Part shown: positions 1-64,000 of the stretch, piece by piece
How the letters are laid out: every line of letters starts with the position of its first letter
Position numbering within the stretch: the stretch's first letter is position 1
Position numbers and translations under genes: made by a program
Sequence record: NC_048045.1
Direction: 5' to 3' (one strand)
DNA: 64,000 nt
The notes under the pieces: model-generated
Seen by the model: only the letters and a program-made list of their open reading frames with translations
Databases searched by the model: none
What the model was told of the DNA's origin: nothing

Positions 1-163
1 CGGGATGCACCGGCGAGACGCTGGCGCGAACCCCATCCTTCTTGAAGGACCCGTAGCACGGGAACTGGATGCGTGTTTCGAATTCGCTCGGCTTGACCGA
101 GTCGGTGTCGGCCAGGGCGATCCGGAAGCGCCCGTAGAGCTTGGGCTTCTTGGTCTTGCTCAT
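1..163 (-). CDS. ATP-dependent DNA ligase, N-terminal part (runs off window start)
   Basis: Manual translation MSKTKKPKLYGRFRIALAD...QFPCYGSFKKDGVRAS contains adenylation motif I KxDGxR in an FPCY context; ATG overlaps the upstream stop. Confidence 0.75.
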   Translation of the reverse strand, partial: MSKTKKPKLYGRFRIALADTDSVKPSEFETRIQFPCYGSFKKDGVRASVSPVHP

Positions 164-621
164 CTCAATTTCCCCTCGATCAACTTGAGGCCGGGTTGGT
201 CCCGGTCCATCTGGTAGACGGTGTAGCGATCGCCGTCGAACTCGACGCTGTAGACCCGGATGCCGGCGTTGAGGCACTGCATCCACATGTCCCGCGTGCC
301 CGGCCCGCCGGGGAACGCCACGCAGACGTCGGGCTGGCTGGTCTCACGCATGCGGGTGTTGCGGCGCTTGGGCGCATCGTCGCCCTCGCCGTCCAGCGCG
401 GGGTCGACCTTGTAGACCTCGGTGGCGAACCCCCACTTCTTGGCCCAGGCCCGGCAGAGCCGGTCATAGCCCACTGCATCACCGTCGACCCAGATCATGT
501 CGCGCGGCCAGCGCAGCGCCGAGACCAGGGCCGACAGCACCAGGGTGGGCGCGACCTCGACGACGCCGACCCGGCCGCCGCAGACCACCGCCACGAACGG
601 GCGTTCAGCTTCAGGCGTCAT
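160..621 (-). CDS. SLOG superfamily protein (YspA/DUF2493-like)
   Basis: VAVVCGGR, DGDAVGYDRLCRAWA, APKRRNTRM, CVAFPGGPGTRDM motifs; start moved to MTPEAE. Confidence 0.75.
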   Translation of the reverse strand: MTPEAERPFVAVVCGGRVGVVEVAPTLVLSALVSALRWPRDMIWVDGDAVGYDRLCRAWAKKWGFATEVYKVDPALDGEGDDAPKRRNTRMRETSQPDVCVAFPGGPGTRDMWMQCLNAGIRVYSVEFDGDRYTVYQMDRDQPGLKLIEGKLR

Positions 622-2518
622 CGAAGATATCCGGGTTGAGGATTTCGGGTTCCATGTCGATGAACGAGCCGTCGAGCTTGCCGGCGCGGCCAATGCCCGG
701 CACCTGCGCGTGGTACGACATCAGGTCCATCTCGACACGGTGGCGTTGATAGTCAGCGTTCGCGTTGTAGCTGTATTTGTTGTGATACACCTTGACAGCA
801 TGCTCAATGGTGTCCGAAGGCGGCGCGTAGCTGACCCCCCGCCCACCGCTGCCGAGATAGTCGTAGCGCGGGCTATGGCGGTGCCGCCCGAACTCGCGCT
901 CGGACATCACTGCTTGTTGCTGCATCTGGTCGCGGAACTTGGTGTAGCGCGTCGACAGGGCGACGTGATAGGCGCTGACATCGGCCAGGAGCTTGATCAG
1001 GGGCTTGAACGATTTCTGCCCGTCCGAAAACTCGGTCACCGCGTCGACGAAGGCCTCCGCCGCCGCGACCGAACGTGGCGCGCCGCCCAGCCAGGACAGA
1101 AGCTGCCCAGGCTTGACGTCGTAGCAGGAGCCGTCGATCGCCCATCCCCGTTCCTGTTCGTCCCAGGTCCACTGGGCATTGTTCATCAGCGCCAGGACCC
1201 CGAACGGGTCGTAGCGATCCTTGCCGTCGCGCAGCACACCGAACCCGAACTTGGTCTTGGCCATCAGCGCCGTCCACTCGGCCATGATGCCCGCGTCGGC
1301 GTTCATCTGGCTGAGAAGCTGCTGGAGCCGCCGCACGTTCGCCGGGACGTCGGTGCTGACGCTGTCGCGCACGACCGACCCTTGGAACGTCGTCCAGGAT
1401 TCGAGGGTGCAGAACCGCTGGTGCAGGGGCTGACGGTCGTATTCCATGCGCACGTCGTCCAGGGCCGCGAACTGACCGGCGGAGCCGGGGAAGCCATAGC
1501 GATCCCGGCGGCGATAGTACATCCCGCCGCCGACCTTCATGATCGGCATGTCGTGGTAGGCTTCGAAGATGCTGCCCAGGTCGTGGTAGCCGTCGTAGTC
1601 CCGGCTCTTCTCCAGTTCGGCATCGGGGATCGCCCACAGACCCGTCCATTCGCCGTCCGGACCCCAGAGGAAGAGGTTGGCCATCGGCCCCATCTCATTC
1701 ACCGACGGCGTGCGATCCGGCAGGTAGGGCGCGAAGTGGTGAGCGTTCTTGTGGATGAAGTCGCGCACGTGAACTTCATAGCGATCGCGGGCGCGCCTTT
1801 CGCTGCGGTCGTACATCGAGTGATGAATGGAAGACATCTTGGTGTCCATGTACTTGAGGGGCGAGGCGGTCAGCCACCGCATCATGTCGCGTTGGTAGGG
1901 GCGGAGCGAAAGGCTCTGGTCCATGATCAGGTGGTCGCGCATGACCTGATCGGCGGTGCGCCCCTGGGCCTTGTGCGCGGTGATCACGAGGGTCCTCGCC
2001 ATCTCCTGAAGCCGGGACTTGCCGTGCTGGCGCGGCGCGATGTGAACCGTTCGGCAGAGGTTGTCGAGCTTGCCGCCCAGAGGGTCGGGCCACGGAGCAT
2101 CGAACTCGGTGACGTCCTGCATCATGGTCGCCTCATCGATGAGCCACGTGTTGTTCTGGGTGTCATGCCCGAAGAACTGGTGGACCGTGCCGCCGGACTT
2201 GCCGGCCGGGTCGATGCCGTAGTGGACCTTGAACGGCCCCAGGACGGCGTCGTCGACCTTGCGCTGCATCTCCTTGATGCGCTCCTCGATAGAGGGCAGG
2301 GTCGAAGCCTGCTCCAGGACCTCCATCGACAGCGGGAAGACGCTCGTCTTCCAGTCGGCCTTGACCTGGGAGGCCTTCATCACCGCGATCTGATCAGACA
2401 GCTTCTGGATCGACTTGGCCGCCTTGCCGGTCGGCGCCGGCATGACGAAGCTGGGGGCCGCAGCCGGCTCCTTGAACAGGCTGAAGACGTCGGCCGGCGG
2501 AGCGCTGACCTGCTTCAT
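611..2518 (-). CDS. Hypothetical protein (635 aa) with scattered helicase/terminase-like motifs in the N-terminal third
   Basis: Long ORF with phage codon bias; start moved to MKQVSA, just past the DUF1643 stop. Confidence 0.8.
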   Translation of the reverse strand: MKQVSAPPADVFSLFKEPAAAPSFVMPAPTGKAAKSIQKLSDQIAVMKASQVKADWKTSVFPLSMEVLEQASTLPSIEERIKEMQRKVDDAVLGPFKVHYGIDPAGKSGGTVHQFFGHDTQNNTWLIDEATMMQDVTEFDAPWPDPLGGKLDNLCRTVHIAPRQHGKSRLQEMARTLVITAHKAQGRTADQVMRDHLIMDQSLSLRPYQRDMMRWLTASPLKYMDTKMSSIHHSMYDRSERRARDRYEVHVRDFIHKNAHHFAPYLPDRTPSVNEMGPMANLFLWGPDGEWTGLWAIPDAELEKSRDYDGYHDLGSIFEAYHDMPIMKVGGGMYYRRRDRYGFPGSAGQFAALDDVRMEYDRQPLHQRFCTLESWTTFQGSVVRDSVSTDVPANVRRLQQLLSQMNADAGIMAEWTALMAKTKFGFGVLRDGKDRYDPFGVLALMNNAQWTWDEQERGWAIDGSCYDVKPGQLLSWLGGAPRSVAAAEAFVDAVTEFSDGQKSFKPLIKLLADVSAYHVALSTRYTKFRDQMQQQAVMSEREFGRHRHSPRYDYLGSGGRGVSYAPPSDTIEHAVKVYHNKYSYNANADYQRHRVEMDLMSYHAQVPGIGRAGKLDGSFIDMEPEILNPDIFDDA

Positions 2519-2528
2519 CAGGGCCGCG

Positions 2529-3161
2529 CTAGGCGCTCCTAAGAGGCTCGAAAGGCTGGTCGCCGGCGATGTAGAGGGGGTGGCGGGGATGGCCGTCTTT
2601 GGACTTGCCAAGGCACTTGACTTCGACCCCGGTGATTTCGGCTTGCTGGACCGCGCCATAGTCTTGATCCTTGAACTCCCCATGGACACCCCAGCCGGCG
2701 ATGACATCGGCCTTGGCGGTGACAGCGTACTCGAAAGCGTGTTGCAGGAACCGGGCATTGAGCGGCCCGATCGGATCAGGCGCCGCCTTCATGATCGCCG
2801 GCGATTTGGACCGGAAGGCGAAGAGGTTGACGACGATGATCCCACCATAGTCGTCGCGGCGCGCAAAGCCCATGCACCGGCGGATGGTGTTGTCGTCCAG
2901 GCGCGCGGTGGCGGTGGACGGGTTGAGCATCATGAAGATCAGGAGCGGCTTGCTCGGGTCCCAGACCCGCATGAGCATGTAGCGAAAGGTCTCGCACTGC
3001 GAGAGGATCGCGGCCTTGATCACGTCGTTCTCGATCACCACGTCGCCATAGACGCCGGTGATCTCCGGATCGTCGATCGACAGTTCAGCGGTCCCGTCCT
3101 CCAGGACCCGCAGGAAGTCGCCCCAGGAGGGCGCGTTCAGTTGTGCGGTGATCGTCGTCAT
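2529..3161 (-). CDS. DUF1643 family protein
   Basis: FRYMLMRVWD, IFMMLNPSTA, DDNTIRRCMGFARR, VVNLFAFRS, HPRHPLY. Confidence 0.85.
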   Translation of the reverse strand: MTTITAQLNAPSWGDFLRVLEDGTAELSIDDPEITGVYGDVVIENDVIKAAILSQCETFRYMLMRVWDPSKPLLIFMMLNPSTATARLDDNTIRRCMGFARRDDYGGIIVVNLFAFRSKSPAIMKAAPDPIGPLNARFLQHAFEYAVTAKADVIAGWGVHGEFKDQDYGAVQQAEITGVEVKCLGKSKDGHPRHPLYIAGDQPFEPLRSA

Positions 3162-3168
3162 TCCTGAC

Positions 3169-3202
3169 ATTTGCCCCGAGAAGGTTGGCTTTGTCAACGC
3201 TT
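3169..3202 (-). promoter_or_regulatory. Putative sigma70-type promoter TTGACA-N17-GCAAAT, possibly leaderless
   Basis: -35 at 3192-3197, -10 at 3169-3174, ATG 7 nt downstream; lies just after a terminator. Confidence 0.5.
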
Positions 3203-3208
3203 GGAATC

Positions 3209-3237
3209 AAAAGGGCCGCCCCGCAGGACGGCCCTTT
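3209..3237 (-). terminator. Intrinsic terminator
   Basis: GGGCCGTCC-TGCG-GGGCGGCCC stem followed by TTTT on the minus strand. Confidence 0.75.
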
Positions 3238-3240
3238 CTC

Positions 3241-3456
3241 GACCTTACCAGACTTCGCCGAACTTGCACGTCCTAGGACGTCGACCGCCTCGGAGTCTGG
3301 TCTTGTAGCGCCTCAAACGCTTGCCCCGCGCGCCGCTCTAAGGAGACTAGGAGATCGTTGCGCTGGTCTAATGGGCGGCAGGTGATCGCTGGCGGTCTTT
3401 CCGTGTAGGGCCTCCTACCTCTTGCGGTTCTGTTCTAGGATCGCCGGCCTAGGCCG
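3241..3456 (-). other. Unusually long non-coding stretch with nested inverted repeats (possible structured RNA or DNA site)
   Basis: No credible ORF; ACCAGACT/AGTCTGGT arms enclose palindrome ACGTCCTAGGACGT; second palindrome CGGCCTAGGCCG. Confidence 0.3.
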
Positions 3457-3714
3457 TCAATCCTCAAGCAGGGCCTTTTGAGCCAGGGCGCGATTGTACT
3501 CCAGGAGCTTGCGAAGAGCCTTGCGGTCGCCGTCAGCCATGGCGTAGAGCCGCACCACGTCATCGTAGTCGAATTCGTTGACGAGGTCGCGCAGGTCCTG
3601 GTCCATCTTGTCGATGGTCCGAAACAGGCGCTCGCGATATTGGCGCTGCTCCTGCCGGCGGCGACGGCCGGCGAGAACACCGATCCGCTGCCGCACGCGG
3701 CGATGACGCAGCAT
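3457..3714 (-). CDS. Hypothetical protein (85 aa)
   Basis: Start MLRHRR overlaps upstream TGA; helical, charged. Confidence 0.7.
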   Translation of the reverse strand: MLRHRRVRQRIGVLAGRRRRQEQRQYRERLFRTIDKMDQDLRDLVNEFDYDDVVRLYAMADGDRKALRKLLEYNRALAQKALLED

Positions 3715-4226
3715 CAGAGCGTCTTGGGCGCGTGCCAGTCCTCGCGGTCGTCGGCATAGAGCACCGACGCCAGCGGACCGGTCCCGATGTCGCACTTGGC
3801 GGCGATCTCCACCGCCTGGGCGGCCGTGGCGCCCATGTGCAGCGCCCCCAGAGCCGACCACGTGCCCGAGCCGAAGGCGTAGAAGGGCGCACGCATCACA
3901 TAGGCCGGCGCGCCGCTCTCGAACCGCAGGCATGTGCCATCCGGGAGGATGACATAGCCGTTGGTCTCCTTGTCGGGCTTCTCAGGGCGGCCCATGTCGC
4001 AGTACGCGCCCTTGCCGCCGTCCGCCAGCCACTCGTCGAATTGCTCGGACTTGACCCAGTCGAGGAAGATTTGGACGTAGGACGACTCGCCCGCCGCGCC
4101 GAAGAGCAGCGTGCCGCCCGGTCCGGTGCGCTTGCCGATCTTGGGGACGTCCCCGCAGGGGGTCCACAGGTCCAGAACCCGCGCGTCGGCGGCCAGGGCG
4201 CCGTCTCGATAGACGATACACGTCAT
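3714..4226 (-). CDS. Ntn-hydrolase, HslV/proteasome beta-like peptidase
   Basis: N-terminal M-T-CIVYRDGALAADAR, GAAG, AFGSG..ALGAL, AVEIAAKCDIGTG; AGGAG RBS. Confidence 0.7.
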   Translation of the reverse strand: MTCIVYRDGALAADARVLDLWTPCGDVPKIGKRTGPGGTLLFGAAGESSYVQIFLDWVKSEQFDEWLADGGKGAYCDMGRPEKPDKETNGYVILPDGTCLRFESGAPAYVMRAPFYAFGSGTWSALGALHMGATAAQAVEIAAKCDIGTGPLASVLYADDREDWHAPKTL

Positions 4227-4257
4227 ACGTCCAAACTCCTACTGATATCTTCTAGGT

Positions 4258-4947
4258 TTAGCGCGGAGCGCGGGGCAGACGCGCGGCGGCCGGGTTCTTC
4301 AGCGAGCCGGTAGTCGGCCCGGCTTGGCGTGCGCCGGCCTCCGGCTTGAAGCCCTCGGGGAGCAGCGGCGTGCGGGACTTGCCCGAGGCGGCCGACCGTT
4401 CCTTGACGAGATCGTCGCCGCCTTCGCTTTGGACCTTGGCGTCCGAGATCAACTTGTCCTTGCGCTTGGAGGGCGCGACGTTGTTGGACTGGAGGGTGCC
4501 GTCCGACCCGGCCGCGATCTGCCGCGTCGTCAGATCAACGACAGCGTTGACCAGCGCGGACAGCATCGCCTTCTCGGCGCTGACGGAGGCGGTGGTCGAG
4601 GCACCCGTGAAGCCGGTCCCGTCGCCTTTGGCCTTGCCGCTGACGCGCACGGTGATCAGCTTGCTCTTCTTGTTCTTCAGGAAGCCCGAGGCCTCTTCGC
4701 GCGACGAGACGTCGACCCGTGCGCCCGGCGCGATTTGCTCCAGCAGCCCCAGGGCCGCGTGGTAGCTGCTGGTGAAGTTGAGCGCGCCCTTGTAGCCGCT
4801 CGGGGCGGAGATTGTCTTATCGATCGTCTGATCGATGACCGTGGTGGCCAGATAGGTGGGCTCAGGGTCGCGCAGGTAGACGTCGACCTGCTCCTTGACG
4901 GCCCGCAGGCGGTTGATGTCGAGAGTGAGGGCGCGCGTGGCGACCAT
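4258..4947 (-). CDS. Hypothetical protein
   Basis: ORF with GGAG RBS; low-complexity C-terminus. Confidence 0.75.
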   Translation of the reverse strand: MVATRALTLDINRLRAVKEQVDVYLRDPEPTYLATTVIDQTIDKTISAPSGYKGALNFTSSYHAALGLLEQIAPGARVDVSSREEASGFLKNKKSKLITVRVSGKAKGDGTGFTGASTTASVSAEKAMLSALVNAVVDLTTRQIAAGSDGTLQSNNVAPSKRKDKLISDAKVQSEGGDDLVKERSAASGKSRTPLLPEGFKPEAGARQAGPTTGSLKNPAAARLPRAPR

Positions 4948-4956
4948 GGTGTGCTC

Positions 4957-5508
4957 CTATTGCTGCTCGTCGATCGCCTGGGCGACCTGGGTGTTGCCGT
5001 AGCGGTAGTTGTTCCAATGGTCGCTCGTGGCGTAGCGACCCTTGCGCTTGAGGCTGACCTCGACTTCCGGCGAGACCAAGCCCATCTTCTCTCCGGCCGC
5101 GATGAGGTCGAAGAACGCCTGCTGCCAGGGCGGCGGCATTTCCTGGATGGACATGCGAGGCAGGGTAAACCACGCCGCACGCCCCAGCCCGAAGAAACTA
5201 TCGACCGGCGCGTAGGGCATGGTCATCTCCCCGGCATAGTGGACGACCCGCCCGTCGCTCTCCTTGACCGAGTGCGTGTACGCGGCAATCCTGGCGCGCT
5301 CGTAGGCCTCGTCGTCCGCCTGCCGGATAAGCAGGGCGCGGATGTCCTCGGGACAGCCGTGGAAGAACGCCTCGTCCTTGGGCGTCAGGCAGTCGGCCAG
5401 GGCCGCCTTGAGCGCGCTGCGCATCTCGTCGAGCGCCTGGGCCGCGTCCTCATCCCGGTCGGGATGGAAGTCGTCGGCGATCTCAGCGATGCGGTCACGC
5501 AGGTTCAT
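4957..5508 (-). CDS. Hypothetical protein
   Basis: ORF in gene string with 4-nt overlap; FFGLGRAAWFTLPRMSIQEMP resembles a recurrent phage motif. Confidence 0.75.
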   Translation of the reverse strand: MNLRDRIAEIADDFHPDRDEDAAQALDEMRSALKAALADCLTPKDEAFFHGCPEDIRALLIRQADDEAYERARIAAYTHSVKESDGRVVHYAGEMTMPYAPVDSFFGLGRAAWFTLPRMSIQEMPPPWQQAFFDLIAAGEKMGLVSPEVEVSLKRKGRYATSDHWNNYRYGNTQVAQAIDEQQ

Positions 5509-5966
5509 TGGCAGACCTTCACGGGGTCGACGGCCGCGACCGGCGACATGTAGGTGTCGGGGTCCCAGGCGCCAGGAACGTTACCGCCCGAGATGTACTG
5601 GTAGTCCGGCGAGGGCGGGGTCATCGAGCCGCCATTGCTGGCGACCTTGCCCGGATTGGGGTAGAGCGACAGCCACAGGCGCCCGTCGGCCCCACGCAGG
5701 ACATATTGCCCGCTCTGGCGGCAGACCTTGGCGATCTGCATCCGCCACGCGTAGTTGAGCTTCTTCTTGCGCGCGGCCTCGTCGCGCAGCCACTGCTCAT
5801 GACCCATCCGCGCCCAGCGGGCCTTCTTGGCGACGAGTTCCTTGTGCTCCGGCGACCAGCGGAGGTGATCCTCCTCGTCGAGCGACACCACGGCCGCCGT
5901 CATCCCAAGGATGACGACGACCGCTATGGTCGTGAGCCAGAACAGCGGATCGGTCAGGCGCTTCAT
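5505..5966 (-). CDS. Hypothetical membrane-anchored protein
   Basis: Start MKRLTD; N-terminal hydrophobic helix LFWLTTIAVVVILGMTAAVV. Confidence 0.7.
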   Translation of the reverse strand: MKRLTDPLFWLTTIAVVVILGMTAAVVSLDEEDHLRWSPEHKELVAKKARWARMGHEQWLRDEAARKKKLNYAWRMQIAKVCRQSGQYVLRGADGRLWLSLYPNPGKVASNGGSMTPPSPDYQYISGGNVPGAWDPDTYMSPVAAVDPVKVCQ

Positions 5967-6208
5967 CAGGCGACGATGTCCTTGAAGGTGTCGCGGGCGT
6001 GGTCGGTGACCAACCAGACGCCCTCCTGGGTGTGGATCGGCATCAGCCAACCGGCGCGTTCGGCGAAGTCCAGGTTGCCGCAGAGTTGCCAGCCGCCGCC
6101 AGTATGGGCGTAGGTCGTCTGACCCTCGCCCACAAGGCCCTTGACGAGTTCGAAAGCGTGGGCGGCGTCATCGGCCACCAGGGCGGTGGCGGGGCGTTGA
6201 TAGCTCAT
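5966..6208 (-). CDS. Hypothetical protein
   Basis: ORF with GGAG RBS; TGATG overlap. Confidence 0.7.
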   Translation of the reverse strand: MSYQRPATALVADDAAHAFELVKGLVGEGQTTYAHTGGGWQLCGNLDFAERAGWLMPIHTQEGVWLVTDHARDTFKDIVA

Positions 6209-6219
6209 GATCTTCTCCT

Positions 6220-7650
6220 TCAGGCGATCTCATAGCCAGCGGCGACGCGCTCGCGGATTTGGTCCAGCGTCGTCGGCTCCAGCACCTTGCCGGTGTTGAA
6301 GACCTCGTCCAGCAGATCGTGCTCGACGACGTCGCCCTCGTGGACCGTGATGGTCTCGAAGCCGCCGGCCTCGTTGGTCACCAGGGCCAGCTTGCCCTTC
6401 TTGGAGACCTTGCCCGGATCGGTGATGGGGTCCTTGAAGATGTCGACCCACTCGCCGTTGATCTCTTGGGCCGACGACTTCATCGCCCACTTGTTGGTGT
6501 CGCGGTCCAGGTCGCCCGTCGCCAGACCACCGCCGGCCGCCGTCATGATGCTGTCGGGCGCGATGCCCAGGTCGCGACCCAGATAGAACGGGTCCATGTG
6601 GGTGTGCTCGTTCATGCCGTCGCCCTGGAGGACCTTGGCGTTCAGGTTGAGCACGTCCAGACCCTTGCTGTTGCGTTGGGTCCCGAAGCCGTCGGCCATG
6701 ATCTTGAGCACCGGCGGGATGACCTCGCCCAGCTTGCCGCTATCGGGACGGCAGACGATCGTGATGTTCTTGTTGGCGATCAGGTCCTTGAACTTCACCA
6801 GCTTGCGGGTGAACTCGAAGATGTTCCAGGTGTCGCCGACCAGCGAGACGATCGAACCAGCCGGCGCCCGGTTCAGGCAGTGCTCGATGTATTCGTCGTC
6901 GTTGTCGCGCCCGAACGAGCAGGAGATCGAGTGCTCGGTGGCCAGCACCGAGTAGGCCGACATCTCGCTGAAGTAGTTGATGTTCGCCGCGCGCACGGCC
7001 GGGACGTTGTCCGAGCCCTGGAAGTGGTAGAGGTGCGCGATGCCGGCCAGGACCGAGTGATCATAGCCCATGGTGCCGCGCGAGGAGAAGTCCAGGAAAG
7101 CGAACGGCGACATCGGCGTGTCGCTGGTGAGGTCCCAGAAGCTCTTGATCCGCGACGCGATGTTGTTGACGCGCGCGGCGATCGTCGAGGCCGTCCAGAC
7201 GTCGCGCAGGATCATGGTCTCGAAGTACGAGGTCAGCCAGGGCAGGCGCGGGTCGAGGTTCTCGACGCTGATCAGGGCGTTCTTGACCGGGATCATCATG
7301 CCCTCGGGCACGGCCTTGATGCGCAGCGGCAGGTAGCCGCCGTACTCGTTCAGGATGATCTCCCAGCCGTCGCGGTTGAACGGCAGGCCGTGGGCCGGCA
7401 CGAACACGGCCATCTCGTCGATGTCGGCGCGGGTGATCGGCTTGCAGAGCTTCTGGAAGAGCAGGCGCTGGAACGCGGCCAGCATCACCTTGGGGTAACG
7501 CCCGCCCCGGCTCTCGATGTAGCTGTAGACGGTGGTGCAGCCGTCGCGATAGAGCACCCAGTGCCCCAGCTTGTAGCTGTCGGTGTCGGCGATCAGGTTG
7601 TAGGTCTCGACGGGAGCGACCCCGTCCCATTTGGCGATGTCGAAGGCCAT
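6220..7650 (-). CDS. nadV: Nicotinamide phosphoribosyltransferase (NAMPT)
   Basis: DTDSYKLGH, VYSYIESRGG, DFSSRG, AHLYHFQGSD, ATEHS, RPDSG, LQGDG, GKVSKKGKL. Confidence 0.93.
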   Translation of the reverse strand: MAFDIAKWDGVAPVETYNLIADTDSYKLGHWVLYRDGCTTVYSYIESRGGRYPKVMLAAFQRLLFQKLCKPITRADIDEMAVFVPAHGLPFNRDGWEIILNEYGGYLPLRIKAVPEGMMIPVKNALISVENLDPRLPWLTSYFETMILRDVWTASTIAARVNNIASRIKSFWDLTSDTPMSPFAFLDFSSRGTMGYDHSVLAGIAHLYHFQGSDNVPAVRAANINYFSEMSAYSVLATEHSISCSFGRDNDDEYIEHCLNRAPAGSIVSLVGDTWNIFEFTRKLVKFKDLIANKNITIVCRPDSGKLGEVIPPVLKIMADGFGTQRNSKGLDVLNLNAKVLQGDGMNEHTHMDPFYLGRDLGIAPDSIMTAAGGGLATGDLDRDTNKWAMKSSAQEINGEWVDIFKDPITDPGKVSKKGKLALVTNEAGGFETITVHEGDVVEHDLLDEVFNTGKVLEPTTLDQIRERVAAGYEIA

Positions 7651-7660
7651 GATGTCCCCT

Positions 7661-8884
7661 TTATGCGTTGAGGCTGAGCATGCGGTCCACGATGAAGGCG
7701 TGGTCCTCGAAGGTGTTGGACGGGTCGATCTCGGAGATCGGGTCCCAGTCGGCGGCGGCGGCGTCGTCGTGCCCCTTGACCACCGGCAGGCTCAGGCCCA
7801 GCGCCGGCGGCGGGATGAGGAAGTGGAAAGCGGTCGAGATGATGTGGGCGCGCCGCGAGCGGTGCGGATCGTCAAAGACCTGGGGCTCGCCGACCAGGAA
7901 GCGGCGAAGCTCCTCCATGGCCTTGACCACGTAGCCCGGCGCGGCCGGCGGGCGCAGGCCCAGCTTCTCGGCCTGCTTGCAGGCGGCGAGCCAGTGGACG
8001 AAGTTGGGATAGTCCCGCTCGGAAATGAACAGCGCGGTCTCTTCGATGATCTCGCGCAGGCAGTTGGCCAGCAGCGAGGAGCCGGCGTTGACGAAGCCGC
8101 CGGGCAGGGCCTTCATGCCCAGCCCCTCGGCGCCGCCGCGCTCGATCCGCAGAACGTGACCGGCGCACTCGACCACGCCGTCGACGGCCAGGAACGGACC
8201 CGGCCCCCAGCGTTCGCGGTAGGCGTCCTCGGCCTTCTTCTGGTCGAGCAGGTAGGCGTAGACCTTCTTGTCGCGGAACCGCTCCAGGAAGTCGATGGTG
8301 CTCGGATAGAGCAGATCGGTCCAGGCATGGCCCCGGTCGCTCCAGGCGGTGTCGCGGAAGTTGACCCCGCCGGCGAAGTAGGCTTGACGCAGAGCCGTGG
8401 CGTTGACGCCGTTGTCCTCGACCGGGGTATAGGGCCATTGCGGGAACCAAGTCAGGTATTCGCTGGTGGCGTCGCGGACGTTGCCGATCAGGGTGACGCG
8501 CGGGCGCAGCACCTTGGTGGCGTTCTTGACGTGCTGCTGGACCTGGGCGATCCACTCGTTCTTGCCATAGGGGCCGGTGTCGTTGAGCGCGATCACCTCG
8601 GTGTTCGACAGGTGATGCAGGATGCGCTCGCCGGTGATCTCGACATCGCTATCTTCGACCTCCTCGCGGGCCAGATCGCTGAGCCCGTTGAGGATCATCT
8701 CCTTGCGTTCCTCGAACACGAAGGGATTGCGCGTGTCGCGGGCGAGGTTGGCCGAGCCGATGAACCAGAGGACCTTGCGGGCCTTCTTGCGCGCCGCCTG
8801 ATACAGGCGGAAGTGGCCGAGCTTGGTCGGCATTTGCGCCCGCGTGATCAGCACCGCGATGTCGTACTCGAAATCCACCATCAC
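7661..8884 (-). CDS. nadM: Bifunctional NMN adenylyltransferase / Nudix hydrolase
   Basis: TKLGH (HxGH-like), GSANLARDTRNPFVFEER, VNATALR, ALPGGFV..REIIEET, FEDHAFIV. Confidence 0.9.
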   Translation of the reverse strand: MMVDFEYDIAVLITRAQMPTKLGHFRLYQAARKKARKVLWFIGSANLARDTRNPFVFEERKEMILNGLSDLAREEVEDSDVEITGERILHHLSNTEVIALNDTGPYGKNEWIAQVQQHVKNATKVLRPRVTLIGNVRDATSEYLTWFPQWPYTPVEDNGVNATALRQAYFAGGVNFRDTAWSDRGHAWTDLLYPSTIDFLERFRDKKVYAYLLDQKKAEDAYRERWGPGPFLAVDGVVECAGHVLRIERGGAEGLGMKALPGGFVNAGSSLLANCLREIIEETALFISERDYPNFVHWLAACKQAEKLGLRPPAAPGYVVKAMEELRRFLVGEPQVFDDPHRSRRAHIISTAFHFLIPPPALGLSLPVVKGHDDAAAADWDPISEIDPSNTFEDHAFIVDRMLSLNA

Positions 8885-9336
8885 CTCCTAAAGGCCGGGC
8901 GGATGCGCCGGGCCGGCTTGTTCTCGGTCAATTCCCGCCCGCTGAAGGGCGGGAAGGAAAGCTCGCTGATGCCGTTCTGCCGGATGGCGAACTGGCGCTT
9001 CTTGGTGTCGATCCCGTCGAGGTGCGTGCTGCGCCGCCGCTCGATGAGTTCGAGGTCGACGACGTCACCAAACACCTTGCCGTGGAAAATCTGCCGCCGC
9101 GCCCAGGTGATGGCCGAACCCAGGTGCTCGAAGGTCCTGGTCTTCTCGGCCTCCAGGAGGCTGGCGCCGTCATGGAAGGACGGGTCCACCCACGACAGCT
9201 TGATTTCCCGCGCCGGGAGAGACTTGACCAGGACGTTGATGGGCTCGTAGCCGAAACGCTGGGCAAAGTCGCCCACGTCGTAGCTCTCGATGTCCAGCAC
9301 CACCATGGTGATCGGCTTGGTCGTTACGGACGACAC
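8881..9336 (-). CDS. Hypothetical protein
   Basis: GTG start with GGAGGG RBS; overlaps nadM start. Confidence 0.7.
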   Translation of the reverse strand: MSSVTTKPITMVVLDIESYDVGDFAQRFGYEPINVLVKSLPAREIKLSWVDPSFHDGASLLEAEKTRTFEHLGSAITWARRQIFHGKVFGDVVDLELIERRRSTHLDGIDTKKRQFAIRQNGISELSFPPFSGRELTENKPARRIRPAFRR

Positions 9337-9366
9337 TATCGATTTCCCTCCGGCTTTGTCAACGCT

Positions 9367-9843
9367 TTAACGCAGGAGCTTGAGCGAGGCCGGCGCGTGG
9401 TACTTGAACGACGACTCGGTGATCGGTCCAATTCCGACGAAGGTCACGGTGGGCTTGTCGAAAACGGTCCGGCCGGCGTCCACGACCAGGGTCGCGCCAG
9501 AGTAATCGCGGAACCGCTCGTAGAGGGCTTCCAGTTCTTCGTTGGTGCCGGTGTGGAGCGCGATCTTCGCCGCCGACTGCGAGTAGCGGTACTGGCGCGC
9601 GGTCTTCGGAAATCGCTCCATGGCGTCCCACCACGCATGCAGATAGGCGTGTCCAGCCTGGGCGGAGAGCTTGCCGATGTTAAGGGACTTGTCCTCCGGC
9701 TTGCGGCTGCGCTTGGCCACGGTCATCGCGTCGAGCGCTTCCTGGCTGACGATGGCGTAGAGTCGCAGTTCCGCCTTGGGCTTGCCGGCGAAGCAGGCCA
9801 TCAGAAGGTCCCAGGCGTGCAGCCAGTTGTCGATGAATTTCAT
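9367..9843 (-). CDS. pth2: Peptidyl-tRNA hydrolase, Pth2 family
   Basis: GKLSAQAGHA, KIAL, VVDAGRTVF, TVTFVGIGP. Confidence 0.87.
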   Translation of the reverse strand: MKFIDNWLHAWDLLMACFAGKPKAELRLYAIVSQEALDAMTVAKRSRKPEDKSLNIGKLSAQAGHAYLHAWWDAMERFPKTARQYRYSQSAAKIALHTGTNEELEALYERFRDYSGATLVVDAGRTVFDKPTVTFVGIGPITESSFKYHAPASLKLLR

Positions 9844-10283
9844 GCCCGCAAGGCCCTTTCATAGTGATCCTCCAGCGCGATGGCCGCGTCGAAGGCGATG
9901 TCGATGAGGTCCTCGTTGATGATGACCTCGCAGGAGCGATGGAGGCTGACCATCGCCAGGGATTCGTAGGCCTTGTTGAGGGCGCTCAGCGTCTTGAGGT
10001 TCAGGGCCAGACGATCCAGCAGCTTGACGCCATAGACCTCAGGGCCGAATGGTCCCTTGTGGGTGTAGAGCCGTTTCTTGACCTTCGGGAAGGTCTCCCA
10101 GTCCTTGACGTGCAGGTCGGCCATCAGGTCGGCGGTCTGCTCGATCAGCACCACATAGCGCATCAGCTTGCGCAAGCGCGCCTGGATGTCGTCGGACTTG
10201 GCCGTCGGCGGAGGATCGCGACAATCCTCCGCCTCATAGGCCGCCAGCATCCGCGCTCGATACAGAACGTCGGCGATCGCCAC
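9840..10283 (-). CDS. Hypothetical protein
   Basis: ORF in co-directional string. Confidence 0.7.
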   Translation of the reverse strand: MAIADVLYRARMLAAYEAEDCRDPPPTAKSDDIQARLRKLMRYVVLIEQTADLMADLHVKDWETFPKVKKRLYTHKGPFGPEVYGVKLLDRLALNLKTLSALNKAYESLAMVSLHRSCEVIINEDLIDIAFDAAIALEDHYERALRA

Positions 10284-10286
10284 CGA

Positions 10287-10718
10287 TTAGGCCTCGGGGG
10301 TCGGGGCTTCGGTTTCCGGCTCGGCGGTGGTCTTGGCCTTACCCTTGGCGCCCGTCGTCGGCGAAGCCTGCGGCTCGTCAACCATCGGCGCGGCCGGCGT
10401 CTCGACCTGCACCGGCTCGACGTCGGCCGGGACGTCGACCGCCGCGTAGTCGGCCTCGAACGCGGCCGGCTTCAGGATCAGCATCTCGTAGTCGTTCTCG
10501 CCGCGCGGGATGCGCACGATGTAGTCGTCCTGGGTCGCCGAGGCGATCTGGCCGTTGATCGGCACCAGCAGCTTGCCGACCGCATCCTTGCCGACGCTCA
10601 TGGTGCCCATGGCGGTGTAGGCGGAGTGCTTGGTCAGCCATTCCGGCAGGTCTTCCAGGCGCTGGAAGGTGTATTGGACCGCGTCGACGGTCACGGGCAG
10701 GCGGGTGTACTTGCTCAA
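10287..10718 (-). CDS. Hypothetical phage protein
   Basis: KYTRLPVTVDAVQY..ATQDDYIVR..ILKPAAFEADY pattern common in phage proteins; A/P/E-rich tail. Confidence 0.75.
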   Translation of the reverse strand: MSKYTRLPVTVDAVQYTFQRLEDLPEWLTKHSAYTAMGTMSVGKDAVGKLLVPINGQIASATQDDYIVRIPRGENDYEMLILKPAAFEADYAAVDVPADVEPVQVETPAAPMVDEPQASPTTGAKGKAKTTAEPETEAPTPEA

Positions 10719-10727
10719 GGATAGCTC

Positions 10728-11312
10728 CTACTGGGGTTGGGCCGGCGCCGGGATGGCGAAGGCAAGGGATTGTTCGACCAGGGCCAAGAGGTCGGTTACC
10801 AGCTTGGGATTGAGGTCGTCCTCGGTCAGGGCGGCGGCGACGGCGTTGATCCGCGACCACGTGAAGTCCTCGGTCAGGCCAAGGTTGTGGAGGCGCAGCA
10901 GGGTCTCGCCGTGGATCGCCACGACGCCGGAAAGGTCACGCAGGTTGCGCAAGGTCAGCAGCCGCTCGGAAAGCATCTTGATCGCGCTGCCCGAGGGCGC
11001 CAGGAGCAGGCGCATCCAGTCGCCGCCGGGGTCGTCGCCCCGGCGCAGGTCCGGATGGTCCAGGGTCGCGCCCCAGATCACCGCGTGGGCTTTGGCGGCC
11101 AGCGACTGCCGGCGCTTGGCGATGGCCTCGGCTTCCTTGGCTTCGCGCTGGGCGGTCAGGAAGGTGGCGATGATCGCCGAGGGAAAGATCGCCACGAGGA
11201 AGAAGGCGAGGCGGTCGGTCCAGACCGCGTGCGGCGTGATCACGTTCATGGCCGTGCCGATCAGCACCGTGGGATAGATCAGGCCGCCGTGGCGGTGGAT
11301 GAACTTGATCAT
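10728..11312 (-). CDS. Hypothetical membrane protein
   Basis: Two N-terminal hydrophobic segments; GGAGG RBS; first gene after a promoter. Confidence 0.75.
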   Translation of the reverse strand: MIKFIHRHGGLIYPTVLIGTAMNVITPHAVWTDRLAFFLVAIFPSAIIATFLTAQREAKEAEAIAKRRQSLAAKAHAVIWGATLDHPDLRRGDDPGGDWMRLLLAPSGSAIKMLSERLLTLRNLRDLSGVVAIHGETLLRLHNLGLTEDFTWSRINAVAAALTEDDLNPKLVTDLLALVEQSLAFAIPAPAQPQ

Positions 11313-11350
11313 GAAAAGGGCCTCCGGCGTTGTCGTCGGAGGCCCTTCTA
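11310..11350 (-). repeat. 41-nt exact repeat, copy 1 (copy 2 at 63152-63192, plus strand)
   Basis: TAGAAGGGCCTCCGACGACAACGCCGGAGGCCCTTTTCATG is identical in both places. Confidence 0.9.
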
Positions 11351-11387
11351 GCGAGTCGGTGTCAGGCTGTCAACACATGTCAGCCAG
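11316..11387 (-). promoter_or_regulatory. Phage promoter family member
   Basis: TGGCT-N6-TGTTGACA-N17-TAGAAG-N7-GACGACAAC-GGAGG. Confidence 0.8.
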
Positions 11388-11994
11388 CCGCAGCCACCAA
11401 CTTCTCGATGCGGTTGAAGCCCAGTTCGAGCCGGCCCCAGAAGGCGCTCGGCACGTGCGGCTTGACGACCTCGGTGAAGCGCGCGCGCTCCTTGAGGTAC
11501 ATCTTGGCCATGCCCAGGTGAGGCGCCTGGGTCGCCGGGTCCTTGATCGACGCCTCGACGTTGGCGATCCGGTCGGCCAGCTTCAGGATGCAGGCCTCGG
11601 GGTTCTCGCCGAGCTTGCGATAGATGTCCTCGTTGCGGGACTTGCGGTTGGGACCGATGCCCGAGACCGCCCAGACCAGCGCCGCGACGCGGTCGCCGAA
11701 CTTGTCCTCGATCATCTGACGGCGGGCCTCGGGCGTCATGTCGAGGTGGGTGTCCTCGATCACGTCGTGCAGCTTGGCCGCCGCCGTCCAGGTGAAGCCG
11801 GCATAGCCGAAATCGTCCAGGATGCGCTCGACCTTCTGGAGGTGGTAGAGGTAGGGCTGGCCGGCGTACTGCTGATCGCCGTGCGCGGCGATGGCGAACT
11901 TCGTCGGGTCCTCCTGGTGGAAGCCGCCGGGCGCGCCGACGTCCGCCATCAGGTTGGCCAGTTGGTCGGGATCGGACAGGGGCGTGTCGGTCAT
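11380..11994 (-). CDS. HD-domain hydrolase, RelA/SpoT/Mesh1-like (small alarmone hydrolase candidate)
   Basis: AHGDQ..PYLYH, AAKLHDVIEDT, FGDRVAALV, LKLADRIAN. Confidence 0.85.
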   Translation of the reverse strand: MTDTPLSDPDQLANLMADVGAPGGFHQEDPTKFAIAAHGDQQYAGQPYLYHLQKVERILDDFGYAGFTWTAAAKLHDVIEDTHLDMTPEARRQMIEDKFGDRVAALVWAVSGIGPNRKSRNEDIYRKLGENPEACILKLADRIANVEASIKDPATQAPHLGMAKMYLKERARFTEVVKPHVPSAFWGRLELGFNRIEKLVAAAG

Positions 11995-12398
11995 GACGTT
12001 TTCTCGGGGATCAGGGTGAAGACTTCCACGCCCTCGTCGATGCGCATGTGGTGCGTCGGCGGGTGGGCGGGGTTGTAGCGGATGTAGCCGGCGAGGCCGC
12101 CGTCGATCATCGCGCCGCCGCGCTCCTGGTAGTCGTGGCGGAAGCGCGAGACCAGGAACGAGCCATCGGCGAGCTTGATGGCCGAGAACACCGCCTCGCG
12201 GATCGAGGCCGCCGAGGTAATGTAGACGCCCTCTTTGAGGGGATGGACGAACAACCCGAAGTAGTTGTCGTGGCCCTGCGACCGATCCGGCGTCTCGGTG
12301 TAGAAGACGTAGAACGGACCCTCCCGATCGGGGAGGTCATAGTAGCCCACGTACTTGGCGTTGTAGCGCTCTTCGGCGACTTTGACGTTGATGCCCAT
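11991..12398 (-). CDS. Hypothetical protein
   Basis: ORF with overlaps on both sides; SRFRHDY and MIDGG motifs. Confidence 0.75.
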   Translation of the reverse strand: MGINVKVAEERYNAKYVGYYDLPDREGPFYVFYTETPDRSQGHDNYFGLFVHPLKEGVYITSAASIREAVFSAIKLADGSFLVSRFRHDYQERGGAMIDGGLAGYIRYNPAHPPTHHMRIDEGVEVFTLIPEKTS

Positions 12399-12898
12399 CA
12401 GGCGACCCTCAGGAATTCACCCCACGCGGGGGCGGCGTATTTCAGATAGGCCTCGTGCGCGGCCTCCGGCGTACTATAGCGTCCCAGGAAGCGATAGACA
12501 CCATGAATGGTGATCTGGGCCTGGAACGGCTTGCTCTTGCATCGGCACTTGGTCACGCCCTTGGGCAGGGCGCCGATCGGGCGGCGGTTGACGAGGTTCT
12601 GCGACCGCGTGGCCTTCCGGAGGTTCTTGATCCGGTTGTTGCGGCGGTTGCAGTCCTCGTGGTCGACGTCATGGTCGGGGACGACCCCGTGGTGGAGCGC
12701 CCAGGCCAGCTTGTGGGCGGCGATCTGGATGCGGCGGCCCTCGTAGGGGACCTTGATCACCCGGTAGCCGTCCTGGTTGACCGTGCCCAGGCGCTTGCGG
12801 GTCTTGGAACCCCGCAGATAGATGGCGCCGGACGAGGCCTCATAGCGGTAGCGCGCCTTGAGGTACTCGACCGGGATGACGTACTCTGCCCCCGACAT
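12398..12898 (-). CDS. HNH endonuclease with AP2-like domain (free-standing homing endonuclease)
   Basis: AHKLAW, VDHEDCNRRNNRIKNLRKATRSQN, GV..FQAQITIHG...FLGRYSTPEAAHEAY; start moved to MSGAEY. Confidence 0.88.
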   Translation of the reverse strand: MSGAEYVIPVEYLKARYRYEASSGAIYLRGSKTRKRLGTVNQDGYRVIKVPYEGRRIQIAAHKLAWALHHGVVPDHDVDHEDCNRRNNRIKNLRKATRSQNLVNRRPIGALPKGVTKCRCKSKPFQAQITIHGVYRFLGRYSTPEAAHEAYLKYAAPAWGEFLRVA

Positions 12899-12902
12899 GG
12901 GA

Positions 12903-13142
12903 TCAATCCTTCTTGGCGTACCGCTTGAAGAGGAGATAGAAGCCATAGGCGACCAGCGCCCCGAGCCAGCAGAACCACAGGATCGCCGCCTGCCCCAGGG
13001 TCATGAAGAAGAACCCGATCTTCCAGTCGTCGTTGAACCGGTTCTCCCGGTTCTCCCGGACCTGGGGGTAGTCGATGGCGTAGCGGTAGCCGATCCTGGC
13101 CAAAGCGATCAGGCCGCCCAGGATGAAATAGATGTCCTGCAT
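12903..13142 (-). CDS. Small membrane protein
   Basis: Two hydrophobic segments, basic C-terminus. Confidence 0.7.
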   Translation of the reverse strand: MQDIYFILGGLIALARIGYRYAIDYPQVRENRENRFNDDWKIGFFFMTLGQAAILWFCWLGALVAYGFYLLFKRYAKKD

Positions 13143-13149
13143 GGCGGAC

Positions 13150-13425
13150 CTACTTCGTCGAGGCGTTGTCGAGGGCGTCGACGCCCTTTTCAGCCAGGGC
13201 GCCCAGCTTCTTGCGCACGAAGAAGAACACGCCGGCCCAGAAGCCCAGGAACAGCGCCAGCGGCCAGATCAGGCCGATGATGATCCCGGCGATGCCGAAG
13301 AAGAAGCAGTAGACGCCGATGCCTTCGTAGTCGGTGATCCCCAGCTTGCGGAACACCGCCGGGAAGACGGTCGCGGCGGCGGCCCAGACGCCGGCGCAGA
13401 TGAAGAGCGCGGTGAGGAAATACAT
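13150..13425 (-). CDS. Small membrane protein
   Basis: Two to three hydrophobic segments. Confidence 0.7.
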   Translation of the reverse strand: MYFLTALFICAGVWAAAATVFPAVFRKLGITDYEGIGVYCFFFGIAGIIIGLIWPLALFLGFWAGVFFFVRKKLGALAEKGVDALDNASTK

Positions 13426-13727
13426 CAGGTCGGTTCCTTTTCGAGCCCGTGATCGGGGTCGTACTTGACGAGGATGCCGTCTTCGTTCCGGTGCTCCATC
13501 AGGGGCAGGCCGGAGACGAACTGCGGCACGAAGAGGTCGCGGCGCGGCTGCTGGAGCCAGATGAGGCCGGTCTCGGCCACCTGCGCGCGCTCGGCCGGCG
13601 AAAGCTCCCAGCAGGAGATCACACCCTCGGGGCCGGTGTAGGTGTGCAGCGGGATGACCGAGTCCTCGTTGCCCGGCGCCGGGTTCCAGACCTTGTTGGA
13701 GCCGGCGAAGTTACGCGGCGTGGCCAT
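13425..13727 (-). CDS. Hypothetical protein
   Basis: VISCWELSPAERAQVAETGLIWL pattern; overlaps neighbours. Confidence 0.7.
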   Translation of the reverse strand: MATPRNFAGSNKVWNPAPGNEDSVIPLHTYTGPEGVISCWELSPAERAQVAETGLIWLQQPRRDLFVPQFVSGLPLMEHRNEDGILVKYDPDHGLEKEPT

Positions 13728-13959
13728 GTTTGGACCCCTTGTTGACGAAGAACCAGATCGCCAGCGCGATCAGGAAGCCGGGCACGGCCAGGGGCCACGC
13801 GAAGGTGACTCCCAGGAAGACGAAGACGCCCAAGAAGACCGCACCGACCGCGTCGGAGAGCTTGAGCACCCCGTCCTTGGTCTCGTGCTTGATCGCCCAA
13901 AAGAGCGCGCCCAGGCCGGCAATCACGCCGACGACGAGAGAGAAGAGGATGTACTTCAA
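13711..13959 (-). CDS. Small membrane protein
   Basis: TTG start; three hydrophobic segments. Confidence 0.65.
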   Translation of the reverse strand: MKYILFSLVVGVIAGLGALFWAIKHETKDGVLKLSDAVGAVFLGVFVFLGVTFAWPLAVPGFLIALAIWFFVNKGSKHGHAA

Positions 13960-14339
13960 AGCAGCCCCGCCGCCTGCTTGGCGGCCTCCTTAGCTTGAAC
14001 CTTCTCGTGGGAGAGGGTCTTGACGCGGTTGATCTCGTCGGCTTCGCAGCCGTCGGCGCTGATCCCGAGGTTCTCGCAAAGCGTGTAGAGTGACAGCAGC
14101 AGCCCGCCGACCTCCTCCTTGACCTCGCCGACCGGGCGGCTGAAGGTCCATTCGGCTTGGCGGATCACATCTTCCTTCGTCAGGCCCTGGGTCTGGACGA
14201 GTTCCATGCACTCCTCCAGCGTCCGGAAAGCCTGGATGCGGCGGTTGAAGACGCGGCCCGTCAGGACCTCCTCAACCCACTTCCAGCACCACGTCTGACG
14301 CTTGGCCCGGTGCTCGTGGCACGCGTCCACCTCGGTCAT
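13956..14339 (-). CDS. MazG-like all-alpha NTP pyrophosphohydrolase
   Basis: RTLEECMELVQ..FSRPVGEVKEEVGGLLLSL (EExxE...E pattern); the ORF track fuses it to a spurious upstream frame. Confidence 0.65.
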   Translation of the reverse strand: MTEVDACHEHRAKRQTWCWKWVEEVLTGRVFNRRIQAFRTLEECMELVQTQGLTKEDVIRQAEWTFSRPVGEVKEEVGGLLLSLYTLCENLGISADGCEADEINRVKTLSHEKVQAKEAAKQAAGLL

Positions 14340-14482
14340 CACTTGCCCCATCCGAAAGCCTTCCACAGAGATTGGCCGGTGTCGCGCGAGCAGCGCCACG
14401 GGCGGATGACGAGGACCGAGGCGATGACGGCGACGATCATGTAGATCGCCGCCGCCCGCCCGAGGATGTCGAGCAACGCCAT
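14339..14482 (-). CDS. Small membrane protein (47 aa, below track cut-off)
   Basis: MALLDILGRAAAIYMIVAVIASVLVIRPW...; TGATG coupling to the next gene. Confidence 0.6.
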   Translation of the reverse strand: MALLDILGRAAAIYMIVAVIASVLVIRPWRCSRDTGQSLWKAFGWGK

Positions 14483-14485
14483 CGA

Positions 14486-15718
14486 CTAGCCCTTCACGCA
14501 GAGGACTTGCTTCAGGGTGTGGACGATGTCCACGAGGTCCTTCTGCGCCTCCATGACCGCGTCGATGTCCTTGTAGGCCATCGGGATTTCGTCGATCACG
14601 CCGATGTCCTTGCGGCACTCGACGCCTTCGGTCGCCTTGATCTGGTCTTCCAGCGTGAAGGCCGCCTTGGCGGCGGTGCGCGACATGGTCCGGCCCGCGC
14701 CGTGCGAGCACGAGCAGAACGAGTCGGCGTTGCCCTTGCCGCGCACGATGTAGGACTTGGCCCCCATCGAGCCGGGGATGATGCCGAACTGGTCCTTCTG
14801 AGCCGACACCGCGCCCTTGCGGGTCACGAAGACCCACTCGTCGAAGTGGAACTCCTTCTGGACGTAGTTGTGGTGGCAGTTCACCGCTTCCTTGTCCGTC
14901 TTGAAGGGCGGCAGGCCCGAGGCGCGCATGGCGTCCAGGACCCGGATCATCATCATCTCGCGGTTGATCCGCGCGAAGTCCTGGCCCCAGGCGACGGCTT
15001 CCACGTAGTCGTAGAATTCCGGCTCGCCTTCCGACAGCCACGCGAGGTCCTTGTCGAGCGGCTTCTGGCCGTCCCGACGCAGCATCATCTCCTTGGCCTT
15101 CTCGATGAAGATACGACCGATGGTGTTGCCGACGCCGCGCGAGCCCGAGTGGAGCATCACCCAGACGCGCTGGTCCTCGTCGAGGCAGACCTCGATGAAG
15201 TGGTTGCCGCCGCCCAGCGTGCCCAGTTGGACGACGCTGTTGGCGTTCTTGAGGGCCTTGTACTTGTCGCAGAGCTTCTCGAACCGAGCCTCCAGGCCCG
15301 AGTCGACCCACTTGCGCATGATCGAGTTCGGGATGCCGCTGCGCCCGTTCCAGCCGCCCGACGGACCCGGCCCGCCGTGCGGGACGGCGTGCTCGATCAG
15401 CGAGCGCAGCTTGGCGAGGCTGTCGGGCAGGTCCGAGGCCGTCAGCGAGGTGCGCACGGCCATCATGCCGCAGCCGATGTCCACGCCCACGGCCGCCGGG
15501 ATGATGGCGCCCTTGGTCGGGATCACCGAGCCCACGGTCGAGCCGATGCCCATGTGGACGTCCGGCATCAGGGCCACGTGCGAATGGATGAACGGCAGGG
15601 CGGCGAGGTTGTGCGCCTGCACCTGGGCGGGTTGTTCGAAGGTCACGCCCCGGACCCAGGCCTTGATCACCCCGCCGTTCCAGCCGGTGATCTCTTCGTA
15701 TTGGGTCTCGGCGGTCAT
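14486..15718 (-). CDS. rtcB: RNA ligase RtcB (tRNA-splicing/repair ligase)
   Basis: MPDVHMG, VGVDIGCG, LGTLGGGNHF, HSGSRG, HHNY, RKGA, IPGSMG, SHGAGR, DEIPMAYKDI. Confidence 0.97.
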   Translation of the reverse strand: MTAETQYEEITGWNGGVIKAWVRGVTFEQPAQVQAHNLAALPFIHSHVALMPDVHMGIGSTVGSVIPTKGAIIPAAVGVDIGCGMMAVRTSLTASDLPDSLAKLRSLIEHAVPHGGPGPSGGWNGRSGIPNSIMRKWVDSGLEARFEKLCDKYKALKNANSVVQLGTLGGGNHFIEVCLDEDQRVWVMLHSGSRGVGNTIGRIFIEKAKEMMLRRDGQKPLDKDLAWLSEGEPEFYDYVEAVAWGQDFARINREMMMIRVLDAMRASGLPPFKTDKEAVNCHHNYVQKEFHFDEWVFVTRKGAVSAQKDQFGIIPGSMGAKSYIVRGKGNADSFCSCSHGAGRTMSRTAAKAAFTLEDQIKATEGVECRKDIGVIDEIPMAYKDIDAVMEAQKDLVDIVHTLKQVLCVKG

Positions 15719-15722
15719 GTGC

Positions 15723-15784
15723 TCCTCGCTGCCGTTGTCGTGATTTACGACTTTTGACCACGCCCTTCGTCGTCTGTCAACACA
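15723..15784 (-). promoter_or_regulatory. Phage promoter family member (variant) upstream of rtcB
   Basis: TGTTGACA-N17-TCAAAA, then ACGACAAC and AGGAG. Confidence 0.6.
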
Positions 15785-16065
15785 CCTTCGACCGCTTCGA
15801 TCTGGATTTGCAGCGTCGTCCTGGCGATGCTCAGCGGCGGGAGTTGCTCACCGACAAGCTTCATGTCCCCCAGGGCGTAGAGCAGGGTGTCGTAGAACTC
15901 GGCCTCCGAGCCCCCGACGTTGAGCCGCTCCTGGATATGGGTGATCCGGGCCTGGAGGACGCGGGCGCGATCATCGTTGGGCAGGAGCGAGGCCTCGACC
16001 TGGGCGATCGCCTCGACGGTGTCTCGCAGCATGCTGCGGTAGGTGTTCTGACGCGGGGTACTCAT
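15745..16065 (-). CDS. Hypothetical protein (106 aa)
   Basis: Start MSTPRQ overlaps upstream TGA. Confidence 0.65.
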   Translation of the reverse strand: MSTPRQNTYRSMLRDTVEAIAQVEASLLPNDDRARVLQARITHIQERLNVGGSEAEFYDTLLYALGDMKLVGEQLPPLSIARTTLQIQIEAVEGVLTDDEGRGQKS

Positions 16066-16166
16066 GGGATCGCCTTCAGCAGTTGGAGAATGGCCGCCCA
16101 GAGCGCCAGATCGGCGAGCACGGCCAGGAAGAGTTCGTAGTTCAGACGGTAGCCCTTGTGGGTCAT
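16062..16166 (-). CDS. Small hydrophobic peptide (34 aa)
   Basis: MTHKGYRLNYELFLAVLADLALWAAILQLLKAIP; GGGAGG RBS. Confidence 0.55.
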   Translation of the reverse strand: MTHKGYRLNYELFLAVLADLALWAAILQLLKAIP

Positions 16167-16184
16167 CGTTGCCTCCCTGAAACG

Positions 16185-16218
16185 AAAAACGCCGGCGAGA
16201 GGGTCCCGCCGGCGTTTC
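16185..16218 (-). terminator. Intrinsic terminator after the SPFH gene
   Basis: ACGCCGGCG-GGACCCTCT-CGCCGGCGT followed by TTTT. Confidence 0.8.
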
Positions 16219-16253
16219 CTTAGTCCACAGTCGTGCGGCTGGGCCGCGCCGAC

Positions 16254-17084
16254 TTACTTCACGTTGACGAAGGGAACCGCGCCGCCGGTCGTGGTCGGCA
16301 GACGACCGTCCCACTTCTCGATCGCCTTCAGTTCGACGATCTGCGGGCTGGCCGCGATCGACGCCGCCAGCAGACGGTTCGATTCGGCTTGACCACGGGC
16401 TTCTTCGATCGCCGCGTTGGCGCGCGCCTTGGCGACTTCGACCTGGGCCGTGGCGGACACGGTGTCGGCGTCAGCCTTGGTCTTGGCCTGGATCGAGTCG
16501 AGGATCACCTGCGGGTAGCGGATGTTGCCGATCCAGTCGAGTTGGCTGATCGTCACGCCTTCCTTCGCCCACTTGTGCTGGACGCTGGCGAGGGCCTTCT
16601 GGATCACCTGCTGCCGGCCGCCCTTGTACAGGAACTCGACCGACACCAGTTCGGTCTCGCGGGCGATGGCCGAGCGCACGTCGTTGCGGATCGGACCTTC
16701 GAACAGTTGGTCGAACGACAGCCGGTACTTCTTGTAGAGCGCCGGCGCCGCCGCCGAGTCGACGCGCATGACGAGTTGGACGTCGGCGGTCATCGGCAGA
16801 GCGTTGTTGTCCGAGAACGTGACTTCTTCGTTCTCGGCGCCGCGCTCGTCGGAGTCCTTGGTGTAGGTGTAGGTGCGTTGGATCGCCGGGTAGTCGACGA
16901 TCTTCTCGCCGAAGCTGTTGAAGTGCATGCCCGAGGACAGCGGCGCCGGATCGACGCCTTGGCCGCCGACGGTGCGGATTTTCACGCCGACATTGCCGGG
17001 CTCGACCGTATGCCAGCCGCAGGCCGAGAGGGAAGCGCCTAGGCCCATCAGGGCCACGGCGGTCAGAATTGCCTTAATTTTCAA
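16254..17084 (-). CDS. SPFH/Band 7 (prohibitin-like) lipoprotein
   Basis: Signal peptide with lipobox LSAC; TVEPGNVGV; Band 7 core; coiled-coil AQVEVAKARANAAIEEARGQAESN; KWDGRLP. Confidence 0.9.
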   Translation of the reverse strand: MKIKAILTAVALMGLGASLSACGWHTVEPGNVGVKIRTVGGQGVDPAPLSSGMHFNSFGEKIVDYPAIQRTYTYTKDSDERGAENEEVTFSDNNALPMTADVQLVMRVDSAAAPALYKKYRLSFDQLFEGPIRNDVRSAIARETELVSVEFLYKGGRQQVIQKALASVQHKWAKEGVTISQLDWIGNIRYPQVILDSIQAKTKADADTVSATAQVEVAKARANAAIEEARGQAESNRLLAASIAASPQIVELKAIEKWDGRLPTTTGGAVPFVNVK

Positions 17085-17424
17085 CGGATTGCTCCTTAGG
17101 TTGTTTCGGGGACTTGTGGAACGCTTTGGCGATGTCGCCCAGAAGCTTCATCGCGAACAACAGGACGGTCGGCATGCCGAGGACCAGGACGAGAAACGCC
17201 ACGATGGTCGAGCCGACGAAGTGGGCCTCGGTGAGGGTCCAGGCGAAGCCCATGTAGACCAGGACGCCGGCGATGATCACCAGAGTCGGGTAGAGGCTCA
17301 GCCGGTAGAAGAGGCCGGGCAGACGCTTGTCCCGCAGCGCCGCGCTGGGGCCGCCCAGGGCCGAGACCAGGAAGGCGACCATCAGGATCAGGTAGAGCGG
17401 GAAGAGGGGAAGGAAGAGCCTCAC
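17074..17424 (-). CDS. Membrane protein (about 3 TM helices)
   Basis: GTG start overlapping upstream TGA; hydrophobic segments. Confidence 0.65.
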   Translation of the reverse strand: MRLFLPLFPLYLILMVAFLVSALGGPSAALRDKRLPGLFYRLSLYPTLVIIAGVLVYMGFAWTLTEAHFVGSTIVAFLVLVLGMPTVLLFAMKLLGDIAKAFHKSPKQPKEQSVEN

Positions 17425-18122
17425 GGGGTGGGACCTTTCAGAATGGTGTCGATCCGTGCGAGGAGGTCCCCGCAATCGACGCCGCCAACTTTGAAAGCCG
17501 AGGCCACCTCCGCCAGCAGGGCCGTCTTCTTGGCCGTGGCGATGGCAACCTGTTCCTCGATCGCCTCGACGATCGCAGCCACGAGGACCTCCTGGCGCAC
17601 GCGCCAGCAGCCATCGGAGCCGGCATAGAACCACGTCGAGATGATGTTGTCGGCGCGGCCATTGTCGGCGATCTTGCGCGCGGCGTGGTAGGGACCTTCG
17701 TCGCGCCCGATGACGGAGCCGGCGGACAACGCCGCCTCGATGTCCTTGAACCGGCCGGCGACCATCGGGAACCACGACTCGCGGTCCTTGAAGTCGTCGC
17801 GGGCGTTCTGGATGATCTGGAGGATCAGGGTCACGCGCTTGTCGGAGATCGGGCGGTCCTCGACCAGCCGGCGGGCGGCCCACTTGACGCGCTCGATCGG
17901 CATGACCGCGACCGGCGCGCCGGCGTCGACCAGCAGTTTAGCGACCTCGTTCTCGTAGGCCTCGTCCTGACGGACGCGCGCTTCCAGGCGGCGGATCGTC
18001 TCCAGGTCAGTCTTCTTCTCCTGGGCGTAGGCGTCCAGGGCCTCGTGGGCTTCCTTCAGCCGAAGCTCCAAGGCCGCAATCTGCTCGGCGTCCGCGAAGG
18101 AGGCGATCATATGCTCCGCCAT
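17421..18122 (-). CDS. Hypothetical protein with N-terminal coiled coil
   Basis: ORF in string. Confidence 0.75.
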   Translation of the reverse strand: MAEHMIASFADAEQIAALELRLKEAHEALDAYAQEKKTDLETIRRLEARVRQDEAYENEVAKLLVDAGAPVAVMPIERVKWAARRLVEDRPISDKRVTLILQIIQNARDDFKDRESWFPMVAGRFKDIEAALSAGSVIGRDEGPYHAARKIADNGRADNIISTWFYAGSDGCWRVRQEVLVAAIVEAIEEQVAIATAKKTALLAEVASAFKVGGVDCGDLLARIDTILKGPTP

Positions 18123-18406
18123 CAGGAAGCGAGCCCGCGCTGCTTCAAGGCGACGATCTGCTCGATCTCCTTGAGGATGTGCTCAGACAGGCGGTCGGTG
18201 CGCTCCTTGATGCCGGCGGGGACGCCGATCTTGCATTGGCCGATCTCGTGCAGGCGATCGGAGACCGCCTTCAGATCGATCAGGGTGTCGCGGATCAGCA
18301 CGTCGGCGAGGCTCAGGGCCTCGGACTGGAGCGCGGCGATGCGCTGGGCGGTGGTGATCTCGTCGCCCGTCGTCACAACGGCGAGCTTGGTCTGGGCAGC
18401 GGTCAA
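18122..18406 (-). CDS. Hypothetical coiled-coil protein
   Basis: TTG start after AGGAG RBS of a promoter leader. Confidence 0.7.
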   Translation of the reverse strand: MTAAQTKLAVVTTGDEITTAQRIAALQSEALSLADVLIRDTLIDLKAVSDRLHEIGQCKIGVPAGIKERTDRLSEHILKEIEQIVALKQRGLAS

Positions 18407-18413
18407 ATCGGGT

Positions 18414-18468
18414 CTCCTTGTTGTCGTCGGGCGTGACTTCTAGCCGGCGTCCGTGGGGCTGTCAACAC
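18414..18468 (-). promoter_or_regulatory. Phage promoter family member
   Basis: TGTTGACA-N17-TAGAAG-N8-GACGACAAC-AGGAG. Confidence 0.8.
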
Positions 18469-18997
18469 TTTCGCTCACGGGCACGGCACCATAGTGCGCG
18501 ACCAGCACGAGCCGCGCGCCGCAGGCCACGAGCGAGCCCTGGGCGTTGTAGATGAGCCGCCCGGCTTCCTGGCCGTTGGCGTCGAGGATCGCGGCGGCAT
18601 GCGCGTAGGTCGGCTTGCCGCCCTTGCCCTTCTGGATGCGGATCGGCGGAGCGTTGGTCTGGTGCTTGGTGTTGCGGTCGATGACCTGCCGGTTGACGTT
18701 GAGCACGATCATGCCGCGCTCGATCTTCGGCAGCGGCGCGGGCTCCTCGGGTGGAAGCGGCATCCAGCCAATGACGTCGTCAATGGTGTAGGCGTCGCGC
18801 CCAGCCATTTTCCAGCAGATGTAAGGATCGTCGTCCTCGTCGATCTGCCAGTCGACCAGTTGTGCCGTGTACATGCGTCCGTGCTGGGTCTTCACCAGCA
18901 CCCAGTCGGAGGCCTTGGCTCCCCAGGGGTCCTCTTGCTTGATCTCGGGCGGATCAGCATGCGGGTGACGCCACAGGGGCCAGGACGGATTGTTCAT
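18440..18997 (-). CDS. Two-domain hypothetical protein (DUF551-like N-terminus)
   Basis: DVIGWMPLP ends domain 1; VLNVNRQVIDRN..PPIRIQKG..LVACGARL forms domain 2; start MNNPSW. Confidence 0.7.
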   Translation of the reverse strand: MNNPSWPLWRHPHADPPEIKQEDPWGAKASDWVLVKTQHGRMYTAQLVDWQIDEDDDPYICWKMAGRDAYTIDDVIGWMPLPPEEPAPLPKIERGMIVLNVNRQVIDRNTKHQTNAPPIRIQKGKGGKPTYAHAAAILDANGQEAGRLIYNAQGSLVACGARLVLVAHYGAVPVSESVDSPTDAG

Positions 18998-19005
18998 GAG
19001 ACCTC

Positions 19006-19905
19006 CTACCAGCCAAACTTGGTGGCGCAGACCGGGCCGATGCCGGCATCGATCGAAGCGTGATTGGTCAGTTCCCGGCCGCAACAGGCGCAGGAGCCGG
19101 TGCGCTGACCGTAAGCGATGGCGGCGGCGTGGGGATCGGCCGCCAGGGCGAGGATTTCGGCTTCCTGCTCGGTGGTGCAGTCGCGCACCTTGAGGAACTT
19201 GCCGTTCATTACCTTGCCCATGTACACGCCCTCCACGGTGCGCACGTAGATGGCGCCGGCGTTGGTGCTGTCCATGGCGGCGGGCTTGAACTTGTAGCCG
19301 GCCAGTCGCAGGGTGATGTTCTTCAGGCCCGAACCCTTGGCGTGGAAGAAGGCTTCTTCCAGCTTGGCGAGCGAGATCACCGGCGCGGCGGCTTCGCGGG
19401 CGACCCGCTCGGCTTCGCGCTGGATCGCGCGCTTCTTGTCCTCGGCCGCGAGCCGTTCGACGGTCGCCAGTTGCTTCTCGGTCAGGTGACCGAACCGTTC
19501 CACGGCCTGAAGCATCTGATTGGCGAAGTCGAAACGCGGCGCGCGCTCGACCATCCAGGCCGTCGCCTCGGGGTGCGCCAGCTTCCAGGCGGCGCGTTGC
19601 TGCTGGAGATCGAACTGGACCTGGGCCTTTTTCTTGTCGGCGTTGGCGCGGCGGCGGGCGCGTTCCTCGGGCGAGGTCTTGCGCACGAACTTGCCCTTGC
19701 CCTTACAGACGAAGCACTGGCGGCCGTACTGCGACATGCCGCGATAGGTGCCCGTGCCCCGGCATTTGGGGCAAAGCTCGATCCACTCGGCCGGCGGCGG
19801 GGTCTCGTCGACGAAATCGACGCCCGCCTCCATGGGCTCACCCGGTTGGGTTTCCCGGACCACCGGCTCGGTGATCAGTTCATCCATGTCAGCGAAAAGG
19901 TCCAC
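19006..19905 (-). CDS. Zinc-binding protein with DnaJ-type CxxCxGxG pair and C-terminal DUF6011-like motif
   Basis: CPKCRGTG..CFVCKGKG; CACCGRELTNHASIDAGIGPVCA. Confidence 0.8.
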   Translation of the reverse strand: MDLFADMDELITEPVVRETQPGEPMEAGVDFVDETPPPAEWIELCPKCRGTGTYRGMSQYGRQCFVCKGKGKFVRKTSPEERARRRANADKKKAQVQFDLQQQRAAWKLAHPEATAWMVERAPRFDFANQMLQAVERFGHLTEKQLATVERLAAEDKKRAIQREAERVAREAAAPVISLAKLEEAFFHAKGSGLKNITLRLAGYKFKPAAMDSTNAGAIYVRTVEGVYMGKVMNGKFLKVRDCTTEQEAEILALAADPHAAAIAYGQRTGSCACCGRELTNHASIDAGIGPVCATKFGW

Positions 19906-19909
19906 GGCG

Positions 19910-19980
19910 GGTCTCCATCAGCAGGTGATGGAGCCCTTCTAGGCCTCTCGACCTAGCGTGTCAACACTCTCGCGCCAACA
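19910..19980 (-). promoter_or_regulatory. Phage promoter family member lacking GACGACAAC, with RBS hairpin
   Basis: TGGCG-N6-TGTTGACA-N17-TAGAAG; CTCCATC/GATGGAG stem. Confidence 0.75.
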
Positions 19981-19989
19981 AAATGTCGG

Positions 19990-20313
19990 CTAATAGGTTT
20001 CGAGTTTCGGAGCCTCTTCCAGGACCAGGGTGTACATGTCGCGGGGATCACCGCACGGGATGATGTCCACGATCACGCAGGTCCGGATGCGCTCGCTTTG
20101 GGTCAGGTAGATGACGAAGTCACCCAGGCGCGGTCCTTGGCAGTGGACCATCACGCTGATGCGCTCGATCTTCAGCGGCTTCCTGAACCAGCCGCGCTTG
20201 ACCAAGCGCGGCTGCTCGATCTTGAACGTGCTGGAGTGCATGGCGTGACCCCAGCCTTGCTTGCCGGGGCGGAAGTCGAAGGTCCGAGGACCGTTGTTAA
20301 GACGCAGGAGCAT
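19990..20313 (-). CDS. Hypothetical protein
   Basis: ORF in string. Confidence 0.65.
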   Translation of the reverse strand: MLLRLNNGPRTFDFRPGKQGWGHAMHSSTFKIEQPRLVKRGWFRKPLKIERISVMVHCQGPRLGDFVIYLTQSERIRTCVIVDIIPCGDPRDMYTLVLEEAPKLETY

Positions 20314-20527
20314 GGCGATCCTTTTCGGCTAGGACGCGGCGCTCCAGACGGCCGTGTCCGATAAAGGTGATGATGTCCTTGCCCCGGACGCGTTTGGGCA
20401 TGTAGCCGCCAAAGCGCCGCTGGAGCGGGATGCGCCGGTACTTGGGATCGAACAGCCCGACCCAGCGGCGCGCCCTGGGGTTCTCGCGCGGCAGGATCAC
20501 CGACAGGACATAGGGTGAGAAGTTCAT
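20297..20527 (-). CDS. Hypothetical basic protein (76 aa)
   Basis: Start MNFSPY overlaps upstream stop. Confidence 0.6.
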   Translation of the reverse strand: MNFSPYVLSVILPRENPRARRWVGLFDPKYRRIPLQRRFGGYMPKRVRGKDIITFIGHGRLERRVLAEKDRHAPAS

Positions 20528-20766
20528 GTCGTGAACGTCGAGAGGACGTAGGTCGCCTCGGCCCGGCCGTAGTCGTCGGGGCCGATCAGCGCCAGTTGCG
20601 ACGGCTGGTCGAGATCGACATCGCGCCAGACCACCTTGCCCTTGCGGCCGGTGATCGACGGGTCGTGCGGCAGGTCGGCGATCAGCCGCAGGGCGCCGGT
20701 GGCAATCTGGTGGGCCTCGTAGGAGCCCGGCTCGATATGGTCGGCGAGGGTGAGCTTGACGAGCAT
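20524..20766 (-). CDS. Hypothetical protein
   Basis: AAAGGAG RBS. Confidence 0.7.
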   Translation of the reverse strand: MLVKLTLADHIEPGSYEAHQIATGALRLIADLPHDPSITGRKGKVVWRDVDLDQPSQLALIGPDDYGRAEATYVLSTFTT

Positions 20767-20798
20767 CTGGGCTCCTTTCTATCCGTGAAGAGAGGTCT

Positions 20799-21290
20799 TC
20801 AGGTGGGCGCGGCCCTGGTGATACATCCGCACCGCTTGCTTCTCGGTCTTGCAGGGACCAAACCAGAGCAGGTCCCCGGCCGCCGGGCGGCGAACCCGTA
20901 TTGGCGCATGGGCTCTTCAACGTAGTCGACCCCGGCCAAAATGCTGATCACCTCGTAGGGGCTTTCGCCCGCTTCGATCTGCGCGTCGTCCACGCCGACG
21001 TAAAACGAGACATCCTTGCCGAACATCCCGCCGGTGACCCTGGCGTGCCGCCAGGACGACCAGAACCATCCGCGTCGTAGTTCCAAGCCGCCACGCCGTC
21101 CCAGGAACGCTTCCATCGGCTCACCGTCGGGCCAGGACCCGAGCACCGACGCCTGGAAGACCGAGTCAGCAGGAGACTCCGCCTTGACGAGACCGGTGGC
21201 GATCCGCTTGGCGTCGTCCTCGTCGACCGCCGTGACCTCGACCTCGGTGACGAGGGCCTGGGTGACCTTGATCAGGAAGGTTTCAGTCAC
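20799..21290 (-). CDS. Hypothetical protein; C-terminus possibly frameshifted (alternative end 20779)
   Basis: Codon bias drops after a G4 run at 20874-20877. Confidence 0.65.
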   Translation of the reverse strand: MTETFLIKVTQALVTEVEVTAVDEDDAKRIATGLVKAESPADSVFQASVLGSWPDGEPMEAFLGRRGGLELRRGWFWSSWRHARVTGGMFGKDVSFYVGVDDAQIEAGESPYEVISILAGVDYVEEPMRQYGFAARRPGTCSGLVPARPRSKRCGCITRAAPT

Positions 21291-21969
21291 GCAGGTGCGC
21301 CAATTGAAAGGCCGTGGCGCCGACCGCCGCCGCCAGTTCCGACTTGATCTGGTCGACGTCGGCCTTCAACTCCTTGAAGTAGGGCGTGTCGGCGAGCAGG
21401 TCCTGCATCTTCCACAGGCCCATATAGGCGCGCAGCACGTAGCCGGTCGGGTCATCCTCGACCAGCGGCACGACCTCGGTGGTCTTGACCTCGAACGTGC
21501 CCATCGGCCCGACCAGGAACACCACGTCGTGGGGCTCGATGATCCGCACGCCGCCCGAGGCGAGGTTCTTGACCACGCGCTCGCGGTGCTCGCAGTGGCT
21601 GACCAGGGCGATAGACGCGCTTTCGGCATGCGGCGGATTGTTGGTCACCACCACCACGCGGTCGCCCGGCTGGAGCGCCCAGCGGACCTCGGGATCGTTC
21701 AGGTGGTCATCAACCATCTTGCGGATCGTCGCCAGCGAGCGATGACCATAGCAGTCGCCGTTGACGACGTACTGGATGATCTTCCACTCCTTGTCGGTCG
21801 GCGAGGGGATTTCCTTGCCATCGCCGTCGCGGCCGTGGAAGTAGGCCACCGACTCCAGGCGCTGGATGGCCTCAATGTCGTTGTCGGTGTCGGTCTCGAT
21901 CGTGTCGAGCAGGTTGATCATCCGCACGAGACTGTAGGTGATCGGACGGGTGTAGGGGCGCTTGATCAC
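21283..21969 (-). CDS. Hypothetical protein
   Basis: ORF in string. Confidence 0.75.
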   Translation of the reverse strand: MIKRPYTRPITYSLVRMINLLDTIETDTDNDIEAIQRLESVAYFHGRDGDGKEIPSPTDKEWKIIQYVVNGDCYGHRSLATIRKMVDDHLNDPEVRWALQPGDRVVVVTNNPPHAESASIALVSHCEHRERVVKNLASGGVRIIEPHDVVFLVGPMGTFEVKTTEVVPLVEDDPTGYVLRAYMGLWKMQDLLADTPYFKELKADVDQIKSELAAAVGATAFQLAHLRD

Positions 21970-22862
21970 AGGTGCTTCTCCAGGCCCAGGTCGTCGATCA
22001 CCGCCTGGGCGATGGCTTCGAGGTTGAAGTGGCCGTCGAGGATCGCATCACGCATGTCGTCGGCGTCGACCCAGTTGGAGGCGCCCTGATAGGCGGTGTT
22101 CTCGGCGGCCTCGATCGCGCGCTTGAGCGCGTCGGCCAGGATCACCGCCGGGGTGCGCTTGACCTTGGCCTTCTTGACCTTCCAGTGGAGGTCCTGGATG
22201 CGCACGACGCGGCGGGCGCCGTCGTCGATGTCCTTGAACGCGCCGGCCTCGACCAGCCGCTCGACGGTGGCGTCGCTGAAATGCGGATTGGCGTCGTCGA
22301 CCGGGAAGGTCGTCCAGCAGTCGGTGCCCAGTTGAGTCAGGGTGCCCGACGGCGTGGCGCGCGCGGCGTGGATGGCGTGGTATTCGTCGGCGAGCATGAA
22401 CTGCTCGTAGCCGGGGCCGCTCTCCTCGCCCTTGTCGTCGATGACGCGGACGTAGCAGTTCTCGCCGTTCCACGAGTCGGAGACGTAGCACTCGACCAGG
22501 ATATAGGTCTTGCCGACGGTGAAGCGTTCGCTGCTGCCCACGTAGACCGCCTTGGCGTTCTGAGGGAAGGGCCAGCGATAGTGCTCATGGTCCGGATCGA
22601 ACTTCGCCAAGACGGCGAGGATCGAGTCCAGGCTGACATCCTCAGGCGAGAAGCGCTTGTACTTGCCGGTCTCGTCGCGGCCATGGAAGAGGTCCTGACA
22701 CTCGCGCACGATGTCGTACTCGTCGGGCCAGATCGCGCCGCCGCGATACTCGGACAGCACCTTGTCGAACTCGGCGACCGAAGCGGTGTCGTGCGCCAGA
22801 CGGAGTAGGGTCTGGAGAATCTCGGCCGGCTGGCGGGCATAGGCGTGGGGTTGGCGGACCAT
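21966..22862 (-). CDS. Hypothetical protein
   Basis: ORF in string with strong codon bias. Confidence 0.8.
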   Translation of the reverse strand: MVRQPHAYARQPAEILQTLLRLAHDTASVAEFDKVLSEYRGGAIWPDEYDIVRECQDLFHGRDETGKYKRFSPEDVSLDSILAVLAKFDPDHEHYRWPFPQNAKAVYVGSSERFTVGKTYILVECYVSDSWNGENCYVRVIDDKGEESGPGYEQFMLADEYHAIHAARATPSGTLTQLGTDCWTTFPVDDANPHFSDATVERLVEAGAFKDIDDGARRVVRIQDLHWKVKKAKVKRTPAVILADALKRAIEAAENTAYQGASNWVDADDMRDAILDGHFNLEAIAQAVIDDLGLEKHL

Positions 22863-23227
22863 CAGGCCGACACCTTGCCCAGTTGCTTTTCCAGTTCGGC
22901 GCGCAGTTCGGCGTCGGTCAGGCCCAGGCGTTCCTTCATGAACGTCAGGGCGTCGGCCGCGTTATCGAAGGAGCGGGTCTCCCGATCGGTACTGTCGCGC
23001 AGGCCCCGGATTTCGGTCACGCCCCAGAAGGTCGCCCAGAGGGCCACGACCAGGGCCGCCAGCGCCGCGAAGAACGAGCCACCGAACTGGTGCGCATCGA
23101 CGCGCTCGACGAGATCGGCTGCGGCCCAGGTCGCGGCGAGCACCGCCACGGTGCCCAGATGCAGCAGGGCGGTCTTGCGGGTGTAGGTCGGGGTCACCGC
23201 CAGGGTGAACTTGTCGCTGGTCTCCAA
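22862..23227 (-). CDS. Membrane protein (2 TM)
   Basis: TTG start after promoter leader; hydrophobic segments. Confidence 0.7.
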   Translation of the reverse strand: METSDKFTLAVTPTYTRKTALLHLGTVAVLAATWAAADLVERVDAHQFGGSFFAALAALVVALWATFWGVTEIRGLRDSTDRETRSFDNAADALTFMKERLGLTDAELRAELEKQLGKVSA

Positions 23228-23235
23228 GAGAGGTC

Positions 23236-23303
23236 TCCTCTGTCGTTGTCGTCGAGGTGCTTATAGGCGGTGGTCAACCGGCTGTCAACACTCTCACGCC
23301 AGC
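23236..23303 (-). promoter_or_regulatory. Phage promoter family member
   Basis: TGGCG-N6-TGTTGACA-N17-TATAAG-N6-GACGACAAC-GAGGAG. Confidence 0.85.
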
Positions 23304-24712
23304 TTTACGCCGACCGTGCCCGCGACCTTGGCTAGGGCCTCGCGCTGCGCCTTGATGCGCTTGTCGAAGGCGTCGAGCGAGGCCATCATGTCGCTCTCCA
23401 GCTTGTCCAGCGCCGCCCATTGCTCGACGACCGCCTTGGCGGCCTTGTCCTGGGCTTCGTTGCGCTCGGGACCATAGACCCGCTCACGCAGTTCAGCGAC
23501 CCAGGCGCGGGGCAAGCCCAGTTCCTTGGAGACCTTCTCGTCGGTCATGTCGCCGCCATAGCACTGGCGGTTGGTGTCGTAGTGGATATCCAGAGCTTCG
23601 AGGATGCGGCGGTTTTCGGCTGGCGTCGCCGCGCGCGGCGGCTCGGCGGTCTGGACCGGGGGCGAGGTCTTGGTGGCGGTTGCGGGCATGGCGATCTCCG
23701 GAATAGGGGTTTCGATATGGGCTTCGATGGTGGTCGGATTGTTCTTCTTGGCCAGCCGCGTCTTGGCGGCGGCCTTTTGGCGCTCGGAGCGCTCTTCCTT
23801 GGTCATGGCGGCCCAGTAGGCGCGCGGACCCGCACCGCGCTTCTCGCGCTGCTCAGCGATCTTGGCCTGCTTCTTGGCCTTGCGGGTGGCGTGGCCCTTC
23901 TTGGCGAGTTCCGACTTCTGCTCGGGCGTCAGCGACTCGTGATGGGCGCGCAGATGGGCGCCGTCGAAAAGCTTGCGCAGGTCGACCTTGCCGTCGGCTT
24001 CCTGTTCCTTGCGCACGATGGCGTTGGCCTCCTCGATAATGGCGTTGAGGAACTTGTCGGACACGTAGTGCTCGATCTCCTCGGCCAGCACGTCGGGCTC
24101 GGTCTTCAACTGCTTGAGCATCCGGCGCACGGACTCCAGGAGGGGAGCCGGCGGGGCGTCGACACCGCACTCGCGGAAGAACTTGCCCGCGTACACCGTC
24201 AGGATGCCCTTGATCCGGTTCTCGCGGGGATAGCCCCCGGTGGTTTTGCGGATGGCGCCGCGCACGATCTTGTCGGCCGTGTCGGGATCGATCTCCGCCA
24301 CATTGGCCAGCATCTTGCCCACGGCCTCATCTTCGAGGACGAAATCGCCAGCCTTGCCCGGCTCGACGAGTTCCAGAGGCTTGATCGCGTTGGCCACCAT
24401 CTGGATCGCCGTGTCGATGGCGATGTCGTCGCGTTCGGCGGCGGGGGCGGAGTGTACCTTGGCGTTGCCGTGGCAGGAGGGGCAGACGTCCTTGTTGCGA
24501 TTGGCACCGATCGCCCAGCCGCGCTTGCGGAATATCTTGGAGGCCAGTTCCGCCGGGATGTGCGGGCTGCGCGTCGTCACCGGGACGGCGTCATCGCGCT
24601 CGCATTTGCGGCAGACGGCCACGACATGGTTCTGGCGTTTGTTGGGGTCGGACACCAAGGGTCGCATCTCGACCCGGAACGACTCCCGCGTGGCGAGTTT
24701 GGTCGTGCTCAT
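23294..24712 (-). CDS. Multidomain hypothetical protein (Cys motifs, basic repeats, HTH-like C-terminus)
   Basis: CRKC..CPSCH; LTPEQKSELAKKG and MTKEERSERQK repeats; KVSKELGLPRAWVAELRE. Confidence 0.8.
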   Translation of the reverse strand: MSTTKLATRESFRVEMRPLVSDPNKRQNHVVAVCRKCERDDAVPVTTRSPHIPAELASKIFRKRGWAIGANRNKDVCPSCHGNAKVHSAPAAERDDIAIDTAIQMVANAIKPLELVEPGKAGDFVLEDEAVGKMLANVAEIDPDTADKIVRGAIRKTTGGYPRENRIKGILTVYAGKFFRECGVDAPPAPLLESVRRMLKQLKTEPDVLAEEIEHYVSDKFLNAIIEEANAIVRKEQEADGKVDLRKLFDGAHLRAHHESLTPEQKSELAKKGHATRKAKKQAKIAEQREKRGAGPRAYWAAMTKEERSERQKAAAKTRLAKKNNPTTIEAHIETPIPEIAMPATATKTSPPVQTAEPPRAATPAENRRILEALDIHYDTNRQCYGGDMTDEKVSKELGLPRAWVAELRERVYGPERNEAQDKAAKAVVEQWAALDKLESDMMASLDAFDKRIKAQREALAKVAGTVGVKLA

Positions 24713-25041
24713 TTCTTGCCTCTCGGACGGTTGGCCTCAAACCACGCATGCCACTCGGCCTTGGTCATCCAAGGCTGGGTGCGGCGGGCGTTGTAGAGGG
24801 CGAGGCCCTCCTCGGTCACGGTGTAGAATTTCGAGCCGCGCTCCATGTGCGGCATGCGCTGCTCGGACTTGGCGAGCCCGCGCTTTTCGAGCTTGGCCAG
24901 GGTCGCCGAATGGTGCGAGCCATTCGAGCCGCCGACATCCATGGTGCGGTGCCGGCGGATCGGTTCATCTCGGAAGGATGGGATCAGGCACCCCAGGACC
25001 TCCCAGTCGCGGTCGGTCAGCGGGGACAGGCGTCGGGTCAT
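24709..25041 (-). CDS. Winged-helix (MarR-like) DNA-binding protein
   Basis: LTDRDWEVLGCL..SATLAKLEKRGLAK..YTVTEEG; start MTRRLS with GGAG RBS. Confidence 0.65.
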   Translation of the reverse strand: MTRRLSPLTDRDWEVLGCLIPSFRDEPIRRHRTMDVGGSNGSHHSATLAKLEKRGLAKSEQRMPHMERGSKFYTVTEEGLALYNARRTQPWMTKAEWHAWFEANRPRGKK

Positions 25042-25047
25042 CGCGGT

Positions 25048-25113
25048 CTCCAGGTTGTCGTCAATCCGACATCTAGGAGGCTTTTCCGAACCTGTCAACA
25101 CAATCACGCCAGC
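25048..25113 (-). promoter_or_regulatory. Phage promoter family member
   Basis: TGGCG-N6-TGTTGACA-N17-TAGATG-N7-GACGACAAC-GGAG. Confidence 0.85.
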
Positions 25114-25319
25114 GAGGAGGTAAACACCACGGCGCCGACGATCAGGCAGTAGAGGCCGCCGACGATCGAGGCGCCGCGCAGCCAGCCACGCGCCTGGGTA
25201 TAGAAGGTCCGATCATTTCCGGACGCGCGGGCGATCACCTGGGGCAGGATGTCGTCTGCCAGATAGAGGCCCAGGGCGCTGACCAGCATCACCGTGATCA
25301 TGATACCCGAGAGGTTCAT
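25104..25319 (-). CDS. Small membrane protein
   Basis: Start MNLSGI; two hydrophobic segments. Confidence 0.65.
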   Translation of the reverse strand: MNLSGIMITVMLVSALGLYLADDILPQVIARASGNDRTFYTQARGWLRGASIVGGLYCLIVGAVVFTSSLA

Positions 25320-25660
25320 CGGTCTTCTCCTTGTTCGGCCTCGGCGAGGCGTTGGATGTAGTCGCGCATGCCTGCGCTCGACGCATAGCGCCACGTCCAG
25401 GGGACTTGTTCGGGCCGGGCGCCGTTGAAGCGGCAGAGCCAGAGGAAGGCCTCCTCGGTGTGCGGGTAGTTCTCGGCGTCGGCCGAGAAGCCCGTCATGC
25501 GAAAGCATGCCGCGACCTGGGCCGGCGTGAGGTTCGGATCGCGCACGGCCTTGAGCTTGACCTTCACCTCCTCGGGAGGTGGCGGTGGTGGAGGCTCGAC
25601 CTCGTAGCCGGCCGCGCGTAGGAGCTTGATCGCCGCAACGATCTCAGGAGACGGCTTCAT
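25316..25660 (-). CDS. Hypothetical protein with poly-Pro linker
   Basis: Start MKPSPE; EPPPPPPPEE. Confidence 0.7.
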   Translation of the reverse strand: MKPSPEIVAAIKLLRAAGYEVEPPPPPPPEEVKVKLKAVRDPNLTPAQVAACFRMTGFSADAENYPHTEEAFLWLCRFNGARPEQVPWTWRYASSAGMRDYIQRLAEAEQGEDR

Positions 25661-25896
25661 GGGCGCGCCTTCCATTCCCCGCACCACGCGTTCACGTGGG
25701 TCTGGGGGAACTTTGCCCAGCCGATCTGATCAGGCGCGCGGTCGCCTTGGAAGCTTCCGCCCGAGCGCGCAGCATGATAGCGCGACGGATCGGTCGGGAT
25801 CGAGGGTGGAAAACGCCGGCATTGCCCGTGCATCCGAACTTCCTGGGTGTCCCGGAAGAACTTGCAGTTGGCGCAGCTTTCCTCGGCCTCGCTCAT
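25657..25896 (-). CDS. Small Cys-rich protein
   Basis: CANC..GQCRRFPP..FP..WCGEW pattern; start MSEAEE. Confidence 0.7.
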   Translation of the reverse strand: MSEAEESCANCKFFRDTQEVRMHGQCRRFPPSIPTDPSRYHAARSGGSFQGDRAPDQIGWAKFPQTHVNAWCGEWKARP

Positions 25897-26420
25897 AGGA
25901 CGTAAGTCCCACCGTCGGCGCTCTCGCAGCGCTGGTCGTGGAACGCATCCATGCCAATGCGGTAGACCTCGCAGATCGTGGGGCGTGAGTGCGGCTCGTC
26001 CCAGGGACGCATCAGGCCGTTCAGGGCTAGTTCGAAGCCCTGGACCTGACCGTAGTGGGTGAAGACCGCGCCGAAGGGTACGTTCAGCGGGCGCACCAGG
26101 ATCGCCTTGACCCGCTCGTAGGTTTGGATGTCCTCGGGCATGTAGCCGTCCTGGCAAAGCACCGCCAGTTCGCAAGCGACGCGCGTGCGCCGGCCGTAGA
26201 CGTTGTCGATCTCCTCACCGGTCAGGAACCGATCGTCGAAGATCGGCGTCGTTCGGTCTGTCTTCTCCAGGAAGGCCAGTTGCTTTTCCGCCCACTGCCC
26301 CGCGCTCATGTAGGGCTGGTATAGGCAGGTCGCGACGATGCCGTCCTTGACGCTCTTGTCGTAGAGCGTGTAGCGGCGGCCGGCGTGGTCGCGCTCGATC
26401 CAGATGGCCGGGCGCTTCAT
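25893..26420 (-). CDS. Hypothetical protein
   Basis: ORF in string. Confidence 0.7.
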   Translation of the reverse strand: MKRPAIWIERDHAGRRYTLYDKSVKDGIVATCLYQPYMSAGQWAEKQLAFLEKTDRTTPIFDDRFLTGEEIDNVYGRRTRVACELAVLCQDGYMPEDIQTYERVKAILVRPLNVPFGAVFTHYGQVQGFELALNGLMRPWDEPHSRPTICEVYRIGMDAFHDQRCESADGGTYVL

Positions 26421-26725
26421 TGACGGATCACCTCGATGGTTTGGATCGAGAATTCGACGTGGCCGTGATCGCAGTCACCCGCACCCAGCAAGATGGCCTC
26501 CAGCGCCTCACGGGTCCCTCGCTCCCAGGCGTCGCGCGCGGCGCGGGCTTCCGAGGGGGTGGCGGTGGGGTTTCGATCGGGCATCTTGAAGCGGCGGGAG
26601 ATCACGCTGTTCAGCTTGGCGGAGGTCTCCTCGGCGTGGGCCGAGTCGGCGAACGCGGCGAGGTTGGTGATGCTCCCGGCATCGTAGTCGCGGTCATCCA
26701 TGACCAGGATGTAGACGGTGTCCAC
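26417..26725 (-). CDS. Hypothetical protein
   Basis: GTG start with GGAGG RBS after a promoter. Confidence 0.7.
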   Translation of the reverse strand: MDTVYILVMDDRDYDAGSITNLAAFADSAHAEETSAKLNSVISRRFKMPDRNPTATPSEARAARDAWERGTREALEAILLGAGDCDHGHVEFSIQTIEVIRQ

Positions 26726-26731
26726 GGTGGG

Positions 26732-26783
26732 CCTCCTTCGTTGTCGTCGGAGCCTACCTAGACTGGCGCGAGTGTGTTGTCAA
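26732..26783 (-). promoter_or_regulatory. Phage promoter family member with inverted TGGCG site in the spacer
   Basis: TTGACA-ACACACTCGCGCCAGTC-TAGGTA-N6-GACGACAAC-GGAGG. Confidence 0.85.
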
Positions 26784-26923
26784 GCGGGCGTGCAGCGCAT
26801 GAGGAGCACGGCCACGAGGAGCAACACGGCGCTCACGCCAAACAGGCGAAAGCTCGGCACGGCGATCGAGAACAACAGCCCTAGGAGGCCCAGAAGCAGT
26901 AGGATGAGAATCAGGACGGCCAT
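26780..26923 (-). CDS. Small membrane protein (47 aa)
   Basis: MAVLILILLLLGLLGLLFSIAVPSFRLFGVSAVLLLVAVLLMRCTPA; fills a gap in the gene string. Confidence 0.55.
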   Translation of the reverse strand: MAVLILILLLLGLLGLLFSIAVPSFRLFGVSAVLLLVAVLLMRCTPA

Positions 26924-26925
26924 GA

Positions 26926-27168
26926 TCAAGCCGCCGCGACCGCTGCCATGATGACCAGGATCACCAGCCCCACCGTCACTACCGCGACCGCCGGGCAGAG
27001 GAGCAGCGACAGAAGGAAGGTCAGGGTCGGATGGTCGAGGAAGAAGTAGTCGAGATAGGCCGGCGGATGCGGCTGGTCATAGAGATAGCCGGCGACGAAG
27101 CCCAGGATCACGACGCCGCAGGCGTAGGCTGCGATGTACCAGAGCGTGTATTTGACCGCGTTGGGCAT
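26926..27168 (-). CDS. Small membrane protein
   Basis: Start MPNAVK; two hydrophobic segments. Confidence 0.65.
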   Translation of the reverse strand: MPNAVKYTLWYIAAYACGVVILGFVAGYLYDQPHPPAYLDYFFLDHPTLTFLLSLLLCPAVAVVTVGLVILVIMAAVAAA

Positions 27169-27365
27169 CAGAGCCTCCGCTTGCACGAGAACTCGCCGGT
27201 CAGGGCGCCCCAGGTTGCGCGCACGCCCACGCCAATGTAGTAGCAGGCGAGGATGCCGACCTGCCCCGGCGGAGCGATGTTTGCTGACGTCATGATCACG
27301 AGAGCAAGGATAGGGGCCAGCAGGAGCAGGAGCGCCAACAGGCTGATCGAGAGCAGGAATTTCAT
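27168..27365 (-). CDS. Small membrane protein
   Basis: Hydrophobic N-terminus. Confidence 0.6.
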   Translation of the reverse strand: MKFLLSISLLALLLLLAPILALVIMTSANIAPPGQVGILACYYIGVGVRATWGALTGEFSCKRRL

Positions 27366-27688
27366 CAGTTCCCCCTTTGGCTTTCCAGATAGCTGATGCG
27401 TCCGCGCAGCGACGAGATCGTGTCCTTCAGGCCCTCGATCTCCTTGGCGTGGCGCTTGTCGGTTTCTTCGCTCTCTCGGCGGTGGCGATCGCGCGTCTGA
27501 CGCAACTCGGTGTCCAGCGGGTTGGGGATCACGTCGTGACCCATCGCCTGACCGTAGTTCTCGGCCGAGGTCTCGATCCCCTGGGCGATGCCGTTGCGTT
27601 GCTCTTCGGTCAGACTGCTCCAGACAGCCCAGAGGTCCAGGCCGTCGAACGCGTAATCCAGGCTGTCGCGCCAGTAGCTATTCGACAT
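27365..27688 (-). CDS. Hypothetical protein with C-terminal coiled coil
   Basis: Start MSNSYW. Confidence 0.7.
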   Translation of the reverse strand: MSNSYWRDSLDYAFDGLDLWAVWSSLTEEQRNGIAQGIETSAENYGQAMGHDVIPNPLDTELRQTRDRHRRESEETDKRHAKEIEGLKDTISSLRGRISYLESQRGN

Positions 27689-28058
27689 CGACGTCGATAT
27701 CCCGCTTGATCGCCCTGGCGAAACCCACGGGCTTGTCGGCGGACCCATCGTGATGAAGGTCGCCCGATTGGATCAGCATGTTGACCGTGGCCTCGCCGAT
27801 CCGCACGGTGCGGTGACCGATCGGGTACCAGTCGCCGTCGTGGTCCTTGAGGAGACCATGGTCGCGCACCGCCCAGGACAGCGCCTGGGCCGCGCGCTGG
27901 GCGGCGGCCGTGGCGCCCTCGGCCATCTGCCGCAGGTCCTCGGGCGAGAAGCAGTTCAACAGCTTCTCGCGCATCCCTTCACGATCTTCGGCCGGCGGCT
28001 TGATGAAGAATTCCAGCAGCAGGTCGACGTGGTGCTCAGGCGAGTTGGTCTCGGTCAT
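27678..28058 (-). CDS. Hypothetical protein
   Basis: ORF in string. Confidence 0.7.
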   Translation of the reverse strand: MTETNSPEHHVDLLLEFFIKPPAEDREGMREKLLNCFSPEDLRQMAEGATAAAQRAAQALSWAVRDHGLLKDHDGDWYPIGHRTVRIGEATVNMLIQSGDLHHDGSADKPVGFARAIKRDIDVDVE

Positions 28059-28327
28059 CTCTGCTTTTCCAGCGCGGCCCAGGTGACGTCGATCGTCACG
28101 CCCAGCGTGGTGTGCTCATCGGGGAAGCCCTCGGGCAGGTCGATCCCAAACTCCTCCTCCAGCGACATCGCCAGATCGACGAGGTCAAGGCTGTCGAAGC
28201 GCAGGTCTTCCATGAGACGAAGCCCCTTGTGGTAGTCATCCAACGCAATATGCGACTCGCTCATCATGTGCGCGAACTCGTAGACCGCGATCTGGACTTC
28301 AGACCATGTGGTGCTCGTATCGACCAA
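28055..28327 (-). CDS. acpP: Acyl carrier protein
   Basis: LMEDLRFDSLDLVDLAMSLEEEFGIDLPE with the phosphopantetheine DSL serine; acidic, 90 aa. Confidence 0.88.
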   Translation of the reverse strand: MVDTSTTWSEVQIAVYEFAHMMSESHIALDDYHKGLRLMEDLRFDSLDLVDLAMSLEEEFGIDLPEGFPDEHTTLGVTIDVTWAALEKQR

Positions 28328-28331
28328 GGAC

Positions 28332-28399
28332 TTCCCCTTCTGCTGCTGCCGGGCGGTTCTAGCTAAGCTTCACTATGGTGTCAACGTACTAACGCCAGA
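28332..28399 (-). promoter_or_regulatory. Phage promoter (no GACGACAAC) upstream of ACP
   Basis: TGGCG-N6-CGTTGACA-N17-TAGAAC. Confidence 0.7.
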
Positions 28400-29054
28400 C
28401 CCAACTCAAGCTGAGCACGATGTCGTGGTCCTCGTAGGCGGCGCTGCGGCCGGTGATCAGCTTGATTCCGCGCAGAGGACCCAGGCGCCACAGTTGCACC
28501 TCGCGCCGCTCATGGCGACCAGGGACGTGCTCCAGCAGTTCGCGGCGCTTGATCGCCACGTGCTTTTGCTCCCGGTGGACGACCAGGGCGATCTTGTGGG
28601 TCGGGCTTGCGCCGAACCACCGCCGCCAGTAGCCCGGCGTATCGATGTCGTCGAACAGGCGCTCGACGCGCTTGCTGACCGGACGCAGCCCCGACATGCT
28701 TCGCCGCACGCTCAGCGGCGGGAAGGTGCAGGACGGCCAGACATCGAGCAGGCCCTGACGCAGCCGGCGAAATTCCTCCGCCGGCATGGCGTTGTCCTTG
28801 GTGTTGTTGCACGCCACGCAGGCCGCCGCGACATTGCTGTCGTGGTTGGAGCCGCCCTCGGCCTTGGCTTCCAGGTGTTCGATCGTGACCTCGTCCGGTT
28901 CCAGATTGCCGGCCTTCTTGCCGACGCGCTGGCGGTATTTCATCTGCCCCGTGCAGTAGGTGCAGAGCCCACCCGATTCCAGGAAGAGCCGGCGCCGGCG
29001 GTTTGGAGCCGCCGGCGGGAGAGGATCGTAGACGATGACGTCAGAGGACGACAT
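28389..29054 (-). CDS. HNH endonuclease (McrA-like, Zn-binding) with C-terminal extension
   Basis: CTYC..TIEHLEAKAEGGSNHDSNVAAACVACNNTK; start MSSSDV. Confidence 0.8.
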   Translation of the reverse strand: MSSSDVIVYDPLPPAAPNRRRRLFLESGGLCTYCTGQMKYRQRVGKKAGNLEPDEVTIEHLEAKAEGGSNHDSNVAAACVACNNTKDNAMPAEEFRRLRQGLLDVWPSCTFPPLSVRRSMSGLRPVSKRVERLFDDIDTPGYWRRWFGASPTHKIALVVHREQKHVAIKRRELLEHVPGRHERREVQLWRLGPLRGIKLITGRSAAYEDHDIVLSLSWVWR

Positions 29055-29481
29055 AGCTGTCCTCGCCGGTCTCGAACGCGAGATCAGCGAAACGCAGGTT
29101 TTCCAGGGCGGTGTTGAACGCCTCCTCCGAGCCGCCGACCTTGGCCCAGATCGACCGGCGGGGGACCACCGTGGCGAAGAGGTTGGGCGAACGCCCCTGG
29201 CGGACTTCATCGGCGGCGAGATCGACGAGCACGCGATAGGCCGCGCCCGACACCGTCTGGCGGCTGCGGACGTCGACGAGGCTCAGACCCCGCAGGGTGT
29301 CCAGATAGGCGCTCAGGTCCTTGATCTCGACGCCGGCCGTCATGGCGAAGGTCGTCGGATTGGTGTCGAGCACCTTCAGCGACTCGGCGCGCCGCAGGAC
29401 GACCTCCTCGCGGGCCTCGATCTCCAGTTGCTCGTCCGACTTCTTCTCGGCTTGCTTGATCTTGCGCAGGGGCTTCAGCAT
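29041..29481 (-). CDS. Hypothetical protein, possible winged helix
   Basis: Start MLKPLR with GGAG RBS. Confidence 0.7.
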   Translation of the reverse strand: MLKPLRKIKQAEKKSDEQLEIEAREEVVLRRAESLKVLDTNPTTFAMTAGVEIKDLSAYLDTLRGLSLVDVRSRQTVSGAAYRVLVDLAADEVRQGRSPNLFATVVPRRSIWAKVGGSEEAFNTALENLRFADLAFETGEDSYVVL

Positions 29482-29489
29482 GGGGTCTC

Positions 29490-29882
29490 CTAGTAGAGGA
29501 CGCTCCAAGACTTCTGGGTCTTGGCGTAAGCGGATGGGACGATGTAGCCGCGATCGTTCAGATCGGCGAGCAGGGTTTCGGTGGTCGGCAGGAACGCCTC
29601 TTCGCTCGCGGGCTCCTGGCCCGGCTCGCAGTGGTTCCGAGCCCACCAGTAGAGGCGGTGGTTCAGGCGCAGCGTCGTGCGCTCGAACGCCCGGCGCGGA
29701 TTGATCTCGTTGGCCAGGATGTGCATGAGCCAGCCCGCCAGCGTGTAGCGCGAGGAGTTGCCGACCGGGTCCCGGTAGAACCCGGCCTGCTTCAGGCGCT
29801 CGAACTCGGCCTGGAACTCTGGCAGGAAGCGCACGAGGCGTCCGAACGGCTCATGGAAGACGACGATCTGCCGATCATTCAT
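29490..29882 (-). CDS. Hypothetical protein
   Basis: ORF in string. Confidence 0.7.
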   Translation of the reverse strand: MNDRQIVVFHEPFGRLVRFLPEFQAEFERLKQAGFYRDPVGNSSRYTLAGWLMHILANEINPRRAFERTTLRLNHRLYWWARNHCEPGQEPASEEAFLPTTETLLADLNDRGYIVPSAYAKTQKSWSVLY

Positions 29883-30240
29883 CGGCTTGATAGCCCAGAT
29901 GCGGCCTCAAGTTGACGAGATCGTCTTCTTCCAGACGGATCGCGGTCAGCTTCGAGCACCGGGCGCTGTCGGCCATCTTGGTGTAGCGCTTGGCGAGTTT
30001 CCAGTAGGTTTGGGCGTGATCCCACCAGCGGTAGCTCGCGCTCTGGATTTCCTCGGCCTCCTCGCGGGTCACCGGCCGGCGCTGGAAGAGCCACCACGGC
30101 GAGACCGTCACCCGCTCCTGGCGCATGATCTTGGCGATCGTCTCCTCGCGGATGGCGTCGCCCTGGGCCTCGAAGTCCTCGGCGCCTTTGGTGGCGGCCT
30201 CGATCAGGACGAGACGGTCGATTTCGGCGCTCATGGTCAC
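29875..30240 (-). CDS. Hypothetical protein
   Basis: ORF in string. Confidence 0.7.
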   Translation of the reverse strand: MTMSAEIDRLVLIEAATKGAEDFEAQGDAIREETIAKIMRQERVTVSPWWLFQRRPVTREEAEEIQSASYRWWDHAQTYWKLAKRYTKMADSARCSKLTAIRLEEDDLVNLRPHLGYQADE

Positions 30241-30506
30241 TTCAGCTTCTCCCCGACATAGACCTCCAGGAAACGCGCCTGCGTGTCCGGGTCCTGGAAC
30301 ATCCAGATGGCGTACTTGGTGCGCGGGAACGGCTGACGGAAGAACTCGGCACCGCCCAGCGTCTGCTTGGCGATGGGCGGGGTCGGCGCGGTCAACGGCG
30401 TCTTGACCACGAACGGGTAGGCCGTCAGGTGCTTGATCACCGCCAGCGAGCAGTCGCGCTCACGCGAGGTCTTCTCCGGCAGGTCGCGGGTCCAGGTCGT
30501 CGTCAA
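30237..30506 (-). CDS. Hypothetical protein
   Basis: TTG start overlapping upstream TGA. Confidence 0.65.
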   Translation of the reverse strand: MTTTWTRDLPEKTSRERDCSLAVIKHLTAYPFVVKTPLTAPTPPIAKQTLGGAEFFRQPFPRTKYAIWMFQDPDTQARFLEVYVGEKLK

Positions 30507-30658
30507 AAGGGCTTCTCCGAAGCGCGGGCGATGATCGCCACCAAGAGGATGGAAAAGAGAGCGGCCGTGATCATCGGCGGCTGGCGGTGGTAGCCGTCGA
30601 CGAAGCCTTGGATCACACCGACCAGCATGGCGGCGCCGTAAGCGGACCAGAACTTCAA
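30503..30658 (-). CDS. Small membrane protein (51 aa)
   Basis: TTG start; KFWSAYGAAMLVGVIQGFVDG..ITAALFSILLVAIIA; 4-nt overlaps on both sides. Confidence 0.55.
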   Translation of the reverse strand: MKFWSAYGAAMLVGVIQGFVDGYHRQPPMITAALFSILLVAIIARASEKPF

Positions 30659-31227
30659 GCCTTGATCTCCTCGAAGCGGCCGTCCATGAACTCGGCCTCG
30701 CGCCGGCCCCAGACCTGTCCGCTGCCGTCGATATAGGTCAGCAGGATTTCGTCATCCTGGATCGGGGTCTCGCATTGGATGCGGACGATCCCCACCAGGG
30801 CATAGTCGGTCCCGCGCTTCTTGTGCCGGAACCGCCGCATGCCGCGCGGAAGTTCGGCCAGGAACGCTTTCATGGCGTCGGCTATCTTGGTGAAGCCGTG
30901 CGGGAAGTGCGAGCCGGGGTTGCGCATCCAGGCATAGACCGTGGCCAGGGCGAACCGCCCGGCCGCGATCTCGCCGGTGGGGTCCTTGCGCAGGACGTCC
31001 GGGGCGTGCTCTTCCAGATAGTTGGTGCCGACGAGCGCCAGCATCCGGGCCTCGTCGACGCTCGTCGGCAGGTTGATGTGTCCCACCGGGGTCGACGTTT
31101 CCAGGCGCTTGATCATGTCGTCGATCAGCTTGGCGCTGTCCTGGTGAAAGCGCTTGAGGTCGCCGCCATAAATGGAGGCGCTGCTGAGATGCCAGTCCCG
31201 GAGAAGGATGAGAGGGTCTTGAGTCAT
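30655..31227 (-). CDS. Hypothetical protein with C-terminal DUF1653-like domain
   Basis: RFRHKKRGTDYALVG..LLTY..VWGRREAEFMDGRFEEI; start MTQDPL. Confidence 0.7.
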   Translation of the reverse strand: MTQDPLILLRDWHLSSASIYGGDLKRFHQDSAKLIDDMIKRLETSTPVGHINLPTSVDEARMLALVGTNYLEEHAPDVLRKDPTGEIAAGRFALATVYAWMRNPGSHFPHGFTKIADAMKAFLAELPRGMRRFRHKKRGTDYALVGIVRIQCETPIQDDEILLTYIDGSGQVWGRREAEFMDGRFEEIKA

Positions 31228-31229
31228 TG

Positions 31230-31296
31230 GAGCCTTTCGTGTCGTCACCCGCGACACTAGCTGGTCGCGGGTGAAGCTGTCAACACATCACGCCAG
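31230..31296 (-). promoter_or_regulatory. Phage promoter family member with 10-bp inverted repeat around the -10
   Basis: TGGCG-N5-TGTTGACA-N18-TAGTGT; CACCCGCGAC/GTCGCGGGTG; GACGACAC. Confidence 0.7.
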
Positions 31297-31812
31297 GGCG
31301 TCGAGGCCGCGATGATAGAAGAGGCGGCGGCCGTTGAAGAACAGCCGAACGCGGAACTTCTCGCCCAGCACGCCCATATCGAGAGAGAACCCCAGCAGGC
31401 CCAGGCTCACATAGGCATGCTTTCCGCGCATGCCGCCGGCCATGGGGAGGTCGTTCATCCCGCCGATCACGATCCGCGCCAGCCAGAGCCAGCCCAGGTC
31501 GAAGCGCTTGAAGCCCTGCCAGGAGATCGAGCGCCAGGAGAAGCCGCCATCCAGGATGCGCAGGTCCGCGTCGAGGTTCCAGCCGCCGGCCAGGGGGTCG
31601 CCCCGGCGATGGTAGCGCAGGCGGCAGAGCACGGTCTGGTAATCGAACTGCGGCAGGCGTCCGAGAAGGGCGAACCAGAGCCGCGCGACGACGTAGAAGA
31701 AGGGATGGATCAGGACCGCGTACAGCAACACGGCCAGGAAGACCCAGGCGTGGTAGTAATTGATCCAGAAGAGGCCCAGGAAAAGCCCGAGCTTGGGTTG
31801 GTCGTTGGTCAA
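31288..31812 (-). CDS. Hypothetical membrane-associated protein
   Basis: Hydrophobic, aromatic N-terminus. Confidence 0.7.
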   Translation of the reverse strand: MTNDQPKLGLFLGLFWINYYHAWVFLAVLLYAVLIHPFFYVVARLWFALLGRLPQFDYQTVLCRLRYHRRGDPLAGGWNLDADLRILDGGFSWRSISWQGFKRFDLGWLWLARIVIGGMNDLPMAGGMRGKHAYVSLGLLGFSLDMGVLGEKFRVRLFFNGRRLFYHRGLDALA

Positions 31813-32441
31813 GGCAGGTCCCCCTTGGCGAAGTCACCGGCGCGGCCGATGATCGGATAGAACGCGTACACGTCGCCCGGACGGTTCCAGGCGTCGCGGC
31901 TGATCACCGGCAGGTCCGGGGCGTAGCGGGAAAACCACGCGGCCTTACGCGCCGCCCAGGCTTGCGGGTCCTCGTCATGGTCCCAGCCGAACACCCCGCG
32001 CCCGTTGTCCTTGCCCTTGCGGATCGAGGACAGCATCTGGTTGGTGCCGATGTAGCGGCAGTAGGACTCCGGCGCCGAGCCTTGCTGCGTCGGACGCGGG
32101 CCATCGAAGGCCAGATCGTTCTTGGAGAGGTCCTGCTCGATCCAGCCGCGCCCGTCCTTGACGAACGGGTCGACGAGCTTGGTGATCTCGCGGTAGACGT
32201 CCCAGCCGACGAAGGCGCTGTAGCCCTTGGACAGGTCCAGGTTTTGATCCGTCCCGTCACGAATGGCGATCAGGGCGGCGCAGCCCTCGGCGATGGTCTT
32301 GCCTTCAAGGCGCTCGGCGAACTTCATGCAGGTGTCGCCCCAGGCCTTGGCGGACATCACGTCCCAGGCGGTGCGCTGCAAGACGTCGCGGCGGTAGTAG
32401 ACCTGGGCGGCTTCGCGCAGGTGATCGGAGAAGGTCTGCAT
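31809..32441 (-). CDS. Hypothetical protein
   Basis: ORF in string. Confidence 0.75.
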   Translation of the reverse strand: MQTFSDHLREAAQVYYRRDVLQRTAWDVMSAKAWGDTCMKFAERLEGKTIAEGCAALIAIRDGTDQNLDLSKGYSAFVGWDVYREITKLVDPFVKDGRGWIEQDLSKNDLAFDGPRPTQQGSAPESYCRYIGTNQMLSSIRKGKDNGRGVFGWDHDEDPQAWAARKAAWFSRYAPDLPVISRDAWNRPGDVYAFYPIIGRAGDFAKGDLP

Positions 32442-32734
32442 CAGGCGTCCTTCGTCGAGCGCTTGAAGCGGCCGTTCTCGTCGTAGTGGTCGATGCTGGC
32501 GCCGGGCGCGTGGAAGCCGGCGATCGAGCCGAACTCCATGGCGGCGCGCTGCTGCTTGGTCACGCCCATGCGCTCGTTCAGAGAGTCGACGACGTCCTGG
32601 CCCTGGACGCCATAGCCCGTCGGGTAGTAGCCGGTCTCGTCCTTCTTCAGGACGACCGTCGTACCGTCCGCCGGGCTGACCGCATAGCAGAGGTCGGGAA
32701 GGGCGGCGAGATTGATCTGGCGAAGCGTCATCAT
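32441..32734 (-). CDS. Hypothetical protein
   Basis: GGAGG RBS after a promoter; LNERMGVTKQQRAAMEFGS. Confidence 0.75.
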   Translation of the reverse strand: MMTLRQINLAALPDLCYAVSPADGTTVVLKKDETGYYPTGYGVQGQDVVDSLNERMGVTKQQRAAMEFGSIAGFHAPGASIDHYDENGRFKRSTKDA

Positions 32735-32738
32735 GGGG

Positions 32739-32806
32739 GCCTCCTTGGTTGTCGTCGACGATCCCTATAGACCTGCCTTGTCAGGCTGTCAACACTCGAC
32801 AGCCAA
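32739..32806 (-). promoter_or_regulatory. Phage promoter family member
   Basis: TGGCT-N6-TGTTGACA-N17-TATAGG-N7-GACGACAAC-GGAGG. Confidence 0.85.
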
Positions 32807-33106
32807 GTAACGATTCCGCCTGGGTTCATAGGGGAGATCGTTGGCGACCGCCATCAGCCAGCCGGCGTGACAGCGCTTTGGGGCGCAATGGCAGACGAGG
32901 TGGAAGCCCTTGAGATTGGCCTTGACCCAGGCGATGAACTCCGGATCGAGTTCGCGCACGGCGATGTAGTGGTCGATCACCTGATCGCGGGTCCCGTCCA
33001 CGCCGATGAGAAAAGGGTTGCCCGCCGGCGTCCCCCGGCCGACGTACTTGGACATCGGCGGGAGGTGGCCTGGGAAATCGCTTCGGCTCAGGACTTGGAG
33101 GATCAC
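32789..33106 (-). CDS. DUF4326 family protein
   Basis: YVGRGTPAGNPF..GTRDQVI..LKGFHLVCHCAPKRCHA. Confidence 0.85.
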   Translation of the reverse strand: MILQVLSRSDFPGHLPPMSKYVGRGTPAGNPFLIGVDGTRDQVIDHYIAVRELDPEFIAWVKANLKGFHLVCHCAPKRCHAGWLMAVANDLPYEPRRNRYLAVEC

Positions 33107-33798
33107 GCCGCCTTGCTCTCCACGTATTCGGCCAGCCGCGCGATCGTGTCCTCCGCCGAGGTGTGGTAGATCGCGAAACCCCCGGCGTCGATCCAGGCGT
33201 TGCAGTTGGCCGTGCGGTCGTCGATCAGGACTTGGTGGTCCGAGTGCTTGCGGTGCATGAAGGTCTGCTTCAGCGCCGACGTCGTGCAGATGAACCGATG
33301 GTCCGGCAGGCGGACGCGGCGGCTGAACGGCGGGTCCTTCTCGAACACGATCTCGGTGATCCGGGCGACGGCCTCTTCCTCGCTGATCTCGCTGGGAATG
33401 GCGCGCGCAAGGTCGCCGTAGAGGTTGGCGGCGGGGATGAAGCGCTCTTCGACCCAGCGCCGCTTGCTATAGGCCGCGCCCAGCCAATAGGGATGGGTCA
33501 GATAGGTGTCATCCGTGGCGCCGAACTTCGGAGCCGCCGTCAGGATGATGGGCTCAGCCGGGGCCAGGGTGTGGAGCAGCTTCAGGGCGCCCGGCATGAA
33601 CGGCAGGGTCTCGAAGAAGTCCGTGCCTTGGATCGACCGGTACATCCCCTGCTTCCAGAGGTTGGCCTCGTCATCCATGGTGTGGCTCGACTGGTTGTAG
33701 GTCGGGTCGGGGTTGAAGCCCAGCCGGCGGATGCCTTCGTCGAAGTCGGCGCCGACCCCGTCGAGGTCGAGATAGATGGCGTAGTTCTTCAGGTCCAT
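33103..33798 (-). CDS. HAD-family 5'(3')-deoxyribonucleotidase (NT5C-like)
   Basis: IYLDLDGVGADF, ILTA, SKRRWV, VLIDDRTANCNAWIDAGG; start MDLKNY. Confidence 0.85.
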   Translation of the reverse strand: MDLKNYAIYLDLDGVGADFDEGIRRLGFNPDPTYNQSSHTMDDEANLWKQGMYRSIQGTDFFETLPFMPGALKLLHTLAPAEPIILTAAPKFGATDDTYLTHPYWLGAAYSKRRWVEERFIPAANLYGDLARAIPSEISEEEAVARITEIVFEKDPPFSRRVRLPDHRFICTTSALKQTFMHRKHSDHQVLIDDRTANCNAWIDAGGFAIYHTSAEDTIARLAEYVESKAA

Positions 33799-33800
33799 GA

Positions 33801-34166
33801 TCAATTGCACTCCCGCAGGTCGCCCAGGCCGCCGATCTGGACGTCGCACTCGGCCAGGGCCTGCTCGCGCCGCTCGCACATCCCGATCAGGTCCTCGATG
33901 CAGTCGACCAGCATGCCGACCCCGTCGTAGAGGTCGATCTCCTGGTCCTCGGTCAGCGTGCCGCCCACCTCGGCGATGTCGGCGATCTGACGGAACTTGG
34001 CCAGCTTGCCGCCCGGCTCCAGGAGTTTCTTGAACGCTGCGAGGTTGGGGCTGGGCACCTGGGCGCCCGCCGTGACGAAGCCCGACAGGCGCGGCGCGAC
34101 GCGCGCCATGGACTCTTCCCGAAGGTCCCCGACCGGACCCTTCAGGCTCATATTGACGACTTCCAT
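33801..34166 (-). CDS. Hypothetical protein
   Basis: Start MEVVNM with GGAG RBS. Confidence 0.65.
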   Translation of the reverse strand: MEVVNMSLKGPVGDLREESMARVAPRLSGFVTAGAQVPSPNLAAFKKLLEPGGKLAKFRQIADIAEVGGTLTEDQEIDLYDGVGMLVDCIEDLIGMCERREQALAECDVQIGGLGDLRECN

Positions 34167-34168
34167 GT

Positions 34169-34366
34169 CTACTCCGGAAATTTGTTGTGCAGGTCGATCG
34201 CGATGCGGGCCAACTCGTAGTTGGTCTTGACGGTCAACTTCGCCGTCGGGACCCGCTCGATTTTCAGTTGGTCGCACATCATATGGATGGCGTGGATGAT
34301 GTCGCTCTTGCGCTTCTTCTCATAATAGCGGTGCGACACCGTGGCGCGGATTTCGACGATCGCCAT
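34169..34366 (-). CDS. Hypothetical protein
   Basis: TGATG coupling. Confidence 0.65.
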   Translation of the reverse strand: MAIVEIRATVSHRYYEKKRKSDIIHAIHMMCDQLKIERVPTAKLTVKTNYELARIAIDLHNKFPE

Positions 34367-34704
34367 CAGAGGGCGCCCGCGCAGGCCAGGGCCATTATCC
34401 AGCCCCGCTCGGTGGGCTCGAAGCGCGCCACCGGCGAGATCACCTTGCGATCGTCGGTGAAGTGGGGGTCGAGCCAGCCCTTGTTGGCTTTGACGATCTG
34501 GTCGATCCCGCTGGCCTGGAACACCAGGACCTTGCGGCCCTCATAGTTGAGGCAATCAGGGTAGCAAATTTCCGCCACAAAGCCGCGACCGACCTTCTCG
34601 CCCCGGATCAGAGTCCACTTAGCGGGGTTGGGATCGCCGGGCGCCAGGGTGAGAGGCGATTGCCCCTCAACCTTGACGGCGACACCTGATGAGAATGGGC
34701 GCAT
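34366..34704 (-). CDS. Hypothetical phage protein (alternative start 34806)
   Basis: YPDCLNYEGRKVLV..LDPHF..SPVARFEPTERGW; GAGGA RBS. Confidence 0.7.
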   Translation of the reverse strand: MRPFSSGVAVKVEGQSPLTLAPGDPNPAKWTLIRGEKVGRGFVAEICYPDCLNYEGRKVLVFQASGIDQIVKANKGWLDPHFTDDRKVISPVARFEPTERGWIMALACAGAL

Positions 34705-34806
34705 GCCGACGTCCTCGCGTTCGAGGGTTCGGCTGGTCGACAGCGGACGGATTCCGCTAGGCTGGCGCGGCGAGCGCCCGGCCGAGAAATGACGCATGAC
34801 CCCCAT

Positions 34807-35193
34807 CTAGTCCCCCAGGCCTTGCATGGCGTTGTCGCGGCTGTCCTCGGCGTCGGGCCGGACCGCCAGTTCCGCCAGGAGGTCGACGTCCAGGTGGCGG
34901 TTGTAGATCGCCGCGCCCCTGTACTTGAAGAGTTCGCTGGCCTCGTGCAGCAGCGCCCGCTCCACCGCCGCCCAGGCCGTCTGCACGATCTCGGTGTCGG
35001 TGGCGTAGTAGGAGAGCTTCCACTTGCGGCCCTTCCAGGCCTCGGGCTCGCCCGTGACGGTGTTGACGCCGTCCTTGCAGGACACCTGGAGCCAGACTTC
35101 CGCATGGCTCGTGCTGAGCAGGAACTCAAAGCCCGGATAGCTGACTCGATCGACGACGTCGCGGATGGACTGGGGCGTGCGCATCTCTGCCAT
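34807..35193 (-). CDS. Hypothetical phage protein
   Basis: WKGRKWKLS..TEIVQTAWAAV..HEASELFKYRGAAIYNRH pattern. Confidence 0.75.
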   Translation of the reverse strand: MAEMRTPQSIRDVVDRVSYPGFEFLLSTSHAEVWLQVSCKDGVNTVTGEPEAWKGRKWKLSYYATDTEIVQTAWAAVERALLHEASELFKYRGAAIYNRHLDVDLLAELAVRPDAEDSRDNAMQGLGD

Positions 35194-35194
35194 G

Positions 35195-35659
35195 TCAGGG
35201 CCTCGACTTGATCAGCCGGCGCGGCTTGCGCCGGGGCGACTTGAAGGACATCAGCGGGTAGCCGCTACCCGCGTACACGGGTTCCGGCGGCGGATCGGGG
35301 AGGTCGGCCGGGCGCTCCAGGCTGAAGCCACCCATGTCGAGGTCGTAGATCGACAGGCGCTCGCTGTAGCCGTAGCGGTTGTTGGCGAAGGTGATCCCGA
35401 CATCGCCCATCGACGAGACCATGATCACCCGGCAGGCCTTCCCGCCCTTGCGCCCGTAGAGCGCCGGCATGAAGCCCGCCTCCTCGATCGCCAGGGTCTC
35501 GGTGGCGTTGCCGGCGTTGAGCGCCAGGAAGCCCCGGACGATGGCCGGCAGCTTGTAGTCGCAGATCGCCCGGCTGTTGCTGGCCTCGTAGGGCATGCCG
35601 ATCTTGCCCTCGATCACCGCGCCCAGGATTTCGGCGTCCGACATCGTCTCAGCGGTCAT
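35195..35659 (-). CDS. Hypothetical protein
   Basis: ORF in string; ACRVIMVSSMGDVGIT. Confidence 0.7.
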   Translation of the reverse strand: MTAETMSDAEILGAVIEGKIGMPYEASNSRAICDYKLPAIVRGFLALNAGNATETLAIEEAGFMPALYGRKGGKACRVIMVSSMGDVGITFANNRYGYSERLSIYDLDMGGFSLERPADLPDPPPEPVYAGSGYPLMSFKSPRRKPRRLIKSRP

Positions 35660-35906
35660 AGGTGATCCTGTAGGGCAGACCGCCGACGCAAATCTTGCCC
35701 CGACGCCCGCTGGCGGTGGTGAAGGAAAAGCCCTGGCGGCCTTTGGTCCCGGCGCAAGCGAACCAGCGCCGGTGGAAGCTCACGATCGTCGAGCCCGTGT
35801 CGCGCTCGACGAGCCGCCGGGCATGGTTGCCCTCCCAGCCCAGGGCATAGAGCCCGATCGCCGTGAAGATCAGGCCCAGGGCGAAAGTCGCGGCGATCGA
35901 CCTCAC
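35649..35906 (-). CDS. Membrane-anchored or secreted small protein
   Basis: N-terminal hydrophobic helix; two Cys. Confidence 0.65.
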   Translation of the reverse strand: MRSIAATFALGLIFTAIGLYALGWEGNHARRLVERDTGSTIVSFHRRWFACAGTKGRQGFSFTTASGRRGKICVGGLPYRITYDR

Positions 35907-36283
35907 GCGGCGGCCAGCCCGCCGATGACGTCGGTGACGATCCGGCGCTTTTCAGCCGACATGCCGGCCAGGGCCAGGATCGTGCCCGCGCCGATCTCGG
36001 CGACGGCGTTGTCCACGGCGGCGCGGCCGTCGGTCATGTAGGCGGGATCATCGACCGGCGGGTAGAAGCTCTCGATCGGCTGCTTCAGGAAGCGCGCGGC
36101 CTCGTAGAGCTTCGAGGACGAGATGCGGTTGGAGCCGCGCTCGTACTTCTGCACCTGCTGGAAGGTCAGGCCCAGAGCAGCGGCGAGGTCGCCCTGGGAG
36201 GCACCTTGCTCCTTGCGGGCTTGACGCAGGCGCTGGCCGACGAACAGGTCGACGGGGTGAGGGGTCTTGTCTTCGTCAGCCAT
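35903..36283 (-). CDS. XRE-family HTH transcriptional regulator (alphaproteobacterial type)
   Basis: HPVDLFVGQRLRQAR..SQGDLAAALGLTFQQVQKYERGSNRISSSKL; start MADEDK. Confidence 0.93.
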   Translation of the reverse strand: MADEDKTPHPVDLFVGQRLRQARKEQGASQGDLAAALGLTFQQVQKYERGSNRISSSKLYEAARFLKQPIESFYPPVDDPAYMTDGRAAVDNAVAEIGAGTILALAGMSAEKRRIVTDVIGGLAAA

Positions 36284-37259
36284 TGACGGCTTCCTCCTTC
36301 TTTTGTTGGCGGGCCTTGCGGCGGTGCGTGTACGCCGCGCGCAGGGCCTGGGTGGTGTCGTCGTGCGTGCCCAGGTCAATCCCATCGGGCGCGACGACGC
36401 TGTTCTTCAGGCCGAACCGGTAGCCCTCGGCCTCCAGTTCGTAGATCGCCTGCTCCTCGTGCATCTGGGCGAGGTGGCGGTAGTATTCCGCCAGGGCCAG
36501 TTCGTAGTCGCCCAGGAAGACGCGCGCGCTGCGCTCGGTCCCGGCGACCTCGGCGTGGAAGGTCAGCAGGAACCGGCCAGGGCCGACATGCGTCAGCTTG
36601 TAGCCGGTCTCGGCCAGGACCTCCTCGACGGTCTTGACGACCTCGTAGATGTGGAAGGTCCACACCGACTCGATGTGGGTGTCGTGGTAGAGGTACTCGT
36701 GCTCGGGCTTCTGCTCGCCGATGTAGGGACCCCACTTGTGATAGCGCCAGCCGCCGCTTTCGGGCTGATGCTCGCGGCGCACCTCGACCATCGAGATGAA
36801 GTAGTTGGTGTCCGGATCGTCGATCAGGTCCGGGATCAGCGCCAGCAGTTGCTCGGGGCCGTCGCAGACGCCGTAGCTGTCGATGGGTTCGGCGATGCGC
36901 TTGTAGCCGTCGGCCACCGGCGGCAGGTCCTCGTTGTCCAGGTCGCCCACGACCTCGATCTTGTACTTGTCGTAGAGGAGCTTGATGCGCGCCTCGCGGC
37001 GCTCGCCATCGGCCTTGATCCAGGCGCGGAACGCAGCGGTGCGCTCATCCTCGGTCTGGCCGGCCTTGTACTCAGGCCCCCAGCGGCCCCACTTGTCCTC
37101 GATCTTCTCGACGATCTCGTACTCGGGGTTCCAGGAGCCCAGCGCGAAGACGCCCTGGGCCAGCCGCTTGGGAAAGCCCGAGCGCTTGCTGCTCTCGGCG
37201 ATCATGCGAGCGATGGGATCGACGGCCGAGGCCGGGCGCGGGGTGATGTCGTAGAGCAT
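36276..37259 (-). CDS. Hypothetical protein
   Basis: GGWRYHKWGPYIG motif; strong codon bias. Confidence 0.8.
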   Translation of the reverse strand: MLYDITPRPASAVDPIARMIAESSKRSGFPKRLAQGVFALGSWNPEYEIVEKIEDKWGRWGPEYKAGQTEDERTAAFRAWIKADGERREARIKLLYDKYKIEVVGDLDNEDLPPVADGYKRIAEPIDSYGVCDGPEQLLALIPDLIDDPDTNYFISMVEVRREHQPESGGWRYHKWGPYIGEQKPEHEYLYHDTHIESVWTFHIYEVVKTVEEVLAETGYKLTHVGPGRFLLTFHAEVAGTERSARVFLGDYELALAEYYRHLAQMHEEQAIYELEAEGYRFGLKNSVVAPDGIDLGTHDDTTQALRAAYTHRRKARQQKKEEAVNG

Positions 37260-37558
37260 CAGGCGGCGCCCTGGGCGATTTCGTAGACGATCTTGGAGAT
37301 GCCGCCGAGGTCCACGGTGAAGCGGTCCTCCGAGCCATCGAAGATGTACTGCCCGACGCAGCCGATCGGCAGCATCTTGCCGTTATCCAGGTAGATGGCG
37401 TGCGGGGTGGCCTCGACCACGCCCCGGATCGCGCCTTGCTCTTCAGTCGGCGCCATGTCCACGAAGGTGTCCTTGGCGCTCTTGATCCGAACCACCGCCA
37501 CGCGAAGACGCGCGCCCGGCTGGTTGAGTTTGGCAATCAGGTCGGCGGTGGTTTGCAC
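37259..37558 (-). CDS. Hypothetical protein
   Basis: GTG start with GAGGAG RBS after a promoter. Confidence 0.7.
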   Translation of the reverse strand: MQTTADLIAKLNQPGARLRVAVVRIKSAKDTFVDMAPTEEQGAIRGVVEATPHAIYLDNGKMLPIGCVGQYIFDGSEDRFTVDLGGISKIVYEIAQGAA

Positions 37559-37564
37559 GCGGGT

Positions 37565-37631
37565 CTCCTCTATGTCGTCGTCCCGACCCTCTTAGGTGGA
37601 GTTTCCACTTCTGTCAACACACAACCGCCAG
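37565..37631 (-). promoter_or_regulatory. Phage promoter family member
   Basis: TGGCG-N6-TGTTGACA-N17-TAAGAG, then GACGACAT and GAGGAG. Confidence 0.8.
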
Positions 37632-37632
37632 C

Positions 37633-37671
37633 AGGCAAAAAGAAACCGCCGACCCGAGGGCCGGCGGTTTT
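37633..37671 (-). terminator. Intrinsic terminator
   Basis: AAACCGCCG..CGGCGGTTT stem followed by CTTTTT. Confidence 0.8.
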
Positions 37672-37690
37672 GGGAGGTGTGGGCTCGCGA

Positions 37691-39553
37691 CTAGACGTCG
37701 AGGATGAAGTAGCGCTCGCTGGACGGGCCGTCGACTTCAACGACAAAGCCCGCCGCCTTCAGGGCCTCGATTGCCTTGGCGGTGTGGTAGAGCGACAGCG
37801 AGGACGCTTCGCTGATCCGGGACAGCGAGAAGCCATGCTCGGCGATCTTGAGGTCTTGCAGCGACAGTTCGTTCAGGGTGGTGATCACCACGCCGGCCGG
37901 GGCCAGTTCGTAGGCGCCCTCGAAATCGCGATCCTCCGAGAGGCGCACAAGGCCCTCCTGCTCGATGTTGTCCATCAGCGCGGCCAGGAACTCCGGATCG
38001 ACGTACCCGACGTGGCTGCGGATTTCGCTCAGATAGGCCGGGCCGTCGATGTCGACGGCATTGAGCACCGCCAGCAGGGCGATGCCCGGCATGACCGCGA
38101 CGACTTGCTCGGCCTTCTCCTCCTCGGACAGTTCGACCGGGATGCCGGCGCCGCGCGACAGCGGGATCACGGCCTCGTCCGGGTGCGTCTCGATATAGGC
38201 CTTGATCGCCCGCAGCGCGGACAGGAAGTGCGCCTGGGGGATTTCGTCCAGCTTGAACGTGATGCAGTCATCGTCGGTCAGGGGGTAGTGGGCGCGCAGG
38301 TTGGCGACGATGTCTTCGGGCCAAGCCTCCAGCACCGCGTCCCACAAAGCCTTGGGCATGTGGAAGGCGCCGAAGGACAGGGACTGCTCGGGCGTGGCGC
38401 TTTCGACGGCGGCGATGGACTCGTCGATGCTGGCGGCGCTGTAGCCGCCGACATAGCCGTTTTGCGACGCGTGGAGGACCTCGGCGGCCTCCTCGGCGCT
38501 CAGCCCCGTGATGGTCTTCTCCACGGCGTCCTCGGGCTCCTGGAGCGGCTCCAGGGTCTTCAGCCGATCGCTCAGGCCCTGGATGGACTCGTAGGCTTCG
38601 GCCGCGTCAACGTCGAGCTTCAGCGTCAAGCGCTCCGGCCGGGCGCTGAACTCCTCGCCCGTGATGGTGTAGGCGCCGTCGCGCTCCAGGATTTCCAGGT
38701 TCAGGAAACGCCCAGTGTCGTTGAGGGCGCGGAAGCGCGCATAGAGCGCGTCCTGCTCGATCAGATCGGTGAAGATGCCCTTGTCGAGCGCGAACAGCAG
38801 GTCACCGTAGGACCGCAACGCCTCGCCTTCGACGAAGGGCGCGCTCTCCTCGGGCTGCTCCCGCGTGAAGCGTAGGCCCGGCCCGGTGGTTTCGGTCTCT
38901 TGCGGCTTGATGAGGGGTTCTTCGATCACGGGGGCTTTCTCCTTGAAGATGATGGAGGTCAGTTCGTTCAGCGAAACCGACCAGTTGGTGTCGACCTGGG
39001 CGGCATAGCGGCCGGAAAGGTCGTTCCATTCGACCTTGCCGATCTCACCGCTGAGCATCTTGCTGTCCCAGGCCGAAGGGAACGTGACGTCGGCGCCGCC
39101 GAAGAAGTCGGTCAGGTGCCCCGCGAAGGCCTCGATGTCCTCGCGGGTCGCCGGGCGCACTTCACGCAGCGGGTAGGAGTGATGGACGCCGGGCCGCGCG
39201 TCTTCGATCTCGACGAAGATCGGCCCGTGCTCGGTGTGGAAGCGCTGGGTGTAGCCGATCATCTCGCCTTGGGGGGTCATGACCATCACCGGTAGGGCCG
39301 AGAACTTGTGGTTCAGCCGATCCACATAGTCGCTCGGATAGGCGGTGGTCGTGTAGATCAGGTTGTCGCCGCGCCGCACGCCGCTGTAGTCGATCACGCA
39401 GAGGGGCACGGCGGTGCCCGGCGGCAGGCGCGGGCGGTCGACGAAGACCTGACCATCGGCCACCGGCGGGGACGATCCATGGATATAGGGGAGCACCTCG
39501 CTGAAGGTGGCGGTCCAGGCGGGCTTGACCCGGTCGAGGAAAGTTTCGGTCAA
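37691..39553 (-). CDS. Large acidic hypothetical protein with possible tandem winged helices at the C-terminus
   Basis: 620 aa; ALMDNIEQEGLVRL..YELAPAG and AKAIEALKAAGFVVEV. Confidence 0.8.
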   Translation of the reverse strand: MTETFLDRVKPAWTATFSEVLPYIHGSSPPVADGQVFVDRPRLPPGTAVPLCVIDYSGVRRGDNLIYTTTAYPSDYVDRLNHKFSALPVMVMTPQGEMIGYTQRFHTEHGPIFVEIEDARPGVHHSYPLREVRPATREDIEAFAGHLTDFFGGADVTFPSAWDSKMLSGEIGKVEWNDLSGRYAAQVDTNWSVSLNELTSIIFKEKAPVIEEPLIKPQETETTGPGLRFTREQPEESAPFVEGEALRSYGDLLFALDKGIFTDLIEQDALYARFRALNDTGRFLNLEILERDGAYTITGEEFSARPERLTLKLDVDAAEAYESIQGLSDRLKTLEPLQEPEDAVEKTITGLSAEEAAEVLHASQNGYVGGYSAASIDESIAAVESATPEQSLSFGAFHMPKALWDAVLEAWPEDIVANLRAHYPLTDDDCITFKLDEIPQAHFLSALRAIKAYIETHPDEAVIPLSRGAGIPVELSEEEKAEQVVAVMPGIALLAVLNAVDIDGPAYLSEIRSHVGYVDPEFLAALMDNIEQEGLVRLSEDRDFEGAYELAPAGVVITTLNELSLQDLKIAEHGFSLSRISEASSLSLYHTAKAIEALKAAGFVVEVDGPSSERYFILDV

Positions 39554-39562
39554 GGTGGTCCC

Positions 39563-40027
39563 CTATTCGCTCGGAATGACGGACGCCGGGGCGTCCAGGT
39601 CGAAGGTCTCGCCCTCATCGGTGAGGGCGAAGGTGGCGTAGCCGTCAGGGCTCTTGACCATGGACAGCATCTTGATCAGGCCGTGCTTCTCCAGCGCCTG
39701 GGCGGCGGGATAGTCGGCGTGCTGGTAGAAGACGTTGAGCCGCCCGCCGTTACCCAGGATGCGCACGCTGCGCAGCAACATGGCCTCTTGCTCGCTCAAG
39801 CCCAGCGTACCCTTGATCCGCACGCGGGCCAGATGCACGTCGATCACATGCGTTTGGCCCTCATGCTCGAACTCGATGATCGCCAGCGGCCCGAACGAGC
39901 CGTTGGTCACCGCCAGGATCACGCCCTCGAACTCGGTCGTCTTGCGGGCGGTGATCGGGACGTAGTAGTCGAAGAACACGGTCTTGCCCTTCATCACGTG
40001 GTGGGCCTGGGGCGCGACAGTGCTCAT
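39563..40027 (-). CDS. Hypothetical protein, possible C-terminal winged helix
   Basis: AQALEKHGLIKM..FALTDEG. Confidence 0.7.
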   Translation of the reverse strand: MSTVAPQAHHVMKGKTVFFDYYVPITARKTTEFEGVILAVTNGSFGPLAIIEFEHEGQTHVIDVHLARVRIKGTLGLSEQEAMLLRSVRILGNGGRLNVFYQHADYPAAQALEKHGLIKMLSMVKSPDGYATFALTDEGETFDLDAPASVIPSE

Positions 40028-40275
40028 GTTGTGGAGTCCTTCTTGCGGGCGGTGTAGTGGAACTCGTCGTGCATGCGCCCGTCCAAGGTGATCTCGTAGC
40101 CGGGACCCAGTTCAGCCAGGATGCGCGCCTCGATCTCGGCGAAGTCGATGTTGGCCATCGCACGCTCGGCCGCCGCCGCCTGCTCCAGAAAGCTGCTCCT
40201 GATCTTGGCGCCGGCCTCGGTACGGATCGGGATGTTCTGGATGGGTGGCTCGGACTTGGACAGGCGCTCGGTCAT
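40024..40275 (-). CDS. Small protein (83 aa) carrying DNA polymerase A motif A- and C-like peptides
   Basis: ANIDFAEIEARILAELG and GRMHDEFHY; start MTERLS coupled to the gcrA stop. Confidence 0.7.
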   Translation of the reverse strand: MTERLSKSEPPIQNIPIRTEAGAKIRSSFLEQAAAAERAMANIDFAEIEARILAELGPGYEITLDGRMHDEFHYTARKKDSTT

Positions 40276-40820
40276 CAAGCCCTCTTTTTCTTGCCGACGT
40301 GCGAGGGGCGCGTGGCGGCCTTGTAGACGAATGGGCGATAGGCCATGCGGTGGTGGTCGATGCAGTAGACGCCCTGCGCGGTGCGGCACCCGCAATGGCC
40401 GAAGTTCTGGTCGGTCGGGTCGCCGTAGGGCCAGCGGCACATCCCGCGCCCCAGGCTCAGGGTGGGGACGACAGTCTCGGGACGCACCGGGATCGGCGCC
40501 TGCCCCTCGGGGACCAGTTCGATCTTGGGCTTCGAAGGCGTTTCGGCCTTGGGCTTGGCGGCTTTCTTGGGCTTGGCGACCTTGACCTTCTTGATCTGGA
40601 TGCCGTAGCCGCGCGTTTTCTTGCGGCGCTCCTGGAGCGGCAAGACCTTGTCGCCCAGTTCGCCCTTCTGGCGCAGGCGATCGCCCATGCCGCAGACGGC
40701 GCTCTTGCTGCGCGGCTCGCGTAGCATTTCCCCGATCTGCTTGGTCCCGACAGGCTCGGCCCAGAGCTTCTTGAGCAGGGCGATGTCCTCGGCCAGCCAG
40801 TCCGACTTACGCTTCTTCAC
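40275..40820 (-). CDS. gcrA: GcrA-like cell-cycle regulator
   Basis: W..EDIALLKKLWAE...QIGEML..SKSAVCG..RL; CRWPYGDP..FGHCG...YCIDHHRMAY. Confidence 0.92.
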   Translation of the reverse strand: MKKRKSDWLAEDIALLKKLWAEPVGTKQIGEMLREPRSKSAVCGMGDRLRQKGELGDKVLPLQERRKKTRGYGIQIKKVKVAKPKKAAKPKAETPSKPKIELVPEGQAPIPVRPETVVPTLSLGRGMCRWPYGDPTDQNFGHCGCRTAQGVYCIDHHRMAYRPFVYKAATRPSHVGKKKRA

Positions 40821-40828
40821 CTTGAACG

Positions 40829-41014
40829 CTACTCCTGTTTTGCCTTGGCGGGGCGCCGGCGGCTCGTGGGATGGGGGACGAACACCAGGGCGACGGTCGA
40901 GCCGCCGGTGTAAAAGGTCCGGCGGCTATAGAGCCAACCGCCCTCGACTTCCAGGCGATCGGTGACTTGCCCGTCCGCTTCGTCGACTTTTTCCCATTTC
41001 GTCTTCTTGGCCAT
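40829..41014 (-). CDS. Hypothetical protein (61 aa)
   Basis: Start MAKKTK; TDRLEVEGGWLY..ALVFVP. Confidence 0.7.
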   Translation of the reverse strand: MAKKTKWEKVDEADGQVTDRLEVEGGWLYSRRTFYTGGSTVALVFVPHPTSRRRPAKAKQE

Positions 41015-41017
41015 GTG

Positions 41018-41065
41018 CCCCTCGAAATTCGCCGGCACCCTAGAGACGCGCCGATGTGTTGACAA
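41018..41065 (-). promoter_or_regulatory. Leftward promoter of the divergent region (gcrA operon)
   Basis: TTGTCA-N17-TAGGGT; GAGGGG RBS. Confidence 0.55.
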
Positions 41066-41079
41066 GCGCAAAATAGCTC

Positions 41080-41145
41080 TGGCTGGCGAGTGTTGACAAG
41101 GAGGCGGTGGTCCCTTAGAAGGGCGGCGACGACAACGAAAGGAGG
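41080..41145 (+). promoter_or_regulatory. Phage promoter family member (first rightward)
   Basis: TGGCT-N6-TGTTGACA-N17-TAGAAG-N6-GACGACAAC-GGAGG. Confidence 0.85.
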
Positions 41146-41150
41146 CGCCG

Positions 41151-41450
41151 ATGCGCTACGTTCTGGAGTACATGGACTGCGACGACCAGATCGTCCAGGT
41201 CGACTTCGAGGCCGCCACCCGCGCCTCGGCGATCGCCAAGGCCAAGCGCCTCTTCGTGAAGGCGGTCGAGGCCAGCGGTCGGTCGATCTTCACCGGCTAT
41301 ATGTTCGAGGACCACTCGATCACCATGAAGGTGAAGCTGGTCCCGTTCGGCACCCTGAGCCGCTACCTGGGTCTGGGCAAGGTCACCGTCGCCAACATCG
41401 CGTTCGACGACCGCGACGCCAAGATCGCCCGCCAGGACATGGCCGCATGA
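41151..41450 (+). CDS. Hypothetical protein
   Basis: GGAGG RBS. Confidence 0.75.
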   Translation: MRYVLEYMDCDDQIVQVDFEAATRASAIAKAKRLFVKAVEASGRSIFTGYMFEDHSITMKVKLVPFGTLSRYLGLGKVTVANIAFDDRDAKIARQDMAA

Positions 41451-41659
41451 TCAGGGTCGAGGACGTCAAGCCCGGCTTCATCTATCGCGGCGGCAAGGGC
41501 GGCGCCCTGCGCCAAGTGGTCAGCTACGGCGCCCACGAGGGCTTTGTCTGCTGGGCCAACCCGCACGATCGCCTGCCCTATGGCGGGTTCCTCACCACCA
41601 CCTGCACCAGCCGGGCGTCGTTCGCCCGCTGGGCCGACAAGATCGAGGAAGAGGTTTGA
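41447..41659 (+). CDS. Hypothetical protein
   Basis: Start MIRVED; ATGA overlap. Confidence 0.7.
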   Translation: MIRVEDVKPGFIYRGGKGGALRQVVSYGAHEGFVCWANPHDRLPYGGFLTTTCTSRASFARWADKIEEEV

Positions 41660-41946
41660 TCACCACCTTCCTACGCTGCACCCACCGCGACGCCGAGGGG
41701 CGTCGGTACCTGGAGTTCCGCGAGCCAGACCTCGTCCAGCGTCTCTATGTGCGCAAGCCGGCCGACGATTGGACCCAGGGCTACCCTATCGTCCTGGAGG
41801 ACTTCTACAGTGGCTCGCCCGGCGGCAAGACCCTCTTCCAGGCCGGCAAGCGCCGGGGCTGCGGCATCGGAGCGTTCTTTCGCGCCTACCCCGAGGTCTA
41901 CAGCCTCATCGTTTTGCGCCAGGAGGCACTCGATGCCCAGGTCTAA
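41656..41946 (+). CDS. Hypothetical protein
   Basis: TTGA overlap. Confidence 0.65.
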   Translation: MITTFLRCTHRDAEGRRYLEFREPDLVQRLYVRKPADDWTQGYPIVLEDFYSGSPGGKTLFQAGKRRGCGIGAFFRAYPEVYSLIVLRQEALDAQV

Positions 41947-42196
41947 GCGCCCCAACCTGCCGATCACCGTCGCCGACCTCAAGGCGTTCCTGGAGAAGTT
42001 CCCGGACGACATGAAGGTCGGCATCCGCGCCGGCGGCGGACGCTTCACTGGCTTCACCGAGGTCGAGGTCAAGAACCTCACCTCCTACGGCGCCGAGAAG
42101 GATCGCCTGACCATGGAGACCTCTCGCGGGGCCAACATCTTCAAAGGCTACAAGGGCAAGATTTCCGAGCCCTTCGACGCCCTGATCTTCGACTAG
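41933..42196 (+). CDS. Hypothetical protein
   Basis: Start MPRSKR with GGAGG RBS; ITVADLKAFLEKFPDDMKV. Confidence 0.7.
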   Translation: MPRSKRPNLPITVADLKAFLEKFPDDMKVGIRAGGGRFTGFTEVEVKNLTSYGAEKDRLTMETSRGANIFKGYKGKISEPFDALIFD

Positions 42197-42204
42197 GAGG
42201 GACC

Positions 42205-42459
42205 ATGAGCAATCGCGTTTGGATCGAACTCGAAAAGCCAAAGACGGCCGAGGAAGGCAAGGCGCGCGCCGCGCTTCTCTGCAAGATGCTCGGCCGGCTG
42301 GGCGTCGAGTTCGGCCGCTATCCCGCCGTGTTCTGGAGTGAGCGCGACGGCAACTACGCCTTCACCCTCGATGGCGGTGGCAGCTACGCCGTCTGCGAGG
42401 GCGCTGATCCTGGCCACTGGTACAACCTGGACTACATAGTGGAGGGGCTCGAAGCGTGA
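42205..42459 (+). CDS. Hypothetical protein
   Basis: GGAGGG RBS. Confidence 0.75.
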   Translation: MSNRVWIELEKPKTAEEGKARAALLCKMLGRLGVEFGRYPAVFWSERDGNYAFTLDGGGSYAVCEGADPGHWYNLDYIVEGLEA

Positions 42460-42854
42460 CCCAGGACACCTTCCCGCCGATCCGTTCCCGCGAAGCCAGG
42501 GACGAGGAAATCCATGGCTTCGTCGTCCGCTACGGCTGGTTCTGGAACGTGGTGATGCTGAACGGCGACATCCTGGCGTTCGACCCCGACGACGTCGATC
42601 CGTGCCGCTACGGCGTGACCGACAAGGACGCCTTCCGCAACCTCGCCGGCCCGGTCGAGACGATCGTCTCCTACGAGTGCGTCCAGGGCTGGCACGCCAA
42701 GGCCAAGCACCTGTCGGGCTGGACCGAGCGCCACGACGACCGCCTCGAAGCCCTGCGCACGGCCTATCGCCGGCTGGAGGCGCAGCGCGAGCGCAACTCC
42801 AAGGCTCTGGAGGAGCACGGCGGCATCTTCAAATTCCTGGAGAAGCAGGACTGA
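42456..42854 (+). CDS. Hypothetical protein
   Basis: GTGA overlap. Confidence 0.7.
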   Translation: MTQDTFPPIRSREARDEEIHGFVVRYGWFWNVVMLNGDILAFDPDDVDPCRYGVTDKDAFRNLAGPVETIVSYECVQGWHAKAKHLSGWTERHDDRLEALRTAYRRLEAQRERNSKALEEHGGIFKFLEKQD

Positions 42855-42855
42855 C

Positions 42856-43047
42856 GTGCTGACCAACGAGGAGATCACCTTCGCGGGCCTGATCCGGGCC
42901 ATGGAGGACGCCCGCCGCGAAGCCCGCGCGGTGGGCGATCTCCTCAAGTCCGCCGAGATCGACGGCTGGTTCAAGGAGCACGCGCCGATCATCCGGGCGA
43001 TCCGCGACAAGGCCGAAGCCGACGAATTCGACAATCCGTTGGCGTGA
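42856..43047 (+). CDS. Hypothetical protein
   Basis: ORF in string. Confidence 0.65.
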   Translation: MLTNEEITFAGLIRAMEDARREARAVGDLLKSAEIDGWFKEHAPIIRAIRDKAEADEFDNPLA

Positions 43048-43105
43048 GAGTGTTGACAGCCTCGCCGCGCCCGGTTAAAAGCCTCCTCGACGACAACGCA
43101 AGGAG
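43038..43105 (+). promoter_or_regulatory. Phage promoter family member
   Basis: TGGCG-N6-TGTTGACA-N17-TAAAAG-N7-GACGACAAC-AGGAG. Confidence 0.85.
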
Positions 43106-43111
43106 CCTGTC

Positions 43112-44275
43112 TTGACCGATTTCCCGATCATCCGCGCCGCCATCGAAGGCCGCCGCGCCGCCGCGTTCGACACGATGCTGGCCAATGCCGACGCCTTCGC
43201 CGCCGAGGGCGTGCTGATCAAGGCCGAGTTCGAGGACATCAAGGGCGTCTTCACCCGCTGCATCGACGCGGCCTGGGAGGTCGTGCGCAAACGCTACTTC
43301 TTCATCGACCACGCCCTGCGCACCAAGGAAGTCGAGGACCTCTTCTGGAGCTTCTCGATCCCCTACCCGCACGTCCTGCCGGGCTACCTGAAGAAGACCC
43401 TGGCGGCCAAGAACATCCCGTCCAACGTCCGCGAGGACCTCGTGGCCCTGTTCAACGAGGGCATCGCCCTCAACGACAAGCTGGTGGCGCTCAAGCCCCT
43501 GATCGGCAAGCGCGCGCCCAAGAAGACCAAGGTCGAGATCGAGCGCGAGGGCAAGGAGCGCACCTGCCAAATCTGCGGTCGCGGCATCCTGGCCGAGGGC
43601 GGCACCATCGCCCACCACGGCTATACCCGTCCCGGCTACGGCTGGCAGACCGCCTCCTGCTCAGGCGCCCGCGAGGTCCCGTTCGAGATCAGCCGCGACG
43701 AACTGCGCAAGGAGATCGAGGCCCTCAAGGCGTGGCGCGTGCGCAAACTCGCCGAGCGCGCCCGGATCGAGGCCGAGGAAGTCAAGCTGGTGCTGAAGTA
43801 TCAGGTCTCCGAGCAGGACCCGCGCCGCGCGCAGGGCTTCAAGCTGACCGTCGATCGCCAGATCGAAGTCACCCGCGACACCTTCGAGGCCCTGAAGGTC
43901 TCCACGCCCGAGGCCTTCTCGGGCAAGTACAACCCCCGCAAGGAGGGCAAGTACACCTACGAGGCCCTGACCTTCGATGGTCTCAAGACCCAAGCCATCG
44001 GCATGGTCGACATCGAGATCGGCCGCCTGGACACTGACATCCTCCGCCAGCAGGCCCGCTATGACGGCTGGACCCAGAAGGCGATCTTTGGCGCCGGCCG
44101 CTATTGGTTCATCGGCGAGACGGTCCGCGTCCCCGGCGGCGACACCGGCAAGATCAAGGGCTTCTACCAGCACGTCCCGCCGCAGCCCGGCGACATCGCC
44201 GGCGGCCTCTACCTGGAGCAGGAAGCCGGCGGCCACAAGTCCTGGAACGTGGCCGAACTGGAAGCGGTGGGCTGA
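43112..44275 (+). CDS. Hypothetical protein with Zn-binding-like motif
   Basis: TCQICGR..IAHHGYTRPGYGWQTASCSG. Confidence 0.8.
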   Translation: MTDFPIIRAAIEGRRAAAFDTMLANADAFAAEGVLIKAEFEDIKGVFTRCIDAAWEVVRKRYFFIDHALRTKEVEDLFWSFSIPYPHVLPGYLKKTLAAKNIPSNVREDLVALFNEGIALNDKLVALKPLIGKRAPKKTKVEIEREGKERTCQICGRGILAEGGTIAHHGYTRPGYGWQTASCSGAREVPFEISRDELRKEIEALKAWRVRKLAERARIEAEEVKLVLKYQVSEQDPRRAQGFKLTVDRQIEVTRDTFEALKVSTPEAFSGKYNPRKEGKYTYEALTFDGLKTQAIGMVDIEIGRLDTDILRQQARYDGWTQKAIFGAGRYWFIGETVRVPGGDTGKIKGFYQHVPPQPGDIAGGLYLEQEAGGHKSWNVAELEAVG

Positions 44276-44676
44276 TGCGCTTCGTCTCCCAGACCCAACC
44301 CTATTGCCGCTGCTGTGGCAAGCCGATCAAGAAGTTCACGACCCGCCTGACGTTCGGCAAGCGCGAGTACAAGGACCACGGCTGGTCGATCGACCGCACT
44401 GAAAAGCCGATGTCGAAGGAGGAACTCCAGCGCGCCGTCAACGGGAAGATCATCTCGTTCTCGTGGGATCACGATACGACCTATGGCGCCGACTATCAGC
44501 CCATCCGCACGAAGACCCACATTGGCGAGGCCAATGTCTGGGACGGCGAGACCTACGAGGCGGAGTTCTTCTGCACCCTGCGGTGCGCCGCCGCTTTCGG
44601 CGAGATGGCCGCCCGTGAATATCCGGGCCTCCACACCCAGACCTACGCTGACGCCATGAGAAAGAGGGAGGGCTAA
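44275..44676 (+). CDS. Hypothetical Cys-containing protein
   Basis: Start MRFVSQ; CRCCGK..FCTLRCA. Confidence 0.75.
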   Translation: MRFVSQTQPYCRCCGKPIKKFTTRLTFGKREYKDHGWSIDRTEKPMSKEELQRAVNGKIISFSWDHDTTYGADYQPIRTKTHIGEANVWDGETYEAEFFCTLRCAAAFGEMAAREYPGLHTQTYADAMRKREG

Positions 44677-45398
44677 TGTCCGACGAGATCAGGAAGACCC
44701 ACGAAGCCTTCGGCGTGATCGGCTACAGCCACACCCAGGGCGACACCGATCTGGTCGGCGTCGACTACGCCCAAGGGCACTACGTGTCCCTGACGATCAA
44801 GACGGCGATCGCCTACGAGGGCGAGACGCATGATCGCTTCCACGGCGACAAGTACATCTGCAAGGTGTCGATGAGCGAGGTCCAGTGGGCCTCCTTCATC
44901 GCCAACCCCAATCGGGGCGACGGCGTGCCCTGCACCTTGCAGTTCTACCGTGACCCGCTGACCGGCGAGGCCAAGCAGCCCAAGTACATGCGCGAGCGCC
45001 TGACCCGCATCGACCGCACCCGCGAGGCCGTCACCGCCCGCGCCAAGGCCCTGTCGACCAAGGTCAAGGAAGCGCAGGCCGAACTCCAGCGGCTGATGGA
45101 CGGCGGACCGATCAAGAAGGGCGACCTCAAAGCGCTCAAGGACCTGCTCTACTTCGCCAACCAGGACATGGACATGAACCTGGGCTACTTCGTCGAGCGG
45201 GTCGAGGAGACCATCGACAAGGCGGTGGTCGACGCCAAGGCCCAGGTCGACGCTCACGTCGATTTCGTGGTCCGGGAACTGGGCGTGCGCGCCCTGGGCT
45301 CGCGGCTGCAAGCAGCGATCGACGCAGGCCATGAGCCGGGCGCGGTCGGCCAAGCCCTGCTTGACGCGATAGCCCCGCCCCAGGAGCCGCCGACGTGA
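44676..45398 (+). CDS. Hypothetical phage protein
   Basis: VSMSEVQWASFIANPNRGDGVPCTL; helical C-terminus. Confidence 0.8.
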   Translation: MSDEIRKTHEAFGVIGYSHTQGDTDLVGVDYAQGHYVSLTIKTAIAYEGETHDRFHGDKYICKVSMSEVQWASFIANPNRGDGVPCTLQFYRDPLTGEAKQPKYMRERLTRIDRTREAVTARAKALSTKVKEAQAELQRLMDGGPIKKGDLKALKDLLYFANQDMDMNLGYFVERVEETIDKAVVDAKAQVDAHVDFVVRELGVRALGSRLQAAIDAGHEPGAVGQALLDAIAPPQEPPT

Positions 45399-45637
45399 GG
45401 ACACCCCGCTTCCTGAACCGCTGGCGCGACGGCGACATCGCCGAGGAAAAGGCCTTCCAGACCAAGGGGCTGGCCTTCGCCCATGCCGCGCGCATCGCCA
45501 GCCGCCTGGGCGAGATCGTTCGTGTCGAGCACCAGGAACCCATCAGCCAAGCCTCCCCGAACTGGGCGGTGGTCGAGAAGTGGTCCTTCCACCCCGACGG
45601 CCGCATGACCCGTGACCTCAAGAAGGAAGTCCTATGA
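45395..45637 (+). CDS. Hypothetical protein
   Basis: GTGA overlap. Confidence 0.65.
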   Translation: MRTPRFLNRWRDGDIAEEKAFQTKGLAFAHAARIASRLGEIVRVEHQEPISQASPNWAVVEKWSFHPDGRMTRDLKKEVL

Positions 45638-46128
45638 CCCGCAGCACCGCCGAAATCATCGCCCGCATCGAGGCCCTGGAGAACGACCTCTCGGACTTCT
45701 TCGGCTTCCAGAAGGGCGATCTGATCTGCTACCTGCCGTTCGACGACGCCAAGCGCTGGCTCAACGACAAGGCCTCGGCCGACGCCTGGGAGCCGAACGT
45801 CAACACGCCCGAGGCGATCAAGTCGTCGATCTACGACTACATGTCGTTCGCCTGGGACAAGGCCAACAACTGCCGGGGGCTGTCGGCCGGTCGCTCCATC
45901 GACCACATGAAGGCGTGGCTCTGGCTGCTGGGCGAAGACGAGGCGTGGGTCGAGGCCCTGCGGCTCGACAACTACAACATGTACGGCAAGCCCCAGCTTC
46001 GTGCGATCTGCGAGCGCTTCGGTTGGGACTGGACCAAATGGGATGACGGGTCCTGGACCAACAGCGAAGGCGAGGCCGGATACGGCCCTGATCAAGTCCC
46101 GCGCGTCGGCGTCGTCGAGCCGGCCTAA
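45634..46128 (+). CDS. Hypothetical protein
   Basis: FAWDKANNCRGLSAGRS..YGKPQLRAICE. Confidence 0.8.
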   Translation: MTRSTAEIIARIEALENDLSDFFGFQKGDLICYLPFDDAKRWLNDKASADAWEPNVNTPEAIKSSIYDYMSFAWDKANNCRGLSAGRSIDHMKAWLWLLGEDEAWVEALRLDNYNMYGKPQLRAICERFGWDWTKWDDGSWTNSEGEAGYGPDQVPRVGVVEPA

Positions 46129-46135
46129 ACACTCC

Positions 46136-46212
46136 GCTGGCGTTAGAGTGTTGACAGTCGTCGGGGCCTCCTCTATAGACACGCTCGACGACAACGAGGA
46201 GGCCCCGATGAC
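46136..46212 (+). promoter_or_regulatory. Phage promoter whose 17-nt spacer is antisense to the downstream RBS and start codon
   Basis: TGGCG-N6-TGTTGACA-GTCGTCGGGGCCTCCTC-TATAGA-N7-GACGACAAC-GAGGAGGCCCCGATGAC. Confidence 0.9.
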
Positions 46213-47989
46213 CACCGAGACCATGACCCTGAGCTTCCGGATCGAAGGCGCTGCGCTCGTTGAGCGCGCCCGCGATCGCGTCATCGAAGGCAACTGGGAG
46301 CACGGCCTGCGCATCCTCGTCGAGGGTCTGCACGGCATGACCTATGACTACGCCATCGACATCCTCAGGGGCAAATACACGCTGGGCGGCTGGTCCTCGG
46401 ACCCCGAGGGCGTCTATCTCGCCGACCAGGACCCCGAGGACGAGACCTTCAGGCGCTACAAGGAGACCTTCGACTACCAGTTCGGCGCCGTCCTGAAGAT
46501 GGACGATGGTCGCATCATGCGGCCCTACGCGGTGGTCGACAGCTACTCCAAACTCGATTTCGATTCGCGCGTGCGCCACCTGCGCCTAGCCCCCGGCTCG
46601 GACCCGGTCCACGTCCGTCCCAAGCGGTTCCGTGACGTGCGCGCCGAACTCGATGGCGAGCAGATCGACTGGGCCTATCGCTCGCTCCACTACGCCGACA
46701 ACCCGACCCAGGACATCGCCAAGCTGGTGACGCTGGACGGATATCACCCGACCCACCGGATGGTCGTGCTGTTCGAAGAGGTCCGGGACTACCCCAAGCT
46801 CCTGAAGCCGTCGGTCGAGACCGACGCCCAGAAGGTGGTCGATCTGGCCCTAAAGTGCGGGCGCGGGCTCAACAAGCGCGGGCACATCTACGATCACGGC
46901 GAGCCGGGCGTGACGGACGAGTACATGTACGGCACGACCAAGACGGTCGACAACGTCCCCGGCGCCTGGACCCTGCGGAACCCGAACTACATCGCCCCCG
47001 CCACCGCGAGCCTGACCGAGGCTGTCGCCGGCGCCAACAAGGTCTCGGCCGTCAAGGCGATCGAAGCCGTCGGCGGCCCTATGGACGAGGTCGGAGCCAT
47101 GAACCGGCTGATCAAGGATCAGGTCGACGAGGGCATGACCATCAGCGCGGCCATCGACATCGCCCGCGCCCGCATGGCTCTCATGGGCGGCATGGCCGAG
47201 GACCCAGAGCAGCGCCTGCGGGCGATCAACGACGCCTACGCCGCCAAGTATGAGCGGGCCGAGGGCCGCAGCGTCGAGGAGTACCGCAAGGCCATCCTCG
47301 CCCAGGCCGGCGACGACTTCTTCGATCTCGCGTACACGGATGTCGACGGCAAGGACGTCGTCCTGAAGGTCCCGACCGCGCCGTTCGAGCAATGGGCTCT
47401 GTGGCGCACGGCCGGCTCCCACCTCGCCAAGCCTTGGAAGCGGGTGACCTACACCGGCTTCAAGATGTTCGGCGATGATCCCTACCACACCGACTGGGTG
47501 CTGGGCGCGGGGCTCAATCCCGAGGACTGGCCGATCGTGGAGAGCGACAACCCGCCGCTCCACAAGGCCGCCTGGGACAAGCGCTTCCAGCTTGCCGAGG
47601 AAAAGCTGGGCGGCAACATGCGCGTCCTGCTTGGCAAGGGCTTCGTGACCGGCAAGATCGTGATGCTCAAGCCGGGCGAGACCCTATCGCCGGGCGAGAT
47701 CGGCGTGATCCGCAACGCCGGCCCCGACTTCGTCCAGGCCGCCCAGAGCGCGATCGAGCACAACACCGCCCTGATCTGCGAGAATGGCGGCAGCGTCGCC
47801 CACCTCGTGGTCGAGTACCTGGACAAGCCGCTGCGCCTGACCCGGATCGAGAACGCCCGCAAGATTTTCAAGGACGGCATGACCGTCTACCTCGACTTCG
47901 ACAAGTCGACGCGCACGATCGCCAAAGGCGGCCTGGGGCCGAGCCCCGCCGACCTGGGCCTGGACTCCGAATGGGAGATTGAAGAGTGA
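46208..47989 (+). CDS. Large protein with C-terminal PEP-utiliser swivelling phospho-His domain
   Basis: GKGFVTGKI..GEIGVIRNAGPDF..ALICENGGSVAHLVV..DGMTVYLD; start MTTETM. Confidence 0.75.
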   Translation: MTTETMTLSFRIEGAALVERARDRVIEGNWEHGLRILVEGLHGMTYDYAIDILRGKYTLGGWSSDPEGVYLADQDPEDETFRRYKETFDYQFGAVLKMDDGRIMRPYAVVDSYSKLDFDSRVRHLRLAPGSDPVHVRPKRFRDVRAELDGEQIDWAYRSLHYADNPTQDIAKLVTLDGYHPTHRMVVLFEEVRDYPKLLKPSVETDAQKVVDLALKCGRGLNKRGHIYDHGEPGVTDEYMYGTTKTVDNVPGAWTLRNPNYIAPATASLTEAVAGANKVSAVKAIEAVGGPMDEVGAMNRLIKDQVDEGMTISAAIDIARARMALMGGMAEDPEQRLRAINDAYAAKYERAEGRSVEEYRKAILAQAGDDFFDLAYTDVDGKDVVLKVPTAPFEQWALWRTAGSHLAKPWKRVTYTGFKMFGDDPYHTDWVLGAGLNPEDWPIVESDNPPLHKAAWDKRFQLAEEKLGGNMRVLLGKGFVTGKIVMLKPGETLSPGEIGVIRNAGPDFVQAAQSAIEHNTALICENGGSVAHLVVEYLDKPLRLTRIENARKIFKDGMTVYLDFDKSTRTIAKGGLGPSPADLGLDSEWEIEE

Positions 47990-48279
47990 ACGACCTGACC
48001 CTGACCCTGGTGGGCTCCGACGCCCAGGACCGTTTCGCCGTCGAGACCCGCGTGGCTGACGTGCCGGGCGGCAAGCTCTACATCACCACGGCGCATGCCG
48101 GCGAGAACTCCGAGGCCATCTCGGTCGCCCAGGCCTTCGTGCCGAACCCGCCGCCGCAATTCACCGTGCAGGTCACCGACGAGGACCTGCGCGCGCTCGC
48201 CGAGTGCAGGGACGTCGCCAGGGCGCGCAGCCTGTTCCGGGGCATCCTCAAGGCGCACGGCCTGGATATCGTGGCCTGA
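47986..48279 (+). CDS. Hypothetical protein
   Basis: GTGA overlap. Confidence 0.7.
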   Translation: MNDLTLTLVGSDAQDRFAVETRVADVPGGKLYITTAHAGENSEAISVAQAFVPNPPPQFTVQVTDEDLRALAECRDVARARSLFRGILKAHGLDIVA

Positions 48280-48458
48280 TGCCGCTCTACAGCTTCAAGG
48301 CCACGGTCACCTATCACGACGAGGTCGTCATCGACGCCGAGGACGAAGACCACGCGCGCGAACTGGTGGCGGAGACGGGCTTCACCGGAAGCCACATCGT
48401 CAGCCACGACGCCGACCTCGACCCCGAGATCAAACTCCACCTGGACGAGGAGGACTGA
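48279..48458 (+). CDS. Small acidic hypothetical protein
   Basis: MPLYSFKATVTYHDEVVIDAEDEDHARE. Confidence 0.7.
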   Translation: MPLYSFKATVTYHDEVVIDAEDEDHARELVAETGFTGSHIVSHDADLDPEIKLHLDEED

Positions 48459-48459
48459 C

Positions 48460-48966
48460 ATGGCCGACTTCAGCAAAGCCCGCCGCACCATGGAGGCGTC
48501 CGACATCGTCGATCGCCTGAAAGCTCTCCACGACCTGGAAGATGCGCGCGACCACCCAGACGAGGAGACCAAGACCGTCCTCAAGGAGGCGGCGATCCAC
48601 ATCGGCCTGTGGCATGATCAGGCCCGGCTCAATGACGACCTCGCAAAAGCTGCGTTGGCGCACGCCAACGTCTACAAGACCATCGCCCTTACGGCTTCCC
48701 AGGAGCCCAACTTTAAGCGCGCGGCGTCGCAACTTGCCCTCGTGGAAATGTACGCTGATCAGCTTCGGGTCAGCGTCAATACATTCCAGCGGGTGATGGA
48801 CGAAGCTGGCCTCCTTTCAGGGCCGGAGGGGCGCAAGGCCTATGAGATCATCATGAAGCACCTCCAACATGATCTTGCAGGCGTGAAGGGCATGTCGATC
48901 CGCTATAATGTCCGCGCCGCCGTCGAGGCGCTGCGCGGCTTGCCCGCCAAGGAGCCGGAAGCTTGA
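48460..48966 (+). CDS. Hypothetical helical protein
   Basis: GAGGAG RBS; weaker codon bias in the 3' half. Confidence 0.7.
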   Translation: MADFSKARRTMEASDIVDRLKALHDLEDARDHPDEETKTVLKEAAIHIGLWHDQARLNDDLAKAALAHANVYKTIALTASQEPNFKRAASQLALVEMYADQLRVSVNTFQRVMDEAGLLSGPEGRKAYEIIMKHLQHDLAGVKGMSIRYNVRAAVEALRGLPAKEPEA

Positions 48967-49175
48967 GCCGCCGCTACACCGGCCCGCGCTTCTGGATCGC
49001 CGAGGACGGCCACGTCCATCAAATCCAGGACGGCGTCACCAACGTCGTCGCCACCCTGACCAAGGACGAGATGAGCCGGCTGCGCAAGTGCGGCTGGAAC
49101 ATCGGCTCGTCCACCCGACGCTACGCCCACAACCCCGCCACCGTCCTGCGCAACGCCCTGGGAGCCGCCCGATGA
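48963..49175 (+). CDS. Hypothetical protein
   Basis: TTGA overlap. Confidence 0.65.
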   Translation: MSRRYTGPRFWIAEDGHVHQIQDGVTNVVATLTKDEMSRLRKCGWNIGSSTRRYAHNPATVLRNALGAAR

Positions 49176-49741
49176 TCGATCCGAAAGCCAGCCTCGCCCA
49201 GCAGACCGAGTCGTTCCTGGGCGACGGCCGCGCGCTCGCCGAGGTCTGTCAGCGCGAGGGCACCTACAATCTCGCCGACCAGACCCTGGCCTACATCGCC
49301 GACGCCGAGACGATCATCGAGGCCCAGCGCAAGCGCATCACCCAGTTCCAGGAGGAGAAGCTGCGCAACTGGGGCACCAACAACGCCTACCTGCGGGTGA
49401 TCCAGGAATTCATCGCCGGCCGGGCGAACCCCCACCTCAAGGCCCTGCAAGACCTGGGCGGCATGACGATCGTCCAGGGCCGGCATCTCCAGCAGACCAT
49501 CGACAAATTCAACGCGACCCTGCGGGCCGAAGGCATCTCCGGAAAGGAGTTGACCGGCAAGGGTAAGCGCCTGATCGACCTCGTCGAGTTCTTCGTCTTC
49601 CACGAAATCCATCGCATCGCATGGTACATCGAGAAGTTCGTGGGCCGCGACATCCATCTGGCGGTGGCGGGGCTGACGCCGGCCGATATCAAGGACCTTC
49701 CAAACCCAGAGCCGCCGCAGCCCCAGGAGATGCCGTCGTGA
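49172..49741 (+). CDS. Hypothetical protein
   Basis: Start MIDPKA; ATGA overlap. Confidence 0.75.
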   Translation: MIDPKASLAQQTESFLGDGRALAEVCQREGTYNLADQTLAYIADAETIIEAQRKRITQFQEEKLRNWGTNNAYLRVIQEFIAGRANPHLKALQDLGGMTIVQGRHLQQTIDKFNATLRAEGISGKELTGKGKRLIDLVEFFVFHEIHRIAWYIEKFVGRDIHLAVAGLTPADIKDLPNPEPPQPQEMPS

Positions 49742-49965
49742 TCGATCACGTCTACCGCCGCGATCCGCGCGGCAAGGACTACGGCGTCCAGCGGATGGAC
49801 CTGGGCGAGGCCCTGGCGGTGGTCGCCGCCGAGAAGCAGGACTTTCTCCTGCGGCTCGTCGAGGTCCTGCACGAGAACAATCTCCTGCGCGACGCAGACG
49901 TCCTGGAATTGCTCGGCAAGGGCTGGGGCCTGGAGGCCTACGACGTCCTGTACGAAGACGATTGA
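49738..49965 (+). CDS. Hypothetical protein
   Basis: GTG start MIDHVY. Confidence 0.65.
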   Translation: MIDHVYRRDPRGKDYGVQRMDLGEALAVVAAEKQDFLLRLVEVLHENNLLRDADVLELLGKGWGLEAYDVLYEDD

Positions 49966-50014
49966 CAACACTCTCGCGCCAGCATAGAGGTGTCTCCGAC
50001 GACAACGAAGGAGG
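49962..50014 (+). promoter_or_regulatory. Phage promoter with inverted TGGCG site in the spacer
   Basis: TTGACA-ACACTCTCGCGCCAGCA-TAGAGG-N7-GACGACAAC-GGAGG. Confidence 0.85.
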
Positions 50015-50019
50015 CTTCC

Positions 50020-50391
50020 GTGAAGCTCGCGACCCAAGACCGGACCGATCCCCGCCTGAACGCCGACTACCGCCTGATCAAGGCGGTCTTCTACTACGGC
50101 GGCCCGGCCGAGTACCCGATCCACCTGGACGAACGCTGGAGCGCGGTGACGCCGGCCCAGGTCGAGGACCAGATTTCGGCCCTCTGCCGCGATCTCGCCA
50201 AGTGCTCGGGCAACACCCTGGCGCCGGCGACCTTCTACGAGCGCGCCAAGCTGAGCTTCGCCGAGGTCCCGCCGGTGTCCGACGAGTTCTGGGGCCTGAT
50301 CTCCGAGACCACCAAGCAGAACATCCTCGCCATGAAGGATCGCTTCACGGTCCACGGCAGCGGCTTCCTCCTGTCCTGGGCCAAGGCCTGA
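50020..50391 (+). CDS. Hypothetical protein
   Basis: GTG start MKLATQ after GGAGG. Confidence 0.75.
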   Translation: MKLATQDRTDPRLNADYRLIKAVFYYGGPAEYPIHLDERWSAVTPAQVEDQISALCRDLAKCSGNTLAPATFYERAKLSFAEVPPVSDEFWGLISETTKQNILAMKDRFTVHGSGFLLSWAKA

Positions 50392-50729
50392 TGTGCCATC
50401 TGGCCCACACCCAGGGATGCCGCGAGTGCCCGTTCAAGCGCGCCGCCGCGCCCGGCTGGCTCGGCGCTGACACCCCGGAGGGTTTCCTGCGCGCGACCAT
50501 GTCGGGCAGCGTCCAGATGCCCTGCCACATGACCGTCGACTACGAGGCCGACGACTGGCGCGAGCAGGCGGCCGACGCGCCGTTCTGCGCCGGTGCCCTG
50601 ATCTTCCTCAAGAACATCTGCAACCTGCCGCATGATCCGGTGATCGTCGCGGCCCGCGCGCAGGTCGAACCCAACCGCGAAGACTACTTCGCCCGCCCGG
50701 ACGAGTTCCTGGCCCATCACGGAGGCTGA
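50391..50729 (+). CDS. Cys/His-rich protein (DUF6283-like)
   Basis: CRECPFK..MPCHMT..FCAGALIF. Confidence 0.7.
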   Translation: MCHLAHTQGCRECPFKRAAAPGWLGADTPEGFLRATMSGSVQMPCHMTVDYEADDWREQAADAPFCAGALIFLKNICNLPHDPVIVAARAQVEPNREDYFARPDEFLAHHGG

Positions 50730-50730
50730 C

Positions 50731-51012
50731 ATGAGCAAGCCCGCCCAATACCGCGTCTACGCCTACACCAAGCGGGTCGCGGCTCAACGACCCTATATCG
50801 ACACCGAGATCGTCCACATGCAGGACCTCCAAGTGAGGCGCTGGTGGGGCTGGCAGACCATCGACGAGGAGGTCGTCCCGACCCACGTCAAGATCAGCCT
50901 GGGCGCGTTCGGCGACACCGGCGGCTGGGTCTCGAAGTTCACCAAGCTGGGGACCTTCGGCCGCGACGGCGTCTTTACCCTGCATCCGCACGTGGAGGCC
51001 AAACTGTCATGA
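50731..51012 (+). CDS. Hypothetical protein
   Basis: GGAGG RBS. Confidence 0.7.
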   Translation: MSKPAQYRVYAYTKRVAAQRPYIDTEIVHMQDLQVRRWWGWQTIDEEVVPTHVKISLGAFGDTGGWVSKFTKLGTFGRDGVFTLHPHVEAKLS

Positions 51013-51431
51013 AGCTCTTCCTGATCATCCTGGCGACCATCCTGTGGCTGGGCGACACCGCCCGCGCCCAGGCCTTCCGCCTCACCCAGCCGCTCAACTA
51101 CGGCAGCGATCTCCACTACACCGAGACGCGTGACGCCTCGGCCTCCCGTGAACCGCTCAAGCGGGTGATCGCTGACCTGTCGCGCTCGCCGACCGTGACG
51201 ATCGAGCGGGCCTGGACGTATGCGGAACTCGCCGGCGCCCAGACCACCTGCGGCGAGATCATCCTCAATGGTCGCCACCAGAAGTTCGTGCTCCAGCAGG
51301 GGCCGAAGACGGCCGTGATCGGCCCGGCCATGCCCACCGAGTTCTGGAGCCTGGACGTCCAGGACTACCAGTTCCGCAATGCCGGGTGCCTGCGCGACCG
51401 CGCCGCCCAGATCATCCCGCCGAGGTTCTAA
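51009..51431 (+). CDS. Secreted protein with Sec signal peptide
   Basis: MKLFLIILATILWLGDTARA-Q; two Cys in the mature part. Confidence 0.7.
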   Translation: MKLFLIILATILWLGDTARAQAFRLTQPLNYGSDLHYTETRDASASREPLKRVIADLSRSPTVTIERAWTYAELAGAQTTCGEIILNGRHQKFVLQQGPKTAVIGPAMPTEFWSLDVQDYQFRNAGCLRDRAAQIIPPRF

Positions 51432-51433
51432 CG

Positions 51434-51509
51434 GCTGGCGTTCTTGTGTTGACAGCGACCCTCATGCGGGCCTAGAACGTCATCGACGACAACAAAGGAG
51501 CCCCGCATG
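51434..51509 (+). promoter_or_regulatory. Phage promoter family member; spacer pairs with the start codon region
   Basis: TGGCG-N6-TGTTGACA-N18-TAGAAC-N6-GACGACAAC; CATGCGGG/CCCGCATG. Confidence 0.85.
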
Positions 51510-51863
51510 CCGCTGTATGATTTCCCGACCGGCCCGACCACGATGGAGGACATCGAAGCGTTCGTCGCCGGTGCCCAGGCGGTGGTCAACGCCCAGATGG
51601 CGAAGGCCTTCCCGAACGTGAGCCCGCCGGTCCTGACGATCGAGCCGATCCGCCCCAACACCCAGTTCGCCAAGATCGTGTCGAGCGACCGCTCGCAACG
51701 CTCGGTCTGGGCTTTCGTTCGCCTGGAGGACGGCCTGATCTACAAGCCCTCGTCGTGGAAGGTCCCGGCCAAGCACGCGCGCGGCACGATCCATACCGCG
51801 TCCTTCGGAGCCGAGTACGTCGACTGGACCGGCCCGCGCTACATCAAGGACCTGCGCCCGTGA
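51507..51863 (+). CDS. Hypothetical phage protein
   Basis: SVWAFV..GLIYKPSSWKVPAKHARGTI pattern. Confidence 0.8.
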   Translation: MPLYDFPTGPTTMEDIEAFVAGAQAVVNAQMAKAFPNVSPPVLTIEPIRPNTQFAKIVSSDRSQRSVWAFVRLEDGLIYKPSSWKVPAKHARGTIHTASFGAEYVDWTGPRYIKDLRP

Positions 51864-52120
51864 GCGTCTTCACCGTCATCCTGTCGCAGTACGACGAGCA
51901 GCGCTTCTACATCGTCGAGGCCGGCAACAACATCAATGCCCTGGCGCACGCCAAGCGGGTCGCGGAGTCCCATGACGACAACGGCTCGATCTGGAAACTC
52001 GACATGATGTTCGTCGGCGCGCCCGACCTCGCGATGAAGGCCCAGGGCCTGAAGGTCATCGACCTGCGCGCGACCGTCCATGAGCCCGTTCCCCACGCCC
52101 AGCGGGGAGGCGGCTGCTGA
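51860..52120 (+). CDS. Hypothetical protein
   Basis: GTG start MSVFTV. Confidence 0.7.
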   Translation: MSVFTVILSQYDEQRFYIVEAGNNINALAHAKRVAESHDDNGSIWKLDMMFVGAPDLAMKAQGLKVIDLRATVHEPVPHAQRGGGC

Positions 52121-52662
52121 TGGTTGACCTGCTCGACAAGCGCACCATCACCGTCGACCCCTATGCGATCGTCACCGATCGCCTGGAGGGGTCGATCACC
52201 CTGGTGCGCCTCCATGAGGGCGGGCGTTACCGCCATGGTGGCAGTCTCATGTACTATAGCGGCCGGCAGATCAACACCGGGCTCAAAGGCGTCGCCTACA
52301 CCTACGACGACGAGACCAACGCCTCGTCGCTCGAATTCTGGGGCGGCTACGAGGACCGCGTCATGGCGCGCTTCGCGACCCGCGAGGACGCCATGAAGGC
52401 CCTGCACGATGGTCTGGCGGCGCGCGCCGAGGTCGACATCCTGGTCAAGCAGGCCCAGGCCATGCTCCAGGCCCTGGCCGATCTGCGCGACCGCCGGTTC
52501 AAGGAGACCGTCCAGGCCCAGGAGCGCGACGGCGTCCAGCGCGATGGCTGCGAGGTCTGCAACGGCGCGCGCGGCGGTGTGCCGGGCAACGAGAACGTCG
52601 TCGATGGCAAGGTGGTCTGCGACTACTGCCACGTCGACATCATGGATGCGAGGAAAGCCTGA
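52120..52662 (+). CDS. Hypothetical protein with C-terminal Zn finger
   Basis: CEVC..GGVPGNENVVDGKVVCDYCH. Confidence 0.75.
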   Translation: MVDLLDKRTITVDPYAIVTDRLEGSITLVRLHEGGRYRHGGSLMYYSGRQINTGLKGVAYTYDDETNASSLEFWGGYEDRVMARFATREDAMKALHDGLAARAEVDILVKQAQAMLQALADLRDRRFKETVQAQERDGVQRDGCEVCNGARGGVPGNENVVDGKVVCDYCHVDIMDARKA

Positions 52663-52883
52663 TGGGCTCCTACATCTATTGCACGAATGGCGACTGCGGC
52701 GCCGGTTTGGGACCCCCTTCGGCCCGTGAGGTCGTGGAGCAGGATCGCAAGTGCCCACATTGCGGTACCTACGTGCCGGTCTACGACTCCATGGCCGACG
52801 TGCTGGAACGCATGGAAGGCCGGATCGAAGAACTGGAAGACGAGGTCAAGGCGTTGAAGATAGGGGACGGTCTTGGGGCTTAG
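52662..52883 (+). CDS. Zn-ribbon small protein
   Basis: CTNGDC..CPHCG plus coiled coil. Confidence 0.7.
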   Translation: MGSYIYCTNGDCGAGLGPPSAREVVEQDRKCPHCGTYVPVYDSMADVLERMEGRIEELEDEVKALKIGDGLGA

Positions 52884-53229
52884 GAAAATTCCGCCCGCCC
52901 ATTCGTGGCTTTCGGCGCTCGCCTTCAGGACGGCGTTCAAGCGTCCGAGCCACGAGGAGCGCCTCAAGCGCCTCCAGGCTGTCCGCGCTGCCCGTCTTTC
53001 GGGTTCGGAGCTACGTGACCCGCTGATGAAGAAGCTGGTCCGCGACGGCCTCGTGCGCCTGCATCGTCCGTCAAACGCCGAATTCTACAGGCAGACCAAG
53101 GGTGGTTTCATGAAGCGGACCCAGGCTTTCCTCACGCCGGCCGGCGAAGCCTATCTGGCGGACCCGACCACCCATCATGTTCCGAAGTCGGAGCGCACCG
53201 AGAAGGTCAAGGGGATTCGGGGCAAATGA
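52873..53229 (+). CDS. Basic protein with winged-helix-like C-terminus
   Basis: LMKKLVRDGLVRL..FLTPAGEAYL. Confidence 0.6.
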   Translation: MGLRKIPPAHSWLSALAFRTAFKRPSHEERLKRLQAVRAARLSGSELRDPLMKKLVRDGLVRLHRPSNAEFYRQTKGGFMKRTQAFLTPAGEAYLADPTTHHVPKSERTEKVKGIRGK

Positions 53230-53678
53230 TCAACTGGAAAGACCCCTTTGGCCTGGAAGCCCGCCGCATCGAGCGTGAGCAGCGTTGGGAAGAAGAGGCC
53301 AAGGCGACCCGCGCCGCGCGCCTGAAGCGGGCGCAGGCGGCCGGGACCCATCGCATCAAGCAGACGGACGTTGACACCTTCTACGTGATGATCCTCGACC
53401 CGCACGGGCGTTGGCATTTCGTGTCCCGCGCCGGCCGGGTGACCGCCCAGTCCGCCGACAAGTGCTACAAGGGTGCGACCCTGGAGGCGGCCAAGACGAT
53501 CGCGTCCGAGATCGAGCGCATCTTCCGCAACGACGTCGCCGACGAGGTCAAACGGTTGAAGAGCCACCAGAATTACTACAACCCTCCCGAGTACGAGGCC
53601 AAGCCTTACGACGTCATCAAGGACGATGATATCGCGTTCTGTGACGCGGTCGACGCGATGTGGAGGACGCGGGCGTGA
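53226..53678 (+). CDS. Hypothetical protein
   Basis: ATGA overlap. Confidence 0.7.
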   Translation: MINWKDPFGLEARRIEREQRWEEEAKATRAARLKRAQAAGTHRIKQTDVDTFYVMILDPHGRWHFVSRAGRVTAQSADKCYKGATLEAAKTIASEIERIFRNDVADEVKRLKSHQNYYNPPEYEAKPYDVIKDDDIAFCDAVDAMWRTRA

Positions 53679-53887
53679 GTGAGGTCCTGATCGAAACCCG
53701 CGCGGACGCGATCCAGGCCGTCGCCCTGGCGCTCTATCAGCGCCAATGGAGCCGGGGAGGACAGGTTGACCCACCAGCCTGGGCGACCATCCCACCCCAG
53801 TTCAAGAAGCCCTTCCTGGAGACGGCCGAGCTTTGCGTCGACCTGATCATCGAGCACGTGAGGAACAACAGCCATGAACCGTCGTAA
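53675..53887 (+). CDS. Hypothetical protein
   Basis: GTG start MSEVLI. Confidence 0.65.
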   Translation: MSEVLIETRADAIQAVALALYQRQWSRGGQVDPPAWATIPPQFKKPFLETAELCVDLIIEHVRNNSHEPS

Positions 53888-54503
53888 TCTCCTGCTGGGC
53901 GCTGGCGCGGCCGTCATCGCCGCCGGGGTCGCCCAGGCCCAGACGGTCCACGTGTCGGAGGTCAAGCCGACGACCTACACGTGGTTCTCCAGCATCGAAG
54001 GCGGCATGCGTCATCGCGAGAGCCACGACACTCGCTACGTGATCCAGTGGGAGAAGGGCGCGCTCCAGCATCCGCACTCCGAGATCGTGCGCAAGTGGGT
54101 CCGCGAGACGATCGACAGCGGCTACCTCTACTGCTACGGCGACATGCGCTGTATGGACCGCAAGGTGCGCCTGGAGGAAGTCCACATCCTCATCCGGCCG
54201 GGCAAGAAGGTCTGGAACCACGTCACCGGCTACACCGACGAGGAGGGTCTTCAGATCGAGGTCAACGAGGCCGGGGCGAAGTTCGCCCCTTTCGGCCTCG
54301 CCTCGACCCACGGGCTGACCTACGTCGCCGAGACGATGCGCGACACCTACTACGTCCGCAAGCCGTACCTGCGCTACGACGAGGAGCGCGAGCTTCGCTT
54401 CGCCCTGGGCGATGACCCGCAAGGCTACTACGCACCGAACTCGAAGATTGGGCTCGACGACCGGATGTGGACTGAAACCCTGGCCGCACTGGGCAAGACC
54501 TGA
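53874..54503 (+). CDS. Protein with twin-arginine (Tat) signal peptide
   Basis: MNRRNLLLGAGAAVIAAGVAQA-Q. Confidence 0.75.
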   Translation: MNRRNLLLGAGAAVIAAGVAQAQTVHVSEVKPTTYTWFSSIEGGMRHRESHDTRYVIQWEKGALQHPHSEIVRKWVRETIDSGYLYCYGDMRCMDRKVRLEEVHILIRPGKKVWNHVTGYTDEEGLQIEVNEAGAKFAPFGLASTHGLTYVAETMRDTYYVRKPYLRYDEERELRFALGDDPQGYYAPNSKIGLDDRMWTETLAALGKT

Positions 54504-54751
54504 TGGCCGACCCCCGCATCCACAGGGTCCACTATCACGTCTTCCAGGACGCGATCGACGCGGCGCAGTTCGCTGAGCGCATGCTGATGCGCTGCGCGCC
54601 GCACGATCGGCCCGTCCGGATGACTGGCGGAAGTTCCGCTGGCATTGAAGGTGTGCGCATCCTGTGGGCGGGTGGCGAGCCGATCGCCCAGGCGACGCTC
54701 TTCACCGACGACCTCAACCAGACCCTCGTTACCGTGGTGGCCCTCAAATGA
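54503..54751 (+). CDS. Hypothetical protein
   Basis: TGATG coupling. Confidence 0.65.
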   Translation: MADPRIHRVHYHVFQDAIDAAQFAERMLMRCAPHDRPVRMTGGSSAGIEGVRILWAGGEPIAQATLFTDDLNQTLVTVVALK

Positions 54752-55248
54752 TCCGCTCTCGTCACGAACCGCCCGAGGCTACCGCCGGCAAGATGCAGGA
54801 GAGGTGGTCGGCCCAGAAGGTGGCTATCCACGGCTTCTTGTGCGGCCCCGAATCGGCGCTGAACGCCAACTGGCAAGAGGCGAGCGCCATGATCTGGGCG
54901 CATGTCGACGGCCGGGTCCTGGGGGACTGGCAAGACCGCCCCGTGCGGGGCTGGACCGCCGAGCATATCAACGCGCCGTTCGACATCTGCATGGTTCAAG
55001 ACCGTGACGCCAAGACCATCAAGGATTGCGACTTGGCGCTGGCCATGATCGTGACCCTGCTTCCGCAGGCGCCGCTCAAGATCAGCAAGGGCTATGGGCG
55101 CGACGGTAGCTGGGAAGTCCAGATCGACACCCGCCACACCGTGGGGGCCAAGCACCACGGGATCGTCTGGGGCTTTGGTCCCGGCATCGCCCTGGCGGCG
55201 TGGCGCGCCTACTTCGGCTACATCAACAAGGAGCCCAACGATGTCTGA
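54748..55248 (+). CDS. Hypothetical protein
   Basis: Start MIRSRH; DCDLALAMIVTLLP..GIALAAWRAY. Confidence 0.7.
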   Translation: MIRSRHEPPEATAGKMQERWSAQKVAIHGFLCGPESALNANWQEASAMIWAHVDGRVLGDWQDRPVRGWTAEHINAPFDICMVQDRDAKTIKDCDLALAMIVTLLPQAPLKISKGYGRDGSWEVQIDTRHTVGAKHHGIVWGFGPGIALAAWRAYFGYINKEPNDV

Positions 55249-55462
55249 CATCTTCGACGAGGTCGAGCGCCGGCTCAACCGCAAGCGCCCCGGCTTTTGG
55301 CTGCACAAGATCGCCACGGTGTTCATCGCGGTGGTCTTCGTGATCGTGATCGCCGGCGCCGCCATCCAGGTCTTCAACCCGACCCTGGCGACGCAATGGC
55401 AGGCCAAGCAGGACGCGGCCTACGACCGCGCCTACGAGGAAGCCCGGCGGCGGGGCGAGTAA
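55241..55462 (+). CDS. Single-pass membrane protein
   Basis: MSDIFDEVERRL..KIATVFIAVVFVIVIAGAAI; AAGGAG RBS. Confidence 0.75.
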   Translation: MSDIFDEVERRLNRKRPGFWLHKIATVFIAVVFVIVIAGAAIQVFNPTLATQWQAKQDAAYDRAYEEARRRGE

Positions 55463-55944
55463 TGGCCGGCCCGCAGTACACCTGGGAGCCGGCTTCGACC
55501 GCTGACGGCGTCAAGCTGACCGAACACGTGATCCGAGGCGAGATCGTCCCGATCTGCGTCGGCTCCTCGCTGCATGCGATCGAGATGCACGCGATGATGG
55601 GCGAGCGGCTCTACCGGGCCTTTGGGACCATGTCCGGCGACGCCGACTGGACCCAGGCTGAGATCGGCACGCCCCAGGCCCATCCGCTCGACGGTCAGGA
55701 CCTCAACGCCCTGGACTACCACACCAGGGTCCGCGAGGAGTACCGCCGCGACATCGCTACGGCCGGCGGCCGGCACCTGATGATCTGCCGCAAGACCGAC
55801 GACCTCCAGGACCTGCTCGCCCTGATCCCGATGGACCTGCGCCGGCGGCATGAGATGGCCAACATGATCACCCTACTGGCCCGCATGCTCCTCATCGAGA
55901 ATACGCCCCGCACCCTTTCCGACTCCAGCCTCAAGCGCTTCTGA
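55462..55944 (+). CDS. Hypothetical protein
   Basis: Start MAGPQY; TAATG coupling. Confidence 0.75.
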   Translation: MAGPQYTWEPASTADGVKLTEHVIRGEIVPICVGSSLHAIEMHAMMGERLYRAFGTMSGDADWTQAEIGTPQAHPLDGQDLNALDYHTRVREEYRRDIATAGGRHLMICRKTDDLQDLLALIPMDLRRRHEMANMITLLARMLLIENTPRTLSDSSLKRF

Positions 55945-55946
55945 CC

Positions 55947-56489
55947 ATGACCTCCCAACGCCTCGATTTCACCAGCAACGATCTCTGGCCGCCCAAGGTC
56001 GACTACGAGATGAAGAAGCTGCGCTACGACACCACGCTCGATGCGCTGGAGATCGTCCACCCCAAGAACCGCCTGGGCAACCGCGTCGACGTCTCGCACG
56101 TCGCCAGCTACCTCGTGAACGGCCGCGTCAAGGGCGTGCTCGACCATATCGCCAGCACCGGCGTCGAGGACCCGCGCGAGCAGACCTTCAAAATCCTGCG
56201 CATCCTGGAGAGCCGGGGCATGGTCGCCAACACCGGCGGCGACTGGACGCTGACCGCGACCGGCGCGATCTGGCATCTGGTGGCGGACAACCACCCCTCG
56301 GGCTGGGCGGAGCAACAGGCTCTGCTCTACGACATCCGCCTGCAATGGTGGGCGGGCCACGAGATCGCCACGGCGATCAAGGAGACGCCGTACTTCCAGA
56401 TGCGGCCCCAGCACGGTTCCGCGCCGATCATCGCCTTCGACCTCTCGGCCCTGCAACAGCCGCTCGATGGGTGGAACGGATGGCGCTGA
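55947..56489 (+). CDS. Hypothetical protein, possible winged helix
   Basis: KILRILESRGMV..WTLTATG. Confidence 0.7.
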   Translation: MTSQRLDFTSNDLWPPKVDYEMKKLRYDTTLDALEIVHPKNRLGNRVDVSHVASYLVNGRVKGVLDHIASTGVEDPREQTFKILRILESRGMVANTGGDWTLTATGAIWHLVADNHPSGWAEQQALLYDIRLQWWAGHEIATAIKETPYFQMRPQHGSAPIIAFDLSALQQPLDGWNGWR

Positions 56490-57016
56490 AGCAAGAAGCC
56501 TGGGACAGTCTGCTTCTCAACCTGCGCAGCGCCGCCCAGTTGAAGGATCGCGAGGCCTGGGACGACGCGATCCAGGCCCTGGAGAACGCCTTCGACGAGC
56601 ACGTCGACGGCCCGCTGGAGACCCACCCCAACACCCTGGCCTGGAAGAAGAGCGCCGACGAGCGCAAGCGCTTCTTGGCGGGCTGGGCGTACTGGGGTAG
56701 CGGCGCCCGCGATGTCCCCGACGACTACCGGGGCGATCCGCACTTCAACCGGGGGCGAACGGGCGCGGCGATCGCCCAGGACATGAGTGGCCTCCTGCGG
56801 GTTTTCGAGGCCTGCACCCACCAGGGCTCCAAGATCGAGGGTGGTGACAACACCGTGCTGCCGCGCTACCCCGCCGTCTACGGCTCCTACGCGGTTCAAA
56901 TCTGCCGTGGATGTCGTGGGTGGACCCAGGACCGTCACGGTCCGAAAACTTGGCATCCCGGCCCGTACTACGACGCCTACGAGAAGGCGATGCGCGAGGA
57001 AGAGGAGCGCTGCTAA
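56480..57016 (+). CDS. Hypothetical protein with C-terminal Cys motif
   Basis: Start MALKQE; CTH..ICRGCRGW. Confidence 0.7.
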   Translation: MALKQEAWDSLLLNLRSAAQLKDREAWDDAIQALENAFDEHVDGPLETHPNTLAWKKSADERKRFLAGWAYWGSGARDVPDDYRGDPHFNRGRTGAAIAQDMSGLLRVFEACTHQGSKIEGGDNTVLPRYPAVYGSYAVQICRGCRGWTQDRHGPKTWHPGPYYDAYEKAMREEEERC

Positions 57017-57705
57017 TGCTCTACGTGTTCGGGGACATCCACGGCCGCATGGACCTCCTGGAGGAGGCGCGCCACGTGATCCGTGTACGCGGCGACTGCT
57101 CCCAGATGATCTTCCTGGGCGACTATGTCGATCGCGGGCCGCAGAGCCGCGAGGTGGTCGAGGCCGTGATGGGGCTGCACCAGCAGGGCGAGATCGCGCT
57201 GAAGGGCAATCACGAGCAGATGATGGTCGATAGCTGGCGGATCGCCAGCTATGGAGCGCTGTCCAAGCTCTGGGTCAGCAACGGGGGCAAGCAGACCCTG
57301 AAGTCCTATGGCGCCGGCGACAATGCCTGGAACGCTCAGTGGGACATGATCCCCCAGGCCCACGTCGACTGGATGGACGCTCTGCCGACCTTCTACGATA
57401 CCCCCGGCCGGGTCTTCGTCCATGCCGGGCTGATCCCCGGCGTGCCGCTCAAGGCGCACGACGAGGAAGAGATGATGTGGATCAGGGACCGATTCCTTCA
57501 TGGCCGGCCCCAGGACTTCGAAAAACACGTCGTCCACGGCCACACCCATACCCACGCCCTGAAGAAGATCAGCGAGCCCGAACTGCTCGTGCATCGGACC
57601 AATCTGGACACCGGGGCCTTCTACACCGGCATCCTGAGCGTGGGGGTGTTTGATCCCGACGGCGACGGCGGCCCGGTCGAGGTGCTCAAGATCACGGAGG
57701 CCTGA
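57016..57705 (+). CDS. PPP-family metallophosphoesterase (Ser/Thr protein phosphatase-like)
   Basis: GDIHG, GDYVDRG, KGNHE, FVHAG, HGHT, LDTGA. Confidence 0.92.
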   Translation: MLYVFGDIHGRMDLLEEARHVIRVRGDCSQMIFLGDYVDRGPQSREVVEAVMGLHQQGEIALKGNHEQMMVDSWRIASYGALSKLWVSNGGKQTLKSYGAGDNAWNAQWDMIPQAHVDWMDALPTFYDTPGRVFVHAGLIPGVPLKAHDEEEMMWIRDRFLHGRPQDFEKHVVHGHTHTHALKKISEPELLVHRTNLDTGAFYTGILSVGVFDPDGDGGPVEVLKITEA

Positions 57706-58331
57706 TGTCGTTCGTCGACCGGATGCGGGCCTACCTGCAAGCGGACCTGGAGATCGTCAAGCACTTCACCGAGCGGTTCTTCGCCAAGCGTCCTGACGAG
57801 CCCGACGCGGGCGTCTCGCCGCAGCCCATGAAGCCCGCCCCGCCTGGGGCGGGGATGGGAAGCGGAACAATACCGGGCGGCGGCGGTGGTGGCGGCAACA
57901 CCCACTTCTACTATCCCGGCGTGGGTGGAGGCGGCGGCTATGCGACAGCGTCGGGCGGCAACGGCGGCGGCAGCTATAGTGGCTCATCCGGGCAGGTCCT
58001 GGCCTGCAATGGCCATGCCATGCCCTGGATGGTCGTATCGCCCGCAAAGTTGAAGTCCACCAAGCCGGCCGGCAGCTTCAAGGACCTCAACGCGACCGAG
58101 GAGGCGGTGGTCCACAACGTGGCCCAATACGAGGGCACCGAACTGGTCCGCGAGCGGGACGGGACGTTCTCCTATTGCCGCAGCGGGCTGGCGTTGGCCA
58201 AGGATCGCGTCAAGGCGCGTACCGTCAATGCCTTGATTTCAAAGAAATTTCTGGACGTGGTCGAGTTCGGCGACCGCGCCGAGGCCCTGGTCTGCAAGCT
58301 CGGCTCGAACATCTTGGTCCACGGCCGCTAG
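57705..58331 (+). CDS. Hypothetical protein with Gly-rich linker
   Basis: PGGGGGGGN, PGVGGGGGY; globular C-terminus. Confidence 0.7.
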   Translation: MSFVDRMRAYLQADLEIVKHFTERFFAKRPDEPDAGVSPQPMKPAPPGAGMGSGTIPGGGGGGGNTHFYYPGVGGGGGYATASGGNGGGSYSGSSGQVLACNGHAMPWMVVSPAKLKSTKPAGSFKDLNATEEAVVHNVAQYEGTELVRERDGTFSYCRSGLALAKDRVKARTVNALISKKFLDVVEFGDRAEALVCKLGSNILVHGR

Positions 58332-58338
58332 AAAGTGT

Positions 58339-58398
58339 TTGACAACACTCTCACGCCAACATAGAACCCTCCTCGACGACAACGAGGAGGGCCATATG
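58339..58398 (+). promoter_or_regulatory. Phage promoter with inverted TGGCG site and 9-bp RBS hairpin
   Basis: TTGACA-ACACTCTCACGCCAACA-TAGAAC-CCTCCTC-GACGACAAC-GAGGAGGG. Confidence 0.9.
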
Positions 58399-58815
58399 GC
58401 TTACGACATTCCCGACCTGAGCGTGTTCACGTTCACCGACCCGTCGATGGAGAGCTTCGCCAAGGCTATGGTCTCGATGATCGAGGCCAACCAAGCGATC
58501 ATCGACCAATTCGCCGAGAGCCTGAGCAAGGACCCGATCCGCGCGCTGGAGCGCAGCCTGTCCGTCAAGCTGGCGGCCGTCCGCCAGAGCGAAGCCAACG
58601 ATGCCCTGGGCCATGTCCTGGACACGCTGCTGCACGGTGACGACAAGACCTGGGCCTACACCAAGCTCCAAATCCAGCAGTCGCTCACCTACCATGTGGT
58701 CTACGCCGCCGCGCACCCGTCGCGGTCGACCTGCGCCGAGACCAACGACATGGCGCGCTTCGAACTGCAAGCCAAGGCCGAGATGCTCGACCGCCTGATG
58801 AAGGGTCGCTTCTAA
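58396..58815 (+). CDS. Hypothetical protein
   Basis: Start MAYDIP. Confidence 0.75.
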   Translation: MAYDIPDLSVFTFTDPSMESFAKAMVSMIEANQAIIDQFAESLSKDPIRALERSLSVKLAAVRQSEANDALGHVLDTLLHGDDKTWAYTKLQIQQSLTYHVVYAAAHPSRSTCAETNDMARFELQAKAEMLDRLMKGRF

Positions 58816-59057
58816 TGCGCGGCGTCGACGTCAACGAGTCCTATCAGACCGAGCAGCGCTCGTTCGATGGGCAACTGGCCAGCAAGTACGGCGCCGCCTC
58901 GGGCGGACCGGACCTGACCCGCGAGCAGTGGCAGGCGATGCAGCGGGCCGACCGCAAGCGTTTCGCCGGCGTCACCATGGGCCTCTTCGTGTTCGTATTC
59001 TGCCTCGCCTGGGTGATCAACGATCTGACCGGCTTTGGCAACGCGCTGCCGTTCTGA
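58815..59057 (+). CDS. Small membrane protein
   Basis: FAGVTMGLFVFVFCLAWVI. Confidence 0.7.
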   Translation: MRGVDVNESYQTEQRSFDGQLASKYGAASGGPDLTREQWQAMQRADRKRFAGVTMGLFVFVFCLAWVINDLTGFGNALPF

Positions 59058-59434
59058 TGAAGCCGCTCGACGAACGCATCCGCGAAGCTATCGCCACTCC
59101 TCGTCCGGCCTGGATCGAGAAGAAGGGCGACCGCTTCCACGTCATCACCAAGGGCGTGCTGTTCCCCAACACGCGCAACGCCCTCTCCAAGTCCTGGAGC
59201 CGCCGCGCCGGCGCCCTCGCCTGCATCCGCCAGGATTACCTCACCCTGCTGGAGGGCGACTGCCCGCTGCCGGAGGTGACCCAGGCCCAGCGCGACGCCT
59301 ACCAGTTCCAGGGGGCCGAGCGCCGCGAAGCCGTCGAGGCCCTGAGCCGCGAACTGGGCATCCACCAGGACGAAATCCGCCGCGCCCTGCGCAACCTCGA
59401 AGGGCGTGGCCTGATCCGTTTCGAGGCGCGCTGA
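59057..59434 (+). CDS. Protein with C-terminal winged helix
   Basis: VEALSRELGIHQDEIRRALRNLEGRGLIRF; start MKPLDE. Confidence 0.7.
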   Translation: MKPLDERIREAIATPRPAWIEKKGDRFHVITKGVLFPNTRNALSKSWSRRAGALACIRQDYLTLLEGDCPLPEVTQAQRDAYQFQGAERREAVEALSRELGIHQDEIRRALRNLEGRGLIRFEAR

Positions 59435-59739
59435 TGCAAATCCTGACCTTCGCCGAGTTCATCGCCATGCCCGACGGCGTCCTCTACCAGGAGGTCACCG
59501 AGTACGGCTCACCCGTCGCGGGACTGGCGATCCGCCACTCCGTCCTCTATGACGGCGACCGCCCGTTCGACTTCATCTACGAAGAGGTCCTCGCCCGGAC
59601 CGCCGACGGTGAGATGGACGCCCCGCTGATCCTAGAAGGGCCGGGCACGGCGCGCTGGGGCCTGTTCGACTACGACCTTCGCTACATCGTCTACGAGGAG
59701 GCCGATCGCAAGGCCCTGGCCGCGAAGGTCCTCGGCTGA
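59434..59739 (+). CDS. Hypothetical acidic protein
   Basis: Start MQILTF; TGATG coupling. Confidence 0.75.
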   Translation: MQILTFAEFIAMPDGVLYQEVTEYGSPVAGLAIRHSVLYDGDRPFDFIYEEVLARTADGEMDAPLILEGPGTARWGLFDYDLRYIVYEEADRKALAAKVLG

Positions 59740-59744
59740 AGCAG

Positions 59745-59812
59745 CTTGGCGTTTGTGTGTTGACAGGGCAAGTCCGGTTCTGTAGACCTCTGCTCGACGA
59801 CAACGAGGAGGC
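59745..59812 (+). promoter_or_regulatory. Phage promoter family member
   Basis: TGGCG-N6-TGTTGACA-N17-TAGACC-N7-GACGACAAC-GAGGAGG. Confidence 0.85.
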
Positions 59813-59816
59813 CCCC

Positions 59817-60023
59817 ATGCCGCATCTGAGCAAGCAGTCCTACAGCTTCGGCTACACCAGCGACGCCCTGGCGGCGGCCGGCGAGTTCGAAGCCCTGACC
59901 ACTGAGTTCTATCGCTACGAGACCCGCTACCTCTACGACGCGTCTCGCGCGATCGTCGGCGTCGAGGTCCGCGTCATGGACGAGGACGGCTTCTTCGTCG
60001 GCTACGTCGCGGGCGAGGTCTAG
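59817..60023 (+). CDS. Hypothetical protein
   Basis: Start MPHLSK. Confidence 0.7.
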   Translation: MPHLSKQSYSFGYTSDALAAAGEFEALTTEFYRYETRYLYDASRAIVGVEVRVMDEDGFFVGYVAGEV

Positions 60024-60026
60024 CCC

Positions 60027-60422
60027 ATGCAGAACCACACCATCGATCCGCGCATCGGCGTCCTCAACTCGGGCGTCTACTACGCTTTCGTCGACGGCTA
60101 TCACAAGCCCGAGACGCGCGGCACGCTCGAAGAAGTCGAGATCGCCCTGGGCGTTCGCAAGCCCAAGCCCGCGCCGGCTCCCCTGGTGGAAGTCCAGGGC
60201 CGGGGCGGTCGCGTCTCGGTGCAGTTCGGCACCATCAACGGCAAGCCCCTGACTCTGACGATCAGCGAGGCCGACAGCGTCTGCGCCGACGTCGAGTGCG
60301 GGCGCCACGGCTGCTCGCTGGCGCTGCTGGACGACTTCGGCACGATCGGCGAGGACGGTCCCCGCGTCTCCCAGAAGACCATCGACAAGATGATCGACTG
60401 GGCGCTGACGAAGGGGTGGTAG
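60027..60422 (+). CDS. Hypothetical protein
   Basis: ORF in string. Confidence 0.7.
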   Translation: MQNHTIDPRIGVLNSGVYYAFVDGYHKPETRGTLEEVEIALGVRKPKPAPAPLVEVQGRGGRVSVQFGTINGKPLTLTISEADSVCADVECGRHGCSLALLDDFGTIGEDGPRVSQKTIDKMIDWALTKGW

Positions 60423-60632
60423 ATGAGCACCACGCGCCTCACCGCCGAGGTCATGGAGGCCATGAAGAGCACCAACGACCCGTCGCTCCAGGAGCGCCGC
60501 GTTGGCGCCGCCATGGCCGAATACGCCGGCGATCCTGACACCTTCGATCTCGAAGGCCTGAGCCCGATGGCTCGTCGGGTCGTCCATGAAATCACGCTGG
60601 ACCTGCGGGCGCGCCTGCGCCTGTCTGCATGA
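60423..60632 (+). CDS. Hypothetical protein
   Basis: ORF in string. Confidence 0.65.
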   Translation: MSTTRLTAEVMEAMKSTNDPSLQERRVGAAMAEYAGDPDTFDLEGLSPMARRVVHEITLDLRARLRLSA

Positions 60633-60658
60633 AATTTTAATCCGGAGAGGGCCTTAAG

Positions 60659-62692
60659 TTGCTGAATTTCCAACCGTTTAAGACGGCCGTGGCGGCGCAG
60701 TTCGCCAAGATGTCCAAGGGCCAACTCTACCGCGTCGAGGTCGACAAGGACCTCCTGTGGCAAACCTATCTCGCCGCCTTCCCGCCGGGCACGGACCCGA
60801 TGTTCCGCGCGCGCACCGAGCACAACTGCTCGTGCTGCCGCGCCTTCGTGCGCCAGGGCGGCGACGTCGTGGCCATCGTCGACAACAAGATCGTCACCCT
60901 GTGGGACATCACCATTCCGGGCGAGCCGGCCTACCAGCAGGTCGCCGACAGCCTCGCGGGCCTGATCCGCTCGCGGCCGATCGCCGACGTTTTCCTGCAC
61001 GACCAGAAGTCGATCGGCACCGACCGCAGCGTCGAGTCGATGCTGGGCGGCGACGTGACCTGGAACCACTTCTACTGCGACGTGCCCGAGCGCTTCGTCA
61101 AGAAGCGCGCCGACATCCCCACGGCGCTGCACGAGCCGCGCATGGCGGCCGAGACGCTGCTGCGCGCGGTCACCGAAATCAGCCGCGAGGCGGTCGAGAC
61201 CGTGCTCGAACTGGTCGCCCAGAAGTCGGTCTACCGGATCGAGGAGCACAAGGCGACGGTCGAGGCCTTCCGGGCGATGCAGAACAGCTTCGCCGGCAAG
61301 TCGGGCCTGGACGCGACCCTGCACGCCTGGACCACGGCCACCAAGGGCGAGGTCTGGGGTTCGGTGATCGGCATCAAGAACACCGTCATCGGCTCGCTGC
61401 TGCTCGACCTGTCGGGCGACATGGAGATCGAGGACGCGGTCAAGAAGTACGAGACCAAGGTCGCGCCGCAGAACTACAAGCGCACCTCGACGATCGCCAC
61501 CAAGCGCCAGATCGAGGCCGCCAAGAAGACGCTGGAAGACCTGGGCCTGACCTCGGCCCTGGAGCGCCGCTATGCCGTCCTGACGGACGTGTCGATTAAC
61601 GACGTCCTGTTCGCTGATCGCTCGGCCAAGGCGGCGCTGAACGCGGACGTGTTCTCGGAGATGGCGGCCGAGGTGGGCGAGAAGACCAAGTCGTTCGACA
61701 AGGTCGAGGAGGTCCCGATCGACCGCTTCCTGAGCGACATCCTGCCCAAGGTCACCTCGATCGAGGCCCTGGTCGAGAACCGTCTGGCGGGCAACTTCGT
61801 CAGCCTGATCGCGCCCAAGAACCCGACGGCCGGCAACCTCTTCAAGTGGGGCAACAACTTCTCCTGGTCCTACGCGGGCGAGGTTGCCGACTCCATCAAG
61901 CAGCGCGTCAAAGCGGCGGGCGGCAACGTCTCGGGCGACCTCTGCTGCCGTCTGGGCTGGTACAACTACGACGACCTCGACTTCCACATGTTCGAGCCGG
62001 GCGGTGGTCACATCAACTTCCGCAACAAGCGCTCGGGCGCCACTGGCGGCCAACTGGACGTCGACATGAACGCTGGGCGCGGCACCACGCGCGCGCCGGT
62101 CGAGAACATCTTCTATGGCGATCGCCGCCGGATGAAGGAGGGCGTCTACGAACTGAAGGTCCACCAGTTCGACAACCGCGATCAGCCGCGTGATCCGGGC
62201 TTCGAGGTCGAGATCGACTACCTGGGCGCGGTGACCAAGTTCAGCTACGCCAAGGCTTTGCGCCTGGGCGAATACGTCACGATCGCCAAGTTCAAGTACA
62301 CCCACGCTGGTGGCGTGGAGTTCATCTCGTCTCTGCCGTCGTCCTCGGCCAGCAAGGACGTCTGGGGCGTGAAGACCGAGACCTTCCGCAAGGTCAACGT
62401 CGTCATGCTGTCGCCCAATTTCTGGGACGGCGAGCCGGGCGTGGGCAACAAGCACTTCTTCTTCATGCTGGAGGGCGGCATCAACGAGGACGGCGCGCGC
62501 GGCTTCTACAACGAGTTCCTCAAGGACTCGCTGAGCCCGCACCGCCGCGTCTTCGAGATGCTGGGCTCCAAGCTGAAGCCGGCGCCGGCCGCCGAGCAAC
62601 TCTCGGGCCTGGGCTTCTCGTCGTCCAAGCCTGACACCCTGACCGTCAAGGTCTCGGGGGCTTTCACCCGCGTTCTCAAGATCAAGTTCTAG
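60659..62692 (+). CDS. Large protein with HNCSCC motif and YfaP/DUF2135/TerD-like DLDxH domain
   Basis: TEHNCSCCRAF; LGWYNYDDLDFH..GGQLDVDMNAG..PVENIFY. Confidence 0.8.
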   Translation: MLNFQPFKTAVAAQFAKMSKGQLYRVEVDKDLLWQTYLAAFPPGTDPMFRARTEHNCSCCRAFVRQGGDVVAIVDNKIVTLWDITIPGEPAYQQVADSLAGLIRSRPIADVFLHDQKSIGTDRSVESMLGGDVTWNHFYCDVPERFVKKRADIPTALHEPRMAAETLLRAVTEISREAVETVLELVAQKSVYRIEEHKATVEAFRAMQNSFAGKSGLDATLHAWTTATKGEVWGSVIGIKNTVIGSLLLDLSGDMEIEDAVKKYETKVAPQNYKRTSTIATKRQIEAAKKTLEDLGLTSALERRYAVLTDVSINDVLFADRSAKAALNADVFSEMAAEVGEKTKSFDKVEEVPIDRFLSDILPKVTSIEALVENRLAGNFVSLIAPKNPTAGNLFKWGNNFSWSYAGEVADSIKQRVKAAGGNVSGDLCCRLGWYNYDDLDFHMFEPGGGHINFRNKRSGATGGQLDVDMNAGRGTTRAPVENIFYGDRRRMKEGVYELKVHQFDNRDQPRDPGFEVEIDYLGAVTKFSYAKALRLGEYVTIAKFKYTHAGGVEFISSLPSSSASKDVWGVKTETFRKVNVVMLSPNFWDGEPGVGNKHFFFMLEGGINEDGARGFYNEFLKDSLSPHRRVFEMLGSKLKPAPAAEQLSGLGFSSSKPDTLTVKVSGAFTRVLKIKF

Positions 62693-62704
62693 GAAAGGAA
62701 GACC

Positions 62705-63121
62705 ATGGAAAACATCTTCGAAGTCGCCTCGCGCGAGAAGTACCGCTACGAATCCGCTAAGGGCCTCATCACCACCGAGGACCTGTGGGACCTGCCGCTG
62801 ACCAGCGACACGGGCAAGGCCAACCTGAACGACATCGCCGTCGGCCTGTTCAAGCAGGTCAAGGACCTGGACGACATCTCGTTCGTCAAGCCCAAGACGC
62901 TCGACAAGACCGTCGCCCCGCGCCTGGAGATCGTCAAGGCGGTGATCGCCTACCGCCAGGACGAGAACCGCAAGAAGCTGGAAGCCAGCACCAAGCGCGA
63001 GACCGCCCGCATCCTGCAAGAAGCCATCAGCGCCAAGCGCTCCGAGAAGATCGCCGGCACCCCGCTGGAAGAACTCGAAGCGCAACTGGCTGCGCTGAAG
63101 GCCGAGGGCGTCGAAGCCTAA
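62705..63121 (+). CDS. Hypothetical helical protein, probable partner of the upstream gene
   Basis: IFEVASREKYRYESAKGLITTEDLWDLPL; AGGAAAGG RBS. Confidence 0.8.
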   Translation: MENIFEVASREKYRYESAKGLITTEDLWDLPLTSDTGKANLNDIAVGLFKQVKDLDDISFVKPKTLDKTVAPRLEIVKAVIAYRQDENRKKLEASTKRETARILQEAISAKRSEKIAGTPLEELEAQLAALKAEGVEA

Positions 63122-63126
63122 TCGGC

Positions 63127-63192
63127 TGTTGACAACACTCTAACGCCAACATAGAAGGGCCTCCGACGACAACGCCGGAGGCCCTTTTCATG
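63127..63192 (+). promoter_or_regulatory. Phage promoter with inverted TGGCG site and 11-bp RBS hairpin
   Basis: TGTTGACA-ACACTCTAACGCCAACA-TAGAAG-GGCCTCC-GACGACAAC-GCCGGAGGCCCTTTT. Confidence 0.9.
63152..63192 (+). repeat. 41-nt exact repeat, copy 2
   Basis: Identical to the reverse complement of 11310-11350. Confidence 0.9.
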
Positions 63193-63528
63193 CAAGCCGA
63201 GAACTACACGCAGAACCTGAGCGACTGGTCCCAGTACCGCAACAACGGGCGCGGCGGCTGCGGCCTCAAGCGCGCCGAGGGCACAATCTCCAAGCGCGCC
63301 TATGAGCGGCTGATCCGCGAGGCCAAGCGCGACTTCCTGTCGGGCTTCGACATCGACTGGTCCAAGTACGGCGAGCCGACCGTCACCTTCTACGACATGC
63401 TGACCGCCCAGATCGAGTGGCCTAACCTGAAATCGGGTCAGTTGATCACGCTGACCCATATTTGGTTCGAGCGGAAGACCGGCGAAATCCTCCAGGCCGG
63501 CTCCAACCACGGGAGCCTGACCCTGTGA
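63190..63528 (+). CDS. Hypothetical protein
   Basis: First gene after a promoter. Confidence 0.75.
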   Translation: MQAENYTQNLSDWSQYRNNGRGGCGLKRAEGTISKRAYERLIREAKRDFLSGFDIDWSKYGEPTVTFYDMLTAQIEWPNLKSGQLITLTHIWFERKTGEILQAGSNHGSLTL

Positions 63529-64000
63529 GCGAGACCCCCAAGGCCTTCAAGACCTTCACCGCCGACGAGGTCGCCGCCGCCATGGCGGCCCAGAACCGCG
63601 CCAACCGTCGCCTGGAAGCTCGGGCGGTCGAGAAGGAGCGCGAGGCCGGCGAGCGCCGCCAGCAAATCGCCCTGGACGACCTGCGCCGCCAGATGATGGC
63701 CGGCGCCCGCGCCAACGTCGAGCGTGGCGTGTACACGCTGTCGACTCTGGAGTGCGACGAGTACCGCCACACCAACGTGGTGCTGGCCGAGGTCCGCACC
63801 CGCGTCTTCGCCGCCCGGCTGTCGTTCTCGGACGAGGACGCGGCCTGGACGATCGAGGCGATCATCCGCCGCTTCCCCGGCGGGCCGGCTCGCGTCCTGG
63901 AGAAGGAAGTCCTGACGCAGCAGGCGGCCTGGGACTTCTACAACGAGATCATCGAACGCTTCTACAACACCGCCGGCTTCATCTGCCGCGTCGATTACTA
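63525..64000 (+). CDS. Hypothetical protein (partial, runs off window end)
   Basis: GTG start MSETPKAFKTF; frame open to the end of the window; absent from the ORF track. Confidence 0.7.
   Translation, partial: MSETPKAFKTFTADEVAAAMAAQNRANRRLEARAVEKEREAGERRQQIALDDLRRQMMAGARANVERGVYTLSTLECDEYRHTNVVLAEVRTRVFAARLSFSDEDAAWTIEAIIRRFPGGPARVLEKEVLTQQAAWDFYNEIIERFYNTAGFICRVDY

Follow-up and report, generated by a model that had tools for sequence, protein, structure and literature searches.

HOT99_gp267, a protein of Caulobacter phage CcrBL10 (Poindextervirus, Dolichocephalovirinae), carries a string of NTPase-like motifs near its N-terminus. On balance, we favour the reading that this N-terminus is a helicase-derived remnant, dead as an ATPase, and that the conserved protein which carries it has an accessory role in a DNA-metabolism cassette centred on a ligase. 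The window analysed here is a stretch of 64,000 nucleotides that corresponds to record positions 124001–188000 of the CcrBL10 genome. According to this reading, the core of gp267 (residues ~236–545) would represent a phage protein family without a known fold relative, which always travels with a DUF1643 protein, a SLOG-like protein and an ATP-dependent DNA ligase. Residues 1 to ~225, as found in the phiCbK-like phages, would go back to a Dda/RecD-like SF1B helicase shrunk to roughly half its original length; islands matching conserved helicase motifs would have survived, and the segments between them would have been lost or become dissimilar.

No counterpart of the ATP-binding Walker A is present at its position, and the remnant would probably be unable to hydrolyse ATP or to translocate on DNA. 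If it still acts, it would most likely bind DNA or a partner protein, since SF1 helicases touch single-stranded DNA through the motifs adjoining Walker A and through those of their second RecA-like domain. The main function would be carried by the core and the acidic tail of the protein, alongside the ligase cassette.

A first-pass annotation, made from the nucleotide sequence alone, had described the region as a protein stitched together from helicase and terminase motifs, and as a candidate decoy for immune sensors. The relation to a replication helicase was borne out by our analysis, but the terminase part was not. On our reading, what looks like a patchwork of NTPase motifs would be the fossil of a single helicase. 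This reading also provides a first partial annotation for a protein that is kept throughout the phiCbK-like Caulobacter phages and has so far been named only 'hypothetical'.

The gp267 gene and its motif islands

The 635-aa open reading frame in which the motifs had been noticed proved to be the annotated coding sequence of gp267 (Table 1). It shows 100% identity with CcrBL10 124611–126518, where it is annotated as 'hypothetical protein'. The match to PHROG 12055 is full-length (E = 1.7e-210) and covers residues 81–715 of the long open reading frame, which is the entire annotated protein. The frame remains open upstream to an ATG at position 2758, which would give a product of 715 aa. This extension runs into the DUF1643 gene, and the gp267 orthologues, which were found in every phiCbK-like phage examined, begin at the annotated start codon and not at the upstream ATG. 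Searches with whole gp267 and with the alignment of its N-terminus against Pfam, NCBIfam, PADLOC and PDB sequences returned nothing at threshold.

Table 1. Features of gp267 and its neighbours, with positions in the window; residue numbers refer to gp267 unless stated otherwise.
Feature	Position	Strand	Evidence or remark
DUF1643 protein, upstream neighbour	2529..3161	minus	Pfam PF07799, E = 1e-40
HOT99_gp267 CDS	611..2518	minus	635 aa + stop; PHROG 12055, function not assigned
Putative helicase-like (pseudo-helicase) N-terminal region, residues 1–226	1841..2518	minus	hhalign P = 1.9e-6; all six motifs inside
Residues 7–60, segment like Dda-like helicase 21–101 (after its Walker A, including APTGKAAK)	2339..2500	minus	hhalign alone
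G-I-D-P-A-G strand and hairpin, residues 96–118	2165..2233	minus	motif of the wider protein family
WLIDEATMM, residues 125–133, aligned to the helicase Walker B strand (169–177)	2120..2146	minus	4/9 identical
APRQHGKS, residues 161–168, Walker A pattern match	2015..2038	minus	kept in 8/8 orthologues, including BL57
Residues 171–226, segment like Dda-like helicase 378–439 (UvrD_C_2 part)	1841..2008	minus	hhalign alone
Conserved core, residues 236–545, with blocks W-G-P-x-G-E-W-T-G and K-F-G-x-G-V-L-R-D	884..1813	minus	AlphaFold2
Linker, residues 546–615	674..883	minus	7–13% identity to distant orthologues; low predicted confidence
Conserved acidic C-terminal tail, residues 616–635	614..673	minus	conservation among phiCbK-like orthologues
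SLOG-like protein, downstream neighbour, annotated 'GTP-binding domain'	160..594	minus	Pfam YAcAr/SLOG E = 8e-5, below the curated cut-off
ATP-dependent DNA ligase, gene start, cut by the window edge	1..163	minus	downstream of the SLOG-like gene

The six motif strings are present in the order in which they had been listed, at residues 24–32, 100–106, 125–133, 160–168, 179–190 and 205–216 (window 1871–2449). The spacings of 10–35 aa ascribed to them apply to the last four gaps (18, 26, 10 and 14 residues), but not to the first, which spans 67 residues. The PROSITE Walker A pattern matches gp267 twice (residues 101–108 and 161–168), against 0.038 matches expected from its composition, which speaks against the motifs being chance decoration.

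Eight orthologues, representing three lineages, were aligned to assess how well the strings are conserved. The six blocks, which had been picked without sight of any homologue, were 45% identical to the distant orthologues, compared to 15% for the linkers, and randomly placed blocks of the same size reached this value in only ~1/1000 trials (permutation p about 0.001). The expectation that homologues would keep the motifs but not the linkers was therefore confirmed. The exception among the blocks is ITAHKAQGRTAD, which is conserved only in the sister phage CcrRogue, and BL57, the most divergent orthologue, contains almost none of the motifs. Apart from this, the motifs are real conserved islands. 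Comparison of BL10 with Rogue gave dN/dS values of 0.39 (N-terminus), 0.23 (core) and 0.34 (linker), and the tail was without nonsynonymous change. By these values, the N-terminal region is constrained but relaxed.

Similarity of the N-terminal region to Dda/RecD-like helicases

The gp267 N-terminus was compared with the NTPases encoded by the phage itself, three of which were identified with Pfam: a Dda/RecD-like SF1B helicase (HOT99_gp304, with AAA_30 at residues 12–243 and UvrD_C_2 at residues 396–442), a large terminase with an intein, and an SNF2-type helicase. Of all these enzymes, the Dda-like helicase was the only one that stood out as similar. A profile of the N-terminal 230 residues, built from six orthologues, was aligned with hhalign to a profile of 116 Dda-like helicases (the phage's own and 115 further sequences), with a probability of 89.7, P = 1.9e-6 and a score of 50.3. 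The scores of 150 column shuffles had a mean of 15.9 (sd 2.8; maximum 25.0), and the reversed template scored 14.3. With the shuffles, the reversal and the family negative controls taken together, this profile–profile similarity argues for common descent with the SF1B Dda/RecD-like helicases.

Two non-overlapping pieces of gp267 scored independently and in helicase order. Residues 1–60 alone aligned around helicase motif Ia (helicase residues 21–101) with a score of 41.8 (P 1.7e-6; null 11.4 ± 2.0, maximum 18.2), and residues 160–226 alone aligned to the UvrD_C_2 end (helicase residues 378–439) with a score of 32.2 (P 1.7e-4; null 13.6 ± 2.8, maximum 20.0). The middle piece, residues 61–159, was marginal on its own, scoring 24.2 against a null maximum of 21.0. 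The Shapirovirus rows alone scored 36.8 against a null maximum of 27.8. When single N-termini were aligned to the helicase profile, BL10, Rogue and Swift reached 32–44 and BL57 reached 21.7; 17 N-termini taken from elsewhere in the wider family, which served as negative controls, stayed at the null level (11–20.5).

Pairwise comparisons gave matches to helicases of this type as well. BLASTP aligned the Karma orthologue to the Ccr2 helicase, a Shapirovirus pair, with 32% identity over 68 aa (E = 7e-4), a match that reaches beyond the motif itself. The exact 8-mer APTGKAAK is common to gp267 and the phage's own helicase HOT99_gp304 (residues 58–65); by BLAST against five proteins, this 8-mer alone is not significant (E = 0.39). 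From ITAHKAQG through RWL, gp267 can be aligned to residues 399–439 of the helicase (BLASTP, 27% identity over 48 aa). Both BLAST matches to HOT99_gp304, at the 8-mer and at the UvrD_C_2 end, are individually weak. The DNA that encodes this 8-mer differs between the two genes at 3/24 bases, and nothing else matches over any extended length. Recent recombination with the helicase gene was rejected on these grounds, and with it the earlier suggestion of micro-recombination with replication genes, if understood as a recent event.

The N-terminus also yielded sub-threshold Pfam matches to AAA_19 (E = 0.12) and to Viral_helicase1 (E = 0.15; residues 160–192), both of which are SF1 helicase families. 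HMMER scores were small (~12 bits), and the curated thresholds of AAA_30, AAA_19 and UvrD_C_2 were not reached. A search of 5.8 billion proteins with the N-terminal profile gave no match at E ≤ 0.1, and no homologues of the region were found by profile search outside the phiCbK-like phages.

Mapped onto the helicase, the six motifs fall in ascending order at residues 54–62, 155–161, 169–177, 224–229, 399–410 and 421–429, with the second and fourth mappings (YGIDPAG and IAPRQHGKS) being weak. The motif order had been thought to fit no NTPase fold, but the Dda/RecD-like SF1B helicase encoded by the phage itself has this very order. Likewise, no mixture of terminase, SF2 and RecD motifs needs to be invoked, as the Dda/RecD-like SF1B helicases alone account for the significant similarity, and do so colinearly. 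FVMPAPTGK had been labelled an SF2 Walker A-like motif; the A behind its G-K shows that it is no Walker A, and in the helicase it corresponds to the residues that directly follow the Walker A. Where a Walker A P-loop (motif I) would open domain 1A, the helicase loop 30–37 has no aligned counterpart, and both Walker A pattern matches in gp267 (101–108 and 161–168) occur at positions that are not homologous to the helicase Walker A. In WLIDEATMM, L-I-D-E-A is aligned to V-V-D-E-A of the helicase; the pair is reordered in the Shapiroviruses, and the middle piece that encloses it is marginal alone. A complete helicase comprises two RecA-like domains of about 400 aa with motifs I–VI. Only ~225 aa, half a helicase's length, are present in gp267, and helicase residues ~230–395 are without a counterpart.

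Several observations run counter to a helicase remnant. Helicase similarity is weak or falls short of significance in the central part, where YGIDPAG and IAPRQHGKS lie, no curated model matches at threshold, BL57 is nearly motif-free, and G-I-D-P-A-G occurs in relatives in which no helicase similarity was detected.

The 'terminase' labels given to two of the strings found no backing. There was no Pfam terminase match at E ≤ 10, and profiles detected neither the ATPase nor the RNase H-like nuclease domain of a large terminase; the phage's real TerL carries Terminase_6C. Comparisons of gp267 with the phage's own TerL, TerS, PhoH and SNF2-type helicase found no similarity.

The full protein was modelled with AlphaFold2 from 21 sequences, with an alignment only 3–4 informative sequences deep over the N-terminus. 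The pLDDT was below 50 at residues 1–29, 50–77, 91–240, 332–360 and 546–635; given the shallow alignment, such low values over the N-terminus are no proof of disorder. The low confidence may reflect only the depth of the alignment. Two outcomes had been named in advance as refuting the motif-string and decoy reading, namely an ordinary domain and motifs no more conserved than their flanks. Neither was observed: the motifs are more conserved than the flanks, and the region is predicted with low confidence.

This low confidence would also suit a different reading, which we consider a good deal less probable, although it deserves some weight: the N-terminus could be a lineage-specific, largely flexible extension with its own binding motifs or a small domain, and its helicase likeness convergent or coincidental. 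The lack of homologues of the N-terminal region outside phiCbK-like phages and of threshold-level matches in Pfam, PDB and NCBIfam agrees with such an extension, as do the G-I-D-P-A-G motifs of Bajun and L014, which come without helicase similarity, and the shared 8-mer, not significant by itself (BLAST E = 0.39, five proteins). However, coincidence sits poorly with two independent colinear segments that beat every shuffle (hhalign P 1.7e-6 and 1.7e-4), with the similarity of the Shapirovirus pair over 68 residues, and with the null-level scores of the 17 other family N-termini used as negative controls.

Family motif, conserved core and gene cassette

G-I-D-P-A-G belongs to the wider protein family. 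A G/A-I/V-D-P/R-A motif is found near the N-terminus of the distant relatives Bajun, L014, P0031, P0032, P0034 and P0046, and no helicase similarity was detectable in these motif-bearing relatives. G-I-D-P-A-G was also considered as the helicase Walker B strand, which was not supported; the best local alignment does fall there, but with a score within the null range. The helicase-like pieces flank this family motif, and the history of the gene is therefore unlikely to be a simple end-to-end fusion.

A-P-R-Q-x-G-K-S is located off the position of the helicase's Walker A, and neither helicases nor terminases offer a convincing counterpart to it. In principle, this conserved loop could be the centre of a functional nucleotide-binding module of a non-canonical kind, given that the Walker A pattern match is kept here in 8/8 orthologues, BL57 included, and that the model places a short strand before the loop (E159–160) and a helix after it (H170–184). 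We regard such a module as improbable: the loop is not followed by a conserved acidic Walker B strand, no P-loop family was detected at any threshold, the pLDDT at the loop is about 30–40, and a chance match to the pattern would be expected in ~4% of proteins with the composition of gp267.

The conserved core was predicted with confidence. For residues 236–550, AlphaFold2 with 47 sequences gave a mean pLDDT of 86 and a pTM of 0.83. A Foldseek search of the PDB with this core model found no relative (best E 1.3), and the sole match of the full model in the PDB and BFVD was an uncharacterised stand-alone domain of phage CcrPW. The core has 46 representative homologues, and in many phages the last ~160 aa are found by themselves, as a separate protein. 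The acidic tail is identical in CcrRogue, without nonsynonymous change, and 50–55% identical in the distant orthologues. Tail and helicase-like N-terminus are both specific to the phiCbK-like orthologues.

In every relative examined, the DUF1643 gene is a constant neighbour and the gene order is DUF1643, gp267, SLOG-like and ATP-dependent DNA ligase. This cassette is kept even where the helicase-like region is absent. The weak YAcAr/SLOG match of the downstream neighbour recurs in metagenomic relatives. In the Brevundimonas phage Bajun and the metagenomic contig L014, the gp267-type protein is split into two genes. A weak precomputed match of one relative to DUF8296 was absent from our own scans. 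A few kb upstream (~4 kb) lie genes for NAMPT and an NMN adenylyltransferase/Nudix protein, an NAD+-salvage counter-defence pair of the NARP2-like type. The four-gene cassette thus contains a central protein with a confidently predicted fold and no solved relative, and it is the cassette, more than the motifs, that poses the open question.

The vicinity of the counter-defence pair (~4 kb away) brings us to the reading that we consider the least probable. The motif islands, kept in a flexible scaffold, would imitate part of the Dda-like helicase of the phage. Their target would be a host factor, or else an immune sensor or partner that recognises this helicase and would be titrated, so that the N-terminus would be a mimic and not a dead relic. 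Conserved islands between linkers that are free to vary and the exact 8-mer in common with the phage's own helicase are compatible with mimicry. However, the motifs that survive in gp267 would line the interior cleft of a helicase and not its surface. There is also no similarity to any terminase, PADLOC found no matches in the cassette, and the gene belongs to a DNA-repair-type cassette that is conserved even without the helicase-like region. The known targets of Avs sensors do include a helicase/RecA-type ATPase (PMC13581612), but Avs sensors are described as reading whole folds through extended interfaces, not short motifs (PMC13581612). Isolated motifs could not imitate these, and the gp267 region is too short to form such a fold. 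The Avs-decoy mechanism first proposed is not supported; fold-based recognition and the lack of terminase similarity together weaken the decoy idea.

Comparison with known systems

The only link of gp267 to phage anti-defence decoys or sponges is its proximity to the NAD+-salvage pair. It matches no such family in PADLOC, and it differs from what is known of Avs recognition, which is fold-based (PMC13581612). With terminase large subunits it has only two short strings in common, G-I-D-P-A-G and R-Q-x-G-K-S, and it lacks profile or pairwise similarity to the phage TerL or to any Pfam terminase family. PHROG 12055 and its wider family, which include stand-alone proteins of ~175 aa and proteins of 330–470 aa from Dolichocephalovirinae-like phages, have the core (236–545) and the gene order in common with gp267; the helicase-like N-terminus and the acidic tail are found only in the phiCbK-like members.

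RecC of the RecBCD complex is an inactivated, helicase-derived protein that has lost its ATPase motifs and taken on a non-motor role, with the complete helicase fold kept. A helicase-derived N-terminus without ATPase motifs would make gp267 similar to RecC. In contrast, the gp267 region is half as long and has no predicted fold, and searches of PDB sequences gave no match to RecC.

The closest comparison is with the Dda/RecD-like SF1B helicases of the AAA_30 and UvrD_C_2 type, here HOT99_gp304. The gp267 region measures only ~225 aa, whereas the helicase has 444 aa, and where the helicase carries its Walker A, the region has none. It also lacks the accessory domains and the greater part of the second RecA-like domain, stays below every curated threshold, and is fused to an unrelated core. 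What the region has in common with these helicases is profile similarity, colinear motifs, an identical 8-mer and the UvrD_C_2 end, which together are consistent with the N-terminus of gp267 being the remnant of one such helicase.

The cassette and its central gene

The same gene order is kept in the window (1-3161), on a metagenomic contig (L014) and at two further loci compared (L012 and L015): a DUF1643 gene, the gene for gp267 or its counterpart, a gene for a SLOG-like protein and one for an ATP-dependent DNA ligase, with a YqeY/GatB-like gene next after the ligase in the conserved order. Two neighbouring genes encode the counterpart of gp267 in the Brevundimonas phage Bajun (379 and 187 aa) and in L014 (311 and 183 aa).

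At their C-terminal ends, the gp267 orthologues of phiCbK-like phages carry a conserved acidic tail (window 614-673), and most stand-alone and shorter relatives have a basic, aromatic-rich tail instead. At the other end, the gp267 frame stays open for 80 codons further upstream (window 2519-2758, minus strand); the terminal part of the DUF1643 gene overlaps this extension, which is absent from the orthologues compared.

Annotation of surrounding genes and base composition

A sub-threshold YAcAr/SLOG match is the sole family signal for the gene recorded as a GTP-binding domain protein, and it recurs in two metagenomic counterparts. The gene annotated as an HslV family peptidase had no Pfam match at E <= 0.01. 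Beyond the window, the large terminase contains an intein, with matches to Intein_splicing, LAGLIDADG_3 and Hom_end_hint spanning approximately residues 135 to 471.

Coordinates and annotation of genes near the cassette and of the large terminase
Feature	Position	Strand	Remark
SLOG-like gene	window 160-594	minus	record name 'GTP-binding domain'; YAcAr/SLOG match, sub-threshold
'Peptidase HslV family' gene	window 3714-4226	minus	
Nicotinamide phosphoribosyltransferase gene	window 6220-7650	minus	
NMN adenylyltransferase/Nudix gene	window 7661-8878	minus	adjoins the preceding gene
Large terminase gene with intein	L011 21272-24004 (CcrBL10 record 209272-212004)		910 aa; outside the window

Cumulative GC skew peaks at window ~40000-42000, where the AT skew also flips sign; the pattern is consistent with a switch of the predominant coding strand.

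An NAD+ gene pair upstream of the cassette

Both CcrBL10 and metagenomic relatives carry, upstream of the cassette, a nicotinamide phosphoribosyltransferase gene and an NMN adenylyltransferase/Nudix gene. Such a pair of genes has been described as NARP2, an NAD+ reconstitution pathway that acts in counter-defence.

Follow-up and report, generated by a model that had tools for sequence, protein, structure and literature searches.

The early arms of Caulobacter phage CcrBL10 are headed by a family of promoter cassettes that share a 9-nt word, GACGACAAC, just upstream of the ribosome-binding site, and the same genome encodes a predicted small RNA whose open linker is exactly complementary to this word. 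We give even chances to the reading in which the word serves as a common 5’ leader tag that a phage antisense RNA would read. The wider proposal, that a lytic phage tags all its early mRNAs, that one trans-acting antisense small RNA acts as their master control and that tag and seed co-evolve across the Dolichocephalovirinae, falls slightly short of that in our estimate. We found no publication that describes the early promoters of phiCbK-type phages, the leader word or any small RNA of these phages.

The window, i.e. the whole 64-kb stretch that was analyzed, corresponds to positions 124,001–188,000 of the CcrBL10 genome (NC_048045.1). It contains 16 copies of GACGACAAC compared to 0.63 expected and a maximum of 3 after shuffling, and 21 matches to the pattern TTGACA-N16-19-TA compared to 0.82 expected, which is a roughly 25-fold enrichment for both. 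All 19 promoters listed in a preceding sequence-only reading have their -35 element at the listed coordinates and are co-oriented with the genes: they lie on the minus strand below ~40 kb and on the plus strand above 41 kb. The tally of the word in that reading was also exact. Fourteen of the 19 carry GACGACAAC 6–8 nt past the -10, three carry near matches on the minus strand (CACGACAAC at 15734–15742, GACGACACG at 31238–31246, GACGACGAC at 37574–37582) and two minus-strand promoters have no such word (-35 at 19964 and at 28384). The other two copies of GACGACAAC in the window (2889–2897, minus; 51974–51982, plus) are intragenic and, with the frame taken from the coordinates, encode in-frame Asp-Asp-Asn. 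Across the genome we counted 20 exact cassettes, all of them within 114–202 kb, the early arms, which make up ~40% of the genome. When bacterial genomes were scanned for the composite pattern, at least scattered single matches came up and, among the matches listed, no genome had several. By our own estimate ~400 matches are expected by chance in 596 Gb, and the single bacterial matches fit chance.

The layout of the cassettes is rigid: a 13-nt block is followed by TTGACA, 17 or 18 nt, a TAGAAG-like -10, 6–7 C/T-rich nucleotides, GACGACAAC, the SD and the start codon, with 0–5 nt between the word and GGAGG and 5–8 nt between GGAGG and the start codon. The -35 is an exact TTGACA at all 19 listed sites. 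A TAGAAG-like -10 is present at 17 of them, with a spacer of 17 nt at 15 sites and of 18 nt at 2, and the site at 15780 has TCAAAA. An E. coli-type -10 with a final T is absent from the family, and for this reason an E. coli-type consensus promoter scanner detects none of its members. The last base of the -10 is G or C, in keeping with the Caulobacter consensus GCTANAWC. The first purine is found 7–8 nt past the -10 and coincides with the word’s G or A. The cassette is best explained as a fixed leader attached to a strong promoter for the housekeeping polymerase of the host, and from the promoter geometry we infer that transcription starts at this G or A, which would make the word +1 to +9 of the mRNA. 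With such a start about 20 early operons would yield mRNAs with a common 5’ tag beside the ribosome site. The family has in common with Caulobacter sigma-73/sigma-70 housekeeping promoters and with T5 and T7 class A early promoters the TTGACA, the 17/18-nt spacing, a -10 beginning with TA, the early genes downstream and the use of the host polymerase, the last being predicted here. CcrBL10 adds an invariant 9-nt word at the predicted +1, a 13-nt block that occurs either way round and a -10 without the final T.

The spacers had been described as otherwise diverse. This does not apply to four promoters (-35 at 26783, 49962, 58339 and 63129), which have the spacer ACACTCTCGCGCCA in common. Most promoters other than these four carry the 13-nt block TGGCGYGAGAGTG directly 5’ of the -35, and ACACTCTCGCGCCA is its exact reverse complement; the block is usable in either orientation. 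On the minus strand, the cassette at 11310..11387 is of type A (13-nt block ahead of the -35, 17-nt spacer, TAGAAG, GGCCTCC; word at 11329–11337, then SD and ATG), as are those at 18404..18479 (word at 18420–18428, 8 nt past the -10), 23225..23302 (word at 23245–23253), 25039..25112 (word at 25054–25062, with a gene for an HTH DNA-binding protein downstream) and 32732..32806 (word at 32748–32756). The one at 26723..26797 (word at 26740–26748) is of type B, with the block inverted within the spacer. Near matches are found in a degenerate cassette at 15716..15794 (-35 at 15775–15780, the weak -10 TCAAAA, CACGACAAC), the cassette at 31225..31297 (GACGACACG, an exact word in the phiCbK orthologue) and that at 37556..37631 (GACGACGAC). 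The two promoters without the word are found at 19903..19978, where the 13-nt block is perfect, and at 28325..28398, which is of type A. The first plus-strand cassette lies at the divergent point (41079..41153, word at 41128–41136). It is followed by type A cassettes at 43039..43114 (word at 43089–43097), 46137..46210 (word at 46187–46195, with a spacer antisense to its own SD region), 51435..51509 (18-nt spacer, word at 51485–51493) and 59746..59819 (word at 59796–59804), and by type B cassettes at 49948..50022 (word at 49998–50006), 58325..58398 (word at 58375–58383; the phiCbK orthologue is of type A) and 63115..63192 (word at 63165–63173). A possible extra promoter, unlisted before, is located at 9312..9376 on the minus strand; it has TTGACA, 18 nt and TAGTGT, and neither block nor word.

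The cassettes are confined to those arms which are early in RNA-seq data of phiCbK infection, where 41% of the genes are early and tgrL is both early and highly expressed (PMC10688885). The ~40% of the CcrBL10 genome spanned by the cassette arms matches this fraction. The cassette at 37556..37631 heads an operon with gp199, annotated as ‘transcriptional regulator’, which we take by position only as the counterpart of tgrL. Together with the promoter geometry, the location in early arms only argues for the part of the sequence-only reading in which the word marks a conserved 5’ end of early mRNAs; two of the mechanisms attached to it, an initial-transcribed element and an antitermination signal, fared less well.

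According to the first of these, the word would be an optimal start and initial-transcribed sequence for the Caulobacter polymerase without any partner in trans. A C/T-rich discriminator ending in CTC would indeed force the start at the first purine, and phages of both Caulobacter and Brevundimonas have the GACGA core in this position. However, the identity of all nine positions at 20 sites and across genera far exceeds what is usual for initial-transcribed sequences, and the word differs between phages of one host. GACGACAAC is found 15 times in the 97 kb read of phiCbK (14 by the strict pattern), 17 times in Karma and 19 times in Rogue, whereas Colossus, which infects the same host, has TGACGATCA at at least 12 leaders; the 3’ half of the word is CAAC in the phiCbK type and TCA in Colossus. 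CcrBL9, again with the same host, uses an entirely different leader. The specificity of the word is therefore set by the phage, and we regard a pure initiation element as quite improbable. An identity profile across orthologues was dropped as evidence, since both promoter sets had been picked for carrying the word and the profile is circular for it.

In the CcrBL10 genome only one antisense copy of the word is intergenic. It has a family-type promoter 45 nt upstream and a terminator hairpin immediately 3’ of it. This candidate small RNA gene of ~95 nt (genome positions 52,131–52,228, 71.8 kb left of the window; 52,957–53,054 in phiCbK) sits between the tRNA array and the PhoH/head-tail adaptor genes, and its own family-type promoter and terminator hairpin would bound a short non-coding transcript. 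The predicted fold consists of a 5’ stem-loop, an unpaired linker CGUUGUCGUCAG and the terminator hairpin, with z-scores of -4.8 to -5.9 and the linker open. CGUUGUCGUCAG is complementary, without a mismatch, to the word and to the G usually found after it, and the stretch 5’ of the linker is antisense to a ribosome-binding site. The 12-nt linker does not vary among eight phages, and their consensus fold leaves it unpaired. Both stems show compensating substitutions when inspected by eye, of which RNAalifold counts one double change, the eight phages being closely related. A 4-nt indel in the alignment precludes a conserved reading frame, and the terminator hairpin, a strong one, bears that annotation in phiCbK, Karma, Swift and Colossus. 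No Rfam family matched, the best being ar14 below threshold (20.8 bits compared to 58.8 needed). By its conserved structure the phage is predicted to encode a small RNA with an open linker complementary to the word, and an RNA partner had not been considered in the sequence-only reading.

We compared the pairing of the seed alone with the leaders and with other ribosome sites. Duplexes of the seed with the 20 leaders had a mean energy of -18.5 kcal/mol compared to -10.9 kcal/mol at 277 control ribosome sites (p = 1e-13). The Colossus seed reached a mean of -13.1 kcal/mol on the same 20 leaders (p = 1e-4 versus their own seed), and the reciprocal test in Colossus was marginal (p = 0.059). Energies of full-length duplexes are inflated because folding within each RNA is ignored, and they were set aside for the seed-only and 28-nt-segment tests.

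The same three-part fold is present in the positional orthologues of Colossus, CcrPW, Bajun, Marchewka and Gurke. In Colossus and CcrPW the seed is UGAUCGUCA, the exact complement of the Colossus word, a match that amounts to two compensating double changes between seed and word sequences. The joint change of seed and target is clear for the phiCbK group versus Colossus and CcrPW. In the phiCbK group and in each of four other lineages the 28-nt segment is antisense to the word together with that lineage’s own ribosome-site context, and the true assignment of segments to lineages ranks 2 of 120, which is suggestive and not decisive as the lineages are few and related. By the core extension alone, the phiCbK-type seed is a better match to the leaders of Bajun and Marchewka than is either phage’s own seed, and a blind prediction drawn from the seeds of these two phages (GACGACGG) came true in part only. 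Gurke has only 4–5 GACGA leaders, and in CcrPW an alternative fold hides the seed. Neither GACGA leaders nor the small RNA are present in CcrBL9 and one metagenomic relative. In RcXuper, Erythrobacter L02 and Lacusarx the synteny at the tRNA array is missing, and these three hence say nothing on the small RNA.

Part of this co-variation also fits a DNA operator, since a DNA-binding protein would meet the same double-stranded word in the RNA gene. A phage protein bound at +1 to +9 would then switch all early promoters off (or on) together, and the inverted word in the small RNA gene would be one more operator. The word overlaps the predicted start, a classic position for a repressor, several HTH proteins are encoded in the early arms, the word differs among phages of one host as a phage-encoded protein predicts, and the Colossus word TGA-CGA-TCA is partly palindromic. 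The phiCbK-type word, in contrast, is non-palindromic and has a single orientation at all 20 promoters, the lone inverted copy falls exactly into the open linker of a conserved structured RNA, and the complementarity extends into each lineage’s own ribosome-site context, for which an operator has no need. We consider the operator rather unlikely. Strict orientation and the fixed place at the predicted RNA 5’ end beside the ribosome site, with a specificity set by the phage, would also suit a tag read by a protein. An RNA-binding protein or a nuclease, of either phage or host origin, would then stabilize, translate or destroy the early mRNAs as a class, in the manner of RegA and RegB of T4. This alternative has no candidate protein and leaves the complementary RNA unexplained unless it were a decoy for the protein, and we judge it unlikely.

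In the reading that we prefer, the tag would act at the RNA level as the target of the ~95-nt phage-encoded small RNA. Pairing of linker and tag would give a duplex of 9–13 bp with which each early mRNA begins and which abuts or overlaps the ribosome site, and a single small RNA could in this way tune translation or stability of the entire early class. If the RNA is expressed and pairs in vivo, repression with accumulating small RNA seems the most likely sign of the effect. A simple late shut-off is not obvious, because the small RNA has the same type of promoter as its proposed targets.

Small phage RNAs with a short open stretch complementary to an mRNA at or near its ribosome-binding site are represented by c4 of P1/P7, sar of P22 and OOP of lambda. 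These control one operon each, mostly in temperate phages and partly in cis, whereas the CcrBL10 RNA, as predicted here from sequence, would act in trans on ~20 operons of a lytic phage by means of a leader tag. Post-transcriptional control of early mRNAs as a class, with a short signal in the ribosome-binding region, is also exerted by the T4 endoribonuclease RegB and the translational repressor RegA. In T4 it is proteins that read the signal, which consists of the ribosome site itself or of a degenerate AU-rich site, whereas our proposal for CcrBL10 has a separate fixed 5’ tag and an RNA partner. The epsilon element of T7 gene 10 resembles the word in its length of 9 nt and in its place in a phage leader, immediately ahead of the ribosome site. 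Epsilon lies elsewhere than at +1 and has 16S rRNA as its pairing partner, while the complement of the CcrBL10 word is found in a phage RNA. An epsilon-like translational enhancer, to which such a place in the mRNA would be suited, could pair its GACGACA with UGUCGUC, contained in a universally conserved 16S segment. We find this hardly credible: a 7-nt match in 1.5 kb is near chance, the 16S segment is already base-paired in the ribosome, and the word differs among phages of the same host.

The phiCbK-type phages are standard tools of Caulobacter biology, and RNA-seq of phiCbK infection is public (GSE241057). If the pairing is true, a single RNA would control ~40% of the phage genes post-transcriptionally and compactly, and Caulobacter genetics would gain a ready orthogonal pair of tag and anti-tag for controlling genes. 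The list of cassettes provides an operon map of largely unannotated early arms even if the small RNA is left aside.

The suggestion that the word is an antitermination signal gained no support. A lambda-type nut/boxB stem-loop is missing, as the word lies outside any conserved hairpin in the locally started RNA; the 5’ arm of the cassette hairpins is upstream of the predicted start, and local RNA would lack them. As a class the cassette hairpins also lack the GC-rich stem and T run of an intrinsic terminator, and a generic terminator scan of 41–60 kb of the window gave matches at chance level.

RNA that reads through from the upstream operon, however, could present the word as a mere hairpin loop. 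The hairpins would hide the ribosome site or terminate transcription and leave translation to locally started RNA. The unpaired probability of the ribosome site is 0.25 in read-through RNA compared to 0.56 in local RNA and 0.41 with shuffled upstream sequence (p = 0.005), and at 9 of 19 cassettes it is at most 0.1. Site-specific co-variation of the hairpin arms was rejected, native pairs being no better than chimeras (p = 0.54), and the occlusion is thus a generic property of CCTCC-rich promoter DNA. It recalls T4 e (lysozyme), soc and I-TevI, where early read-through RNA conceals the ribosome site and the hairpin contains a late promoter: there, too, the start is enclosed by a hairpin with the ribosome site in its 3’ arm, and only the local RNA is open. 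In CcrBL10 the occlusion is generic to about half of the family, shows no sign of a switch between temporal classes and leaves the fixed loop unexplained. This layer of read-through occlusion is real, yet it does not account for the invariance of the word: a loop has no need of a fixed sequence and about half of the cassettes show no occlusion. As an explanation of the word the hairpin loop is very improbable. Two of the 20 cassettes are terminator-like, with an 8-bp stem followed by TTTT (-35 at 11373 and 63129). They are identical over 41 nt, and the phiCbK orthologue of the hairpin at 63115..63192 is annotated there as a terminator.

The window is identical (100%) to positions 124,001–188,000 of the Caulobacter phage CcrBL10 genome (NC_048045). 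All 19 promoters listed in the sequence-only reading were found, each co-oriented with the surrounding genes, which form two arms diverging near 41 kb. Its tally for the 9-nt leader element GACGACAAC (hereafter the word) was also right: 14 promoters carry an exact copy, 3 a near match and 2 none. The word occurs 16 times in the window against 0.63 expected, and TTGACA-N16-19-TA 21 times against 0.82. The two additional copies of the word are intragenic and encode in-frame Asp-Asp-Asn codons.

The layout of promoter, word and ribosome site (the cassette) is rigid. A 13-nt block TGGCGYGAGAGTG abuts the -35 element TTGACA, which is followed by 17 or 18 nt and a TAGAAG-like -10. Then come 6–7 (once 8) C/T-rich bases, mostly with CTC at the end, the word, 0–5 nt, GGAGG, 5–8 nt and the start codon. 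Judging from this geometry the word should represent the first nine bases of the mRNA, because its G or A is the first purine at the usual distance from the -10. The spacers had been described as diverse; this needs correction, since four of them (window 26759–26777, 49968–49984, 58345–58361 and 63135–63151) have the sequence ACACTCTCGCGCCA, the exact reverse complement of the block that most cassettes have in the 13 nt 5’ of the -35 (type A, with the inverted arrangement as type B). The block therefore adjoins the -35 from either side and in either orientation, which suggests that it behaves like a double-stranded DNA site, orientation-independent, for some factor. Unlike the block, the word has one orientation in every cassette. 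The block is found in Brevundimonas phages too.

Some cassettes have additional hairpins. Those at window 11310–11350 and 63152–63192, on opposite strands and 52 kb apart, share an identical 41 nt from -10 to ATG, with a hairpin and TTTT resembling a terminator; the orthologue of this hairpin is annotated as a terminator in the phiCbK record (183509–183536) despite the promoter start inside it. A type B cassette 2.5 kb right of the window end (genome 190540–190640, plus strand) has an extra 30-nt AT-rich hairpin between word and ribosome site, an insertion kept in phiCbK (185967).

Upstream of the predicted start, many cassettes have sequence antisense to the ribosome site. For RNA started locally the ribosome site is predicted to be unpaired with a probability of 0.56; for read-through RNA this drops to 0.25, compared to 0.41 with shuffled upstream sequence (p = 0.005), and native arm pairs do no better than chimeras (p = 0.54). 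According to these folding predictions, about half of the cassettes have occlusion in read-through RNA as a second layer, real and generic, much like T4 gene e. The hairpin leaves the fixed loop sequence unaccounted for.

Across the CcrBL10 genome we counted 20 exact and about 7 degenerate cassettes, all within 114–202 kb. Early genes make up about 41% of the phiCbK total and include the replication genes and tgrL (PMC10688885). By position, tgrL maps to an operon apparently headed by a promoter of the family. Because of this assignment and the confinement of the cassettes, the family very probably represents early promoters used by the host polymerase. The structural region has another promoter type, with CGTGAATC abutting the -35 and no leader word (genome 29917, 46945, 55922, 71578, 79456 and 116943 on the plus strand, 92906 on the minus strand, and 52270 just after the small RNA described below). 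CGTGAATC includes a GANTC methylation site. Since CcrBL10 encodes a GcrA homologue (window 40275–40820, minus strand), these may be late promoters dependent on GcrA and DNA methylation.

The cassettes and their word recur in phiCbK, a phage of a different genus (about 80% DNA identity to CcrBL10): 15 were counted over the 97 kb covered, or 14 with the strict pattern, and there are 17 in Karma and 19 in Rogue. Among the matches listed for bacterial genomes there were only scattered single ones, as chance predicts. At orthologous sites discriminators, spacers and even cassette subtype vary; the word is unchanged at most of them and at a few has a one-base variant or is lost. The promoter at window 58325–58398 is type B, its phiCbK orthologue (178464) type A; subtypes have perhaps been exchanged at fixed genomic positions by cassette conversion. 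In Colossus, which infects the same host, GACGACAAC is at background level only and TGACGATCA is present at at least 12 leaders, and CcrBL9, again on this host, has a different block and a different leader. Word identity is therefore set by the phage and not by the host polymerase. A phage-specific word would also be accounted for by the main rival explanation, that the word is a DNA operator. On the minus strand of the Brevundimonas phage Gurke (ON529850), about 50 almost identical cassettes are arrayed over 278–312 kb, one every ~0.5–1 kb. Each combines an upstream block of the AAAAAGAGG type, TTGACA and a leader with CAACAAC at its end, right before GGAGAC; this leader word differs from GACGA.

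Only one antisense copy of the word is intergenic in CcrBL10 (genome 52,176–52,184); it is located where no protein is encoded, with a tRNA array on one side and the genes for PhoH and the head-tail adaptor on the other. We propose an unannotated gene for a structured RNA of ~95 nt here, on the plus strand at 52,131–52,228 (positions 1632–1729 of the CcrBL10 stretch L210), 71.8 kb left of the window start. A family-like promoter lies 45 nt upstream of the antisense copy (block, GTG-TTGACA, 17 nt, TACAAC, CCTCCTC, G). Directly 3’ of the copy is a strong hairpin that the records of phiCbK, Karma and Swift give as a terminator. The predicted fold (z = -4.8 to -5.9) consists of a 5’ stem-loop, an unpaired linker CGUUGUCGUCAG, which is the exact complement of the word, and the terminator. 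Across eight phages representing at least two genera the linker does not vary and compensating substitutions are seen in both stems; a 4-nt indel excludes a conserved reading frame. No Rfam family matched, and our literature search yielded nothing on the word or on small RNAs in these phages. Seed-only duplexes between linker and the 20 leaders average -18.5 kcal/mol; 277 regions around other ribosome sites average -10.9 (p = 1e-13).

We see about an even chance that early mRNAs share the word as a 5’ leader tag whose partner is this antisense small RNA. The RNA would pair at the mRNA 5’ end, adjoining or covering the ribosome site, and thereby tune translation or stability of all early mRNAs jointly. 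Small RNA and proposed targets have the same promoter type, which argues against a simple late shut-off. A DNA operator accounts neither for the location of the inverted copy, within the unpaired linker of a conserved RNA, nor for complementarity that reaches into the ribosome-site context. Other rivals are an RNA tag read by a protein and a pure initiation element.

Colossus, CcrPW, Bajun, Marchewka and Gurke have positional orthologues of the RNA with this three-part fold, all keeping a UCGUC core that matches GACGA, the core of the leaders; neither GACGA leaders nor the small RNA are present in CcrBL9 and a 279-kb metagenomic relative. The seed shared by Colossus and CcrPW, UGAUCGUCA, is exactly complementary to the Colossus word, and this pair differs from the phiCbK group by two compensating double changes. 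For leaders of CcrBL10, pairing with the cognate seed is far stronger than with the Colossus seed (p = 1e-4); the reverse test on Colossus leaders is only marginal (p = 0.059). For base pairs extending the core the own seed is best in CcrBL10, Colossus and Gurke (only four leaders), and not in Bajun or Marchewka. We also compared the 28-nt segment ending at the seed, whose reverse complement reads in every lineage as word, short spacer and the lineage’s typical ribosome-site context. Here CcrBL10, Colossus and Bajun score best with their cognate partner, and the true assignment ranks 2 of 120 (about p = 0.017). As the lineages are few and related, this co-variation gives moderate support for pairing of seed and leader. 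In small RNAs of the Colossus type, the 5’ domain includes a sequence closely resembling the leader, GGCGAUUAGG or GGCGAUAAGG, which can pair with the RNA’s own seed (positions 2910–2945 of the CcrPW stretch L243, 9500–9540 of the Colossus stretch L230). In the lowest-energy fold of the CcrPW RNA this sequence buries the seed, so that the RNA may switch itself off.

Follow-up and report, generated by a model that had tools for sequence, protein, structure and literature searches.

The operators of the phage P1 C1 repressor and the operator and stoperators of mycobacteriophage L5 gp71 are asymmetric sites of 13-17 bp that recur at many places in a large phage genome. Overlap with promoter hexamers is common among them, and the L5 site contains the complement of TTGACA. 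Like these sites, the element described here, which we call the module, is asymmetric, repeated and placed over promoter hexamers, in this case those of Caulobacter phage CcrBL10. The window is the whole stretch of 64,000 nucleotides that was analysed (positions 124001-188000 of record NC_048045.1). Full-text literature searches returned no account of the module, and the 2012 genome paper of phiCbK mentions promoters once.

The module and its copies in CcrBL10

The pattern TGGCK-N6-TGTTGWCA had 15 exact matches in the window and none in any of 100 dinucleotide-preserving shuffles. With a copy of N5 spacing (31278-31295) and a copy with one mismatch (28379-28397), pattern matching gave 13 direct and 4 inverted promoters. 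These are the numbers that a sequence-only reading of the window had given, and its -35 hexamers for the inverted copies were also recovered (26778-26783 on the minus strand, 49962, 58339 and 63129). The direct copy at 11368-11386 lies outside the range of positions given in that reading. The copies are as follows.

11368-11386, minus strand: direct module (TGGCT variant) plus -35; -10 at 11345-11350; leader box at 11329-11337; heads gp253; orthologous and identical in phiCbK and BL57.
19959-19977, minus strand: direct module plus -35; -10 at 19936-19941; heads gp236.
23283-23301, minus strand: direct module plus -35; -10 at 23260-23265; box at 23245-23253; heads gp230.
25093-25111, minus strand: direct module plus -35; -10 at 25070-25075; heads gp228, a winged-helix protein.
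26764-26783, minus strand: inverted module filling the spacer; -35 at 26778-26783; -10 at 26755-26760; heads gp224; same class in Rogue.
28379-28397, minus strand: direct module with one mismatch (ACGTTGACA); -10 at 28356-28361; heads gp218.
31278-31295, minus strand: direct module with N5 spacing; -10 at 31254-31259; upstream of gp211.
32787-32805, minus strand: direct module (TGGCT variant); -10 at 32764-32769; heads gp208; N6 identical in three phages.
37612-37630, minus strand: direct module; -10 at 37589-37594; heads the gp197-gp198-gp199 operon.
41080-41098, plus strand: direct module at the divergence point of two gene arms; -10 at 41116-41121; heads gp191.
43040-43058, plus strand: direct module; -10 at 43076-43081; box at 43089-43097; heads gp184.
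46138-46156, plus strand: direct module; -10 at 46174-46179; heads gp179.
49962-49981, plus strand: inverted module in the spacer; -10 at 49985-49990; heads gp172; inverted in CcrBL10, Rogue, phiCbK, Karma and BL57.
51436-51454, plus strand: direct module with an 18-bp spacer; -10 at 51473-51478; heads gp168.
58339-58358, plus strand: inverted module; -10 at 58362-58367; heads the gp152-gp149 operon (with winged-helix gp150); phiCbK and BL57 have a direct module at the orthologous promoter.
59747-59765, plus strand: direct module; -10 at 59783-59788; heads gp148.
63129-63148, plus strand: inverted module; -10 at 63152-63157; heads gp143; inverted in every lineage examined.

The whole CcrBL10 genome has about 26 copies (~21 direct and ~5 inverted), all at promoters. 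In each of the 17 promoters of the window, the gene strand reads TTGACA, followed after 17-18 bp by a TAnnnn -10, mostly TAGAAG; these are the hexamers and spacing of housekeeping sigma-70/sigma-73 promoters. The -10 consensus of Caulobacter sigma-73 is GCTANAWC, and the TAGAAG-type -10 agrees with this consensus. A script placed an SD and a start codon coinciding with an annotated CDS start behind 16 of the 17; the N5 copy (31278) was paired with gp211 by position only. On the reverse strand, the module at 41080-41098 also reads TTGTCA-N18-TATTTT, pointing at gp192, and the leader of the gp143 promoter contains a hairpin plus T-run. Almost all strong sigma-73-like promoters of the early-gene arms, in CcrBL10 and in its relatives, carry the module on their -35.

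The fuller consensus of the module is G-Y-TGGCK-N5-G-TGTTG-W-CA. Its central W is constrained: it is A in direct and T in inverted copies, always the base with which the transcribed strand reads TTGACA. In the inverted copies N6 is CGAGTG, CGAGAG, TGAGAG or TTAGAG; all but the first of these are also the most frequent N6 words among direct copies, and the sequence-only reading had noticed that they match between orientations. Sequence logos show no dyad symmetry within the non-palindromic module, which rules out a lambda-type palindromic operator. The inverted copies are far more uniform among themselves than the direct copies, and this uniformity could reflect recent copying and not shared function.

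In promoter coordinates, the module spans -48 to -33 in direct promoters and -31 to -16, within the spacer, in inverted ones, where its outer arm occupies -20 to -16. The direct site is centred near -40.5, the position of a class-II activator, and the inverted site near -23.5, a repressor position, in line with the geometry proposed earlier. The operon behind the module at 37612-37630 includes gp199 (35903-36283), the orthologue of phiCbK TgrL. In phiCbK, TgrL is an early gene that peaks at or before 15 min and then declines, like ~41% of genes (PMC10688885). We count the direct module of the TgrL operon in favour of early timing of the module promoters.

Conservation of the module and switches of orientation

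We compared orthologous promoters of CcrBL10, phiCbK and BL57. In direct promoters a conserved block extends from -48 to -30 with about 88-100% identity and a sharp edge at -48. Identity is 0.96-1.00 at TGGCK, 0.68-0.96 in N6 and 0.89-1.00 at GTGTTGACA; outside the module it drops to 0.43 in the DNA upstream of -52 and to 0.60 in the spacer. The inverted class has 0.92 in the spacer and 0.33 in upstream DNA. Conservation therefore moves with the module, which fits a protein-binding site and not an RNA-polymerase contact. The GTG upstream of the -35 is invariant in direct promoters and absent from inverted ones, so it is part of the module and not of polymerase recognition. Each orthologous promoter retains its own N6 variant across the phages, as would be expected of tuned operator affinities.

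These footprints also bear on whether the module has a reader at all. Duplication and gene conversion might have spread a promoter cassette that does nothing more than supply the core promoter; the cassette is repeated ~26 times with a shared leader, orientation flips resemble cassette swaps, and the inverted copies are nearly identical to one another. We regard this explanation as very improbable, however, since the sharp conservation edge travels with the module while adjoining intergenic bases fall to 33-60%, and since homogenisation would have erased the promoter-specific N6 variants that persist across lineages. The identical 19-mers of Brevundimonas phages, which can hardly be aligned elsewhere in their DNA, also speak against it.

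Between the lineages of CcrBL10, phiCbK and BL57, three orthologous promoters have changed orientation, with -35, -10 and leader aligned in place. About six orthologous groups have any inverted member, and three of these are mixed. A switch that leaves the core promoter unmoved is more easily explained if both orientations yield similar output. The sequence-only reading had proposed one factor that activates from upstream and represses or remodels from the spacer, giving two expression classes from one site. Its single site holds as a discrete asymmetric unit independent of RNA-polymerase geometry, given the conservation boundary, the subfamily-wide conservation and a triple array, described below, that lies away from any -35; its two fixed classes are weakened by the three switches.

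Dual output of this kind, with the factor contacting sigma region 4 or alpha from upstream and setting up two temporal classes, is a reading that we hold to be doubtful, though several points speak for it. The two positions equal the textbook positions of activators and repressors, and opposite effects of one bound protein have precedents in lambda cI at OR2 and phi29 p4. Orientation can be stably kept, since all lineages examined have the gp172 and gp143 groups inverted, and class is identical within genera (CcrBL10 = Rogue, phiCbK = Karma). But with three of ~6 groups mixed, one gene would belong to different classes in close relatives. Having consensus sequences already (TTGACA, 17 bp, TAGAAG), the core promoters need little activation, and early genes must fire before any phage protein exists.

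Distribution and candidate readers

The module was found in phiCbK, Karma, Rogue and BL57, and in Brevundimonas phage Bajun, which has identical 19-mers and a single promoter with arms on both sides of the -35. Among 50,697 records, a 31-base probe gave multi-copy matches in 26 Caulobacter and 8 Brevundimonas Dolichocephalovirinae records; elsewhere it gave only five single short partial matches (in two Pseudomonas phages and one Streptomyces phage). By these matches the module is clade-specific and conserved over a phage subfamily that infects two host genera. An unrelated viral contig carries a triple tandem array upstream of a separate promoter, away from any -35. The 19-mer also occurs in two Brevundimonas chromosomes. 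An exact copy lies upstream of a DarT toxin operon in a Brevundimonas vesicularis chromosome, and another in front of a small shared gene of a Brevundimonas MAG. Copies in Brevundimonas chromosomes and in other contigs lie 11-48 bp upstream of a -35 without overlap, and look more like an upstream activating site.

Copies in host chromosomes raise the question of whether a Caulobacteraceae protein, or an accessory surface of RNA polymerase, reads the module as an enhancer that makes early promoters very strong, with inverted copies tolerated as by-products of cassette recombination. Early promoters must function with host proteins only, the module sits on nearly every strong sigma-73-like phage promoter, and the same 19-mer is shared by phages of two host genera of one family and the two chromosomes. 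Such a host-side enhancer seems unlikely to us, as the inverted copies are the most strictly conserved (0.92 across lineages) and hence not neutral, and the G+C-rich module differs in this from alpha-CTD UP elements. In Colossus, a phage of the same host, the module is shorter and diverged, which suggests that the partner evolves with the phage. The strict consensus, a very strict pattern, was absent from the Caulobacter genomes of the species-representative collection.

The sequence-only reading had named XRE, GcrA and wHTH proteins as candidate readers. As for the XRE protein TgrL, module promoters did not fit its published matrix of ChIP-seq position weights (PMC10688885, S2 Table): over 95-bp windows at the promoters, best scores averaged 5.06 bits, against 4.37 +/- 2.56 for random windows and a possible maximum of 18.4, and a TgrL/RtrA/CdxA regulon was rejected. 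Two winged-helix candidates searched by tblastn, gp150 and gp119, were absent from module-carrying Brevundimonas phages. The GANTC (YGAKTCK) site of GcrA was largely missing, only 7 of 63 promoters having a GANTC between -57 and the start codon, and GcrA/CcrM control was rejected.

A cofactor tethered to sigma, such as the phage GcrA homologue, could still reach the module on either side of the -35 through a small DNA-binding domain on a flexible linker. Host GcrA binds sigma domain 2, and its long linker lets sites at ~-20 and +2 to +30 be read (PMC4647560); the inverted outer arm falls at -20 to -16, and the homologue is encoded at the divergence point of the early arms. We think this improbable, given the scarcity of GANTC, a majority (direct) position of -48 to -38 that is beyond the known GcrA range, and a tblastn match to the CcrBL10 homologue that was weak and confined to 1 of 8 Brevundimonas phages.

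Other promoter types were also rejected. A full TTAA-N7-TTAA CtrA box was found within 60 bp at none of the 17 promoters; the known phiCbK CtrA sites are in terminal repeats. For a sigma-54 promoter (TGGCAC-N5-TTGC), the sole TTGA/TTGC is 2 bp too distant from GG, and most copies have no GC at -12. A UP element bound by alpha-CTD does not suit a G+C-rich module (TGGCG, GAGAG) that is equally conserved when inverted inside the spacer. Pfam gave HTH_3, winged-helix and GcrA hits among nine annotated DNA-binding candidates, two of which had no hit; no AraC-family two-HTH protein was among the nine. gp313 matched PHROG 4 'transcriptional repressor', and no PDB relative of it was found.

A candidate operator and its known counterparts

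The explanation we favour, with a probability of roughly 0.4, is that the module is the operator of one sequence-specific factor on the -35 of host-sigma-73-type early promoters in CcrBL10 and other Dolichocephalovirinae. The sequence comparisons establish the module itself, its edges, its conservation, its two placements and its evolutionary flips; binding of a protein to the module, the phage origin of this protein and the sign of regulation are what we infer. The inner arm TGTTG shares bases with the -35 in either orientation, so the factor would compete with or abut sigma region 4. Both orientations would then have the same kind of output, most likely an occupancy-dependent shut-off or damping of early promoters as the factor accumulates. 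The N6 word and outer-arm variants of each promoter may determine which promoters are shut off first. Being asymmetric, the site suggests a reader that binds as a monomer with a long footprint or as two head-to-tail subunits. Changes of orientation would arise by exchange of promoter cassettes among the many genomic copies.

Overlap with the -35 is compatible with activation, as with PhoB, MarA and lambda cI at PRM, and the direct site lies exactly at the class-II activator position, which counts against shut-off. Counting against the operator reading, the repressor site would stand on 26 promoters of a phage regarded as virulent, and carriers of such phages reportedly have no superinfection immunity (PMC12195562). 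The copies in Brevundimonas chromosomes and other contigs, set apart from the -35, also count against it. A more far-reaching version, quite unlikely in our view, has a global regulator encoded by all Dolichocephalovirinae that switches the early programme and possibly holds it down in the reported episomal carrier state, with host-resident elements having copied the operator to sense infection.

Work on the Caulobacter cell cycle has phiCbK as its standard phage, with roughly 140 early genes to time. A 20-bp element on ~25 promoters, subfamily-wide, is a concrete handle on early-gene control and makes it testable. The natural orientation swaps are ready-made experiments, with one core promoter and the site either upstream of the -35 or inside the spacer. 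A phage-encoded partner would be a candidate master switch for early shut-off; were the partner a host protein, phages would be exploiting an unrecognised Caulobacteraceae regulator. The site may also serve to detect infection, as copies beside the DarT defence operon and in further mobile elements hint.

Among known systems, T4, T5 and T7 early promoters likewise use unmodified host polymerase, are conserved well beyond the hexamers and are repeated many times per genome; however, their extensions are A/T-rich, UP-like tracts fixed upstream and are not known to occur inverted inside the spacer. Lambda cI at OR/OL and phi29 p4 resemble the module in that one protein sits at ~-42 of one promoter and over the -35/spacer of another, with activation and repression. 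The lambda sites, in contrast, are pseudo-palindromes of 17 bp that stand in threes and bind dimers, whereas the module is non-palindromic and single. Lambda PL reads CTGGCG-G-TGTTGACA, close to the module minus five bases, and this resemblance is probably coincidental. The marboxes of MarA/SoxS/Rob, too, are asymmetric sites of ~20 bp, whose two recognition elements are separated by about one turn of the helix; marbox orientation depends on position relative to the -35, which one marbox class overlaps. Marboxes are not known to lie in the spacer, the second position of the module, and have an unrelated consensus, and the nine CcrBL10 candidates contain no AraC-type two-HTH protein.

The P1 C1 and L5 gp71 sites are matched by the ~26 single, asymmetric, promoter-overlapping copies in CcrBL10, and by occasional two-armed versions, as in Bajun. 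Those sites belong to temperate phages with a known immunity repressor, whereas carriers of module-bearing phages are reportedly without immunity; L5 stoperators have a single orientation and work inside transcription units, whereas the module copies in CcrBL10 are all fused to a -35.

Layout of the module promoters

The window matches record positions 124001-188000 of Caulobacter phage CcrBL10 (NC_048045.1) at 100% identity, and a record coordinate minus 124000 gives the window coordinate. CcrBL10 belongs to the Dolichocephalovirinae and is a siphophage of the phiCbK type. From a divergence point near 41070, small genes, most of them unannotated, extend in two long arms, the left arm on the minus strand and the right arm on the plus strand. 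The exact module pattern, TGGCK-N6-TGTTGWCA, matched 15 times in the window and not once in 100 shuffles. When the N5 copy and one copy with a single mismatch were counted in, there were 13 direct and 4 inverted module promoters, the same numbers as in the sequence-only reading. All 17 had TTGACA on the gene strand, a spacer of 17 or 18 bp and a -10 of the TAGAAG type, and in most of them a box, GACGACAAC, was located 5 to 8 nt past the -10. In 16 of the 17, a GGAGG Shine-Dalgarno sequence and start codon coincided with an annotated CDS start; the N5 copy (31278) was assigned to gp211 by position alone.

In direct copies the module spans about -50 to -30, and in inverted copies its reverse complement runs from the -35 across the spacer as far as -14. 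The claim that one and the same module lies upstream of the -35 in the one class and in the spacer in the other was confirmed. The central W of the module is always the base that gives TTGACA on the transcribed strand, so that both orientations satisfy the -35 hexamer and the module together.

The whole CcrBL10 genome, counted on sequence assembled from five pieces, contained roughly 21 copies in direct and 5 in inverted orientation; one is located at 52 kb and the others at 115-202 kb. Nearly every strong sigma-73-like promoter candidate of the genome was a module promoter. An E. coli-type promoter scan was uninformative, because it requires T at position 6 of the -10 and misses module promoters. 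A sigma-54 promoter was ruled out by the wrong GG-to-TTG spacing and an UP element by composition. The Rfam search of the window gave no match.

At the divergence point (window 41040-41100), the reverse strand of a direct module reads TTGTCA-N18-TATTTT and points to gp192. A further TGTTGACA with a degenerate outer arm is located at 41057. Divergent promoters that overlap in this region may serve both early arms.

The box starting 5 to 8 nt after the -10 would correspond to roughly the first nine bases of the mRNA and was seen in module leaders (for instance window 11310-11350, 63152-63192, 43082-43114 and 58368-58398). It is preceded by 6 or 7 bases (often CCTCCTC or GGCCTCC) that can pair with the Shine-Dalgarno region following it, and the leader stem averaged 3.9 compared with 1.5 in shuffles. 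Two leader copies have an added T-run, and the orthologous spot of phiCbK is annotated as a terminator. Read-through RNA could hide the Shine-Dalgarno sequence or terminate at the leader, RNA started at the promoter having no 5' arm. The inverted gp134/gp137 promoter, just past the window (CcrBL10 record 190540-190640; phiCbK 185967-186060), has a long leader with an extra hairpin between box and Shine-Dalgarno sequence, whose arms GTCCGAAA and TTTCGGAC are kept in both phages.

Conservation and orientation of the module

Orthologous promoters were compared among CcrBL10, phiCbK and BL57, three phages with about 72-80% DNA identity between their genes. The identity of direct promoters was 0.96-1.00 in TGGCK, 0.68-0.96 in the N6 and 0.89-1.00 in GTGTTGACA; upstream of -52 it dropped sharply, to 0.43 on average, and in the spacer it was 0.60. 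Inverted promoters displayed the reverse pattern (spacer 0.92, upstream 0.33), which indicates that conservation moves with the module. GTG directly upstream of the -35 was invariant in direct promoters and missing from inverted ones; it is therefore part of the module and not of polymerase recognition, and a polymerase-read extended -35 was ruled out. Inverted copies were also ruled out as antisense promoters, since the opposite strand has no -10. We conclude that the module is a discrete, asymmetric element under selection at two positions, each adjoining the -35.

Each orthologous promoter kept its own N6 and outer-arm variant across CcrBL10, phiCbK and BL57. Such persistent promoter-specific variants argue for tuned sites and against simple homogenisation. 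Cassette ancestry as the whole explanation of the shared module is highly improbable in our estimate. The logo of direct copies (n = 52) showed tolerance of TGGCT and of varied N6 words, and that of inverted copies (n = 11) was almost invariant.

Both orientation classes were also present in the Caulobacter phages phiCbK, Karma, Rogue and BL57. In phiCbK (NC_019405), the -35 hexamers of inverted promoters are located at 169599, 183481 and 185967, ahead of genes at 169656, 183543 and 186060; its direct promoters number roughly 20, among them those at 162686, 165820, 171115, 178464, 188438 and 189807. We clustered the first gene behind each module promoter to define orthologous promoter groups. 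The gp172-type and gp143-type groups were inverted in all lineages, and three groups were of mixed orientation.

Orthologous promoter groups of mixed orientation
gp152 group: inverted in CcrBL10 and Rogue; direct in phiCbK and BL57
gp140/gp137 group: direct, inverted, direct
Antirestriction gene group: direct in phiCbK; inverted in BL57

In alignments of the mixed groups, the -35, -10, leader and gene stayed in register, and the change was confined to the spacer and the DNA upstream of the -35, which traded roles. Inside genera the orientation class was constant (CcrBL10 as Rogue, phiCbK as Karma). Module orientation is evolutionarily labile.

We infer that one factor reads the module in both positions. 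The inner arm has bases in common with the -35 in both orientations, and a putative bound factor would compete with sigma region 4, so that early promoters would be shut down or damped. Because of this overlap in both orientations and the swaps of orientation at the same gene, we rank first, tentatively (probability roughly 0.4), a common output of both orientations, most simply this competition with sigma region 4. According to the sequence-only reading, the factor activates from upstream and represses or remodels from the spacer, giving two expression classes. Class-II activation and repression are classically exerted from these module positions, and at two promoters the orientation never changes; with the same gene found behind either orientation in the mixed groups, we regard such a dual output as the less likely of the two.

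Distribution of the module

Among 50,697 phage records searched with a 31-base probe, multi-copy matches were confined to Dolichocephalovirinae, with 26 Caulobacter and 8 Brevundimonas records. The remainder gave only five single short partial matches, three of them in records of two Pseudomonas phages and two in records of one Streptomyces phage. In the Brevundimonas phage Bajun, promoters of this layout contain identical 19-mers, and there are outer-arm variants as well. Colossus shares its host with CcrBL10; its upstream element is related, but diverged and shorter. A module diverged on the same host and identical in another genus leans towards a phage-encoded partner. That a host enhancer protein reads the module is accordingly an unlikely alternative.

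In Bajun (L044 19544-19590 and 30800-30845), one promoter has the module upstream of its -35 and, shifted by one base from the register, an inverted N6 arm (CACTCTCG) on the downstream side. This two-armed site is a palindromic version of the module. In a paralogue of the promoter the right arm is weaker.

A strict scan of viral contigs recovered, besides Rogue, Karma and CcrBL10, one unrelated contig of 60% G+C (L015). Its minus strand carries three tandem copies, 34-36 bp apart (1358-1464), and downstream of them follow a separate TTGACG-N17-TATATA promoter and a gene of 86 residues. In the part of L015 examined, the sole clear protein link to CcrBL10 was a holin-like ORF of 36% identity. 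A strict scan with one genome for each bacterial species yielded just 7 matches, and two of the 7 in Brevundimonas is far above chance. Three of them (two Brevundimonas, one G+C-rich MAG) had the same layout, with another -35 located 32-48 bp after the module.

Exact module copies in bacterial sequences
L042 (Brevundimonas vesicularis ADH2-360 chromosome), 3264-3282
L041 (Brevundimonas MAG), 3951-3969
L039 (further bacterial copy), 3698-3716

The operon behind the L042 module comprises an ORF of 158 residues and, after it, a gene for a DarT ADP-ribosyltransferase (Pfam E = 9e-60). The gene downstream of the module in L041 is 51% identical to its L015 counterpart; these genes have no relative in CcrBL10 and no Pfam or PHROG family. 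The few copies outside the clade show a module able to act away from a -35, which suits a protein-binding site.

Candidate factors, timing and known systems

By Pfam, XRE-type HTH proteins of CcrBL10 are gp199 (TgrL), gp272 and gp313, winged-helix proteins are gp228, gp150 and gp119, and there is one GcrA homologue; no AraC-type protein was found among the annotated DNA-binding candidates. The sequence-only reading had named XRE, GcrA and winged-helix proteins as possible readers. TgrL was rejected, as its published ChIP matrix scored module promoters no better than random windows, and so was a GcrA/CcrM site, with GANTC in only 7 of 63 promoters; a cofactor tethered to sigma (the GcrA homologue, for instance) is more doubtful still than a host enhancer. 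CtrA boxes were absent from module promoters. In tblastn searches gp150 and gp119 were not found in Brevundimonas phages, and a related-locus search returned gp150 from CcrBL10 and Rogue only. gp313, gp272 and TgrL occurred in every module-bearing phage, those of Brevundimonas among them; with three XRE proteins in every carrier, the phyletic pattern singles out no candidate. Proteins common to CcrBL10 and unrelated module-bearing contigs comprised only a holin-like protein and terminase.

The 264-residue HTH_3 protein gp313 (record 79811-80605; 29811-30605 of the CcrBL10 piece L003) is encoded at the lysis/replication boundary and was conserved in 47 of 47 Caulobacter and Brevundimonas Dolichocephalovirinae records found. 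It matched a PHROG of transcriptional repressors across most of its length, which is unexpected for phages treated as virulent, and had no PDB match.

CcrBL10 orthologue of tgrL
gp199, window 35903-36283, third gene behind the direct promoter at 37612-37630

The published tgrL primer maps to the phiCbK gene at 154860-155237, which encodes an HTH_3 protein. This gene belongs to the approximately 41% of phiCbK genes whose expression is highest by 15 min and falls afterwards (PMC10688885), so that at least this direct-class promoter is early and later shut down. Contigs assembled from four phiCbK RNA-seq runs covered 23-45 kb of phage sequence each and ended at repeated modules (compared with Karma, L016 1500-7499); these ends arise from assembly at the repeat and do not mark transcript boundaries.

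No description of the module was found in the searchable literature, and we rate it as a promoter-fused operator in a pivoting arrangement. By the features tested, it probably falls outside the P1 C1, L5 gp71, marbox and lambda cI families. Closest in architecture are the dispersed asymmetric operators of P1 C1 and L5 gp71, and it resembles marboxes and lambda cI in orientation logic.
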